A stretch of 63,117 nucleotides of DNA, counting the filler, from Klebsormidium nitens (taxonomy: Eukaryota; Plantae; Klebsormidiophyceae), in assembly GCA_000708835.1 (NCBI GenBank). It is 4 parts of 4 records of this genome, joined end to end, with 100 filler letters (N's around TTAATTAATTAA, not from the genome) between each part and the next. Parts side by side here need not be neighbours in the genome. Positions count along the whole stretch, not along the records: positions 8,599 to 38,748 come from DF237780.1; positions 38,849 to 59,682 come from DF237922.1; positions 59,783 to 63,117 come from DF238168.1; 1 more part is not named here. The stretch is one strand, 5' to 3'. Below the pieces are notes generated by a model that was given only the letters and a program-made list of their open reading frames with translations, made no database searches and had not been told where the DNA came from. Position 1 is the first letter of the stretch. Each line of letters starts with the position of its first letter. This document shows, piece after piece, positions 1-63,117 of this stretch. Made by a program: the position numbers and the translations under genes.

Positions 1-1215
1 AAGGCGACACGGCGGCGGAAGCGGCAGCAGCGAGTGGTGAGCTCGGATGAGGAAGGCGGCCGGGGGACGGACAGCAGCTTCGGGGTGGAGTTTTGTCACG
101 TGCTGGACGTAATGATGCCGACAATCATGCCGGAGTGGGCGTGGACGTTCGGGCTTCTGAAAGCACAGAGACGGTTCATGGAGGGGCAGTCGTGGATGGG
201 TGACGTCGAGCTTGGGCAGCGGATTAAAAACAACGGCTTGGTGGTCCTACTGGAACGGCTCTTCAGCGGAAAGCACCGCACGGAATGGGCGTCCGCCGGA
301 ATGTGGCTGCCGGGCTTTGGCAACGTCCGCGCTGCTGATTTTAACCGGGATCTGCGGCTGGAAGGCTTCCTGCGATGGTTTCCGTACTGGCGTCCGGCGT
401 ACGTTAAGTATCGGATATACGTCTCGGCGGACTTTCTAGGTGCGTTTGTGAATGAGCGCTCGAGCTCTGCGTTGGACGTCCAGCAGCTTCATCGATTCAT
501 GCTCCAGTCCGACATCGGTGCCGCGGATCGCGCTCGAAATAGGGGGACGCTTTGGGACTGGGGGCTACTGTATGAAGAGTTAGACGAGATGCGAGCGGTC
601 ATTCCGTTCCAGCTTGGTGTGTTCGCCAAAGCTGCTGGCGCTTTGGGCATGCTGCGCGGAAGTCCACTGTTCATTCCAGGAACGGTGGTAGACGCGCTCT
701 CGATGCCGGGGCCGGAGCATCTACGGCCCGGGCCTTTATTAAGGCTTCTTAAGCGGGAGGGGTTAGCTTGGGTGGGGTTAACGGAGGAGATGCGCGAGAT
801 CAACGCGAGCACGCTGAACGCGCTGGCGAAGCTCACGAAAGAGAGCTGCGAAATGGAGAGGGAAGAGCCCAACGAGAATCCGAAGCCGTGGCCTGCGGAC
901 GGGATCGACGAAGCGGAGGTCGTGCGCCGCCAGCAAATGGCCGTCAGAGTCCGCGAAGCGCGAGATCCGGCGGAACGGGATGGGCGGAAGTCTGGGGAAG
1001 AGCCCATTGCAAAGCTGCAGGACGGTCTCGTGAAGTCGGCCGAGGCGAGAAGGTGCAGGAGCGTCTATGATTTTGGCACAGCAGGTTTTCGCTCCAAGAT
1101 TCCTGACAACGTTGAGGCACACTCGTTGTTGACAGATGTCATCAATGACGTGCAGTCGACATGGGAAAACAAGGTCAGCGAAGCGTCGAGACGGATCGGA
1201 TTCGGTAATATTTGA
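1..1215 (+). CDS. Intronless hypothetical protein, open at the left window edge
   Basis: The frame of ORF 34..1215 has no stop back to position 1 (KATRRRKRQQRVVSSDEEG...). No recognisable domain. Confidence 0.5.
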   Translation, partial: KATRRRKRQQRVVSSDEEGGRGTDSSFGVEFCHVLDVMMPTIMPEWAWTFGLLKAQRRFMEGQSWMGDVELGQRIKNNGLVVLLERLFSGKHRTEWASAGMWLPGFGNVRAADFNRDLRLEGFLRWFPYWRPAYVKYRIYVSADFLGAFVNERSSSALDVQQLHRFMLQSDIGAADRARNRGTLWDWGLLYEELDEMRAVIPFQLGVFAKAAGALGMLRGSPLFIPGTVVDALSMPGPEHLRPGPLLRLLKREGLAWVGLTEEMREINASTLNALAKLTKESCEMEREEPNENPKPWPADGIDEAEVVRRQQMAVRVREARDPAERDGRKSGEEPIAKLQDGLVKSAEARRCRSVYDFGTAGFRSKIPDNVEAHSLLTDVINDVQSTWENKVSEASRRIGFGNI

Positions 1216-1560
1216 TAGTCCAACGAAGGTAGCTTACACGGTCAGACCGTCGAACGGATCAAGGTGGTCGAATTCACGCGTGGCACGAGGCTTACGACTG
1301 ACGGATTTCATTCGGCAAGTCGCAATCATGCACGCTGTTTAGGATAACGGTTGGCGCGTCCGCATCGTGTTGTAGAGATGATTGTTTATGCGAAATGAAT
1401 GTTCATTTGGCGCGTTGGCATTGTCTTGTGGAATTGCTCGTTTATATGACTGGCGGATTGGACGAGGGTTCCTCAGACGTCTGAATTCGTATTGACCCGG
1501 TACTTCCTTCGTGCTTCACGTTGCAGGAGGAGATCGGCAAGTATGCAACAAATTTCGGCG

Positions 1561-3712
1561 GGGGGTGCGCAGGAGTACAACGGGAAGCGGATGTGGAAGA
1601 CAGTAGGCAGCGCTTGAAGGAGAGACGGACAATATGCGTGAATTCCCAGACCGGAGAGATCTCTGGCGTTAGCACGACGGTCACAGGGCCCGTTTCGGTG
1701 GCTGCAACAATCCGCGACTTCGAATCGGGATTGCACCCGGAGCTGAAGCCCAGAGACGGGGACACATTCACATTCATCAGAACACCAGCGGATAGTTTCT
1801 GGGAGCCGCCGTGCAGGAAAGATATGGTCGACGCGGTAGTCCGCAACTTGGCAACGATAGAAGAGTTAGCTGCAAAGGCTAGTAGTCGTATGATGCTGGA
1901 CAGGGCCCAACCCTTAGAGAAATAATAATAATGAGAGTTCGGTCTGAAATCGGCAGGCTCTAAAAACATATGATAAATTGGTTGTACGAACCTGTATACT
2001 CGAACTTGTCCTAGAATCCGTGCGCGCGCAGACGGCGTGTCTGCTTTCTGCCTTGCTAGATTCTACACAAGACTCGCGCGCGCTCTGGAACTCTGTTTAT
2101 CTGCGAATTTCACGGACAAACTTACACGGGTTCATCTCGTGCTTGCGCATGCTATTGGTCGAACGGGACAACCCGACGAGCCGCGTCATGCCATGCATAA
2201 TGCACGCCACTTAATGTCAACCGGCACGTGGTCTGATCGTCACTGATGAGCGTGGCTCGAAGCCGAGGGTGTCTCAAGCTGAGCTGCTGAGTCTGTCAAT
2301 TTGGCAAATGAACTTCTCGATGTTCAATCTAGGATTCTTCCAGTCTGCGGATCGGCGCCTAGGTAGGAGAACGGGAGAGATGCAAGACATCACAACATAC
2401 ACCCAGTTTTTGGAATAAGGGCTCTCCCGTCTTTGTTTTATGACTGCTCCGTAGGTGAATATAGTTCCGCTTCGTGTTCCGTTTGTACCAGTGCAATATA
2501 GCTGCGCTTAGCGGGTGGGCGTTGCGCCGGTATCAGAGGTTAATCATGTCGTCGTCAGCCGCGTCCTTTCCTCAGCAGCTCATGCGGGATAAGGAGTACC
2601 GAAATTTGTCGAGGGTACCTGTGGAGGAGCAGGNNNNNNNNNNNNNNNNNNNNCGGGTGCGCAGGAGTACAACGGGAAGCGAATGTGGAAGACAGTAAGC
2701 AGCGCTTGAAAGAGAGACGGACAATATGCGTGAATTCCCAGACCGGAGAGATCTCCGGCGTTAGCACGACGGTCACAGGGCCCGTTTCGGTGGCTGCAAC
2801 AATCCGCGACTTTGAATCGGGATTGCACCCGGAGCTGAAGCCCAGAGACGGGGACACATTCACACTCATCGGAACACCAGCGGATAGTTTCTGGGAGCCG
2901 CCGTGCAGGAAAGATATGGTCGACGCGGTAGTCCGCAACTTGGCAACGATAGAAGAGTTAGCTGCAAAGGCTAGTAGTCGTATGATGCTGGACAGGGCCC
3001 AACCCTTAGAGAAATAACAATAATGAGAGTTCGGTCTGAAATTGGCAGGCTCTAAAAACATATGATAAATTGGTTGTACGAACATGTGTACTCGAACTTG
3101 TCCTAGAATCCGTGCGCGTGCAGACGGCGTGTCTGCTTTCTGCCTTGCTAGATTCTACACGAGACTTGCGCGCGCTCTGGAATTCTATTGCTGCAAATTT
3201 GACGGACAAACTTACACGGGTCCATCTCGTGCTTGCGCATACTATTGGTCGAACGGGACAACCCGACGAGCCGCGTCATACCATGCATAATGCATGCCAT
3301 TTAATGTCAACCGGCACGTGGTCTGATGAGCGTGGCTCGAAACCGAGGGTGTCTCAAGCTGAGTTGCTGGGTCTGTCAAATTGGCAAATGAACTTCTCGA
3401 TGTTCAATCTAGGATTCTTCCAGTCTGCGGATCGGCGCCTAGGTAGGAGAACGGGAGAGATGCAAGACATCACAACATACACCCAGTTTTTGGAATAAGG
3501 GCTCTCCCGTCTTTGTTTTATGGGTGCTCCGTAGGTGAATATAGTTCCGCTTCGTCTTCCGTTTTTACCAGTGCAATATAGCCGCGCTTAGCGGGTGGGC
3601 GTTGCGCCGGTATCAGAGGTTAATCATGTCGTCGTCAGCCGCGTCCTTTCCTCAGCAGCTCATGCGGGATAAGGAGTACCGAAATTTGTCGAGGGAACCT
3701 GCGGAGGAGCAG
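1561..3712. repeat. Tandem duplication of an about 1.07-kb unit (1561-2632 and 2654-3712), separated by a 21-N gap
   Basis: Both copies begin GGGTGCGCAGGAGTACAACGGGAAGCG and end ...GAGGAGCAG. They differ by scattered substitutions and small indels. The duplicated ORFs (1521..1925 vs 2685..3017) match. Confidence 0.9.
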
Positions 3713-4459
3713 ATTCTGTGGCACCTGACAGTGTCAGGAAAGTTCCTTTTCAGGGATGTGAGGAGGATCCTGTGCTGGCATGTGCATAAGGATCTTCGGT
3801 TCAATCTGCGAGAGTGGCTGTCTCGGCATCTAAGGGAAAAGATCGCTTGCACTGTTAGGAAAGCTTTGTCTCTGGTCCTCCAGCAAGTGGTGGGAGAAAA
3901 ACCATCATACTGGGACATCGCATATGACGACGATCTGCGGCTGACGTGGCTTACCGAGTTCGGGTACCGAGTTCACCCCACCGATTGCTTTTATGGGCCA
4001 GAGGTTTTCGGTGATGGCAGTGTCTATCATATAAAGTCCCAGCAGGACTTCGAGAGGCGTGAGCATTCTCCTGATCTGTATTTTCCAAAGAGGCCATCTC
4101 TTTTTCTCCCAGCAGCCCATCCTTCTTTCCGTACATGTCTGTCCGAAGAGGAACAAGAGGAGGTCCTGGTTCACCTTGGACCTCAGGGCGTCTGCGACGT
4201 GCTGGTCGCATGCTTTGGGCGGGGGGACAAGGTGTGGGACGAGCGGTGCGTCAGGGCCTTGACAGAGTCTCTTAGGAAAGGAGCTTTCATTCTTGTCAGA
4301 GACAGCCTGGCAGACGATCTGAAGCTGCATTTGGACTCAAAGTTCCGGCTCGCAAGCGAGGAGAACTGGGATGAGCGCCGGGGTTATGTTCCTAGCTGGC
4401 TCGGGGATTTCTTTCCGTTCTCTGAGACCACAAAGGAACGTCTGACCTTGTGGCACTAG
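3626..4459 (+). CDS. Intronless hypothetical protein (about 277 aa)
   Basis: ATG at 3626 lies within ORF 3602..4459 and the translation has ordinary protein composition. The 5' part is duplicated at 2546-2632. Confidence 0.5.
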   Translation: MSSSAASFPQQLMRDKEYRNLSREPAEEQILWHLTVSGKFLFRDVRRILCWHVHKDLRFNLREWLSRHLREKIACTVRKALSLVLQQVVGEKPSYWDIAYDDDLRLTWLTEFGYRVHPTDCFYGPEVFGDGSVYHIKSQQDFERREHSPDLYFPKRPSLFLPAAHPSFRTCLSEEEQEEVLVHLGPQGVCDVLVACFGRGDKVWDERCVRALTESLRKGAFILVRDSLADDLKLHLDSKFRLASEENWDERRGYVPSWLGDFFPFSETTKERLTLWH

Positions 4460-5243
4460 GCGGGTCGGTTCCGAGAGGCTGCTGAGCGTGAGGACGAGTA
4501 CCTCGGGCGGCTGAGGGCCGAAAGGCCGGAGCTATTTGCGGAGCCTGAGCCGGTAGAGGAGCGTGAGCCGGAGTCTCCTAGTAGTTCTAACGGTCGGGAG
4601 CGTTCTACTGGATGGGATTAGGTTCTCAATTCTGGTGTGCACAGACGAGTATGGTTAAAGGACGGGATTTACTTGTCGATATTAGCTCTCTGTTAAGTAG
4701 GGTACAGACCCTAGAGCTAGAGACGTTTGGGAACGACAGTTCGTCACAAAACAATATTTCGATCACACAAAGGATTAAAAGTCGTTTGTAAGGATGCTGT
4801 GGCATTCAAACCTGTTCGATTAGAGATTGACAGTTGCGGGGTCCATTCATGTCTAGTACCACATCATCGCAGAAGCAACGTCTTCATACTCGTTCCAAAG
4901 TCTTTCATAGCTTCACAATCGATGCATGATGTCGGACGGGACCCAATTACTTGGGGAGATAAGAATTGCGAAAGTTCCGTGACAGAGCACGAGGCATTAT
5001 CAGTAACAGTTCGATTGTACGAAGGTACATAAATCAGCTTTATGGATGATGTAGCATTCAGGCTTGTTTGTATAGAAATTGGCAGCTGTGCGGTCCGTTC
5101 ATGACGAGTAACAGATCGTAACAGCAGCAAAGTTCTGATCCTCAGTACAAGGACGTCCAGTGAATGCTGATTATCTGCTATGAAGACGAACTGATACGTA
5201 ATCACGATTACAAGATTCGAATGCGTTCCCGTGTCCTGCTCCC

Positions 5244-5596
5244 TTATTGCGGCTTGCCATGCCGCTTCGCCCATCAGTAGAATCGAGACCTCCCCGGGTT
5301 ACTCTCTAGAATGTTGTAACCGTTAGCTCCTCTCGTTCCTAATAGCTCTATGTACGACGATTCTAAGACCTTAGCTTCCGCTTCAGTGACACCATCCCGG
5401 ATCACGTCGACTACGAAATTGGACCGGAATCCACCCAACCGCTTGACATCTGCGCGCAAGCGGCGCGGCGGCCGCGACGCGTGCTGCGAGATTCTACGTT
5501 TCACGTGATTCGTATAGCCTATGTACACCCGGTTATTACTGCTACACGTGACCTTATAGACCGCCCACGGACCCGACGCTGTTTGGGTGCCATCAT
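5244..5596 (-). pseudogene. GIY-YIG endonuclease, frameshifted with a premature stop
   Basis: Extending ORF 5274..5528 upstream gives WAVYKVTCSSNNRVYIGYTNHVKRRISQH...EAEAKVLESSYI...GYNIL, which contains the GIY-YIG motifs plus the Arg, Glu and Asn residues. The ATG (MMAPKQRR, 5596) is in another frame. TGA at 5274 interrupts RSRFY*WAKRHGKPQ. Confidence 0.85.
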
Positions 5597-5600
5597 GCGT

Positions 5601-6263
5601 TCATTGGTTGGGCGCCGCAGCAGTATTGCGGCGGCGGCGCTGCGGCGGGGGAGCAGCCGTCGTGGTCGCCCCAGCGTCGGCGATGTTTGGGATCGGTAGA
5701 ACCGCTGCAGCAGCGGGTGGCGCGGCCGCGACGGGCGGGTGCATCGCGGCCGGCGCGGGTGGGTGCAGCGAGGCCACCTGGGCGCCGTTCGGCGGCGCGG
5801 CCGCCTGGGCGCCATTCGGCAGAGCGGTCAGCACCGGCCCGGTCTGCTGGTCGCTCTCGTCCGCGCTTCGAGCGCGCTTGACGGCTTGAGCGCGAGCGTT
5901 GAATTGTTGAAGGATATACGTCGCCTGTACAAAGCACGGCTCAGTGTTCGTGGTAATTATACAGGAAGGAAGAATAATATGTGGACGGTTGTCGACAAGG
6001 ATTCCATATTCAATAAGCAGGCTTTCATAACCGTCCTGACCGGAACGCGAAGTAAGGTTAATTTGAGGCTGAAGTGTGGAGAAGGGATGTGGTAGGCAGG
6101 GCACAGCGCCTTTTCGCAGAATTTCGGGTATTAGTAACTGGACGGTTAACAGCAGATTGTCCGACTCGAAGTCTTCATAATTGCGACGATTGGGAGGGAG
6201 GGGGGGCGGGGCGAAGAACCCTACAACAGTAGCTAAGGATATCAAGAGAACAGCAGAAAACAA
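5601..6263 (-). CDS. Hypothetical Pro/Ala-rich ORF, possibly the last part of the degenerate gene at 6700-8268
   Basis: 220-aa ORF containing one copy of the FFAPPPLPxNRR repeat. Confidence 0.35.
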   Translation of the reverse strand: MFSAVLLISLATVVGFFAPPPLPPNRRNYEDFESDNLLLTVQLLIPEILRKGAVPCLPHPFSTLQPQINLTSRSGQDGYESLLIEYGILVDNRPHIILPSCIITTNTEPCFVQATYILQQFNARAQAVKRARSADESDQQTGPVLTALPNGAQAAAPPNGAQVASLHPPAPAAMHPPVAAAPPAAAAVLPIPNIADAGATTTAAPPPQRRRRNTAAAPNQ

Positions 6264-6651
6264 TCGAGCTATTCGCTGAATGTTTCATCGATTTCACAAA
6301 TATTTCGGACGGGTCTATTGTTCACCGAGCACTTTCAAAGGAAATGGAATTGCCGCGGATTGTTTTCAAAAACGAGCTTCAGAAGGCGAACTACGGGTGG
6401 CGGCAGAGTCTTCTGCTAGAAGTCCGCAGAACAACGGCGATTACTGGGGAGGGGGGGCGGGGCGAAGAACGCTTCGTCAATGGTTTAGGTTATCATGAGA
6501 TCCGCGTCAAACGTTACCAAGGTCGATTTGCCGCGTATGCTTTTTGAAAGGAGCTTCACTAGGCAGTCAATTTTCGGTGAGCGGTTAAGCCTTTCTTTAG
6601 AAGTCATAAGATCAACGGTGATTACTGGGGTGGGGGGGCGGGACGAAGAAC
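6190..6651 (-). repeat. Three diverged repeats encoding FF(A/V)PPP(L/H)PxN(R/H)R
   Basis: The GATT..GGG.GGGGGGCGGG(G/A)CGAAGAAC motif occurs near 6190, 6440 and 6620. Two copies contain stops. Confidence 0.7.
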
Positions 6652-6699
6652 CTTCTGTCCATAGACGAGACCTTCTACCGGTTATAAAGAAGTAATTGG

Positions 6700-8268
6700 T
6701 CAGAAGGAAGTTACCTTTGCCTCGCTCAGTCCACGGAGCTTCTCAGGTGCGATGCCGAAGTCGAGTACCAGTTCTTGATACTGTTTCACGCGCGCACCCC
6801 CGCTGGTGCGCTGCAGCAGCTTGTACATGTCGTCTTTCGTCAGCGTCGCCGGATCGAAGTTGACTCCCCAGCGCAGCAGCAGCTCCTTGGTAACACCTGT
6901 GCGCACAAGGTAAGTCTTATCAGTCACAGTACATCGTGTCCCAGTCACGTTTCACTTTTGACAAGAACGGAGCATTGTAGTGGTTTTCAACCAGCACCGT
7001 TGATAGGAGAACAAGGCTTGAGAGCTTGAGCTACGTACCGTCGGCCGGACGAGTTCCATGCTCTTCCGCGAAGGCCTGCGCCTGCTGCATCTTCGCGTCG
7101 ACGAACGTGTGGGCAGCTCCTGTCCCTGAGAACCCGGCGCTGAATTCCGCCGGCATGACGCCGTTCAGACTGATCATGTGCTTTTGACGCGAGCTCAGAT
7201 GCACGCGGTCCTCGCGGATAGAACCTTCTATGTTGTCGAAGAGAGGCTCGTAGTTGCCTTGGGGGGGCTTCGGGGCCTCGCTGAGCTGTTTGACGATCGC
7301 TGTCGCCTGCGCCAAATCAAAGTAACACTGTATGCTCTTGAATATGTTGATGAGTCCGTGCGAGAATGATGACAGCGTTTGCTTGGATCATCCTTTACGA
7401 CAGGTGGCCAAACTCTTATACGAATTGTACTTGCTGATCAAACAATACTACAGGTCGAGCCAGGCTTCAACCGCACGTCTCACGTACCTTGTTCTCGCGA
7501 AGCGGGCGCAGCTTCGCGGGGGAGATGCCGAACTCCCTATACAGTTTCGATAGATCCTTGATCATAGCTCCTCCGCTGTGACGCTTGAGTAGCGTGTATG
7601 AGTCCTTCTTGCTCAGCGAGTCCAAGTCTATATGTACATCCCAGTCGTCGACGATTTCTTTGAGCACTCCTGTAAGGTGTTGAAAATGTTTGTGATCACA
7701 TGTTTTCGTCACTACCCGCACAGAACAGCTAATTACGCAAATGGAAGACCTGTGTATATCTCTGTCTGCATCCTCTTTAATCTAATATTAGCGGCGTACA
7801 ATCAAACCGTAACAAGTTTCTGGCACAAAGTATAAGATTTAATAAGGGTCTCAACGCGGCGATAAAATCTGAACAGTTGTACGAGACTTTTTGGAGTGTG
7901 TGAAAAAGGCAGGGTGGGGCAAAGAGCTAATTCTCAGAACGCATACACAGCGTTGCGCAATATTCTCTGCACCGCCCCAAACAATCAGAATCGGCAGGTA
8001 GAAGAGATAGTTTGCATAAGCCGACTATTAACTTACCGTCCATAGGCTGAGATCCTGTACGCTCCTGGAAGCATTTGCCATCATTGATCTTGGACGTGAC
8101 AAACTGGTTCATTTCCGCGTGATTGTTGAAGCCGTCGCTGTACTCGGATGGGCGGACGCCATTGAGATGTAATATGGATTTATGCATCTCGCTCGGGTGA
8201 GCGCGTTGATCGGGAATGGCGGCGTTGAGTTCGTCAAAGAAGGCGGAGCAGTCATAAGGATCAGCCAT
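6700..8268 (-). CDS. Multi-exon hypothetical gene with an internal tandem domain duplication
   Basis: Exon A1 (LNGVRPSEYSDGF...QPMDG) matches A2 (LNGVMPAEFSAGF...RPADG). Exon B1 (TGVLKEIVDDWDV...HSGGAMIK...FGISPAKLR) matches B2 (TGVTKELLLRWGV...TSGGARVK...FGIAPEKLR). GT donors sit at homologous positions and the phases join. Confidence 0.7.
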
Positions 8269-8304
8269 CGTCGCTGCATAGAACAGAAAGTTCCACTGAG
8301 GAGG

Positions 8305-8498
8305 CTACCCAATGTTGAGTAGATCAGGCACGGGTTGGAAATCCGACGGGACAAGACGAGTTAGAATCTTCAGTATAGAACGGTCAGTAACGCGGCTGAG
8401 CATAACGTACAGTAGTCCAGGCGCGAACGCTTCCTTTACATGTACGAAAACCGTGCACCTTATACTAGTAGCACCTTGGCTCTTGTGACCTGTCATCG
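8305..8498 (-). CDS. PIF1: PIF1-family SF1B helicase C-terminus, truncated by the gap
   Basis: MTGHKSQGAT...HVKEAFAPGLLYVMLSRV corresponds to PIF1 motifs V and VI. The rest lies in or beyond the gap at 8499. Confidence 0.9.
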
Positions 8499-9139
8499 NN
8501 NNNNNNNNNNNNNNNNNNNNNNNNNNNNNNNNNNNNNNNNNNTTAATTAATTAANNNNNNNNNNNNNNNNNNNNNNNNNNNNNNNNNNNNNNNNNNNNGT
8601 CCATGTGAAGTTTGGAATCGGCCGGGTCAGGCGTCCAAACTTGATCAAGGCAAGGCTGTCCGACGGTTCCTCCGGTACGTACCGCCAAAGGGCTTGCTCC
8701 GTTGTTCAAACAATCCTGATTTTGTTCCAATGATTTTTATTTGCCCCTGAATATAAATCCAGGTAATTAGGGTAGTGCCCGGTAGTGGAATCTTAGGTCT
8801 GCACCGTCGTATATACGACAAAAAATTCATACAACGAATTACGATCAATTGGGGTCCGGAAATTATACTCCTGGTACCCATCGATCTGGCGTACGCCGTG
8901 GGACGGCCGGACCGTTTTTGTCGTGGGCAGAACCCAAATGAAAAAACGCGAGATTTGATTTTCTAAATTTTAGCCGTCGTGCCGGATTTTATACCATTAA
9001 GAGTCGACGCAATTTCCGGCGTACGAAACTGCTCTTAATGGAGTGATCCAGTCTGGGCCGCCACTTTCCTAGGTGGTCGTCCCAGTCCAATGCGGGATCT
9101 CAGCTTAGGGTTTAAAACCCTAAACCGAGCTAAAAAGGA

Positions 9140-9602
9140 AATCGTGCACCCTGGAGCCGATGGGTTCGGCTCGGGACCTCCGCGGGGTCTCCCAAGAGGA
9201 GTATACACTCGTACACACAGCCAATGATTGGGAAAAAGTAAGTACCTGCAGGAAAACGCACAGGTCCGTGTGCCCCGGGGTGCTTTTCCGCAGGGATGGG
9301 ATCCCCCCGGCCCGGCGGTGCGAGTCTTGGGCCTGTGCCCGCGGGTCTCGACTCTTTTCCTGCAGCCGGGGGTGAATTCAGGCTGCCTCCAGAAGACCGG
9401 GGCGATGCTTTTTCCTCTTGGCGACCACGCGACCCAAGTTAAAGCATGGTTTGTATTTTTTTCAGGTTAAACTGGCCCATTTCATGTGCGTAACCCAACA
9501 TCCGCAGCAAGGATGTTGGGTCACAAGTTCAAATTTTGACAACGGTCGCCGTCAGACCTAATAAACAATTGTTTATTTAACTCGATCGCATGGGGGGTCG
9601 GA
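9140..9602. repeat. Dispersed repeat, copy 1 (homologous to 24530-25180)
   Basis: Shares GTGCACCCTGGAGCCGATGGGTTCGGC, ACACAGCCAATGATTGG, GACCGGGGCGATGCTTTT, AACGGTCGCCG and CTCGATCGCATGGGGG with the second copy. Confidence 0.85.
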
Positions 9603-9639
9603 ATAGCTGAACCGGTACCCGGGATGGAGGCTGCGGTAC

Positions 9640-9990
9640 CGCCTCGCTACTACCTGGTACCTACTCAGTACCTACCAGCCATGGGGCAAATTACAACCAG
9701 GTACCTAGCAGTAAGTACCTGCATTAGCCTAGGTACCTACGCCCCTACCCTAGGCCTACCTACTTCAAACTGGAGGCTAGGTAGGCCGGGGTAATTCTGC
9801 CCCGACCATCTGCGGAGGCTGACGCAGGGCCTAGGTATGGCCCCGGGGCTGCGGTCTCCCGGTCCGACTGGACTAGGCTACCTAGGTACTAGCTATGTAC
9901 CTACAGGCTACCGACGGTAGCCTAGCTGGGCTAGGTAGGTAGCTACTGTCAGTGGTACGGTAGTCGGAGGTACGACTCGACGGTAGGCTC
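9640..9990. repeat. Low-complexity CTAC/CTAGG/GGTACC-rich tract
   Basis: Dense ACCTAGG, GGTACCTA and GTAGGTAG motifs. A similar tract occurs at 14844-14920. Confidence 0.6.
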
Positions 9991-10198
9991 GAGTCGCAAT
10001 TTGAAAAATTCGCAACCGTTGGGAACCCACCGGGCGCACCGCTAGACCGATGGTAGACTTGACTTACAGCCCGGGATGAGTGCGGATTCGGTACATGTCA
10101 AATTAACACACTAAGTAGATGTTGGTTAGCGAGGTGGGCCTTCACAATCTGTTGCGTTAAAAATAAAAAGTTGAAATGCCGACAGCCCGTACTTTTAA

Positions 10199-10604
10199 TG
10201 TGACGATCCGCGACTCTACCACTCATCAGTGAGTCACGCGCGCCAAAAGGTGTCGACCAGAATACCTTTCACAGCGCGCGTATTACTATATAGTAATTTA
10301 CGGACCTATTAATCCCGAATTATGTCGCAATATAGGTGTGCCAAGTCTATATTGTGACACTCTCCTGGACTAACACCCCGGGAATTACTCCGAGGATTTT
10401 TTACAGCGTCAGATACCGGGTGCCCCACGTCCGGCCAGAATTCAGATCAGAAATCAGACCCAGAAAATCAGAAATCAGAACAGAATTCAGATGCGGAAAC
10501 GGAGGTTCGAACCCACAACCTTTCGGTCCCGCTTTCGGTCGGGATCGTGACGTCGGCTGACGTCATCCTCTGATACCAATGTGACGATCCCCGACTCTAC
10601 CACT
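10199..10604 (-). mobile_element. TRIM-like miniature LTR retrotransposon remnant
   Basis: On the minus strand: LTR end ...GGATCGTCACA, then PBS TGGTATCAGAGG (10567-10578, tRNA-iMet type), a 220-bp non-coding interior, PPT CCAGGAGAG (10360-10368) and a 161-bp TG...CA LTR (10199-10359). The two LTR ends share about 24 bp with one mismatch. Confidence 0.7.
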
Positions 10605-11569
10605 TTTAGTCTATTCGGCAGTCACAGACTTACAGTACCTTACCCCTGCGCGACGTCCGGTACCCTATCAATGTAAGCCAGCGGTACCCACGGTTCCAAA
10701 CAATTTGGGGCTGCGAGTGCACGTGGTCTGACAAAACTGCTCATCGGACGGTCCACACTGACGGCCCGGGCTTTCCGGGACCTAGAAAATGGCCGAGTTA
10801 AACCGCTTTTTTGACAACTTGCTGGACAATGTAGTTTTATTTATTTTTACTTCTTTTAAAAGGCCTTAGCTGTTACACCATGGACCTGAGAACCCGCTCA
10901 GGCCACTTGGATTGTTGGATGTTCGTCGGTCTAGAAAAACTGAGGGTTCCGATACACTATTACACTCGATCACCTACCAGCTAGCATAGCCTAGGGCAAT
11001 CGTCCAAGAGCTTGGTCACTAGACTAAAATGCAACGATTCGGGCAACAACTATTCATAACGACTTTATGTACCCGGACTGTTACGTGTAGACTCTATCCC
11101 CGTACCGTAAAAGTATGTCTTCGTCTTCAGTGCGGGACGGGCGGGCCGGGGAGTAGAAGACGTTGGTCCGTTTGCAAGTCGCCAAGTCGGACGAGCCCCA
11201 GCTTTATGCGTGGTTGGTTCTTTTGTGTTGTAGTGTACCTCTCCATGAACGGTCCAGCCGCATCAAATAACATGCATCCTCCAAGTGAACTGAGAAGGCC
11301 AAATGCCGTAACAGGAAAGTATTCGCAGACACGTTCATGCGGTGGCGTTTCCGCCCTCCAAAGTAGGTCGAACGACCTTTCAGATAGAGTGCATTGAACG
11401 TTTGTTGTCTGCGAATTGAATCCCATCAGAGTCGCTGACGTGTGCCAAGAAACACTGACGAATACGTGCATAATGATTGAAAGCCGATTTCCAAATGCTG
11501 TTGCTTAGCAGAGGACATGTGGTTGGCCCTATAATTGAAAGCCCCTCCTTTATACGCGCTTTTTTTAGC

Positions 11570-12360
11570 GTATGGCTTTTTTGGAGTGGGGAAAATGGTG
11601 CCCTAGTGTGAGTGCCATGAATAGCTTCACTGGCATGGGTCACAGCTTTCAATCAGTATGCATGTACATCACGCTCGGACTAATTGAAGTGACAGTCATA
11701 TTCAACAATTGCCATCATTCTTTGGATCAAAACATGTTCAAGTACAGCATGTGATCCGAATAAAGGACCAATGAAACTGCCATGTATTGACTGAATGACT
11801 TGTCAAAGCATGAGTGTCAAGATGTCCGAGTACCTCTACCACTCTCAGCATGGCTTAAACAATCAGCCCATGCTTGATCATCATGTGATCCTAGTAAAGG
11901 ACCGATGAAACCGCCATGTGTGCACTATGTGACTTCAACGTCAAAGCATCCATGTCAAGATGTCCAAGAAACCTTGCCTCTCTAAGCATGGCTTAAACAA
12001 ATCAGCACATACTTGATTAGAGCCTTCCTAACCCGTCAAGCTTGAACTAAGTAAAATAACAACACATATCCGACCATTGTTATGAGTCTTTGGACCAACA
12101 TAGTTCAAGTAGAGCGTGGGTCCCCGATTTCACTCGGTATGCATGTATGACATGCTTGAACTAATGGAACGTAACGTACGACATGTACACAACCATATCC
12201 GCCCTTTGCCATCATTCTTTGGACCAACACATATTCAAGCAGACCATACAAACCTTCGTCAGGCCTTCGATCTGAGTAAACGACTGATGAACTGCCATGC
12301 CATGTGCACTGAGTAGCTTGTGGACGTATCCATGTCAAAATGCTCGAGAGCCTTGCAACT
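11570..12360. repeat. Degenerate nested tandem repeats
   Basis: GCCATCATTCTTTGGA occurs near 11711 and 12208; GCATGGCTTAAACAA near 11848 and 11987; TGTCAAGATGTCC twice; AAAGGACC(A/G)ATGAAAC twice. Confidence 0.7.
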
Positions 12361-13127
12361 CTAATCCGTCTATCATTTATGGGTTATCGAGAAATGTCTT
12401 AGTTGGCACAGGCACCAAGCAATAGGGCTCTCGGCTGAGGACCATACGAAATGGGCCGCGGAAGAAGCAGTTGAGACGTTGCCAGACGTCGGGCCGTATG
12501 GATCGAGACCTCGATGCAGCCTGCGAAAAGCCACCAGGCATGTGTCAAAGTCCGTTGCCAATGATCGAGCCTTGGTGACATGTGCCGTTGGTCTTGCAAC
12601 TGTGTAGTGTCAGATTAATGCGAGGTGTGCCGTGATTACTATGAACCAGCAAACAGTCATTCGAATAACACTTGTGTCGATGCCAGTGGCCGTGCCAATA
12701 ATTGCGCTATGACCGGACCAACACCTGACTTGCACGAGCTCTGCAACTGAGCACTATCATCGACGCATGCTTGTCTAACTCGTTCTTCAAAGCATAATGC
12801 AGCCATTGCGCCTTTTAAGTTTAATAGGTGCTTGTCTTACTGCCAATTAGCCACCTTCAGCACAATGATGCCTCCGCACACTGATGCAACCCTGTCCACC
12901 TTAGTACTTTGGGGTCTGCCATGGTCTGCTTCTGCTACTTTCATTGGCGCCAACCAAAAGGGAGCTCGCTGACAAGCTGACAAGCGTCAGAGAAATCTGG
13001 GGGTGACCGTGTGAATGTCGCAGTGCTCAGGCTTATGGTCAAACTCCACCAAGCATGAGATACCGAATTTCGGTTGAAGGAAATGCTCCGAAGGACGAAA
13101 ACAATCCAGTACCTGATTGTGGCTCTC

Positions 13128-13430
13128 TGGTGCCTGGTGCCTGAAGCCTCGGTGCCTTGGTGCCTCTCCGACCAGTGCCTAGTGCCAGGTGCCTCTCTGA
13201 CCAGTGTCTAGTGCCTGCTGCCTGGTGCCAGGTGCCTAGTGCCTTGGTGCCTCTCTGGTGCCTGGTGCCTTGGTGCCTCTCTGCCTGGTGCCTGGTGCCT
13301 TGGTGCCTCTCTGGTGCATGGTGCCCCGGGTGCCTCTCTCACCAGTGCCAAGTGTCGGGTGCATGGTGCCTGGTGCCTCTCTCACCAGTGCCTGGTGCCT
13401 GTCCGGTGTCAGGTGCCAATGGTGCCTCTC
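13128..13430. repeat. (T)GGTGCCT minisatellite
   Basis: Many imperfect GGTGCC(T) units interspersed with CTCT and ACCAGTG. Confidence 0.9.
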
Positions 13431-16400
13431 TGATCGATGCGCCATGGATTACATGTCTGATGTCAAGCGAGATCGTTACGGTTCTTGTCACAGGTGCCAA
13501 CAGGTAACGGCTGACAAGTGCCACTAAATAGGTATACCTGAGGAGGAGAAAGTTTGTGCTGACATGCACAATTTAAATGCAAAATTTGAAAACTTACCAA
13601 GAACTTACCGCGTAGTCAGGGCCGCATAGCGATTTGGTGTCAAATAATGAGAAACCAAAACAGGGGACTATTGCTTCTATACTATACACTATGCTATGTA
13701 AGTGGTCGTGCGGCAGAAGAAGACCAGCTGTTCCTGCCTCTATCCTCAAATGCATAAGCTAACATTAGAAAACACGTTTCTGAAAGCTTCAAAATACTAC
13801 AGCGGGAATCTGCAAAATGCAAAATCTGACGAACGGCTCAGGAGCAAGTTAAACGGGACGTCAGCGCCCTACAAATGAAGTGCGTCATTGTCACAAACAA
13901 CGTCAAGCCTCCCTAGAATCGTCTAAAAGTTCCCACAAGCAACCTGAACCCGCGAGTCTAGAGGCAAAAAGTTGGAAAATCCGTGCGCGATAGGTAGTTT
14001 CGCGCCGAGTCGCGTATGCCTGTACTCACGGCGATTTTTACCCGCAGAATCGCCATTTTCTGATATTTACGATCATATTTGACATGGTCGGTATCAAATG
14101 TGAGTCAAATAGGAAGATGTAAAATGTTGGAGTTCATGGGGAGGGCCACTACATTGACCATCCCGTTGTCAAAAAGCGCACTTTAACTAGGTACATTTCG
14201 GGGTCCCGAACTTTCCGCTGGCTGGGGCTGGCACCGTCCGATGAGTGCCACGTATAGGGACCGAGTCCAAGTCTGTCAGAATTGCACTTGTACACTGCGG
14301 CAGTACTTTCTCCGTCGAGTGTACTCGGAAAATTCAAGGTTACAAGAATTCACCGTCGGCAGGTTTATCCTAGCTGGCGGTACTAGCCGAAGGCTACCGC
14401 GCGGGCCGTACCGGGCATTATTTACAGCCTACTCAATATAGNNNNNNNNNNNNNNNNNNNNNNNNNNNNNNNNNNNNNNNNNNNNNNNNNNNNNNNNNNN
14501 NNNNNNNNNNNNNNNNNNNNNNNNNNNNNNNNNNNNNNNNNNNNNNNNNNNNNNNNNNNNNNNNNNNNNNNNNNNNNNNNNNNNNNNNNNNNNNNNNNNN
14601 NNNNNNNNNNNNNNNNNNNNNNNNNNNNNNNNNNNNNNNNNNNNNNNNNNNNNNNNNNNNNNNNNNNNNNNNNNNNNNNNNNNNNNNNNNNNNNNNNNNN
14701 NNNNNNNNNNNNNNNNNNNNNNNNNNNNNNNNNNNNNNNNNNNNNNNNNNNNNNNNNNNNNNNNNNNNNNNNNNNNNNNNNNNNNNNNNNNNNNNNNNNN
14801 NNNNNNNNNNNNNNNNNNNNNNNNNNNNNNNNNNNNNNNNNNNCTCAGAAGGTACCTACCTAGTCTACCACTAGGTTCTACCTAGGCTCGTAGTAGGTGC
14901 TACCTAGGCTAGTAGTACCATAAAAGTCACCGGGCAGCTGAATTGGCTGTGTCTGCAGGCGATGTTACGCTGAATTAGTGACCGGAGACTCACAGCCTGA
15001 CGGGACCGGCGGTCCTATACCAACCCACGTGGTAAATGTACCACCCCTGTTTCATTGGCCAGTTCAATTCCGTACATTTGACGTGGCCCCGCTGGATGAA
15101 CAGCCCCGTATCTTGCGGGCCCCGGGCAAATCGTAGTGCGCTATTTGACAACCGGCCGGACAATGTAGTGGGCGTATACAAGAGATTGACCGGAGGGTTT
15201 GGTCCAAATATTTTTTTCGACCGACTTATGGTAGCTTTTCGGCCAGATTTTGACTTTTGCCCCGTGTCCGGGCGACTTTGACCTCCGAAAACGGCTAAGT
15301 CCCGAAATTTTACACTGAACCCAAAACCGCCGTACGACTCGCCGGCGGTAATTCGAAAATTCACCGCCGCGCTCGACTCAAACAGATAACGAAGAATCTA
15401 CCGCGAACAAAAAAGAAATCCCAGGTTGCTTGTGCCTCACGTCCGAACCCCTCAGGGACAATCACCCAATCAGTGGCTCTGCTGTCCTTGTATGGGCTGC
15501 CCTCAAGCACGTTTTAAGAGTCCCAAAACAACGAGGCAAGGTGTCACGGCACAAGCCAATCTGCTGCTCTGCATTGCCGATGCAGAAAATCAGAATTGAT
15601 GATCCAGCAAAAAGCTTCTACTATGGTCCCGTCCCGCGTGAAGAAGCTCTCGTAACTAAAGGATCGAGGCATACAGTTCTCCTACCAATCATCTTGGTCC
15701 AAATCTCACTAAAAACCCTACCTCAAAGGCGTCAAACAGCGGTCCTACTGGCATTCCAGATTTCTCATAAACCAGAAAACAGAAAAGAGAACATGTCAAA
15801 ACAGTCCTCGTTCCCGCCCTTTATATACCAATATGATCACCAAACATTGCAAACTAAGCAAGGACAGGAGGCCCTTCTCAAACCTATCAAAACACTACAT
15901 AAAAGTCTCGCAAAGCAACATCAAAGATCATCACTTGGCAGTCCTGTCTGACGGACTGCCCACAAATCAGAATTGTTGCACCAACAAAAAGGCGTCGATT
16001 CCAATCACCCATCCTCTCAAACAACTCCTAATCCCCTCAAGGTATCAAGCAAATGTTGTGGCAACCATACCGTGATACAAAGATGGGTCGTGCCGCTTGG
16101 CAGCGTGTACAATCATCGTTCTCTTCCACCAAGGTCCTCCGAGCCACCTTGATTGGTCTCTATCCTTGCCTTATCATTGAGATTATCCGGCGGAGCCATG
16201 GCGGCCGGGTCTGACGATGATTGAGGAAGATCTCACCTTTTCCAACTTCTGCCGCATCTGAGAAAAGCGGACATTGAAAGGATCCCGGTCGGCCATGCGG
16301 CTGCTGGTTTCTGCCATCCTCAGGCAGCCTTCACAGCTGCAGCCTGCCAGCCCATTGTGCGGCTCAGGCCCGCTGCTACTCAGGCTGGCCCTTGCTCTTC

Positions 16401-16619
16401 CTGCTCGAGCCCTTGCTCGCCATTGCCGGAAGCCGCTGAGATCTGCCGGGCGTCGCCTCGATCCAGCAGGATGATCAACGTGCAACACCAGCTTTGGATT
16501 GACGAAGAAGTCTGCAATATCGACTTGAGCAGGGTGGACGACGCCAAGTTGTCCATAGCCGTGCCGGCGAGGCTGTGGAGCGAGGCCTTTAGGGCTGTGC
16601 TGTTAGGGAGGTAGGTGGG

Positions 16620-16765
16620 TTCTCAGAACCGCTTATAACTGGTATGTGCGATACGTATTTAACCTAGTAAAGCTAACCTTGTTTGGACAAATTGGGTTGT
16701 TTTGAGCCTAGACCTAACCCTTGGTAAAAGCGGTTAAAATGACCAGTTATAATTGGTTCTGACAA
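16620..16765. mobile_element. Small AT-rich MITE-like element
   Basis: TCAGAACCGCTTATAACTGGT (16623) is a 21-bp inverted repeat of ACCAGTTATAATTGGTTCTGA (16742) with 2 mismatches. No clear target-site duplication (TSD). Confidence 0.5.
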
Positions 16766-17042
16766 GGTTAAGGTATATGTAGAAGAAAGTGTCGAGTCAA
16801 GACCATCAAATTCGCAGATCCAACATGGGAAATAACCGTTCCCACAGGCCATAAAACACCATTAACGCCTCACCTGCACCGTGTCGCCTGTGCCACGAGG
16901 TCCCACTTGACTCGAGGTCGCCGCAGCGAGACCTCGCTCGAGTGGGAGTTGGGAGTACCCAGCCAGTGCACGAGGCAGCGCGCTGCATGAGAGCTGCACG
17001 ATACACCGACCTAGGGCAGATGCCGCTGCGACGCAAGCGGCA

Positions 17043-20000
17043 ATGGCTGCCGCAAGCGTGAGCTTCGGGGGCTTGCCTAGCTTGCAGAGGGTCACTGCAC
17101 CCCGATCACAGGTGGATGCTGCCCGGAATCTCCGAGAGCTACACTCTCGTGTGTCTTACAGCTCACAAATCCCGCGCGGCCCTCTCACACCTCCGACCCT
17201 CGTTCTGGCGCTAGGGTCCAAGCCATCCCATTTTCAGCATACAGGAGGTTTTCTGAAAAGTTCAAAGGCAGGAGGGTTTGGGCCTCGCGCGATCTTGAGC
17301 CCAGACCTTGGGGATCCTGCCACATGGTCAAGTTCTGAGCTAGGGGATTACCTGGTTCAAAAGACAGGGGTTTTGTCTCTGAAGGAGAAGGTCGAGAATG
17401 CGGGCTTGGCTGGCAATAACATGTATCAGCTACGCGTCAGTGATTTGAAATCCTGGGGCCTGGACACCACCACGCAAGCTCGGGTCTACAGCTATGTGGA
17501 AGACCTTGTGCGAAGTAAGATGAGCTTGGAGTCGCTTCTCAGTCCAGTCTCAGGAGTTCTTGTTGTTGCTTATTTGATTGGTGCTGCCTTTCGTATGTCG
17601 ATGTTCACAAGATCCCTTCAAGCCTGCATGCAAGGATCGAAAAGAATTTAGCCGACTTCTGTGGGAATAAGCTGGACACAACCAGAGCACAGCATTGAGT
17701 GTTTCCAAGTGTTGTGTACCAGCCAGTCCAGGATCAATTGAGATTCTCAAGTGCTTCATGTGGGTTGGTCCTATCAAGCCCCTTTCAATCCAAAGTCTCG
17801 CAGCCAATGGCATGGTAACAACTCCAGGTGAATGGTTGCTCTTGTTGTCACTTGATGAGCATTTCTTAGTCCTAGAAGGCAAAGACTAGGGAGGTTGTAT
17901 CTAAAGAATATTGACGGGTGCTAGTGGTGAAGCTGAGTGGAGCAGAAGCACTACCAGACTGAATCTGAGAATGGTGAAAGCTGCTTATTCTGAAGCAACA
18001 TTAACAGGGTGTTTTTCCGTTGCAGGGCTCCCAGTCTCCTCATTCCACGAAGTGCACAGTGGGATGAGTACCGAAGAGTTTGGTGCCATAGTTGACCGCG
18101 CCAGTGTCGCCTACTCCCCCCTCAAAATTCTAGATCCTCAGGAATTCCTCCGAATGCGGCCAGCTGATTGGGCGCGCTTTTTGAATAGTGACCTCCTGCG
18201 ATCGAAAGTGGAGCAAGCAATCAATCTGCCAAAAAGAATCATGATTGTGAGACCCGGCAACGTCGCGGAAATGGTCAAAGTCTTTGGCCAGGCGGGCCTT
18301 GACAAGCTGATCGACGGAGGGCAATACCTAATCGACCTGGACGAGTCGGTCGAGGAGGCAAGGAAGTATGTGGTCCACTTTTGGGACCTGCAGGACGGAC
18401 ATAGGTACACGGGGGATGAGGGCATTGCACGCTACGAGGTGCTCCGGCGGGATGTGGAAACACTTAGCCAGGTGGACAGTGACCGCAGCATGACGCAGGT
18501 AGGGACACAAGATTTTGTAATGTACTGGCTGTCCACTTTCTGATGTCATATGAATCTAAACAGAGAGCAGGAGGCATCAGATCTTTAGCAAATGGATCAC
18601 CGAGCAACTTCTTCTAACATTTGTCATCTTAGGCCCATAAGCCCACTGGCTTTCGCTTGTTTAGGCGCTGTTTTTCAATAGCAAGTAATTTTGAGCTCAC
18701 GGGCAGGATCGAACCATTACCTCCTGGTTTTGGCAGGATCTTGCCAAGGTTTCTGTTAAAACAACACTTCTTAGAATAAGGCTGGTCAGATCAAGATAAG
18801 GCTGGTCAGATCAAAAGTTTTGATTGCGAGCCGATGGTGGTTGAGCAGACACCCTGATAATCCAGCTTTCGAAAGTAAGGCCTTCACGCAAAGCAAGCAG
18901 CACAAGCGGGATGCAATTGACTGCAGCACTGCCTGCCTGTCTGCGCTGGGCTAGAGTAGGAATTATGTCTCCACCTAATGAGCAGGATGTCGATTGCACC
19001 AACTTCAGCTTTCGCACTTTTTTACCCCAACATCGAGGCTGTTTCTGTCAAGCTTCTCCTTGTGCTTGTGCTGATGTGGTTGTCCTGAGTCATTTTGCGA
19101 CAGGTCTTTCTCAGCATAACACAAGAGCTCACTTTTTCTGTTAGGGATCAAATCAGTCCTCTCCCTTTGGCTGTGTTTGCTGCATCGGTGTCCTCTCAGG
19201 TTGACAGACAACTCCATGGTTATCCTTTTGCAGGCCCTCCTCAGACTGAACAGGGCTACTGGCGGGTCTTTCTTGGAGCGTGATTTGCTATTGGACAGCA
19301 CGATGCGCGGGCGAAGGGGGCGCGTCGACAGGAGTGGGCCCGTCGTGGCAGCGGAAGGGCGGCCCATGCCAGTCGCCCACCGCATGCATCTCCGCCCCTG
19401 GACAGATGGCAAGAGGAAGTACCCTGAGCAGGAGGTTGACGCAATTACACCTGTTGGTTTCCCGGGGGGCTTGAGGGCGGTGATTGCGGCGGAGGCTAAA
19501 CAGTATGCGACCCTGGAGGTGATTCACAGCTTTGCCAACGAGATGGATGGTTAGTACCTGTAGGAAACTTACCAGAAGCTGCTTCGTTTGCTACTCTTAG
19601 GATTTCGTCAAAGAAGCGTTCCCTGTTTGGGTTTGCGCTTCTCTTTTAGGATGTAGGAAGCATGGGTATTTTCTCACTTCAACGTAATCAGATTGGGTAG
19701 CTATAGTAGATTGGTCGCCGCTCCCCTGAAATCGCACTTCAATGTGCGAATCTTCTTTCGTGCCTTCGCTGACCGTGTCCAAGAGCGGAAAGTATCTTGT
19801 GTCGAGGAGTGGTTGTGGGGATTAATCACGTCAGGTGGTTATGGAGTAACTACGTTCTGCTACAGAGTAAACACTGCGTCAGACAGACAGAGTTCTGAAC
19901 CGTGTGACATTTAAGGGTCTTTGATACCCACCTTCTGCACCGTATAGGATGTCATCAATCACGTGGCAAGGACCTACATGCTGCAAGATCGACTTCGAGC

Positions 20001-21468
20001 TCAAGATCCGCTGCTGACAACCCCCACATCGAGGGTGTTAGACAAGGTGAAGCACCAGGAAACAGCCCAGGTTTTGCCTGCATTGCTTCAAAGACAGTGG
20101 CCTGGTCGAAGGGTCTGCTTTCAGTGAATTGCATCCGAAGCAGGACACTTGGGTCGCTTGTAGCTTGTGCTACCCTCTGCGCTTCTGGAAGCCTCCAGTA
20201 ATGTCCGTATGCCCCATTGACCTATGCTTTTCGTCGGGTCTGCAAGCAGATTCAGGTCTCCATCTTCAATCTTTCAAGGATCCTGTCTATTGCTTGCAAC
20301 GTTTGTGCAGGATCGCCAGATTGGCGCCTGGCTGTCACAGATTCAGTTCCGTGGACCAGAGAGTGCGGCTCACAGGCTTGTCCTCGTCATCTGCCTTCCT
20401 CATGAATGGACTTGTGTTCGTGGGGACGTCGCTAGTGTTCAGGCGCTCAGCAGGAGGCACCACGATTTCATACCGCAAAGCTTCCAGGATGTATCCAAGA
20501 CTTAATACGAAATCATTCACAATTTCGGAATGCCTGTTCTACAGGGTCCGTACAGAGACTTTTCTATTGACATCTCCAAGTACGCGGATGCGCGCTTCAT
20601 CCCCCTGCTCTTCGCTGGCTCGTTTGACCCGGAGGTTCAAACGGCGGCCTCTGACAATGACGTCATTCTTATGACCTGGGGCGGCGGCGCCGTGGACCTG
20701 ATCGTACCCCCAAGGCTCGACTTCAGCGGAGAGGTAGCAACATCCTTATTTGGTGCTGGTTGGTCAATCTGTGGGATTCTTCTGGCCTGAAGTGTCTGAA
20801 TATTGCTCTGCCGGATCCGTCTGAATCGCTCCTGATTTTTCCCAGGAAGGGGAGCCCAGGTCCTAGTATTTACCACGACGTAATAACGCCTTCAGCTGTA
20901 CGAGAGAAGTTCTGTTGCACCTTGAATGCTCTAGCCCTGAATACTCTATCCTGGCAGACGTATGCATGAAGAGCCTCCATCTAGGCGGTTTGGTCTCTGC
21001 CCCATGCAGTGGTCCTTTTTGTTAGCCCGTTGAGATCCTGAAAGCGACTCTTTCAGGACTCAAGTAAAGGACTATCACGCTGCTGACTTGACAGTGGCAT
21101 CTGTGGCACACCTTTTGTTGGATTGGCCACGTCTACAGTGTACATCATCAGCATGATCGAACACAACTTGATGCAGTGTATACCGTTCGTTTGCTCTCTA
21201 GACAGAAGTCGTCTTTAGTTGCAGGCACCCGACACGTGGAACGGAGATGAAGAGGGTGCCGAGCCGAACTTCCTCACGGAGATCCGCGGTGCAACAGTAA
21301 GTCGCTTTCTGACTTCTAATTGGAGGCGGTGGGTGGTCATTCCCTGGATAAAGATGGTGCCTTACAGCAAATACAGTCAGTCTCTTTTGCTAACGACAGG
21401 ACCTGCACGAAGCCTTCTCAGACTACGATGTGTTAAGCAGATGGCCTCAACTCATCCCAGCAGCATGA
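17043..21468 (+). CDS. Multi-exon gene: transit-peptide-like N-terminus, SAM domain and PD-(D/E)XK nuclease-fold region (Crinkler-like architecture)
   Basis: Phase-consistent exons 17043-17514, 18026-18498 and 19234-19549; further probable exons near 19790-19846, 19948-20046, 20311, 20546, 21227 and 21401-21468. SAM-like segment PATWSSSELGDYL...LRVSDLKSWGL; nuclease-like segment QEVDAITP...VIAAEAKQY. Confidence 0.7.
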
Positions 21469-22954
21469 GTGGTGCAGCGGATTTCGAGGCTTCAGAAGCG
21501 CGACTCGAAGCATTCTAGACCTTTTCAATTTTTTCTTTGATCTGCTTGTGCTTTGCAGGGCGAAACCCCGGACGTCGAGGAGGAAGATTGAACGTACATG
21601 GACAACGATATGGGCAGCGGTCTTTTTGTCTTCGCAGCAGACGTATTGATCTACATTCTTCCTTCTAGGGGCAATTCGACTTAGTATCCAGAAAATCAAG
21701 CTAGTATGGCCAGTTGCCTCTCCAACAAACGATTTTGATCACAATCTGAAGCGGTCCGCAGGAAGAAACTTGTTGGATGTACAACAGCGCTACTTTACCG
21801 AGAGCTCATTGGTAACACTATCGAGGCAATAAACATTCAAACTGGCGTCAAATGAGGACAGGGTCGTCGACGTCGGAAGGTGCCTCTGCACAAGGAAGCT
21901 AGACTCAGCGGAACGGAGTTTGCTTGATGGTTAGGTCGCATGAGGTCATTGAGGAAAGAGAGCAGATAATCAAGTCGATACTGCAAAGAATGAAATGGTT
22001 ACTTGGTCGATTCTGAGACAACATGGTGCAGTTGTAGCAAGGGTGCTTCTTTTTGGCCGATTCTGAGACTTGGTACAATTCTGAAGTTAATTGTATGTTG
22101 ATATTCTCGGAGGCCCTTGGTCAGACTGATGGTCTGGTCTCAATGGACAATTTGCATGCTGTCTTCTATTACACGTTCTAAAGTGCGTCATACTCGCATG
22201 GCAAATTTTTTATTTGCGTACGGCTGCAATTCATGCATATTCTAGACAAATTATAGTTATGGTACCGCGTATCGCACGTGATTGCATGGCATGCACGCAA
22301 CACATGTATACCTGCGTCGAATGCAGTTTGCATGGGCCCAATCGTGCAAACCTCTATCTGTTTGTTTTTGCAAGCATGGCGGCACTCATGAGCGACGCAT
22401 CTTAATGAGTTGTAAGAGCAATTGTACACTGCATACATCCATATGTCAACCAGATTGATCGAAGTCAAAGTTTTGATTTTACTGGTACGATACATAGACA
22501 TTGTCCCTCACTAGCTTGGCTGCTTTCAGGCGAGTTGCCACATACAATAGATTCAATCTCAATGGACCAGAGCGTACTGCTGAAGCGAGTGCGACAGGGA
22601 TGCACATGCAAGTAATTTAAGGAGACAAGACTTCCACAGCGTTGTAGGAGCAGCGTGCGGACATGCCCCTAACTCCGCCCGGTTGCTGGATGGAGAAGTG
22701 GTCGGGGCATTTCAGCAAGATTCGTTTGCAGGATAAGATCCATTCAGAGACTGCCACCTGTCTGAGGTCGGAACCTTGGTGTTAGGGGCGGCTCGGCCCT
22801 CAACTTTGTAGGCCGAGAGCTAATGTAGCTACCGGCTTGATTACCGGGCATTGTTGCAGACTGTAAATCTTCGGTCTTAACTACCCGGTCCAAAGTATAC
22901 CGTGCTGTTTTCGACCGGCCTAGGCTCTAGCAGTGTAGCCCAAGTTCGGAACAT

Positions 22955-23848
22955 TCAACCGGAGTAGGTGATACCTTGACACCTACGCCGAGTTTGAAAT
23001 AATGGTGTCCTCTTCAAGTCAAGGATGTTATCAGAGGCGCGTTCAACGGAAATTGAGTCTACATTGACCGTAGAGGCTTGCCCGTAGAACTCGGTCGACC
23101 GTACGGGGCTGGTAAATTTTCTGACTTGGATGTACAGGTGGGCAAGTTGCCCGCGCGCCGCGCGCGCGTGTCGAAAAATGTCGTTGCGTACGGCGGTTCG
23201 GTTTGGTACAGGAAGTGTACGTTTTAGCCGAATTCTTGTACACATGCGGCGCGATTGGACACCATCGAAACTCCAACTGAGGTTCTGCGCACCGTCGATA
23301 CGGATATCTACGGTTAAAACCACCTTATCCTGCAAATGTACAATCTTCCGTGATGGCTTCTGCGGCCTCCGAGTTAGGGGCATGGTCGCGACGTTCTTCT
23401 ACAACGCTATGTTCCGTGTCAAAGGATCGGGCTGGAAGAACCATTCAATATCCTCGACGTACCCAAACAATCCCCATGTCTATGGACGCCTCGCTACAAA
23501 GACCACACGCTTTTGCTGGCGGCACTCTTAAGACTTGCAAATGTATCCAACACCGTAAGGTGTTCAACCTTGCTTATTCTTGACGAATTTATTGATTGTC
23601 CAGCTCTGGTTGCCCAACGCAGATTCTCCGCCCGATTGTTGCTTCGGTTCCTGTCGATGTGATCAACCGTGACGGTCGTCTGGTGTGGGACGGTCTAGGT
23701 CCGTGGAAGGCAAGACAAACGAGAGCATGTACCCTAAGAGCGCGGACAACTCTCTTTGTTGATATGCGTACGGTCTTGTAGCACCCATTAGGGTTTGGTT
23801 AGTCAGAGCCATAACTACGCAGCCTCTGCTCGCTATGGATCCTGCCAT
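22955..23848 (-). mobile_element. Highly degenerate Ty3/Gypsy pol remnant (RNase H and integrase)
   Basis: TRPYAYQQRELSALLGYML resembles RNase H (ERNYxxxEQELLA). HVYKNSAKTYTSCTKPNRRTQ resembles the integrase Zn-finger end, and VRSTEFYGQ...DSISV resembles the catalytic core start. Many frameshifts. Confidence 0.55.
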
Positions 23849-24302
23849 ACGAGCTTGTAAGCACTCCTTCTAACGTCTCAGGTTTGAGCCCATACGACAA
23901 AGAAGACTCTGTACTGATCGCTCTTCATTTTTCCCCAGGCAAGTCTTCTTGGTTTGCTTGGTGAAGTTTGTCGGTTTCAAAAGTATAGCGTTCAACTCGT
24001 CTTGTTCCTTTACGGCCCCTCATATAAGTTGTAGACGTTCCCCTAGTTTAACCCCAACTGACGTATCGCGTCACCAATAGACTCTAAATCGGAGCACCAC
24101 TCCCGAATCAATGTTTGTCACAAGCACTGCCTTCCAATAATACGACTCTCATGACGACGCATCCAACAACCCAAGCTCGATTTGCTTACCTGTGGAGAGC
24201 CCGTTTGCCTGATTTCCAAGCGTCCGTCCTCCTTCTGCCCCCCGCAACTCGCGCAGAGCAGCTCGATGATGGTGGGTATAGCCGCTGGGTCCTCAGGCTC
24301 CC

Positions 24303-24449
24303 TCGGAGAGGGAGGCGTCTTTGTTGTATCTATCGGTCACGAATACGTGCCTCAGGTGATTCGTCGTGAGGTGGCGGCCCCTGGAAATCGGAATCTCTCG
24401 AATGAATTGCGTCCAATAATTATCGCCCATAGGCTGGCCGAGGTCGGAG
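24303..24449 (-). pseudogene. Tyrosine recombinase C-terminal fragment, third copy of the YR family
   Basis: The reverse strand reads SDLGQPMGDNYWTQFIREIPISRGRHLTTNHLRHVFVTDRYNKDASLS, which aligns without gaps to 35772-35917. Confidence 0.92.
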
Positions 24450-24529
24450 CACTAGTTAAAACGCACTATGTATTATGACGTCATGCATGGCCAGACCGCA
24501 CGTGCTAGGTGGGAAAAAATCATCAAAGG

Positions 24530-25180
24530 AAATTGTGCACCCTGGAGCCGATGGGTTCGGCCGGGGCCCTCCGACTTTTCCGAGAGCCTCATACACTCAT
24601 ACACACAGCCAATGATTGGAAAAAAGTAAGTACCTGCAAGAAAACGCACAGGTCCGCATGCCCCGGGTTGCTTTGCCACAGGGATGGGACCCCCCGGGGG
24701 CCGGAGGTGCAAGTCTTGGGCCTGTGCCTTTTGCTTGGAGCGGGTCTCGACTCTTCTGGGTTTATTCACAAATGCGGCCAGACCCACTTTTGAACCAGGT
24801 TCGACCGTCGCCGAGAAAACACACAAGTCCGCATGCCCCCGGTTGCTTTTCCTCATGGATGGGACCCCCCGGCCCGGTGGTGCAGGTGGGGTGCAAGTCT
24901 TGGGCCTGTGAGCCAGGTTGTTTGCTTCAAGCGGCGTCTCGGGTCTCGCCCCTGCAGCCTGGGGGTGAATGCAGAATTGCCTCCAAAGACCGGGGCGATG
25001 CTTTTTCCTTTTGGCGACCGCGCGACCACATTTAAAGCATGGTTTTGCATTTCTCCGAGTAGTAAACGGGCACATTTCAGGTGCATGCTAAGTCATAGCC
25101 ACAGGCTAGACCAAGCTATGACTTGATAAATTTCAACAACGGTCGCCGCCAGACAGCGTACTCGATCGCATGGGGGTGGA
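24530..25180. repeat. Dispersed repeat, copy 2 (homologous to 9140-9602), with an internal duplication
   Basis: Same landmarks as copy 1. The GTCCGCATGCCCC...GGTGCAAGTCTTGGGCCTGTG block occurs twice (about 24652 and 24827). Confidence 0.85.
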
Positions 25181-25268
25181 ATGGATGAACCGGCCTCGGG
25201 GGCAGAATTTGCGAGAAAAAAAAGCGTGTGTTCGCCCCCCACTGTCAGAGCGGGCCGACGGTACCCAC

Positions 25269-25334
25269 CGCAGTCGATTTTTGTCAACTATATAATCCTT
25301 TAGATATAGTGATTACTTGCAAAAATCGACTGAT
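25269..25334 (-). repeat. 66-bp TIR mini-element, copy 1
   Basis: GCAGTCGATTTTTG...GCAAAAATCGACTGAT, in reverse orientation. Confidence 0.85.
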
Positions 25335-26264
25335 CTTTTCGGGACTGTCCGTTGCCGATTGCGTGGAATCCCGACCGTTCGATTGCGCGTCGGCGGTCTT
25401 TCTAAAGCGGTTGCGGTTTTATTACCGGCGGGCCGCCGAAGCTGACTTGGCACGCTCGGCGGGCCGCCAGAAGGCTCCGATTGGTTGAGAAGGTGCTCTA
25501 ACTGAGCACTCTCCCGCCTCTTTCTTCAAACTTTGTTGCCGAGCAGCGCTCAGGGGCGCAACAAAAAAATCATCGCAAGTGCAGCATGCGGCCCGCCTCA
25601 TAGCTTTGCATCTTAGAGATCATCGCAACTTGCATGGCAGCACGACCGCTCCATGGCTTGCACTCAGCGGAACAGTTTGCGGAGTTCCAAAAGAATTTGC
25701 GTCTATCAGTGATTCCGACCGTAGAGGCTCACCATGATGCTGCGGAAGAAACGAGCGCTCGCCTCTTGACTAACCAGGTGAGCTGCAAGAGCTCATCAAC
25801 TCAGCTGTCGTCAACCCAGGGTTTGCGATAGGTCTCAGCTCCATCACAAGGCCGGCTCCGGTCATGCTCATGTTTCTCAGCTCCACTTCAGAATTTGGTG
25901 CGCCTGAGCCACAGTTCCAAGCCCACTGCACATACTAAGTCAGTTGCACATCCTTTCAGATCATGGCTGCGGTCTCCCCATCATCATCCTGCAACAGTGC
26001 ATCCCTCTCCCAGGGATCCTCCACAGGCAGTCTGGACTCGTCAGACGGCGGTAGGATGCAAGAGGCGGATGTGAGCTTTTCCTGAGATCCGGCGTTGCCT
26101 TCCAACCATCCATCAATGATTGATGCACGGTCCTTCCAAAGGATTGGCAGCCGTTGTTTGCGAGTTGCGCGGGATGCCTTTGGAGTTTCGTCCGAGCCTA
26201 GGCTCTAGACGGGATTTGCGAGCTAGCGCATGGTTTTGCTCCTCCCTCCTCCAACCAGAGACTC

Positions 26265-26330
26265 ATCAGTAGATTTTTGCAATCTATATAGTCCTATGGT
26301 CTATAGAGTTGTTCGCAAAAATCTACTGAT
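26265..26330 (-). repeat. 66-bp TIR mini-element, copy 2
   Basis: Perfect 16-bp TIR, ATCAGTAGATTTTTGC / GCAAAAATCTACTGAT. Confidence 0.92.
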
Positions 26331-26637
26331 TTTTTGGAAACCCCATGTCTTCCAGGTCGTGCCATGTTCTGGCCTTCTGCCATTCCGAGAGGGGCCCCCC
26401 GGGGCGGGCACCTCCGCGACTCCAGCTGGCGGCCCTCCACAGCCTTCGGTGAGCTATTTAGTGATGGCATGCTGCGAACTCTTGAGCACTTGAAGGATGT
26501 ATCAATAATGACGCACCCGTCCGAAGGGCTGACAGCTGCTGTTTGCAAGTCCTGTGAATTGAATGCCTTTGGAGCCTCTTGGCTGGCCTTGCGAGCTAGC
26601 GCGTGGTCCTGCTCCTTCCTCCTCCAACCAGAGACTC

Positions 26638-26703
26638 ATCAGTAGATTTTTGCAATCTATATAGTCCTATAGTCTATAGAGTTGTTCGCAAGAATCGACT
26701 GAT
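26638..26703 (-). repeat. 66-bp TIR mini-element, copy 3
   Basis: ATCAGTAGATTTTTGC...GCAAGAATCGACTGAT, within an approximately 373-bp tandem duplication that also contains copy 2. Confidence 0.92.
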
Positions 26704-27297
26704 GTTTTTGGAACCCCACGCCTCCCAGGTTGCGCCGGCCTCCAGCAATCCACCGCTCCGAGAAGGGACCCCCGGGGCGGGCACCTCCGAGACTCCGGAT
26801 GGCGGCCATCCACAGCCTTTGGTGAGCTCCGGGTCCGATGCTCGTGGATACCCCGACTCCAATGACGCTTCGTTTTGGGGGCGGGGCGAAGCCCTAGCAA
26901 AGCGCTATCGCCCCCTCTGCCCCCAAACTTCCAGCAACCCCTCTCCTGCAAAGCGCTATCGCCCCCGCCACCGCAAGATCCCATCATCCGTGAGGTTTAC
27001 TCGCGCCTGTCACGCTCCTCGCTTGCAGGGGGGCGATGGTGAAGATATCCTGAGAGCAACATGCTCGGACGAGGAAGGCAGCACCGTCACCCAGCTCCCC
27101 GCCCCAAAACGCAGCAGGTAGGGGCGCTTTGCTAGGCCTTCGCCCGCCTCCTCTCCGATCGCCAAGCTGCTCGTGCATCTTGTAAACCCACACGAGTCTG
27201 TTGCAAGCAGGCCTCGCTCTTTCTGCACTGCGGCACTGACCTATAGGATTGCATTCAACAGGCAAACTGCAACCACTCCAGTGCCGGGCACACCCCC

Positions 27298-27612
27298 ATG
27301 ATGAGAGAAGATGCGGCATCCTTCATGGCTCGGAACAAGGCCGAGCTGAAGGCCGTTCGAGCTCATCAGAGACGCGAACCGAAAGCTCCCCTCAGATCGC
27401 GGGAGGAAATAGAGACCGAGCGCCGCGAGTCGGAGGCGGCATCCGACGCTCGGCACTTTGTCTCTATGGACACCGGCAACATCATCCGGGAAAAGCCGCC
27501 CCCTAAACCAAAAGACACCCTGAAGCAGAGCACGTTGCAGGAGTGCCTGACGTCCACACGATCAGCGAAGACGGTGAGGCATGCATCGCCTGCAATAAAC
27601 GCTCAGAAATAA
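27298..27612 (+). CDS. Short ORF whose N-terminus resembles exon 1 of the AEP-UL9 gene
   Basis: MREDAASFMARNKAELKAVRAHQR vs MSEKAAELMANNREGLRAYKVQR (28359). Confidence 0.4.
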   Translation: MMREDAASFMARNKAELKAVRAHQRREPKAPLRSREEIETERRESEAASDARHFVSMDTGNIIREKPPPKPKDTLKQSTLQECLTSTRSAKTVRHASPAINAQK

Positions 27613-28358
27613 GACGACGGAAAGCTTTCCCCTCACCTGTGCCCACATTTGACGGCGAGTCTGTGAAGCTTCGTCTTGCTCCCTACATTCTCGTCGGACC
27701 TCCTCGCCATCCAGCTTGCCTCTCTTCTCCGCCAATGCGATCATAGCCTTGGTCCTCTGCTCTGCTTTAAGCACTCAAGCAGCTTTTGCCTTTGCTGCCT
27801 TTGCGAGCTTCACCTTTTCCACAGACTCTGTCATCAATATGTATGTTCACCAACGGAAATGTCCGACTGGCCTTGAACGCACAGACCGTCCTGGGAACCC
27901 TCAACCGCTCTATAGACCTGCTGAACCTCAAATACCCGCCATCATCGCTTCCTCGTGGGCTTTGCCCACGCACTCGTGGCACATGAGGCGCTCCACGCAT
28001 GTTTTCTGAGCGCAATCCCACCATACCTGCAGGTTCTGCCGCGAGTCGAAGTCAACTGGAGGACCCGGCCAGGCCAGGAGCAAGGCAGGTGAAGCGTCTA
28101 ACCCCAAAAAGCCGACCGTTAGTACTTACGGCTTCCTTTATGGGGCATGTTTATTCCGAAAGGACATGTTAGCAAAGTCAACCATCTGGTTGATTTTGTA
28201 GATTAATCTAAAAAGAATCAAACTTGTCTAAACAGTCTTTGAATCCGGCCCTTTGTTCGTATCTTCCTAATTATCATGTCTCACAAAATAGGTCTTTCTG
28301 ACAATCCGTCACACTCTTCCACAGACGCGCACACCCGCAAGTCGAGCATACTCCCGCC

Positions 28359-31300
28359 ATGAGCGAAAAGGCCGCGGAGCTGATGGCCAACAACAGAGAG
28401 GGCCTCCGCGCCTACAAGGTGCAAAGAGCAGCGAAGATCGAGGTCATGCGCACCGGCCCCGTCAGCAAGCCCGGTCCTTTGATCAGCTGCATGGGGGACC
28501 TGGCCGCCGGCATCGGAGCCGACAGAACGACTTCGATCAAGCAGGAGCGATCAATGCTGCGGGACTGGCTTGTCACGCAGAAAGAAACCCCCGAGGTAGG
28601 AGGCTCGCTTTGTGCTCGAGCGCGAGAGGCATCGGATTCTCAAAAAATCAGTAGATTTTTGCGACTAATCACTATATCTAAAGGACTATATAGATTGCAA
28701 AAATCGACTGATGAGTCTTTGGCGGGAGAAGAAACGGTAGAGGACCGCACGCTAGGTCGCAAATCCTGGCGCCGGCCGGGGTCCTTGCCCAGGAGTGAAG
28801 GCTTATGGACCCAGTCAGCAGGACAGTTAGTCCCCCTTGTTGATCGGGCGCACTCCCTGCTGGCCCCCAAATCAAACCGTTTTTACTTATATGTTGAATG
28901 AGGTTCATTGAGTACTCTGTCAACCCATGAGAGCAACATGTGCGGGGACTTTCAGGGTTCATTAAAAGCATGGCTGGGGACCCCCTAAGCCTGGGATCCC
29001 CTGAGCCTACACCTGCTTTCCAAGCATCGAAGGTGCCATCGCCATCTCAAGTGTTACGCACTTCCAAGCAGGTAGAAGCAACAGCTACTGAGTTGCTGGC
29101 CTGGTGCACATGGACGTTCAAAGGTCGCTTCGACTTTTTGCAGCAGCCGCCGTCCGACGCAAGGGGCGACAGCGTCGAGGATACAATGGGGCGCTCCGCA
29201 GATGTCGATGACTGTGCGGCAACCGACAGCAAGCGTGAGGACGTGAGCAGGTGCGTGCAGTCCCCACCTGAGACCGACGCTGCGGGGCAGTCTTGGTTCA
29301 CCACGGAAAAGCCGCTGGAGCAGTGCCGACGGGCGATGGCGGCTGGCGAAGACCGTATCTTGATCGTCTGCGACGTGTCGAAGCACTCGGGGGCGAAAAA
29401 GTACTGCAGCATCCGCGACCCGTCCGCCCTGCAGGACTACGTCGCGCGCCGCCAGAAGACGGGCCTCGGCCACCCCAATCTGTACGAGGGCTTGACCGAA
29501 GGCCTGCCGACCAAGCTGTACGCGGACATTGATCTGCGGACGGCAAGCAGGGTGGAAGGGGACTTCGAGCGGTACAAGAGACATCTGGACGAAGTGAGGG
29601 ACGCCTTCCTGGTGGACGTGCTGGGCATCCCGCCCGAGTGCATCCGGTTCGAGGCCAGCGAGGCGCACGGGGACGCGGCCGACGGCGGCTTCAAGTGGAG
29701 CGTCCACGAGCTTCTGTGCGGGTACTACCTCGAGGACTTTCACGCCCGCAACGAGTTCAAGAAGGCCTTTGAGCACTTTCAGAAGCACCTCCCCGCGCAT
29801 CTCCACCACTGCGACGAGTTCCTCTGGCATACGCCCGACCCCCAGAGAGGCCCCAAGCTGATCTGGGACCCCTCTGTGTTCGCCAAGTTCAAGTGCTTTC
29901 GGATGCTCTATTCGCGGAAGAGGGGACCGTCCCCTGTTGCCCGTCGAGGGAAGCTCCCCGCAGCTGCTGGACCACCTGGTGGGCATCTACTCGGCGGAGG
30001 AGCTCGCGTCTCTGAAGAAGATCGACGTCGGAGTGCTGGAGCGGTACAACCAGAAGATCGGGGTGGACGCGGGGGAACGGTGCGAGATCCCCCGCCGCCA
30101 TACGACCCGGGTTCCGGTGGAGGGAGGGGCAGGCGAGAATGGCGCTCGGGACGAAGCGGTAGGCACGCCCCTGACCGCGCATGAGTTGGAGCGCCTGACG
30201 AGCGTTTACAGGGAGGACCATCCCGGGGCGGAGATCCGGACCACTCTGCAGGTGGCGACCGACGTCTTCACCCTTCACTTCCGCATCCAGCAGCCGATGT
30301 GCCGCATCCTTGGGGCTGCGCACGACAGCGACGGCAACAACGGAGGGTACCTTGTTTACAGGCGGAGCGATCCGACGGTGGCGTTTTACAAGTGCCACTC
30401 CGCGCGGTGCAGGTGAGCTTGCTGGTCGCCGCCGGCTGGCAAGCGACCGGTGCACTAGCAGCTTGGAATCAGTAGATTCTTGCGACTATACTCTATATCT
30501 TTAGGACTATATACCTTGCAAAAATCTACTGGGTGACCGTCGGCCGGAAGGGATGGTGGAGCACCGCGCGCTAGCTCGCAACTCCTGACTCTCTGCGAAC
30601 TCTGCGCGAGCATACCGCCAGCTGGCACGCGCCCTTCTCTAGCTAGGACTGACGCGGTGCGGGAACTTGGAATCAGTAGATTCTTGCCGCCGACTATACT
30701 CTATATCTTTAGGACTATATACCTTGCAAAAATCTACTGGGTGACCGTCAGCCGGTAGATTGATAGAGGACCGCACGCCAAGTGGCAACTCCCAATTGAA
30801 CCGCTCGGTCTCTCCATGCAGTGGTACCGTGCGGCGATTGCAGCTGCAAGTCCACCAGATACCCGGGTGGTCTGAAGACTATACGGATTCGAGCGGCATG
30901 CGGCCTTACCCCCTGTTTGACATCAAGAGAGGGGCCCCGAAGCACACTGTCTTGGTGACAGCCAACAAGGGGATAGGCAAGTCGAAGGCGAGCTATGATT
31001 GGCTATGGAAGATGCTGCAGCAAAACGAGGGCGCGGGGGTCGTCATCATTGCTGCCAACATTGCCCTTGCGAAGAAGTGCGAGTCGGACCTGCGGATCAA
31101 ATGCGAACGCAAGACGCGAGCGGGCCTCGACCTGTTTGGCCTCGATCTGTTCGTCAACTACCTGGACGCACCGGGTGGTGACATCAAACAGCCGAGGGTC
31201 ATCTGCTGCATCAACTCGCTCCACCGAGTGCGTTCCAGCCCCGCGATAGTCCTCGTCGACAAGGCGGACATGGTGCTCGCCAATTGCAACTACGACGTGA

Positions 31301-33348
31301 TGAAGAACCGGAAACATGTCTTCATGGCCGCCGAGCGCATCATGGGGAACGCCAGCATCCTCATAGCGATGGACGCACACATCGACTGTCCGAGGGTCCT
31401 GGAGTGGATGTACATGGTGCGCCCGGACAGTGAGTTGTACTCGATCCGGAACGCCGGCGTCCACTCGAGCCAGCTGGGGAGGACGGCCACCATCTGGCGC
31501 CTACCGAAGTTGAAAAAGATAGAGCTCACGTGTGCCCCAGCCGTCGCGCGGACCCTGGAACTCCTGAAGAGCGGCAAGAAAGTCGGGGTGAGTCCCAAAA
31601 GATCAGAAGATTTTTGCAACTAATCATATAGACTATAGGACTATATAGATTGCAAAAATCTACTGCTGAGTCTTTGGCAGGAGGAGGGAGGCGGATGGCC
31701 ACGTGCTAGGTTGCAATTCGTGTGGCCGGTCGCTCGGAGTCAGAGCTCTAGCCTTGGTCGCATATGCTACAGGCACCCTCGGCTAGCCTGCGCTACGTGA
31801 AGCAGCTGACGGAGGCCGCCGCTTCAGAATTCGGGCCATCGAAGGATTTGAAGGCATTCCACGGCGCGCAGAAGTCTCCGGAGGACAAGAAGCGTCTGTT
31901 TCAAGCCGTGGCGGAACCGGACGTGCACATGCTGGCGGATTTGATAACCCACACGTCGGTCATAGGCCCGGGAGTATCAGTGGAGAGGCCTTGGTACGAT
32001 ATGGTCGTGGCGCTCGCTTACAACAGCTCCTTCCACCCGGACGTGTTCGCCTTTATCCAGATGCTCTTTCGGCTTCGCATCGCGGGGCCCATGGACATAT
32101 TCCTCAGCGCCGATAACCCGCGCGACTGCCAGCCGGCGTGCTTGCCCACGACGAAGGAAGACGTCTTCCGAGCGATCGAGGACGGCAACGAGGAGCTCTG
32201 CAGAATGCTGGGTTCCACCGACCACCTCGACTTTCTGGTCAAGCGACGCGGCAAGCGGGCGATATGCAACCGGGAGTCTGCTACATGCGTGTTGTACGCC
32301 AACAACGTGCTCGCTCGGTGCGACAGCATCCGCCACTATCTGAAGATAATGACGGAGGATCTGCAGAAGCAGGGGCTGACGGTCATCGAGAAGGGAGCAC
32401 CGTTTGTGGAGACCGAACATGCTCCACCGGAGGCTTGCGATCCCGATGCAGAGCTGACGGCTGAGGAGTGGCGAGACAAGTACGTGGTTCGCGGGGACCA
32501 ATACTCGCACCTCAAGGTGCTGGAGGAGTTGCAGGACGTTGGCTTACGCGAACTGAAGCAAATCAAGCTATACGAGGCGATCCATGAGTTTTACAAGGTC
32601 GACCCCGCACTGGTCGACTTCGACTTCTTCGACGAGTTCTGTGCGGAGGACAACAAGAGCCGCGACATGTATGGGAATTACATGAGGTAAGCAATGACTC
32701 AAGGGGGCAGCTTTTCCACTGAGCTGATGGCGTTTGATTGGTTGTCCGGTGGAAGCTTTGTCCTTGCAAGGATTATCGCCGAAACATTCAATCGATGCTT
32801 TTACTATTGCCTCTCACAGGTTCCGCGAGCTCACCCGCGACCAGATCGCTGTGGGGTTTTGCATTCCGCTGAAGGAAGCCGATGCGGTGGGCGTCACTCA
32901 AGACTATATTGCGGAGCGGGACAGGCCTCAGAACAAGGTGCTTTTTGCTCGTGATGTGCTGGCGGACCTCATGGGCGTGAAGGGCTCGGAAGAAGAACCG
33001 CTCGACGGGGCACTTGACAACTACGAGGTCACGGAGTCTTCAATCCAAGCCGTCTATACGGCGAAGATCGGCGCGAGCCAAGAGAGGCTCGCGAAGGTGC
33101 GCGGCGACTATGGGATAAGACAGAAGGCTGCGCTGGACAAGCTGACGCCGAACCTGAAGCGGAACGTTGTCAAGAAGGTCATCTCCATCGGGCTGGGCCT
33201 CGACTTTCTCTTGAGCAAGACGAGCAATAACAAGTTCGTAGGGCCGCACGTCTTCCAACCGGCCCTCGGGAAGGAGTTGCATGATCAGTATGGGAATACA
33301 CCAAGCAGCTCAGAGGCGGACGTCGCGCTCATCGTGATCCCGTCATAG
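28359..33348 (+). CDS. AEP primase - UL52-type Zn finger - UL9-like (origin-binding) SF2 helicase fusion with spliceosomal introns and a frameshift
   Basis: AEP motifs LYEGL...KLYADID, KWSVHELL and WDPSVFAKFKCFRM. ZnF C-x6-H...YKCHSARC. Helicase motifs ANKGIGKS, VVIIAANIAL, VICCINSLHRV, LVDKAD, MDAHID, LITHTSVIGPGVS and IQMLFRLR. Introns 30413-30821, 31588-31772 and 32687-32819 restore the frame; intron 1 starts at 28596 with an ambiguous acceptor. Frameshift at the C-run near 29930. Confidence 0.85.
28647..28712 (+). repeat. 66-bp TIR mini-element, copy 4 (predicted intron 1)
   Basis: ATCAGTAGATTTTTGC...GCAAAAATCGACTGAT. Confidence 0.92.
30468..30533 (+). repeat. 66-bp TIR mini-element, copy 5 (intron 2)
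   Basis: ATCAGTAGATTCTTGC...GCAAAAATCTACTGGG. Confidence 0.9.
30672..30741 (+). repeat. 66-bp TIR mini-element, copy 6 (intron 2, with a small insertion)
   Basis: Near-identical to copy 5, about 204 bp downstream. Confidence 0.9.
31602..31667 (+). repeat. 66-bp TIR mini-element, copy 7 (intron 3)
   Basis: ATCAGAAGATTTTTGC...GCAAAAATCTACTGCT, starting 14 nt after the GT donor at 31588. Confidence 0.9.
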
Positions 33349-33502
33349 TTAGCCAGTGTAGATGCAACAATACATGAGACGATTGAGTATACATTTAAGG
33401 AGTCAAGTGGTGAACGGAGTCAGCTGATTGATGTGTGCTACATCTCTGAAAGCAGATGGCATGTGACTGATCTTTTTTATTTGGCGACAAGTAACATGCG
33501 CT

Positions 33503-33982
33503 ATGCAGAGCATCGTCGAATCTCAGGCGAGGAGGTCCACCCAGATCGAAGAGTATTACAATGAATGCCTCGATAAAGCTGTAAACCGAATCAAACGCAC
33601 TTATGACGAGGAACGAGGCACGAGCATGATTTTAAAGGTAGGCAAAATTGCCGGATTAAAAGGATTTCTCCCCCCCTACTCCATGCGCGACCTGGTCAAG
33701 GTTGTACGCTTTGGGCTCGAAAAAGCCGGAGTTCAAGTTCGTAGGTGCCGCGATCCCCACCATCTCTCTGTCGAGTGGAGAGGCGTTTTAAAGCACTCCA
33801 CCCAATCATCTGGCGCTAGAGCAATTCACAGCAAACAGAAGCATGCGACGGCGGATGGCGGAGCGCGCTTTATTTTTGATGGAGACCGCGGGACAGTCCC
33901 CATGCTCGAGGTGCTAGCAAACCCTGCTAAATGCAAGCAGGCCTATCTATGTAAGCAGAAGGCAATTGATGTTACGGGTTAG
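33503..33982 (+). CDS. Small Nucleocytoviricota-like protein (DUF5759-like)
   Basis: YNECLDKAVNRIK...TSMILKVGKI...PPYSMRDLVKVVRFGLEKAGVQV...PHHLSVEW fits the pattern I recall for DUF5759 (Y..L.K...RIK...P.Y...L...G..V...P..L.I.W). Intronless. Needs HMM confirmation. Confidence 0.6.
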   Translation: MQSIVESQARRSTQIEEYYNECLDKAVNRIKRTYDEERGTSMILKVGKIAGLKGFLPPYSMRDLVKVVRFGLEKAGVQVRRCRDPHHLSVEWRGVLKHSTQSSGARAIHSKQKHATADGGARFIFDGDRGTVPMLEVLANPAKCKQAYLCKQKAIDVTG

Positions 33983-34032
33983 CACCCATGCCCCGTCCCC
34001 CGTTCGTAAGTCCGAACGATGTTCGACCGATT

Positions 34033-34578
34033 CTAATAGCCCGATGATGATGAATCGTAATCGTCGGTGACTGGGGGCGCTCGGCGTCGTCGTCGGGAGC
34101 TCTTAGATTTTGGTGGCATTTTGAGCGCTTTAGGAGTCGTCATCGCTTTTGACTTCCTTCGGTTTGCTTGTGGAGTCAAAGCCTCGAAATCTTCGATTGA
34201 GAGCTTCGTAGCGCTCGTCCTATAAGACCCCTCAAAATGCATATCCTGAGGCCTTTGGTTCTCTGGCAATGCATGCAGAGATACATGGTATGCGTACTCT
34301 TTGTGTTTGCTGCCTCTCGTTGTCTCCATCAGCAAAACATATACCGTGAATGGAAGGGTTGCTGACCTGGGGGCATTTGCCTTGAGTTGTCGATATAAAG
34401 CGCTTCCTGCTCTGCAACCTGCCTGGACGACTCGCCCGCGCTCAGCATCGATCTCGAGCCGCGAATTATCCAGCTTGCTGGATTGATTCGAACACTTTGC
34501 ATCAAGTGCCTTCACAATCTTGAATGATCGTCGATTTCTCTTGTCTCTGAGCGGCTGATCCTCCATATTCAATGGCAT
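34033..34578 (-). CDS. MC1-like non-histone DNA-binding protein of the Nucleocytoviricota type
   Basis: RRSFKIV...LLMETTRGSKHKEYAY matches the RSF...ETTRGS.KK.Y.Y signature of giant-virus MC1-domain proteins, followed by a basic tail. Intronless. Confidence 0.7.
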   Translation of the reverse strand: MPLNMEDQPLRDKRNRRSFKIVKALDAKCSNQSSKLDNSRLEIDAERGRVVQAGCRAGSALYRQLKANAPRSATLPFTVYVLLMETTRGSKHKEYAYHVSLHALPENQRPQDMHFEGSYRTSATKLSIEDFEALTPQANRRKSKAMTTPKALKMPPKSKSSRRRRRAPPVTDDYDSSSSGY

Positions 34579-34941
34579 GATAAAAACGCATCAGGGTTCG
34601 GCGTGAAAGCGGCTCCCCCTGATGCGTTTTCGGAGTCTGTCTGTGGATAACTAAAAGCATGCCCCGTCAAATGTCCACTCGTCAAGCAGAATGCACTATT
34701 AAATGCGAACGGCCTCCCTTGGCTTATAGAATACCTCCCTTGTTATTTATCATAAATACTTTAGCTGATATTTTAGACCCAAAGCGCTTCGATGAATGAT
34801 CGGAATTTTAAGTGTCTCAAAAACTCAAAAAAGATGCCTATAACTCCTTGGAATAAGGCCTCGCGGAATCGGGCTTCCTTACCCGCGGCACTTGCTTCGA
34901 GGTATTCTGAAAATTGTTTTCTCAAGTAAGAGTATCGTCCC

Positions 34942-35994
34942 ATGGCAGCTAACCAGTCAGCACCGGCAAACGAGGAGGACGTTAAAAGGGTGATATGTGG
35001 CGAAACCTTCTGTCATAACCTACTAAATGACGGCATCGCAAGGGCCTCGACAACCTGCGAACAGTACATGAAGAGCTTGATTGTGATGTATAAGCTGCTG
35101 AATCGAGGAACGGTTATGCCTCCCAACATTGAGTGGGTCCGCGACGATGCTGACCTGCTCATTGACTTGCTGGAGAAAAAGTATCCAAACAAGGGGTCGC
35201 TGTGCAACAAATACACCCCGTTGATGACCCTGTCAAAGCAGCAAGGGTGGATGTAGGTTTACAAGCAATACTACCTACGCTTTGTGCTCGCAAAAAATGT
35301 GCAACTCTGTAGGGCCGGGTCTCAGAAAGCGACGGAAAATGAGGAGGTCAATTGGATCCACATGCAAGAGGTCAAGGATAAAATGGAGGAGTTAGGACGG
35401 CGCATAAGACGACAGCTCCTTCCTGAGTTCCGCGCGAGCAAAAAGCTGCTCGTGAGGGACGAGGTGAAGGTAGTGTTCCAGCACCTCGTGCTGGCGGCAA
35501 ACGTTCTCGAGCCTCCCAAACGGCGTGATTGGTGCAACCTTCCGATTCGGAAATTGGACGGCACCTTTCATAATGAAGCAGCGAAGGCCATGTATGACAA
35601 GTTTGGTAATGAACTGGTTGAGAAAGCCGCCGAAACGTATGTCTTGGTCCTGAAGACGTTCAAAACGGCCAAGAAATACGGTCAGCAGTAGTTCGAGTTG
35701 CCGAAGAGATTGTCTCATTATATACAACGTTCGCTCGAGCTCGTTCCCAGGGGTTATTTCATAACATTGCTGAGCGACCTCGGGCAACCCATGGGTGACG
35801 ACTATTGGACGCAATTCGTTCGAGAGATCCCGTTTTCCAGGGGCCGTCATCTCACGACCAATCACTTGAGGCACGTATTTGTGACCGACTGCTACAACAA
35901 AGACGCCTCTCTTTCCGATAGACAGTCCGTTGCTGGCCGAATGCTGCACAGCGTGTCAACTCAGATGCGTAGCTACGAGAGAAAGCGCAGCTAA
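34942..35994 (+). pseudogene. Tyrosine recombinase (virophage/PLV/giant-virus OLV11-like), copy 1, with two in-frame stops
   Basis: ORFs 34942..35256, 35284..35691 and 35698..35994 share one frame. Catalytic set R (EPPKRRD), K (LKTFKT), HxxR (NHLRH), H (RMLHS) and Y (SYERK). TAG at 35254 and 35689. Confidence 0.9.
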
Positions 35995-36260
35995 GTGACC
36001 TCGATCAACCCGTCGCTGACAAATCTCAGCAGGTTGTCTCCTTCTTGTTGGCTTTCAGGGATTCTAGATCCCGCCACAGGGTAACCGGCCGCAAGCAACC
36101 TGTCGAGGGTCCTTTGTTGAGTTCTTATGCCGCTTTTGTACCTTTCGAAAGCCTTGGTCAACAGGATGTCGTTTCGGTTCCGAATGTAGTAATCTTTGAC
36201 ATGTTCGCTGTGCTTGCCGGGGTTTTTCTCGATGTAACGCCTTTTCGTTTTGCAGGTCAC
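35991..36260 (-). CDS. Small basic virus-like protein, convergent with and overlapping the YR stop
   Basis: RRYIEKNPGKHSEHVKDYYIRNR resembles the KYYEKN...YY..N motif common in giant-virus small ORFs. The two stop codons overlap at CTAA. Confidence 0.55.
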   Translation of the reverse strand: MTCKTKRRYIEKNPGKHSEHVKDYYIRNRNDILLTKAFERYKSGIRTQQRTLDRLLAAGYPVAGSRIPESQQEGDNLLRFVSDGLIEVT

Positions 36261-36404
36261 GCAAAGGACACGTGCGCAGCTGGTTGGTGTAGCTCAATTC
36301 GTCGATGGTATGATCGGCCATTCGCCCGTTGAAGTTACGAACGAAAAAAAATCCCAGTCCGTCCGCGTTCGTGCGACGATTTTTATCTCGGGAGATCCTA
36401 AGGC

Positions 36405-38748
36405 ATGGAAGCCAACAACAACTCTCGCGCTCTCGAGCACACCATCGACGCGCCTGGAATCAGGACCTCAGAGGCTCTGCCTCCTGACAAGGAGGATGCG
36501 GCAACCCAGGGCACGTTAGACCTCAGGCCTACGTCCAACGGTTTGAGCATCAGAGATGAGATTCTACGCCTTGCTGACCACGGATTGTATGGGATCCCGG
36601 TGCACATCAAGATCGATGCTCGTGCCAAGAAGCGGAGCCAGTTCCCTCCCACTTACAAGCACATCGTCACCGTGGGAGATTGGGAGGAACACATCGGCGC
36701 AGTTCTCGATGCATTTGAAAAACCCAACGGAGTGGCCATACTGACCGGCACGAGCGGTTTGTTTGTCATAGATATCGATGTGGGAGAGAGCAGCGATAAA
36801 AAATCGGGAATGGAATTCTGGCACGGGCAAGTGATGGAGCATGGGGAGCCTGAGACTCTTTCCGTTCGCACGGGGTCTGGAGGGCTTCACTACTACTTTC
36901 GGCTCGATAAAACCACCGGCTTGCACAAAACTACCAATTTTGCTGGACTCACGCTCGATGGGGAAAAGTTTGGCGTCGACGGCCGCGGCACCGGAGGGGT
37001 GATTTTTGCACCCCCGAGCAGGTACGGGGAAGGCACGGATACATGTTGCGAGTACACGTGGGTGACCGGAGGCAATGGTAAGATCAATGGTATGCCCCCG
37101 TGGCTTGTGAGCCTGATCAACCGAGGGCGCGCCTCGGAAGGGGTCTCGAGAAATGCAAACGGCCGAGTGCCTCACCATAAGGAAGCCGATTCCGAGGAGG
37201 TCGTGCCAAAGGCCGTCGACGACGCAAAGGCTGGCGGCCCTGCAGCCAAGGCGGCTCCGTTTTTGGCGCACGTGGAAGTCAAGCAATTGGTAAGGGAGAA
37301 GGCAAAGGATTGGTGTTCCTTCTATACCGGCTCGACGGTCTTACCGGATGGCAACAGATCGTTTCAGTTCAGGGTCAATGGTCCACGCCAGTGCTACCTG
37401 GGAAAAATGCACAGAGGGTCCAATAATTTCACGGTAATTCAAGGGTGCACCGGTGACTTCCAGGAGCTTTATTACAATTGCTTCGGGTCCGGTTGTTGTG
37501 GAAGCAAGCCGAAGCTGCTGGGGCGTCTCACGATAGCCGGTGCTCTCGAGCAAGCTGGGGGTGGTGCTTTTGGACCCAAGGACCATCAGCCGTCGAGCCT
37601 CAATAAGCTGGCCGCTAGATTTTCCAACCCATTCATGTTGTCCAACGTGGGCAAGAGCGATTTCGGAAGTGCTCTGATATTCAGCAAACTGTTCGAGCAT
37701 GACAGGCGGGTGGTGTACGACTCGGGGAGATTCTGGACGTGGGATGCAACGAGTTAGGTGCCCTCCGATATGGAGGCAGCTCTGCTGAAGACCTCGTTCA
37801 TGTACCACATGGGGCGGGTCAAATCGTTTTGGTGCGATCGCCTTGAACGGGCTTTTGACGAGAAGTTTGAACAGCTTTCGACTCGCAGAGACATTGCTTT
37901 GAACGAACTTCAATCCCGGGCCTCGCAAAGTGCAAGACAAGACCAAGAAAGACATCTTGAAGGGCATCGAAAAGGCAGAGAAGGCTATCATCGCAAACTT
38001 CAAGATGGAGTTGAAGAAGACACCCGCACCGGTGTGGCATGGGGCGGAAGTCGAGTCTGTCCCCATCGCCCACAGGTGTCTCATTCCTCTGAAAGTGAAT
38101 TTACGTGTGCGGGATTTTGCAAGCTCGCTGAATGCCAATCGGGACTACTTGAACACCACATGTGGCTCCATCGACCTCCGAACGGGGGAGCTCGTTGCTC
38201 ACCATCCAAGCAATATGCTCTCAAAGGAGATTGACACCCTTTATGAGGGTGCCAGTTACCCATCGCCGCTCATCGATCAATTCATGGCTGAGGTGCTGAC
38301 CGAGGACATAGTTCCCGTTATGCAAATGACACTCGGGTATGGCATCACTGGGCACAGCAAGGAGAAGCAATTCATCGTTATGCATGGCCCGACGAACAGC
38401 GCAAAGACAAAACTCGTCACCATGCTCCGAGAATGTACTGGACCCTACTGCGTTTCGATGGCCCGCGACTGCGTCATTGGCGCAGGTCAGCACTCAGAAG
38501 GGGCCGCCACGCCGCACCTTCTTATGCTTGATGGAGCGCATATCGCTGTCCTCGAAGAGACTGAGGACTCGGATATATACAATGGAGCATCGGTTAAGGC
38601 GATTGCATCCGGCGATGGGAGCATGACCGTAAGAGGGCTGCATAAGGACCCCGTTGAAGTCACTATGAGGTGCCTACCGATCATATGCACCAACTCATTA
38701 CCAAAGTTCAATGCGGGAGACACGAGTACCCTCAATAAGCTGAGGATC
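36405..38748 (+). pseudogene. Bifunctional Prim-Pol - UL52-type Zn finger - D5-like SF3 helicase, disrupted and truncated by the gap
   Basis: Prim-Pol motifs NGVAILTG..GLFVIDID, VRTGSGGLHYYF, GVDGRG.GGVIFAPPS and YTW...MPPWL. ZnF CYLGKMHRGSNN...YYNCFGSGC. D5 motifs NANRDYLNTTCGSIDLRTGEL, HGPTNSAKT, IAVLEE, KAIASGD and IICTN. TAG at 37755 and a frameshift at about 37860-37930. Confidence 0.92.
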
Positions 38749-39061
38749 NNNNNNNNNNNNNNNNNNNNNNNNNNNNNNNNNNNNNNNNNNNNTTAATTAA
38801 TTAANNNNNNNNNNNNNNNNNNNNNNNNNNNNNNNNNNNNNNNNNNNNAACGTATCCTGAACGGTGACATCGGCTCACTGAAGCCGATCCATCCGGGATA
38901 TTACGCCGTCTTGCAGACAGCTGCGCAGTGCGTCGTTAAGACGTAACCACCGCCGTTTCGCTAACTCGCGGTCAACGAAATCCTGTCGAGAACGAGGTTA
39001 GGCTTAACCAGTCGTAATCGTTACAGTCACCAGCTGGGATGATCTCCCAATTGACGAGCTG

Positions 39062-42000
39062 TTGGTGGAGGTGGGGAGGGGGTTTGCACTGGGGGCCCTG
39101 CAAGGACTTCTCGGAGATGAGGAGGGGGGGCAGGAGCTCTGCCAGCAGGAGGGGGGGGAGGAGGAGGTGGTGATGGAGGTTGGTGGGGAGGAGGGAGAGG
39201 AGGAGTTTCTAGGGGGGGATGAGGGAGAGGAGGGGATTGAGGAGACAGTGGAGGGGGAGGAGATTGCGGGAGAGGAGGAGTTTGAGGGGAGGGAGGAGGG
39301 AGAGGAGGGAGCAGAGGTGGAGCAGGGTCTCCCAGGAGGGGAGGAGGAGGGACAGCAGGCGAGCCCTGCGTACCCTGCGGAGTATGCTGACCAGCAGGTG
39401 AGCAAATTTAGAAACAGCAAAACAGCATGCTTTTGTTTTGACGTAGAGTGTCCCTTAGTGTGAAGTTTGTTCTACCAAGGTGAGGTGCGACAGAATCTGG
39501 CGGGAATATGACCTCATAGGTAGTTTGTATTCTGTTCTCTATTGCAGAAGATGTATCTGCTGAAAGCTTTCAAGAACATGTGATGCACACGCAGATGGCA
39601 AAGCACGCAAGAGTGTTTTGTGTCGCTTGCCATCCCTTTGTTCAATATATATGTCCTGATGCTGGTCATTTCTATCGATTCACCATTCGGCTGCTACATT
39701 GCTACTAGACTTTCTGCATTACGTAGAAGATAAGGTCATACTTTTTAAGTGTTTTGTTCATTGTCGATTCTCTTTGCTTGTGTTACACGTGTCTGGTTGT
39801 GAATGATATGCCAAGGTGCAAGTTTATCACAATGTCACACTTCTCATGATCATTTTTTCAAAGAGTTTGTCAACGTTGTCTAGAACAGAATTTTCAACTT
39901 GTCTTTGATTGGCAATCAGGAAGCTAAGATTCGCTCGCGACAGATCCTGCATTGCAAAACAGTACGATGGCCAACGACGCGTGTGTCTATTCACCCAATT
40001 TCTTTGCTTCTTGATGAAGACACCTCTTCCCTGTTCTCGAGGTTTCTCAATTTGCTAGATTGACTCATCAGTTTCAAATCTTCCTCCTTCCAGGTAGCAT
40101 CCTCCAGGGCCTCAGAGGTGGCGCCCTGCCCCCCCGCCGCTGCCCCCCTGGTCTCAGTCCCTCCCCCGAGCAGCCACGCACACGACCAGGGGGACAGCTG
40201 CAGGGCGCAGGAGAGCCCCCTCGAGGTTTCCCTACTCGGGGTGGGTTTGTTCAGCGACGACGCGTTCGCACCCCCGGAGAGCACTCCCCCCAGGTTCGGC
40301 GTCTTCTCCGGCCCTGACTTTGACCTGGAGGCGCTCCCTACGCCCAGCCCGCGCGCCCCAGGCGCCCAGTCTAGTTCTCCTTGCCCCGCCCCGCTAGCAG
40401 AGACAGTAGTTTTGCTTGAGGCACTCCTTGGTAGCGACGTCCTGGCGGCCGTCGCGCTCTCGCCATCCGAGCAGCATCTGCTGTATTCATTTTACAGCGA
40501 CACGGAGGAGACGGTCACGAGCGATGACGTAAGCGAGGGGGATGAGGATCAGGAGATGGGGGGTGTCCTGGTTGATGAGGAGGTTGGGGACTCCCGGTGG
40601 CGGAGGGGGGGCGACACGGCGCTGGTGCAGGCGTGGCTGCAGCCGCAGGTCAGCAAAAGCTCCCACTCAGTGATCAGAATTATGAAGTTTAATTGTAATG
40701 AAGAGATTTATAACGAAGACAGAGGGGTTGGATCTGAGGGTAGGAATGGCCTAAAAAGAAACCACAATTGCAACTTTACAAGGGGCCACCGTTTTGAAAG
40801 ACATCTTGTTGCAAGTTTCCAGGATGTGAATTTTTCGAGGTTCTGCTTAGTGGAATACTTTGATTGAGTTTCAGCCTGCAACATTGTCAATCTTCTGGAG
40901 GATCTTGCTGGAACTGGGAAGGCTGGGAAAGCTGGGAAAGAAAAGTAACTCAATCTGTTCCTGCTGTGCATTAGGATTGGGAAAGAATAAGTATCTTAAT
41001 CTGTTTCGTTTTTGCTTGCAGGAGCCGGCGGAGGACCAGCATGCCTTCCTGGCAGCAGCTGGCCTCGAGTATTACTCGAACATGTCGTTTCTGCGATTGC
41101 TGGGCAAGGTGAGCTTAAGACTTTCGACTGCCGACTTTTCCAAGAAGCTGTATTCCCCTTGCCGTATGACTTAATCTGTTGGAAAAGCACTGTTCTGAAA
41201 TTCAGATCAATCCTCTTCCGGTTGCGCCAAAGTCATGCCGAGCGTGTGCGCGCTGATTCGAAGAGCCACTTTCGTTTGTTTTTCAAGTAGATTGCCAAAA
41301 CGAAGGCTCTTGTAACGATATGCTGGGACCGAGTGGAATCAATCTGCATCTTTTGAAAATCGACGGAGTATTCAAAGTCTCCAGGAGTGCCCCAACTGCA
41401 ACAGCTCTGTATTGACATTGTGCATTATCTTTCGCAGGGGGGCCAAGGGATCGTTTGCCTCGCCACTGGCTTCGATTCTCAGGGCGAGTATTGCTTCCTG
41501 GCCGCCAAGTTCCTGTTCCAGGGCTCAATGCTGGAGGTGAGCAAGAAGACTTCCGTAGGCTCTCTCCTCGGTTCATTCTCTCTGACACTAACAAGGGCCT
41601 GAGTGGCAGTTTTTAGCAGGTACAGGCGCAAAGCGCGTGAATGTTAAGATAAGGGTTGTGCTTAACGTCTTTTGGCCGTTTGCGTAGCCTTAGTCGAACT
41701 TGGCTTCGTGAAAACATGACCTTGAAAGGTAGAAAACTCCGATGGGTCTTCCAGATGTCACTCAAAATGACTGCAGATTGGCTTCTGTGAAAAAGCATCG
41801 TCGTATTTTGTCCAAAGAAACACTAGGATCAGAATCTTCTAAAGACACCAACCATAAAAGTCAACCTGACTTAGGTCAAGTTCCGAGACACCATAGCACC
41901 AAAGTTCGTACAACTGCACTCGTTTCAAACTGGGAGCCTCTCGGAATACTTGACGCCGTTCTCCTTCCTTCGATTTGCAGGCGAAGAACCTCATCCGGTG

Positions 42001-44053
42001 CCGCGACTGCCCACAGATTATCCGCTTCGAGGGTTACACTCTGTATGAGGGGGCGCTGGGCCTGCTGTTCGAGCTCGCGAACTCCCCCCCGGACTGGAGC
42101 GTCGCCGGAGCCACCCCCGATTTCAACCCCGCCCGCCTGTACGAGATCGCGCGCTACATGTGGCACGTGGCGGGCGCGCTGACGTGGCTGCAAGAGCGCG
42201 GCTTGATCCACCGGTGAGCAAACCAATGGTTCTTAAAGCGAGCCGGAAGCATTTTGAATACTGCATAGAATGCAACGGGTTTGAATGTGACTCGAGACAG
42301 GGTCCTGATACTGGTTTAAGAAGGCACTGGTGGAGACGAAGCTGGAAGACATGCGTGACAGTCCTGGCAATTGTATGCCTCTCAATATCCCGTCTTCGTT
42401 TCTGTTTCGTTTGAAAAGACGGAAGAGCAGATGTAGACAGCGCAATGCGTCTGTGTTAGATGTCAGCACAGTTTTAACTGCCCCTCACAATGATCATTGG
42501 TTCCCACTTTTCTCACCGTCCGAGTCTGAATTGTAACCGTCTCTCATCTTCGAGTCCGTGTCCGCATGTGATTTGCTTTTTCCTCTGCTTCCGTTGGAGA
42601 AATGCAGGTTTGATGAGGAGACAGCCGAAGTCTGACCAGTCTTCTTTTTCCGCGCAGGGACATCAAACCGGAGAACATTCTCGCCAAGGACGGGGTCGCC
42701 AAGCTGGCGGACTTCGGACTGGTGACTTCAGCCGAGGAGGCGGCACGGGGCGGCGACGTGGGAACACCACCAGCTGACTCCCTCTCTTGCACAATTTCGT
42801 TGGTCAAGCCATTTGACATGCATGGGAAGGAACTTCTGATCGAAGCTCTAAAATCGTCTGCAGAGTCTTCGGATTCCCAAATCTATCACCTGTGAAACTG
42901 AGACTCAAAGTTGTTTTCACTGGAAGGGATCTCTGCGCACTTTACCGCAGTCGTGGCTGCTTCCTAGGTTTCTCCATCAATCTGAACTTCCTTCTCGCAA
43001 ATATATTTGGACAAGCATGTCAGAAGTCCATGAACATGGTTCGTATCTGCTTGAGCATTTGCAGTAGCCTCACTTCTCATCCCGCACGCACGTTTACGGT
43101 GTCGCTCAATCCGTAGCTCACGTCTTTTCTCAAAACCGTGTGTACAATGCGGCACGCAGGGCTACATCGCCCCGGAGGTCCACGTGGAGCTCTGCCACAC
43201 CTCCGCCTCCGACATCTTCGCCGCTGGCGTCACCCTGCACAATCTGCTGACGGGAACGCAGCCGTGCTTGGAGTTTTCGGACACCGAGGTCAGCGGCGCT
43301 GCTTTTATTTGACGGTCCTCCAATTGCTTCGTCGTTCCTTTGGAAGCTGTGCTGGAGTTCCTTCGCACTTTGATCTCCTTCAACCTCGTTCCATCTACCT
43401 ATCTCCCGTGTGTCTTACCATCTCTCCATCCGTATTGCTTGTAGTCTCGCCCGGTTCATTCTTCTCCCCTGGCACGTCCTTCCACCTCCTTTTCTCTCGT
43501 TCTCATATTCTAGTCATCCCCAATCTCCTTCGTCTACTTCGTGCTTCGTCCTCGTTCCACCGCGCTCCGTATCTATTTAGTAACAGGGCTGCAAGCACAG
43601 GAAGGTTTGGCTTTTAACCGAACCTGGTTAAAGACAAAACAACCGCTTTCACTCAGCTGTCGTAAAAGGGCATCTAAGTAAAACCCGGACTTGGTTGACG
43701 ATCCTCTTTTCTTGTGAAGAATGGCTCGCAAAGTCGCCTCGTTAACAATGGTCTAAGCTTCGCGTTTTTCGAAGTCCTACATTGGGCAGTGTTGCTTGAA
43801 TCTGGTGACTCGTCCGCGTCCATTTCTAAGGTCTCCTCCTTCTTCTCAGGCCCTCCACTCCCATTTCGACGAAGGGCTGCGGTACACGTGGCCGTCCGAG
43901 ATCTACGTGTACGGTTCAGAGCTGGTGGCGCTAGTTGAGCGCTGCTGGCACACGCTGCCCGAGCGGCGGCCCACCGCGGCCGCGCTCCAAAAGGCGATGT
44001 TCGGCATATCCCTGAGGCTGAGCCGGCTTCCGCGCGCGACAGCGGCCGCGTGA
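39062..44053 (+). CDS. Ser/Thr protein kinase with a Glu-rich N-terminal extension (multi-exon)
   Basis: Exons up to 39397, 40094-40648, 41022-41108, 41438-41536, 41981-42213, 42658-about 42769, 43160-43288 and 43850-44053 give LGKGGQGIV, AAK, HRDIKPEN, DFG, GYIAPE, SDIFAAG and CW...RRPT. The true start is unresolved. Confidence 0.9.
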
Positions 44054-47000
44054 CCTTTCGGGGTTTAGCGAGAGGCGGCTTTGCGAGGGCCCAGAGACTT
44101 TAGGGCGGCTTTTAATGATGTTCGCAGCGTGGGGGGAAGCGAGTTGTAGAAATGAAGACAGGGTTCGGTTCTGGCGTACTGGCGAGATCTGGGCGGTTGA
44201 GGGTTCAGCGAGGGGTTTTGCGAGGATTCGTAAATCTTAGCGGCTTTGGTGAGGGTCTGCAGCGGGGATTTTGGCGAGGATGGGGAGGTTTCGGGTCGAG
44301 TGTATTGAGGGTTTCGGGGCAGGAATTCAGAGCGATTGGCGGGGGTCTGTACAGAGATTTAGGGTGGAGTTCGAAGTGGCGAAACGGATCGGTGCGAGGG
44401 GTTTGCAGGGAATAAGAAAGTTGCAGTTACCTTAGGGGGTTCGGTTAGGAGAATGATGCTTGTGCGGCTGTGCGCGGCGTACCACTTGGATGAGATAATC
44501 TTAGCTTGGACTTGAAATGTTACCATAGTTGCAGGACGTCTTGTAAGTAGTGGGAGCGAGTTGCAAGGTCTGACTGCGTAGACGCGTTTGGCCAATCAGT
44601 TTACATTCTTTACAGTTGTGAACAATATTTATAGGACTTAGCACACGGTATAATGACTGGTCGAAATGATTATTCGCTAACTTATGTAGCTTACAATATT
44701 GAAAACGTTATTGACAGCCTGTCTCGATTGTCTACGGCTAGACAGCTTATAATTGGACCAACTGTGCACGCTATTCATTGCAGCCGTTTAAGTAGGCTAG
44801 ACCAGTTTGTTTATTGCCGTTCCTAATGATAGTCATCCTTTTCTGAAAAGACGCTAAACATCGAAAAGTGAAACCCTCCGACCTGCTAATAGAAAGTGTT
44901 TTGAAGGCGTTCTTATGGGCGGCCCTGATACGCACGCTTTGTGATTGCCGCTGGGACCGCATGAATCTCAGTTGTCCGGACCCTGCATGCCGGATGTGGG
45001 CCCTGCAATCTGTCCTTCATAGATGGTACTAAGGGTAGAGTCATTTTGTAAGTGGTACCCCCCCATAATTCTAGGGGGGTGGGGGGCTCTGGACCAAAAT
45101 GCAGAACCTGGGTCGGAGGGGGGGGGGACCCAGCGCAGTGTTTGAGAGTGAGGGTCCCTGGGGGGGACCACCTGGGACCCCATGAGAGGAGTCGCCCTTA
45201 AACCCCTTATAACTAGACTTTGTCCACATTTCTTGATCATATTGGTACGAAGTCTGCCCCAAAATGCGTCAAGAAAGGGCCGAAGTTGCTTGAAAGCGGC
45301 CCTGCGGGGCTCACAGCGTGCACAAACCGAGCGATATACGGTATACCGTATGCGGTGCATTATCAAAAAGCCCTATCAAAGCCCTTGCAAAATCTTTGCG
45401 TTTACTTTTGGCTGGACGACGTCCCCTTACATGCCGCCGGGTGGGAGGGGGGGGGGCTTGGGACCCCGCGGCGAAGCCGAGGCCCCCCTGGGCCTTATGG
45501 AAACACCCCCTTCAACTAGATTGGCAGCACGATATGCTGCACTCGGCATGCCATTTGATCATATTTTATCAGAAGTTACAGAAGCTATGATGTATTATTG
45601 TAGGTGATTTGCAGTAATTAAGTTCTTATGAATTTGTGATCTTTGCCGGTTTGCTCAAGGTTTGTCAGGGTTGCGGCCCGCCGGTGAGGAACTGAACTAG
45701 CTGGTTGAAACTATTGCGTTTGTACCTACACAATCCGAACGGACTGGTGATGGACGTTTGTCGACAGATTTGGCAGTTAAAATTACATGTAAATTAACGG
45801 CTTGCACTCTGCGTATACAGTATAACGTACCGGTATCCGGCCAGGACAATGGCCGCCCGGCGACTTATTTGCCTGCCCGGGACCACCGGCCGCCTCCGCA
45901 CCTAAGCCTAAGGTCTTGACACTACCTAAACGAAAACCATTTCCAGACGACAGGGGTACCCCCTGAAACAGACCGGAACTACAATCGACGGTCCGCGACA
46001 ACTTAACACACGTGCGAAACCCAATTGTACGCCCTGCGACAGTCGGCCGACCGACTAGACGTGCAGAATACGACAAACGAGTCAGAACATGCTGTACAAA
46101 CTTTCCGGTGCCAAACGGGGAGCCGATATTTCAGGGCGAGGAGCATAACTGCAAAACCGTACACCAGTTTTACAATGCCTGAGTGAAGTTCCTGAAAATG
46201 CGATCGCGCCGCCATCTTCTCGCGCCCAGAAACACGCCATCTTTAAGGGTACTGCGGCGGCCAAACGCCGGAGAAAACACAGGGCGGAGTCGCCACCCAT
46301 TTCCAACGTCGTACTGTGGCTTTGCACGGTTCCATAACGAAGGCTTTCGCCATTTTCAATAACGCGTACGCTCGCGCGCATTTGGGGCGCACACTGGACA
46401 GCAAGAAAATGGATGCATGCCAAAAATGGTCGATACAATTATGGGGGGGTACCGGCTACAAAATGACGGAGTCTTTGGTCGCGCGGACGGGTCCCCGTCC
46501 CCGTGGACACGCCCGCGTGGACGGGTACCGCCGGTGCTGCCGTGCGGTACCGACCCGTAGCGGACGCCGCGTGGACGGTACCGCTAAAAGCGAATTTCGG
46601 TGTGGAGCCTGCCGGTTTCAGGCGTTACCAGGCAGAAACGGCACCCCCTCGTTAACTCTGCCGTTCCCCCCTGAAAGAATCTTCAGACAAGCAAGCAGGT
46701 TCCCTTCATCTCAAGGGGAAAGCCTACTTGGAGTACCCCATTCCTAGCTTCCCAACCTCCACCAACTGATTCAGAGACCATGGCGCCTGCCAACTGTCCT
46801 CCTTATTGTCAGAGTCTGCCAGCCCTTGCCTTCCGGCCCCATTATAAGGTCAACTGCAGCTTGAAGCGCAGGGATGCAATCTTCAGAGGTCGTCAGGAAA
46901 GTCACAAGGATGCCATGCTTAGTATGAGCAGGTTTACACCGTGCATAAGAATTCTTGTCTGTCAAAGCCCGTGTTTCAGTAGCTGAATTAGCTGATCAGC

Positions 47001-47854
47001 TGCTGTGCTGAATGTGTCAAACTTCTGCACAGCTACAGGACTTTTCAAGGGAAGAGCTACTAGCAATGGCTGATTTTACCACACGTCACTGGGCATGTTA
47101 CCTCTTGGAGACGACGGATGCTAGTCGGTATGGTCGCAAGATTTACATTGGGTGAGTGCTTCCATCTCTGCCTGGTGTCCATTCTGTTTTTGGCAGTAGG
47201 TTTGAGCTTGTGTTCATATTGCATGGGTAAGCATGGGTAAGCAAATGAGCTGATAAGCTGCCAAGGCTCCCCTGAATCAGAAGGGCTTTCAGCAGCTGAG
47301 GATTTCAGTAGGAGGTTGCTTGAAGCCCAAAGCAACAACCCTCTCATTGCTTATGATGCGGTGGCCCATTTGGAGCTAAGAAATGTATTAAGGTCTGAGG
47401 CCCCTAGTTGGACAGAAATGCAAGGAAAGTCCTAATACTGGCCACATTGTGATTCATGTGTCCACCTGACAATGTTGTTTTTGTATCAGAGTTCTCTGGT
47501 TAAGTTGACAACTGTCGCTGAGTGCACGCTTGGTTGTGATTGGCTGCATACTTTTTGGGCTTTTTCAGCACATCTGCAGTGCATGTGACTGTTCTCCGGT
47601 CTATCATGTCTGACCTTTTTACGATTTCCTGTCTCACCTTAACGCTGATAACCAAAAGTCTGACTGCGACGTCACTAGCCATTTACCTCACTTACTTATG
47701 GTTGCAAGGACGAGGCAAGGACACTACACCGGAGCCTGAACTGTCATCACATCTGCTAGTGCATATAGCATTGGCATTTTAAAATACTTACGGCTAGATA
47801 AAAGGGTGCAGGCCCGTTCTGAACTCGGCCCATGTTACTGCTTTTGAACGGCAG

Positions 47855-48593
47855 GTACACTCACAACCCTACCCGGCGCCTCCAATGCCACAACGGAGAG
47901 ATTACTGGAGGGCCGGCCACAACTGCAGCCATGCGGCCTCTACGGTTCGTGGCCATCGTCTATGGTTTCAGTTCACAGAGGGAGGCTATGAGAGTAAGCT
48001 GCACATTTGGGTTCTTGTTATCTGAACCAGTCGTCGTTTCCAGCAAAGATGTCCTTTCAAATATTCTCGAAGCTGACGCTTTGCAAGCTAAAGGTTCTTT
48101 GATAGTGTTGCCTTTTATTGGAACTGTGCATTTAACTACAGACTTTTGAATATGACGCATCCTGTTTTGTTGAGCTCAGCTTTCTGCAAATCGCGCAGTC
48201 AGACAGGTCGTGCAGATTTTACTAGAAGAAGTACTTTCTGAGCAATTGTTCTGTTCGTTCTATCAACAGGGATTCTGTTTTGGGATGTCCTCTCTATCAA
48301 TGATTAGATCGGGAGACTAAGTGTAACAAGTGCAGATCAAGTAGGCTTGTATTCAAGTAGTCATGCGTCCAAGATGAGTTTCAAACAAAGAGCTCAAATG
48401 CTCAAATAATCCCAATGCCTCCTTACACACTTTAGTGTGTTCTTTTGCAGTTCGAGCGAGTATGGCAGTCGCCGAGATCCTACAGCCGCGATATCCGCCG
48501 CGAAGTCTCTGACCTCACACACAGGCAGCTTTCAGGAGTGGCGGGAAAGCTGCGCATCCTTGCAATCATGCTCAACCGACCGGAGTGGACAAG
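47855..48593 (+). CDS. SLX1: SLX1-like GIY-YIG structure-specific endonuclease exons (divergent)
   Basis: Exon 47855-47993 reads YTHNPTRRLQCHNGEITGGPATT...RPLRFVAIVYGF. Exon 48451-48593 reads FERVWQSP...GKLRILAIML. The splice is phase 0. Both match the SLX1 pattern RRLRQHNG.I.GGA / FEWAWQ.P. Confidence 0.75.
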
Positions 48594-50200
48594 GTGGGTT
48601 CTTTGAAGATGATGTCAAGGGAGTTTTCCAAGTACGCTCGCATGTCAAGGTCTTGAGATGTTCGAAGCAGCATGTGTTTCTATCTTGAGTTGCCTTTTTC
48701 AATCTTAATCTTCTTCTGGAAAGATTCTGTACTTTTCTGTCATGCGGTCGTAGAAGTCTCTCTTTACGTAAAGCGCAGTAATTGAACTTCGTGAGTTACT
48801 CTGCATTCCTCTATATGTTCCTTCAGAGTCGCAATTGGAGCTTTGACCTTTCAGTCAGGCAGTTCGAGGAAAGACTCGAGCAAACGTGCATCTTGAATGT
48901 TCCTCTGATTACTTCTTATAATCAGCTCGAAGGGAAGAAACGTTTCCGAACAGACGTGCACTTTGGTTAAGCGCAATTTAAAAGTTAAAAAAGTTATCTT
49001 TTTCCCGGTGTGAACTGTGTCAAGTTGACAGGTCAATTCTACCTCAGTTTTGTTCAATCGAGCTTTGTCCTGCTAATCGCAGTCACTCCAGGCAGATTGG
49101 ACAGGACCTGTGTAATGGAGATTCAGATCAGCGTTGATTTGAGGTGGACTTGCGGGCGGTGTCAAGAACCTTCGGGAGAGCTCTAACCTCAAAAGCTGGG
49201 ATGTCTTTCAGAATACTTGCGGATCGCTTGACGCTTTCATGGAAGCAAGTGGTGCTGACACGTCTCGTGTTTGTTGGCCTCCGAACTGCAGGCGTCCGCT
49301 GACCGTCCACTTCATCAACGAAGACCATCATGCCATGGTCGAAGCGTACCAGCCAGGGCTTCCTGCAAACGTGATTCAAGTGGTTGGGCCCTGGACTGGA
49401 TTTCCGTAAGGAGGTCTACTTGAGAAGTAGTATTTTACACAAGGGTGGACTGTGCTACTCTTGGAACAAGGCTCGGTAACTTGGGACTATGCTTGACCTA
49501 AAATAGCATGGAAAATCATGGCAGCGGAACATCGTTCGTTTCAGCTCATTGAAAGCGGAATGATCCTGCTCGCTGTTGGGCCGAATTGAGTGCCACATTG
49601 GAAATGACTGTAACGGTTTGAACGGTTTCAGCTTGCTCCCACTAATCTGTGTAAGCGTCACTGGCTAATGGGGCCCTCTAGCATATCATATGTCATTTAT
49701 AGTACTATAGCAAACTACAATGTCCGGCCCTGATCATCATGGCATGTTGTACATATATACGTACGGAAGCTAGTTCCGCCGGCTCCAATCTGCCTGCAAT
49801 GCGCGGCCGTCGCCACGTGCCAGTGCCCGGCACGCCGTCAATACATTGACACTGCATGAGGCACGAACTTTGCATCCAACGTACCAGGAATCGGAGTCGC
49901 CGAGGCGTGTCATGTGCATGAATTCGAATAAAGCTCTTGCAACAGGCTCGGGCTTGATCAAAGACGTCATATCTCGTCAAAAATGGCCCAGCCGGAGATC
50001 ATCAATCTGAATCAATTTCGTACATAACATTGCGCATGGAAGAAGCATGATGGCCGGCCGAGTCGAGCAGCTTTCCAATGTTATTGCATATGCATGACGG
50101 GTCAGTAAATTCGAGTTCTGGTAAACTCTAATGCTGGTACATGGATAAATTAAATCATATCATCTGGCAATTCTCTAATGCTTCTTCTCTTCCTCGGCTA

Positions 50201-53200
50201 TCATAAGTCTAGGCAGTGCTGCGCCATAAATTTCCCAAAATCCCGTTCAATCCTAATCTCCTTCACTTCCTCAGTGGCGGTCGCATGCTTTTCCTTGGCT
50301 ACCACTCGGAGCTTTCTAATCTTATACAAGAACTGCCTTATTGAATCCTTGTCTCTCCGTCTCCAACTTTCCAGCTTACTAGCTGCGGTTTCACGACTAG
50401 AACCTTCATGCTTGGCCAGCACGACGACTGCGTCATACAGGACTTTGAGGTCACCTAGACGTCTTCTATCTACTTTGAACTCGTTCCGCCACTTGAGCCT
50501 TCTCATCATCCGCGTCCATCTTGTTTATTGACTTCCTTCCGTCAAGGCCGTCTTCTTCGAACTCTTTCCGCACGTCATTGACAGTCAGCAAGCAAGCGGG
50601 GTCGAGATACTGGAACCTTGGCTGAAGAGGTGGCTCCGATGCCTCATCCTGCTCTCTCGCACTTCCGGAGGGGCCAGCCCCGTCAGCACGGCTCGTTGCT
50701 GGAGTCCCCGCTGTAGTTGGCAGCAGGTCCGGGATTGTGGGCCGCGCTTGATGGTGACCGCAACCTTCGCAAGTGATTGGCTGAACAACGAGCGCCTGGA
50801 TGGTTGACGTCAGCCGTGCGACCAGATCCGTATGCTGAGCGTCGAGTTGCTCCCAAAGCGCCTCGTCGCGCTCGTGCTGGGCACGCGTTTCCTGCTCCTT
50901 CGTTTTGGCAAGAGCCTCCAGAAGACCGCCCAAGCGGTCTTCTTGCGAGCGGATGGCGGCAGCTACCTGCGAACGGACAGCAACATATGTTCAGCGGAAT
51001 TTAAACCTCCAAGGAACCGCATTACGTCAGATCTGTCAGCTTGCTTCGTGACTGCCATGGACGCCACAGAAGTCAGGATGCACTTACAAGCTCAGCTTTT
51101 TTACGTTCTCGCCTTGTCAGACTAAGTTGAGCAGACAATATAGACATGCTGTGAAGGTACACGACCATATTCCTGAACCTACTCGCGAGGCACTGTTTCG
51201 CATGCCGCGCTTTCATTGTTGATTTATCGGCAGGAGCAGAGCATCTTCCCATACGTGAGTTTGATTTTGAAGGTCCTTCTGGAACATCTGAAGCGTTGCA
51301 ATTTGGACCAAGCCTTCAAGTGAGATGACACGTTTTTAGTCCTTTGACAGAATCTTGCATACAAGACGACAGGTCACTTTGAAGAGGACACGTCTCCGGA
51401 CGTTACGTGAGTGCTCATCAGTTTTTTATTCAAAAGAGAGCGCTTACCTCTCTGGGCAGGTGGTAGGTGTCGGTCTCCAGATTGTCGTTGACCCTTTCAC
51501 ACATCTCCAGTACGTCGTCCCGGACCTTCTTCCAGAGAGGATGCTAGAAGACGGGGTCCTGGTAAAAGACCAGGTCTTTCCACTCGTCCCACAGCACCGC
51601 TGCATCTTGCAAGAAGATAATCCGTTCCTTCCCGGGGCGGACAAGGTACGCTTCGGCGGCGATGTCTCTGATGCGGGCTGGTTGCTCGAGATTGCGCTGT
51701 AAAAAAATCGACGATCCTATTAACACGTGTCCGAACGAAGGAGAAAAGTCAGAATGTTTGTTGCCTCGACCCTCTTTCAACCTGCTCCTCGCTTCTGGCT
51801 TCTATCAAGTGCCGATGAGGGGAACAATTCAAAGATGCTCAGGGCGTTTTGTGAAGCTGATCGGGGACCAAGACGATAGTACTCTGTGCTTGGTTGCCCA
51901 GGTGAACCGGACGGTCTTGCTGCTGGGGGCACCCATAAGTGGTTCGGCGAACAGAAATGCTTGTTGGTTCGGGTACTGTGGTGAGGCTTCGGCGATCTGA
52001 TGGACGGAAGTGCTCGGACTCCCCGGGGTCGGCCTGAACACCGGGGTCGTCGGTATACTGAAACGGTCGGGGTAACCGATTGAGGTGTTCGGAGCCCCCC
52101 GGGGAACCGAGCCCCCGGGGTTGTTTAGACGTTCGGGGCGTCAGTTGTCCGTGCCGGTTGGGAAAACCTGAACGAAGGTGCTCCGTTTCCCGGGGGCTAG
52201 TCAGGAAACCGGGGCGAGGCGGGGGCCGAGGTTTCTCCGTTTCAGACAGGAGAATTGAACGGAGGAGCTCATTCCAGTCGGGAAACCCGAACGGAGGGGC
52301 TCGAATCCCCAGGGCTGGGTCGGGGAGTTGATGGGGGGGTTCTCCGTTCTGGTATGGGAAGACCGAACGGAGGGCTCAGTTCCCCGGGGCTAGTCAGGGA
52401 ATTGGGACATTAAAGGTCTACGTTCTGGGAGTCGGGAGAATCAAATGGAGGGGCTCGGTTCCCCGGGGCAGGTCGGGGAACCGGGGCGTTGGATCTCCGG
52501 GCGTTCCGGGCTTCGAATATCGGAACAGCGGTGCTCGGGGCACCTTAGCTGGTTGGAAGGACAGGCGGCCTCGACACGTCTCAACGGGCTCTGATGGTAT
52601 TATATCAGAGCTTGCCTAGCTTACCTTCTTGACGACTACTAGAGCCTCGTCCAACCAGGGAAAGACCAGTTGAAGGAGTTCCTCGGGGGGGTGAACGCGC
52701 GAGCGGGGGATGACGTACGTCTGCATCAGGGGTCGGCGATCCATCCAGTCCTCGGTGAAGCCGGCTTGGATGATGAGGGCTTTGGCGGGCAGGGAGGTCA
52801 AATAGGACATGTCGAACTGAGCGTACGTCCACTGCCCCAGGCCTTGGATTTCCCTCTCTTTGGCTCTGCAAGCTCCACAGAGTCGAGAAGGGTGTAAGAG
52901 AGGTAGCCAAAGTGTTGGACTCTGGATAACGAGGATTGTAAAAGTAACCACTCAAAAGTGGTCTCCTCGTCACGGTCCATGTCGTCTTCAATCGGCTTCA
53001 GGTGCAAAACAAGCGGGAAAATTGACCCTCAGCGAAGACGGTGGTCCTGAGCAAGGTGAGTTTCAGAATGACACCTAACTGTGTGCACATCAACTCAGGG
53101 ACGCAGCGGGGCACAAGGAGGTTTACTGACCCGGCTGCCGCAGCTGCTCTAGCTCTATGCCCACGTCCGGCATGCACCACCTTGTCCGAGGTGATACCGT

Positions 53201-55880
53201 TGGCTTGGAAGGCCTTCTTAAAGTAGTCGTAGTATGTCTGGTAGGTGACTCCCTGACTCCCTTTCTCGCGCTTTCGTTTTGTGGCACGTCCCGGAGCTAC
53301 AGGAGTGTCGTACCTGCAATATAAGCATGCAGAAAGGCTTGTTAATGAAGGAATTGGAAGTCTCATAACAGGCCCGCAGATGCACTGTTTCAAGATGACA
53401 TGCTCGAATACTCTTGGAGACAGAATTTTCTGCGGCAACGAAAAGATGTGAAGCACCTAGCTTATCACAGGGGATAAGCATCATTTGCAAAGTAGTCAAC
53501 GTACCAAGCTCTTCGACTGCTGAAGTCGGGGCACGAGTTCTCAGCCCGGTCTTGCACATGGAACCTGTAGAAGCTACGCATAGCCTCGGCTCCCACGCAA
53601 CAGTTGATCACGTTGCGGTGGCGCATTGCCCCGATGAACTTAGCACGTCCGTTCTAGAAGAGGAAACCCAAAGCTTTGATTTCGAGGGCTTGCAACAAAC
53701 CTTCGAGACCGTGAACAAACTGTTGAGCGGCAGCTTGACCGTGGAAGCGGGCCATGTTCAGGACATATTGGAAAGAGGCTCATAGCAGCTTGCAATTCTG
53801 ATCCGCAGGTCAGGTGTGAAGACACGACTCGTCATAAGAGGTGCGCGCACCTGGTTGGTTTTTTCGTTGCGCGTCACCGTTGCAAATACGTCTGCAACGT
53901 CCGGTCCGACAAACTGGAGACTGTAGGAAAACTGGTCTGGCAGCTGACGGTTTGTAGCGTCTTGTCCGCGACCCAACGCCGAGTTCAACCAGAGGAAGTC
54001 AGTTCTGCGTGAAGAGGACAATCGATGCGATGTGACGTCAGTCAGTGACGTCACAACTTGAGCGCCCTTCAGAAGAGAGAGATGGGTCCGGTTGCCACAA
54101 CGTACAGCAAGGATGAGCGTCGATGCTTGTTCTAATAAAGTGTACTTGCGCAAATCTGATCAACGAACTTGGGGCGTTCAGAAGAAGCGGGACCGCGCGC
54201 TTTTGCTGACGGATCTGGAGGCTGTTATGACAAAGAGAACCGAAAGGTCCTCGGTCTTGGAACCAACAAATGTCTGAGATGCAAAAGGTGGCGTGGCGGG
54301 GACAGATGGATGTCGAAGGAACAACTTAAATGTTCTGTGAGCTAGCAAGGTGAGCTGACAAATAGAGAGTATGATCTTGAGTACATGCCTAAGATGGATA
54401 GTTGTGGATGCTGGCGGCTCCCCTCTTTGTTGACGTCGCGTTGTGCGCAGAAAGTTCAGCCAATACTTGCTCAGTTGCTTGTACTGTTCTGGCGAATATC
54501 CCTGGCTGAGTCCTTTTTGGCGGTCTTGAAACTCCCTGCATGGATAATTGGAGACTACCATATACGTAAGGGTGTCCACCTTGGACAACTGATCGGGCGC
54601 TCTAACTGGTATGGAACTTGTCACCGTGGGAGTCACGTCACAATGTCAGTTCAGCGGCAAGAAATGCGACAAACCTGTGGCTTGTCTCCTATGGCCCTCA
54701 TTTAAATACAACTTTCGTTCTAGACTGAGGGACATACCAGATAGGTCAGAATGGGACTTGATCTGGAAGTGACTCATCACTCTATAAAATAGGCAAGGAA
54801 ACACTACGGTTGGTGCTTAAGAGAAAGGTCTTACTCTTTGGACTGGTTCGCGTCTCTTTCTTTGGCTGCTTTCAAGACATTCTGTACAGCCTTGAGCTTC
54901 CTTAGGTCTTGTACAATTGCGTCCGCACGCCTGGGGTACGTTCGATAAGCCCACTGAAACGCCTTAACGTGACTGTTAAGCCAACTGTGCGACTGCATAA
55001 CAGCAAGACATTGGTGAGGCTTAAAACTATCTCTGCAACATGTCGCCTCATAAGTAAGGCAGATGGCACAACAGATGTGGAGCTAACATAGGCATCTGCC
55101 CCTCGAAGTGTCCAGCGTTGCCGGATGCGCAGGAAGATTTGGAGGCCGGGCAGCGCAAAGCATCTATTGGTTTGACAGTCTATCACGCTTGAGAAAGCAC
55201 CAGTCACAATAGAGTTCAGAGTGACTTGTAGCTCACTCTTTTTTTCTTCGCCAATACGAACTTGCCCACTCCTGACAAGGTGACGGCGGGGACCCGTCCT
55301 CCCGTACGCTTGCCCCACCACTTTTGCAAACGGTTGCGTAAAGGAATTATTATGAGAAAGTATCAAGCAGGGTAAGCCTGGGGTAAATTGAACAACTACA
55401 GATCAGAACTGAAGCCACAAGGTTGACATCGGCCACAAGGTTGACACCATGTTGAAAGTTCGACCGTGGATAGAGACGAGGATATCAGTAGACTTTTCGG
55501 GTTTGTGCGGATCTGCCTTGACTGCGGCTTGGCTGGATAGAGCTATGAGCAGAACATACCTTGCTTTCTAAAGTGGCCCCCAACAGCAGATTGTTCAAAG
55601 TATCTTACTCTATAGTAGCGCGTGCCCCCTCCGTAGGATTTCTGCGTTGCACCCTTCTGCAAGTTGGCGTATGCTGTCTCAATTGCTCGAGACTGTTGCT
55701 CAGTCTCATCTTCTGGGTCACTGCCTTCGACATCACTGATTGGGTCATCATCGTCAGACCTTGCGCCACGCGGCGCCTCATCGTCATTAGCGTCCTCTTC
55801 CTCAGCAGCACGGCGCGCCTCTTCAGCTTCTTCCTCTTTCATTATTTGAACCTCCTCATCATCAGAGTCGGCACAGCGGG
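50201..55880 (-). mobile_element. CryptonF-type DNA transposon gene (YR + NDC10-II + GCR1_C), multi-exon and decayed
   Basis: Recognised segments: GATQKSY, DRQKGLSQGYS, RTDFLW...GRGQDATNRQL...KTNQ, GAMRHRNV..CCVGA, KAFQANGITSDKVVHAGR, LGQW...SYLTSLP...AGF...YVIPR..V.PPEELLQLVFPWL, IIFLQDAAVL...DPVF and the GCR1_C-like TVNDV.KEF..G.DG.KSI...WR...AASKLE. Confidence 0.9.
52010..52500. repeat. GC-rich degenerate tandem repeat inside a Crypton intron
   Basis: The unit GGGAA.ACC.GAACGGAGG.GCTC.GTTCCCCGGGG recurs near 52160, 52280, 52357 and 52435. Confidence 0.75.
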
Positions 55881-58800
55881 CAACCTAATCAGCGTGAAGC
55901 CAAAGCAGAGAATTACAAAGCCAGCACATCAATCTTGATTCACGTGCATTTTGATACAGGAAGAACTTTGACTTGAGCGCCACAAGGTCTAGTCAAACCT
56001 CGGTTGCCTGCTTTGGTCTAGGCTACGAGGTGAGCTACTCGTGGCATCTTAAGGTGGGGATTGCTCGAAATGATTGCTCAAAGGAGTCGAACAAGACCAG
56101 ATCAAGAGCAGCGATCAGCAATTGCATGACTGGTGCAACTCCGTGTTTGTTTGGTGTCGGCAAACCACTGAATAATTCTGCTTTGCACATCTGCAAGATT
56201 GAAGAAGGGAGCACTTGAGGAAGACTGCCACAAACCTGGGAAGCTGTGAGAAGACCAACGGGCATAAGCAACACAGCGAGCCCGGCTGGCAGGTTTCCCC
56301 AAAGCTTTTTGCCATGCTGGTGGACTGGATCATGGGCCTTCGAGTGGAAGCTGCATTCTGGGGTGCTATCAATGCTACTTGAAGCTAGCATGGAGGAGCT
56401 ACCTATTGCCCAGTTCCCTGGAGTTCCGGCACCGTCAAAAGCTGCAAGTGCTGCAGTTGCTGCGATGTCATAGAGCTCTGGCTGTGACTGCTCAGAGAGA
56501 ATCGTTCAAACCAATCCGAGAAAGCAAGCACCACCCTGATGGGTTGCTCTCAAAGTTCTCACACCAGCTTCAGAAGAATTGTTGGAGCACCTCCAGATGG
56601 CACTGGGGAGAGGAAGCTTACTAAAAACACTGTTAGCGAGTCTACTTGTCAGTTCTCTGGCACGCCAGACTGCAGAGAAGCGTGCTGCCATTGCTGATCC
56701 CTCAGACCAATAAATCAGGCCAACATAAGCGAGCTGACAACAAGATTGATGCACCCTCTCAGCCTTTTTCCTGTACTTGGCCTCAGACAGGTATTCGCAC
56801 TTCAGTTCTGCCCCCCTTCTTAGAGATCTCATCACAACGTCACCAAAGGCCTGACATCCTCCTGAGGCGGGGATAAGCTCAGTGCTTGCTGGCCCCGTTC
56901 CGCAGCTCCCATAAATCCCAAAATGTGCTGATCTGTGCTGCTCTGTGCTTTAGGCTACAACTCCTGAGTGCATTAATGGAGGTGACTGGAATGATAGCAA
57001 GTAAGGAGGCGGCGTCAAATTGGATGTACAGAACATTAGACAATCGGAAGTTACTTCTAAATTCTAATGAGATGAACCGCAAGGTAGCAGCAGTGCAGAG
57101 TCCAGACTTGCATGTATGATCTGCGGCGTTCGTTGCGCCGGGTGGCCGCAAAAATTTGATGACCCAAGGTCGGCGTCCACAAGATAACCTTTCAGTCTGA
57201 CCCGTCAAAAGATCTGGTGGACAGGTAGTATAAATCCGTGACAGGATTGTGGACAGGTATTTTAAATTCAGCGCTAAAAATTTGGCCCACAATTTTGGTA
57301 GACCTAATTCAGCCCTCACCGTGGACGGGTAACTTCTGATTACTTGACTTGGACTCCGGAAAACGTCAGAACAGATTTTGCAAGGCAAATCTTTGGAGGA
57401 CCGTGCAAAGTGTACCACCTAGCAACCTAGATACTACCGACCATGCAGACCGTTCTGATAAGACCGGTCACAGACTTCCGATCGCTTGCCTGCTCACTCT
57501 GCCCCTTCTTCCTGACACACCGGCCACTTTCCGCCGACAACTGATCACCGTGAAGTCTACCGGCGGTACCAGTGCGATCCTGCAAGCCGGTGTGTATAAC
57601 TGTCACATTCAGTGTACTTGTATACATATTGCGTTTCCAGTTTCAAAACCTCGGAAGGAACTTCAATTTCCTCGAGGAGCTTCTGCTAATATCCGCTGAA
57701 CAACCACGGAATCCGAGCCAAAAGCAGCACTCAAACCGTGGATTTCGTTTATTTTGCGCCACTTTCTGCACAAAATTGCTGAGGTACGGCAGATCGGCAA
57801 TTTAATAGGGATGTTTAAACTCGTGTATTTTATTTCGTCGGCGCAGAAAGTTCAAAGATGGAAAAATCACGCGGGGTCTAGACTCCAGAGTCCAGATCCT
57901 GAGGGCCATAGAGTCAGACCAGACCTGGGACTTGGCCCGAGTGCTCTGAACTTTGAAGTCTGTAGTCCAGCAGACTTGTGACTCAAGTCTTTGGATCGCG
58001 ACTCGCGACTCGTGACTGGCTCGCCGCTCTGAAGGTACCGGAGGCTGAAGTAGGGTACCTACGTGAGATTAGAACCCTAACCTAAGCGAGCCGGCATGCA
58101 TCCAACCGCCTTGTAGATTCAAATTTCACTAAGTGTCGCGCGCGCGGTACTTTTCAGTACCCCCGGTTCGACCGTCCAGATGACGTCCACAGCCACGTCC
58201 ACAGTANNNNNNNNNNNNNNNNNNNNNNNNNNNNNNNNNNNNNNNNNNNNNNNNNNNNNNNNNNNNNNNNNNNNNNNNNNNNNNNNNNNNNNNNNNNNNN
58301 NNNNNNNNNNNNNNNNNNNNNNNNNNNNNNNNNNNNNNNNNNNNNNNNNNNNNNNNNNNNNNNNNNNNNNNNNNNNNNNNNNNNNNNNNNNNNNNNNNNN
58401 NNNNNNNNNNNNNNNNNNNNNNNNNNNNNNNNNNNNNNNNNNNNNNNNNNNNNNNNNNNNNNNNNNNNNNNNNNNNNNNNNNNNNNNNNNNNNNNNNNNN
58501 NNNNNNNNNNNNNNNNNNNNNNNNNNNNNNNNNNNNNNNNNNNNNNNNNNNNNNNNNNNNNNNNNNNNNNNNNNNNNNNNNNNNNNNNNNNNNNNNNNNN
58601 NNNNNNNNNNNNNNNNNNNNNNNNNNNNNNNNNNNNNNNNNNNNNNNNNNNNNNNNNNNNNNNNNNNNNNNNNNNNNNNNNNNNNNNNNNNNNNNNNNNN
58701 NNNNNNNNNNNNNNNNNNNNNNNNNNNNNNNNNNNNNNNNNNNNNNNNNNNNNNNNNNNNNNNNNNNNNNNNNNNNNNNNNNNNNNNNNNNNNNNNNNNN

Positions 58801-59062
58801 NNNNNNNNNNNNNNNNNNNNNNNNNNNNNNNNNNNNNNNNNNNNNNNNNNNNNNNNNNNNNNNNNNNNNNNNNNNNNNNNNNNNNNNNNNNNNNNNNNNN
58901 NNNNNNNNNNNNNNNNGGCCCACCCCCTACTTTTAGTTCCGTTTTCAGTACTTTTCAGTACGTTGTGTACTTGATTTGGATTTTGAGCATTTTTGTCGAC
59001 GGTGCATGGAGATTTTCGACATTGTTATTGTCGAAACCCCGATAGGGAAGCTTATAGGTTTC

Positions 59063-59277
59063 TTATCGGATCGGCGTGACTTTCCGATAAGCAAAGTACC
59101 GATAAGGAGTTATCGGAAAGTTGCCCAAGTTTTGCGCCGATCCGATAAGGTTATCGGAAAGGTAAAGTCATAACTTTCCGATAAGGGCCAGAATTCCTTA
59201 TCGGATCGGCGTGACTTTCCGATAAGCAAAGTGCCGATAAGGAGTTATCGGAAAGTTAAACTTTACCTTTCCGATAA
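59063..59277. repeat. Array of 12 CCGATAA/TTATCGG heptamers with nested inverted and direct repeats
   Basis: Heptamers at 59063, 59084, 59099, 59110, 59142, 59151, 59178, 59198, 59219, 59234, 59245 and 59271. A 61-bp direct repeat has a 135-bp period, and there are two 11-bp-stem hairpins. Confidence 0.9.
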
Positions 59278-60076
59278 GAAGCTTTTTGGAAAGGCAAAAG
59301 TCGGCGGGTGCGAATCGCCCCTAAGCCCAGGCTGTCCACTCTACCTAAGGTACTCATACGGTACCCTAATTCTCAATGCAGTGTGCACAGGTTTTTCGGC
59401 GGCTGAGGGGGATTTGTACCATCATCATGCAGATTATGTTCGTCACAACCCTAATAATATCGAGCCTTTGCGGAGAACAGTGACAAATTCATGCAGTGCC
59501 GTGATTTCGGGGTCACGCAAGCAAGGTCTTATATATGCGTCTTATATATGTCACACATGGTGTATCGAAATCGAAATCGATGAATCATATAGACTGACAT
59601 GTATATATGTAACGCATGTAACGCTTTCGACAAATTGCATCGAAGCTGTCTCGCGATGGTTCACGACAGGCAAGAACATAGGNNNNNNNNNNNNNNNNNN
59701 NNNNNNNNNNNNNNNNNNNNNNNNNNTTAATTAATTAANNNNNNNNNNNNNNNNNNNNNNNNNNNNNNNNNNNNNNNNNNNNTTTTTTGGCGCAGCACAG
59801 TGGTAGTGCGGCCAATCGTTACAGGTGCATTTCAACCGGTCGTGTTTCCATCTGACGTCTTTGAATTCTAGAATCGAATCAAGCGGGCAGATTCGAAAGC
59901 CATTGCAGGTGGTAACGGCAAAGTTTGCTTAAGAACATACATCAGATTCAGGCTGTTCATTCTAGGAAGCCAAGATTTCTTGAACATGATTCCCTAGGAG
60001 ACGCATCTAAAGGAGCTTCGTTCGTTCAAGATTCCAGAATTATTTTGGATTGCTTAGGATATACAGTTGCATACTA

Positions 60077-61148
60077 ATGGACTTAGAAGCATCCGTTCAA
60101 TCGAGCTCCGAATCCATCTCAAATGAACGAGACGATAAGGAAAGTGTGCGAACGATAGCATCAGGCGAGACGGCTTTGCGCACCTTATTTCAAGACGGAA
60201 GGGCTGAGATCACGATTGTACAGTATCTTAACAGTCTTCGGATCACCTATCAGTTGCTTACTGGCAAGAACGTTTTGCCTTCTACGTTGGATTGGATCAA
60301 ATCCACTGATAGCATACTGGAAAAGCTCAGTGAAAAATAATGAGAATGCAGGTACATTGTGTAACAAGCTGACCCCTTTGATGGTTGTGGCTCACAAGCA
60401 GGGTTGGGAGGACACTCATAAGAAGTATTTCGATAGCTTTTCCAAGAAGAAGGTGGCTCAAATGAAGAAGGCCGAAGGACAGAAGGCGACCGTGAAAGAA
60501 GCTGTGAACTGGATCACCATGGACGAGCTCAAAAGCAAAGCGGAAGAGCTTAACAGGCAGATAAGGAGGAGCATCATGCCAAACCATAAAAGTAATGGTG
60601 GATCAAAGCTGAGCAGAGATGAAGTAAAAGTTGTGTATCAGCATCTCTTGATAGCCTTCAATACACTCGAGCCCCCTAAGAGAAGGGATCTCAGCGGTCT
60701 CCCTCTCCAGAAAGCGGACGGAAGCTTCTTTTGCGAAGAAGCCAGGGCAGCATATAAGGATACTGGAAATTGCCTTCGTGAAAGCACAGATGGCGATTTC
60801 GTGCTTGTACTGAAGACCTATAAAACAAGCCGGCGCTACGAAACACGCGAGTTTCAGCTCAGCCAGAGACTCAGCAACTACATCAAAAGATCCATCGAGC
60901 TCGTTCCTCGAGGTTTTTGTCTGTCTCGGTTGGGGGATACAACAGAAGCCATGAGCGATAACTACCTTACCAAATTCACTGGGTCGATAACGTTCCCTTC
61001 AGGGAAGCGTTTGAACCAAAACCACCTTAGACACCTTTACATCAGCGAACAATTTGCGAACGATCATTCAATTGCTGAGAGGAAGCAATTAGCAGAGAGG
61101 ATGTTGCACGACTGGGGGACAGCAATGGTTACATACGAGAGAAAGTGA
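60077..61148 (+). CDS. Tyrosine recombinase (OLV11-like), copy 2, with a single-base frameshift near 60338
   Basis: Removing one A in GAAAAATAATGAG gives LSEKYENAGTLCNKLTPLM, compared with LEKKYPNKGSLCNKYTPLM in copy 1. Motifs EPPKRRD, LKTYKT, NHLRH, RMLHD and TYERK are intact. Confidence 0.92.
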
Positions 61149-61168
61149 TAAGTGCAGAGTTGAAGTTG

Positions 61169-63117
61169 TCAAATATCAAGCGCTGAGATCAGTAAAGTTG
61201 GGTCAGAAGCCCAGGATCCGTCCCAATGGACTTCATCGACTCTCAAACGGACTTCTTGCAGCCGTTTTTCCAGTTCGTTCCTAGTTGGAAAGATCAAGCC
61301 GCGACCACTTGTGTCTTTGTAACCATCCAGTCCAAGTGTCCGTTTGATGCGACCTATCAACACGTCCTTCTGTTGGGGCGGGTCCTCTTTCGCGCCTTGA
61401 TTATCTATGAAGGATCTGTATGTTCGGAAGATGGTGGCGCTTAGCATCTTTGATTTCGAATCTGCTGAAAAGTTGCCGTTGTCCAGCAGACCGCAAATCA
61501 TTTTAGCCCAATATGGGATTGAGTGCTCCCTGAGAGCAGAGCTCCACTTGCTTACTGGAACTTGCTTGGGGTTCCAGGCATCGATGCCTTCTCTTGACAT
61601 CAAGTACCGGTAGAAGTGTTCAGCTGTAGTGCTGGTGAGGCTTTCACAAAGCCGATTGAAGTACGGTTGATCTCCGATTCTAGAGTCGGAGGCTTCGAAG
61701 CAAGCGTAACGGCGATCAATTGCCTCCTTCTTGATTGGCCAGTCCTCGTTCGTATTAAACCAGTAGTTAGCAAGATCGGGTACTTGAAGGGGATCGATCC
61801 CTTTCTTTTCAAGAATCGTTGTGTCTTGGGTGATCAGGCTTTTCAAACGGTTATTACTCTTGTATGCCCCACCCCAACTGCTCACTTCGTCGAAGCATAC
61901 CAACAGAAGGTTCGCAGCTATTCCATTGAACTTGCCAATCACTTTTTCCATTTCATTGCAATAAAGATAGTATCGAGATCCGATGACATGTTTGCCCACA
62001 AAATCTGTCACAATCGATTTGCCTGCGCCTTGGTCCGATCGAAACACGAGAGCAGTACCTATCTTTTTGAACGGCTTTTGAACAAAATGGGCCAACCAAT
62101 TTAGAATGTACTCCGCCACAGCAGGATCGTTGTCGGCCAATACCTCCTTGATGTGCTTCAAGAGGAGAGCGATCTGTTTCATGTCAACAGGTTGATTCGC
62201 TGCGTAAGCGTAGGGGAACCCGTAGAACAGGTTGTAGTTGTCAGGTGAAACCGCACGAAAGTTCGTTTCGAAGACTACCTTGCTGAGCGTCCTTCTCGCT
62301 GATGACTTGCACCACAGTTTTCCAAGGTTGCCTATCTTCAGGCTGTCCAGATTGAATGATTCGGACCGTTCCAGGAACTCAGCTCTTGTTCGGAGTATGC
62401 TGTCATTTGGCACCCATGCAGTGCCTCTTTCAACGAAAAGGGTCTCAATAAAGAGCACTTTTGAGCTGCCGTCTAGTACACAAAAGTAGTTGTTCATCGT
62501 GTCGATAGCAATCTGTGTGAGTTGTTGGCACATGTTTTGAGACTGCACTTTGTCGAAGTTGCTTTTGCTGCTTGATACGATTCTCTCCGCTTCTTCGATA
62601 GGGCGCAGATCAAACCGTGCTTTGGAATTCAAAAGCGAGGGCCAATGATGCAACCCAAGAAGAACTCTGGGGCGTTCTTTACATCCTGTCGATAGGCAAC
62701 GGTACTCCAATGTGATCCCATTGCTGATCAGGCTGAAGCTGTTGCTCGTGTGTTCCTCTCCATAAGGACATATCCTGCTCTCTTTCACTCTGAACTTTAA
62801 GATGGCTTCCCCATCTCGAAGCTTGATGCCTCTGTAGAAACTCGTTTGATCGTTGCATCTACTTCTCAGTAGCTGCGTAGCAATTTGGATTGCCTTTTCG
62901 GCCTCGATGGAAGAGGTTGCTTGCTGAGACAAGAAATCTGTAGTATTTATCTGCTTTGCCTCTGCTTTACTCACACTTGATGTATTATTCCTGGGGTGTT
63001 TTGTCGACCCCTGGGCAGCTTGCTTTGTGGAGTCTTGAGCGTTCAAGATATCTACGAGCCACAACGGAAGGCAGGCGAGCTTCGTTTTCCAAGGGGACTT
63101 TAGCCATGTGTATGAAT
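61169..63117 (-). CDS. Prim-Pol (mostly outside the window) - Zn finger - DUF5906-type SF3 helicase
   Basis: The frame is open to the right edge: SYTWLKSPWKTKLACLPLWLVDILN matches the Prim-Pol end YTWVTGGNGKINGMPPWLVSLIN of unit 1. ZnF CPYGEEHTSNSF...YRCLSTGC. Walker A SDQGAGKS, Walker B VCFDE, then LKSLIT, EKKGID, FNTN and DRRY. Confidence 0.9.
   Translation of the reverse strand, partial: SYTWLKSPWKTKLACLPLWLVDILNAQDSTKQAAQGSTKHPRNNTSSVSKAEAKQINTTDFLSQQATSSIEAEKAIQIATQLLRSRCNDQTSFYRGIKLRDGEAILKFRVKESRICPYGEEHTSNSFSLISNGITLEYRCLSTGCKERPRVLLGLHHWPSLLNSKARFDLRPIEEAERIVSSSKSNFDKVQSQNMCQQLTQIAIDTMNNYFCVLDGSSKVLFIETLFVERGTAWVPNDSILRTRAEFLERSESFNLDSLKIGNLGKLWCKSSARRTLSKVVFETNFRAVSPDNYNLFYGFPYAYAANQPVDMKQIALLLKHIKEVLADNDPAVAEYILNWLAHFVQKPFKKIGTALVFRSDQGAGKSIVTDFVGKHVIGSRYYLYCNEMEKVIGKFNGIAANLLLVCFDEVSSWGGAYKSNNRLKSLITQDTTILEKKGIDPLQVPDLANYWFNTNEDWPIKKEAIDRRYACFEASDSRIGDQPYFNRLCESLTSTTAEHFYRYLMSREGIDAWNPKQVPVSKWSSALREHSIPYWAKMICGLLDNGNFSADSKSKMLSATIFRTYRSFIDNQGAKEDPPQQKDVLIGRIKRTLGLDGYKDTSGRGLIFPTRNELEKRLQEVRLRVDEVHWDGSWASDPTLLISALDI

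Follow-up and report, generated by a model that had tools for sequence, protein, structure and literature searches.

A multi-copy tyrosine recombinase and primase-helicase element of Klebsormidium nitens, possibly an arm of endogenous Polinton-like viruses

Introduction

Polinton-like viruses (PLVs) with an OLV11-like tyrosine recombinase (YR), among them the PgVV/Gezel-14T group and entomopoxvirus-associated members, are integrated in several copies and carry the YR gene beside a primase-helicase gene with an exchangeable helicase (UL9, D5 or DUF5906). Cryptons are likewise eukaryotic elements moved by a YR, which is joined to GCR1_C or a peptidase; they have terminal direct repeats of 4-6 bp, and a circular intermediate has been proposed for them. 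In PICI/P4-type phage satellites the integrase adjoins a Prim-Pol with a D5/P4-type helicase. The Amoebidium 'Plavaka' giant repeats are large, capsid-free and YR-bearing in a protist genome; their description, as far as it is available, has them intron-poor and flanked by Plavaka transposases, and mentions no primase-helicase. The YR and primase-helicase module, common in PLVs though not universal, is reported in the accessible parts of PMC11296320 (section 8), PMC4642659 and PMC12220804. Seven K. nitens contigs (KFL_556, 572, 1558, 1713, 2520, 2626 and 2767) appear with PLV MCP matches in the supplement tables of PMC10120064, and four of these match a single reference at 71-86%. According to the available text of the same paper, endogenous viruses of such kind are without introns, and whether Polinton-like elements live as capsid-free true transposons is an open question.

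Here we describe two YR genes, each beside a primase-helicase gene (units 1 and 2), in a window of 63,117 nucleotides of K. nitens DNA. The module of the OLV11-like PLVs is present, as is the integrase and primase-helicase core of the PICI/P4 type. PLVs measure 15-30 kb and have terminal repeats or att sites; at least 14.2 kb is visible here, where the scaffold ends inside the primase-helicase gene. In contrast to PLVs, no capsid or ATPase gene is seen in these 14.2 kb, two replicases are present, coding density is lower, and there are predicted spliceosomal introns and intronic palindromes. A DUF5759-like gene, a related YR fold and, by prediction, introns in a viral-type gene are shared with giant endogenous viral elements (the NCLDV inserts of K. 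nitens and the punuivirus of Chlamydomonas), whereas the Klebsormidium family is repeated at 80-90% identity and has no NCLDV core gene in view. Unlike PICI/P4 satellites, it has a eukaryotic host, no terminase or interference genes were recognised, and the need for a helper is hypothetical. A literature search, thin on subscription papers, found no description of such a Klebsormidium element.

Results

The gene pairs lie on separate assembly pieces

The initial annotation had placed the two YR genes 25 kb apart. Three copies of one 100-bp block (N-TTAATTAATTAA-N), at 8499-8598, 38749-38848 and 59683-59782, are linkers, and the one at 38749..38848 joins two unrelated assembly pieces. The stretch 8599-38748 measures exactly 30,150 bp, the size of the record of KFL_008310030 (NCBI protein, K. 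nitens), which is 100% identical to the unit 1 primase-helicase, PP1. In addition, the alignment of P0223, a full-length PP1 relative of 901 aa, stops at residue 735 (base 38748), with none past the linker. The two gene pairs thus lie on separate assembly pieces of Klebsormidium, and the spacing of 25 kb is an artefact of the linkers. Visible are 14.2 kb at unit 1 and 3.3 kb at unit 2, both of which run off scaffold or window ends.

Recombinases and their adjoining primase-helicases

YR1 (34942..35994, + strand) is a PLV/OLV11-type tyrosine recombinase according to homology, HMM and structure, and its reading frame is interrupted by two in-frame TAG. YR2 (~60077..61148, + strand), recognised by HMM and by its match to P0001, is frameshifted near 60340, its two frames matching P0001 at 73% and 84%. 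An internal fragment of a third copy (24302..24448, - strand) corresponds to YR1 residues 278-326 with 90% amino acid identity; run X1 contains six variant contigs at this site (24388). YR1 and YR2 are identical at 130 of 271 residues (48%), and structural comparison of a family model gives a match to Cre recombinase (Foldseek probability 1.0, but E 3e-3; VIA Z 10.4, rmsd 4.5-5.0, 240-246 aligned), confirming that these are two homologous YR genes. The R, K, xxR, H, Y pattern is kept across 26 aligned YR relatives, and we take these residues to have the catalytic roles.

PP1 (36405..38748, + strand) combines a Prim-Pol, a Zn finger and a D5/P4-type SF3 helicase, as judged from Pfam (Prim-Pol 6e-16, D5_N 5e-9) and from relatives. 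Besides being cut by the scaffold end, it contains one stop (37755) and one frameshift (~37900). Its relative P0194 (875 aa, 86%) matches a PHROG DNA primase at 3e-51, and PP1-like proteins occur on four K. nitens scaffolds at 80-100% identity. YR1-like and PP1-like proteins occur on records of equal size, 5190 and 16104 bp (chance ~5e-5 in a simple simulation); the record sizes of 25 other primase-helicases gave no such match with those of YR proteins. In unit 2, H2 (61169..63117, - strand; Pfam DUF5906 2e-17, and relatives) has a Zn finger and a DUF5906/NrS-1-type SF3 helicase and is open at the window end. It starts at residue 223 of its relative P0181, past the Prim-Pol domain; judging from P0181 and a further relative, P0182, the Prim-Pol of unit 2 probably lies outside the window.

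The claimed adjacency of a primase-helicase to each YR therefore stands, as do the orientations, co-directional in unit 1 (YR1 +, PP1 +) and convergent in unit 2 (YR2 +, H2 -). However, the helicases are of different kinds, and the two replicase families share Prim-Pol and Zn finger alone (31-33% over ~320 aa). PP1 and H2 also gave no mutual tblastn match at 1e-3, and a single repeated unit is not supported. Nor are the genes intact, since three of the four (YR1, YR2 and PP1) are broken.

Unit 1 belongs to a larger repeated element

The visible part of the element with unit 1 extends over 24525..38748, truncated on the right where the scaffold ends. Similarity to a second copy, at 9134, begins at 24525; runs X5 and X6 give almost no cover left of ~24.25 kb, and this edge is provisional because an uncovered part proves nothing. 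Four other runs (X5, X6, X9 and X10) cover 30, 30, 29 and 29 of 30 bins in 24000-38748, piecewise at 80-99%, and no contig among those listed from these runs spans the whole stretch. Unit 1 thus forms the right end of a repeat that measures 14.2 kb or more and recurs, in pieces, in four other runs.

A second replicase gene (28970..33348, + strand) sits 1.6 kb upstream of YR1. By Pfam (Herpes_ori_bp 3e-10) and an HMM of PLV primase-UL9 proteins (6e-10), it has a UL9/origin-binding-type SF2 helicase, together with a Zn finger and an AEP-like primase, and it carries a frameshift near 29926 in this copy. The AEP-like part, a putative assignment from its motifs, had no match in PDB, Pfam, PHROG or a pairwise test, and its single-sequence model was useless (pLDDT 40). 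Frame analysis predicts three GT-AG introns on the + strand (30413-30821, 31588-31772 and 32687-32819), whose splicing opens one 919-codon frame; random GT/AG choices do so in 80 of 5000 cases. The genes had been described as intronless, which the predicted introns of this replicase contradict. The two-gene unit was also too small: unit 1 lies within an element measuring 14 kb or more, which holds this second, predicted-spliced replicase.

Several smaller ORFs complete the element. On the + strand these are a coding-like ORF at 27298..27612 (ORF list, codon score), with no match in Pfam or PHROG; a putative first exon of a small ORF at 28359..28596 (codon score), followed by a GT donor and then a palindromic repeat; and a lead to a giant-virus family, a DUF5759-like ORF at 33503..33982. 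The best ESM Atlas matches of the latter (0.82-0.83) fall in clusters of Nucleocytoviricota, DUF5759 being present in two of the three, and its Pfam match is below threshold (E 0.12). On the - strand we found an ORF of 181 aa at 34033..34578, in which four of the six variant sites listed are third codon positions, with no Atlas or Pfam match, and a small basic ORF between YR1 and PP1 (35994..36293, ORF list) with no family match in Pfam or PHROG. Within the assigned genes, third codon positions make up 17 of the 25 variant sites listed (p 4e-4; best 40 rows), an excess that points to purifying selection. CpG is not depleted within the element (observed/expected 0.96).

Seven palindromic repeats were identified in 25271..31665 by alignment, arm matches and folding, at 25271, 26267, 26640, 28649, 30470, ~30673 and 31604. 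Arms of ~15 bp enclose an AT-rich spacer of ~30-34 bp, and the first two introns predicted for the UL9-type replicase contain three of the seven. The arms gave 13 matches, all within 25271-31665, against 0.06 expected, and fold z-scores ranged from -1.2 to -8.2. No match was found in Rfam, nor any exact match to the pattern in viral contig and genome contig collections. A role as YR recombination sites does not fit, the spacer being 6-8 bp in PMC3212892. Contig joints between palindromes in other runs are probably mis-placements among repeats and were not used.

Capsid and packaging genes

No capsid, penton or A32 ATPase match was found in the window with 62 HMMs from 80 viral YR loci and with 1260 and 585 viral ORFs, and 24.5-28.9 kb holds no unassigned coding-like stretch of capsid-gene size. 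A Walker A scan (24450-38748) returned the UL9 site and one non-coding match, in a view that stops at the scaffold end. The capsid search was insensitive: Pfam matched a capsid family in none of six likely PLV capsid proteins, and many proteins that belong to other capsid clusters escape the capsid-cluster HMMs. The finding of no double jelly-roll MCP in the visible 14.2 and 3.3 kb is thus that of insensitive searches in units cut by ends. The claim that no capsid or ATPase gene lies beside the recombinase and replicase genes holds for these two stretches and reaches no further. Alignment-based scans of viral, metagenome and genome contig collections gave no locus of the Klebsormidium YR, PP1 or AEP kind, and a phage collection gave no match.

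The 80 viral loci (IMG/VR) represent a distant marine YR clade (alignment A8) and not the Klebsormidium clade or its sisters; 44 have a Pox_A32 ATPase, 34 a Capsid_N-cluster gene and 64 either. A primase-helicase of the UL9, D5 or DUF5906 kind, the same three kinds as in the window, is present in 41 of the 80, in 31 within 3 kb of the YR. Among the 27 capsid-bearing loci with a close YR-replicase pair, 24 have neither a capsid nor an ATPase gene within the pair, and a 3.3-kb view such as that of unit 2 is therefore uninformative on capsids. Other figures argue against a PLV arm at unit 1: a capsid- and ATPase-free stretch of at least 14 kb surrounds the YR in only 4 of 74 viral loci, two kinds of primase-helicase occur together in none of the 80, and ORFs cover 0.89 of the 62 viral loci of at least 10 kb, compared to 0.63 assigned in the element.

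Discussion

We tentatively prefer to read both gene pairs as decayed copies of multi-copy integrating elements of K. nitens, the integration and replication arm of endogenous PLVs. For the repeated, intron-bearing element of unit 1, the likeliest identity is such an arm, free of capsid genes, in an integrated PLV; the capsid genes would sit past the ends of the scaffolds. This is favoured by the HMM built from the 80 IMG/VR recombinases, which matches YR1 at 5e-27 and YR2 at 4e-25, by the signal of purifying selection, and by the seven PLV MCP contigs, of which the four at 71-86% resemble the PP1-like copies in number and spread. On the other hand, none of the seven has the same size as the 23,905-bp contig of unit 1, and the reported lack of introns in such endogenous viruses also speaks against an arm of this kind. 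Going by what is known of YRs and PLVs, the recombinase would excise the element in circular form for insertion at another site, and its priming, unwinding and copying would fall to the Prim-Pol/Zn-finger/SF3 protein. More speculatively, splicing by the host would let the second replicase act in the nucleus, where the AT-rich palindromes, by their likeness to herpesvirus oriS, may be its binding sites or origins.

A somewhat less probable reading makes the locus a self-replicating YR element that arose from a PLV or giant-virus module, lacks a capsid and is adapted to the nucleus; it would spread within the genome by excision, copying and re-insertion and could now and then be packaged by PLVs or a giant virus resident in the host. 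The 14.2 kb without a capsid or ATPase match, the combination of two replicases, three predicted introns, seven palindromes and low coding density that sets it apart from the 80 viral loci, the signal of purifying selection, and the several K. nitens copies with cover in four other runs would all suit such an element, as would YR and PP1 alignments that give no close IMG/VR relative. Possible helpers in the host are the PLV MCP loci and the NCLDV core genes recorded in the available part of PMC5294986. Against this, the right end is unseen, the capsid searches are insensitive, neither terminal repeats nor att or empty sites were found, and helper use has no evidence. A bolder form of this reading, about as probable, is that a capsid-less, self-replicating Klebsormidium family, living as a nuclear transposon or as a satellite of PLVs or a giant virus of the host, kept the PLV module and gained the UL9-type replicase with introns and palindromic origins. 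The earlier reading as a family survives as multi-copy elements with linked YR and primase-helicase that are neither Crypton nor classic Polinton; its capsid-less, satellite part is not established, as the same pair is an ordinary PLV module, seven PLV MCP loci exist and both units are cut.

Still less probable is that the locus is one section of a bigger endogenous virus, a giant virus or a small relative of the NCLDVs, present in several decayed copies. The DUF5759-like gene fits it, although the match is below threshold. In BFVD, the viral structures nearest to that of the modelled YR include several giant-virus proteins, but this collection under-samples PLVs. K. nitens carries NCLDV PolB, MCP, ATPase and VLTF3 genes (PMC5294986, available part), and 61 of the 506 genes of a giant virus latent in Chlamydomonas have spliceosomal introns, as stated in the accessible portion of 10.64898/2026.10.09.758095. 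However, none of the NCLDV core genes (PolB, MCP, A32, VLTF3) is in view in the 63 kb (Pfam, regions scanned; for 38849-58206, 38 stop-to-stop ORFs of at least 110 aa rather than all six frames).

A Crypton was rejected because replicases are linked to the YR, which matches the PLV family; the word 'helicase' is absent from the text of the Crypton paper (PMC3212892). A Polinton/Maverick was rejected as no protein-primed PolB or RVE integrase was found (Pfam, regions scanned) and the integrase is a YR. Chance neighbourhood, of a PLV fragment (YR and PP1) beside an unrelated intron-bearing element or as scattered debris, is very improbable. In its favour, none of the contigs listed spans the whole stretch or holds YR1 and the UL9-type gene in one piece, and GC at third positions differs (0.79 and 0.65). 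Against it, all parts have near-continuous cover in four runs, short pieces from other runs cross several gene junctions (32956-33507 and 35585-36295 among them), and YR1-like and PP1-like proteins occur on records of equal size.

Even as an ordinary PLV arm, the element, with two replicases and intron-borne palindromes, is unusual compared to the 80 viral loci. If the replicase is indeed spliced and under selection, its presence in a repeated streptophyte-alga YR element would directly test the question of capsid-free transposons, and a capsid-less family, if true, would be a eukaryotic counterpart of phage-inducible islands.

Separate scaffolds for the two units

The three 100-bp linkers, starting at 8499, 38749 and 59683, are identical (N44, TTAATTAATTAA, N44). 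The primase-helicase PP1 of unit 1 (36405-38748, +) matches the K. nitens protein KFL_008310030 at 100% identity across the part which that protein covers, and the protein's record measures 30,150 bp, equal to the span 8599-38748. In addition, the PP1 helicase frame entering the linker at 38749 has no continuation on the far side. Because of this record length and the interrupted frame, the linkers connect separate scaffolds, and units 1 and 2 need not be neighbours. The 25 kb reported between the two tyrosine recombinase (YR) genes in the initial annotation is an assembly artefact.

The piece between the units carries exon-sized parts of a host-type protein kinase (42656-43290, +) and an NDC10_II Pfam match (52619-52951, -; 3e-7), a Crypton-type YR-derived gene fragment unrelated to units 1 and 2. 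Clustered 64-bp repeats, direct and inverted and iteron-like, were seen at 59059-59277 on a 766-bp contig end. The first scaffold piece harbours a 1.07-kb tandem duplication (1563-3712), a GIY-YIG nuclease (5277-5600, -; Pfam 1.5e-7) and a C-terminal gene piece lacking a Pfam match (8308-8498, -), with what we take to be SF1/PIF1-like motifs.

Recombinases and replicases

As had been proposed, YR1 (34942-35994, +) and YR2 (~60077-61148, +) are homologous, with 130 of 271 residues identical. The window copies are decayed: YR1 contains two stops and YR2 one frameshift, and a third YR fragment lies at 24302-24448. Eleven close YR homologues were found, one of them in a 20-member JGI cluster, and the wider family counts 2110 representatives (E 0.001 or better). 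A third subfamily (P0005, P0006 and P0007; 45-52% to YR2) occurs in contigs from ENA and JGI, with lengths reaching 54 kb. None of 19 close YR sequences gave a Pfam integrase match, and Phage_integrase matches below the cut-off were obtained for 6 of 40 distant ones. For an AlphaFold YR model (pLDDT 66), Cre was the top-ranked PDB structure. Among viral structures the model matched giant-virus YR-like proteins, with a weaker virophage match; one matching protein belongs to an Aureococcus virus, listed in the accessible part of PMC4642659 as carrier of an OLV11-like YR.

PP1 combines a Prim-Pol, a Zn finger and a D5-type helicase, and its full-length relatives measure 875-901 aa. The replicase of unit 2, H2 (61169-63117, -), has a DUF5906-type helicase; Prim-Pol is present in its relatives P0181 and P0182. 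In BLASTP the two families are ~31-33% alike in their N-terminal 320 aa or so, with no similarity elsewhere: a common front end, joined to two different helicases. PP1-like proteins occur on four K. nitens scaffolds. Among the matches listed, two of eleven contig sizes for close PP1 relatives (5190 and 16104 bp) recur among 31 YR-contig sizes, as do 0 of 25 for more distant replicases.

A larger element around unit 1

Unit 1 exceeds its initially annotated two-gene extent. Contigs from four other runs cover 29-30 of the 30 bins of 24000-38748 at 80-99% identity, as many short variant pieces with no single spanning contig. The genes, their linkage and the existence of several copies are established, and the repeated element measures at least 14.2 kb (visible part 24525-38748, left edge provisional). 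In 40 listed variant rows (3898 further rows), 17 of 25 sites in assigned genes fall at third codon positions (p 4e-4).

On the upstream side of YR1, 28970-33348 encodes a second replicase, whose helicase is of the UL9 type (Pfam 3e-10). Once three predicted GT-AG introns are taken out, a single reading frame of 919 codons, counted from 29862, stays open; randomly picked GT/AG pairs close to these sites gave the same outcome in 80 of 5000 trials. The genes had been described as intronless, which would not hold for this one. Seven palindromic repeats, all within 25271-31665 (13 arm matches vs 0.06 expected), include three inside predicted introns 1 and 2 and one after a donor site. A DUF5759-like ORF (33503-33982), resembling giant-virus DUF5759, is a lead. 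The codon model found nothing beyond small ORFs at 24.5-28.9 kb.

A lone copy (74-82%) of the provisional left-end sequence lies at 9134-9620 (+), just after a telomere-like-word palindrome near 9105-9125. An HNH_3 nuclease fragment (23497-23694, -; 3.5e-8) is flanked by inverted repeats at 22635 and 23371, which recur across many contigs of run X1. Runs X5, X9 and X10 (X6 from 28095) show a backward joint of ~1.23 kb at 26866-28099, as if this stretch were tandemly duplicated, or formed a small circle, in other copies. In run X16, differences at 20500-27500 are nearly all C>T (161) and G>A (273), as in bisulfite libraries; listed pieces have 11/334, 18/312 and 19/365 differences inside the element vs 107/517 left of it, a weak hint of methylation.

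Comparison with viral loci

The comparison set comprised the best 80 of 165 confirmed places, scanned with a distant marine YR clade. An A32 ATPase was found in 44 loci, a Capsid_N-cluster gene in 34 and either in 64, rising to 74 once clusters labelled capsid-like by profile likeness are included. Since 41 of the 80 loci carry a primase-helicase of the window's three kinds, 31 of them within 3 kb of the YR, the pair is an ordinary module of Polinton-like viruses (PLVs), as the accessible parts of PMC11296320, PMC4642659, PMC12220804 and 10.1101/2022.07.28.501842 also describe. Accordingly, we favour, tentatively, the reading that the units are a PLV arm with capsid genes unseen. The accessible text of PMC10120064 gives seven K. 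nitens PLV major capsid protein loci, and its wording leads us to place these loci in the PgVV group; the unit 1 contig has no size match to these seven contigs. Unit 1 is odd against the viral set: two replicase kinds occur in 0 of 80 viral loci, a capsid- and ATPase-free 14-kb stretch in 4 of 74, and ORF cover is 0.63 for the element vs 0.89.

These differences would also fit a capsid-less replicating element, which we regard as somewhat less probable. No capsid gene was found in the window when 106 viral loci supplied 62 HMMs and 1845 ORFs as queries, a search weak for divergent capsids; their sole matches were the YRs, the replicases and a GIY-YIG gene. The initial statement that capsid genes are not recognisable beside the units holds at most for the visible DNA, which ends at 38748 and 63117. 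A giant-virus segment is unlikely, although NCLDV core genes are listed for K. nitens in the accessible part of PMC5294986, and that of 10.64898/2026.10.09.758095 describes a latent giant virus of an alga in which some genes contain spliceosomal introns. Chance neighbours are very improbable, with the stretch around unit 1 covered almost throughout in four other runs.

With a PLV arm as the preferred reading, the YR would drive excision and then insertion via a circle, the primase-helicases would copy the element, the host would splice the second replicase, and the palindromes may be its origins. The original proposal of a repeated capsid-less unit, possibly a satellite of a giant virus, drew in part on the assembly artefact and on a gene pair that PLVs were already known to carry. 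The part worth following is the intron-bearing, two-replicase 14-kb element, of which we met no published description in the literature searched.
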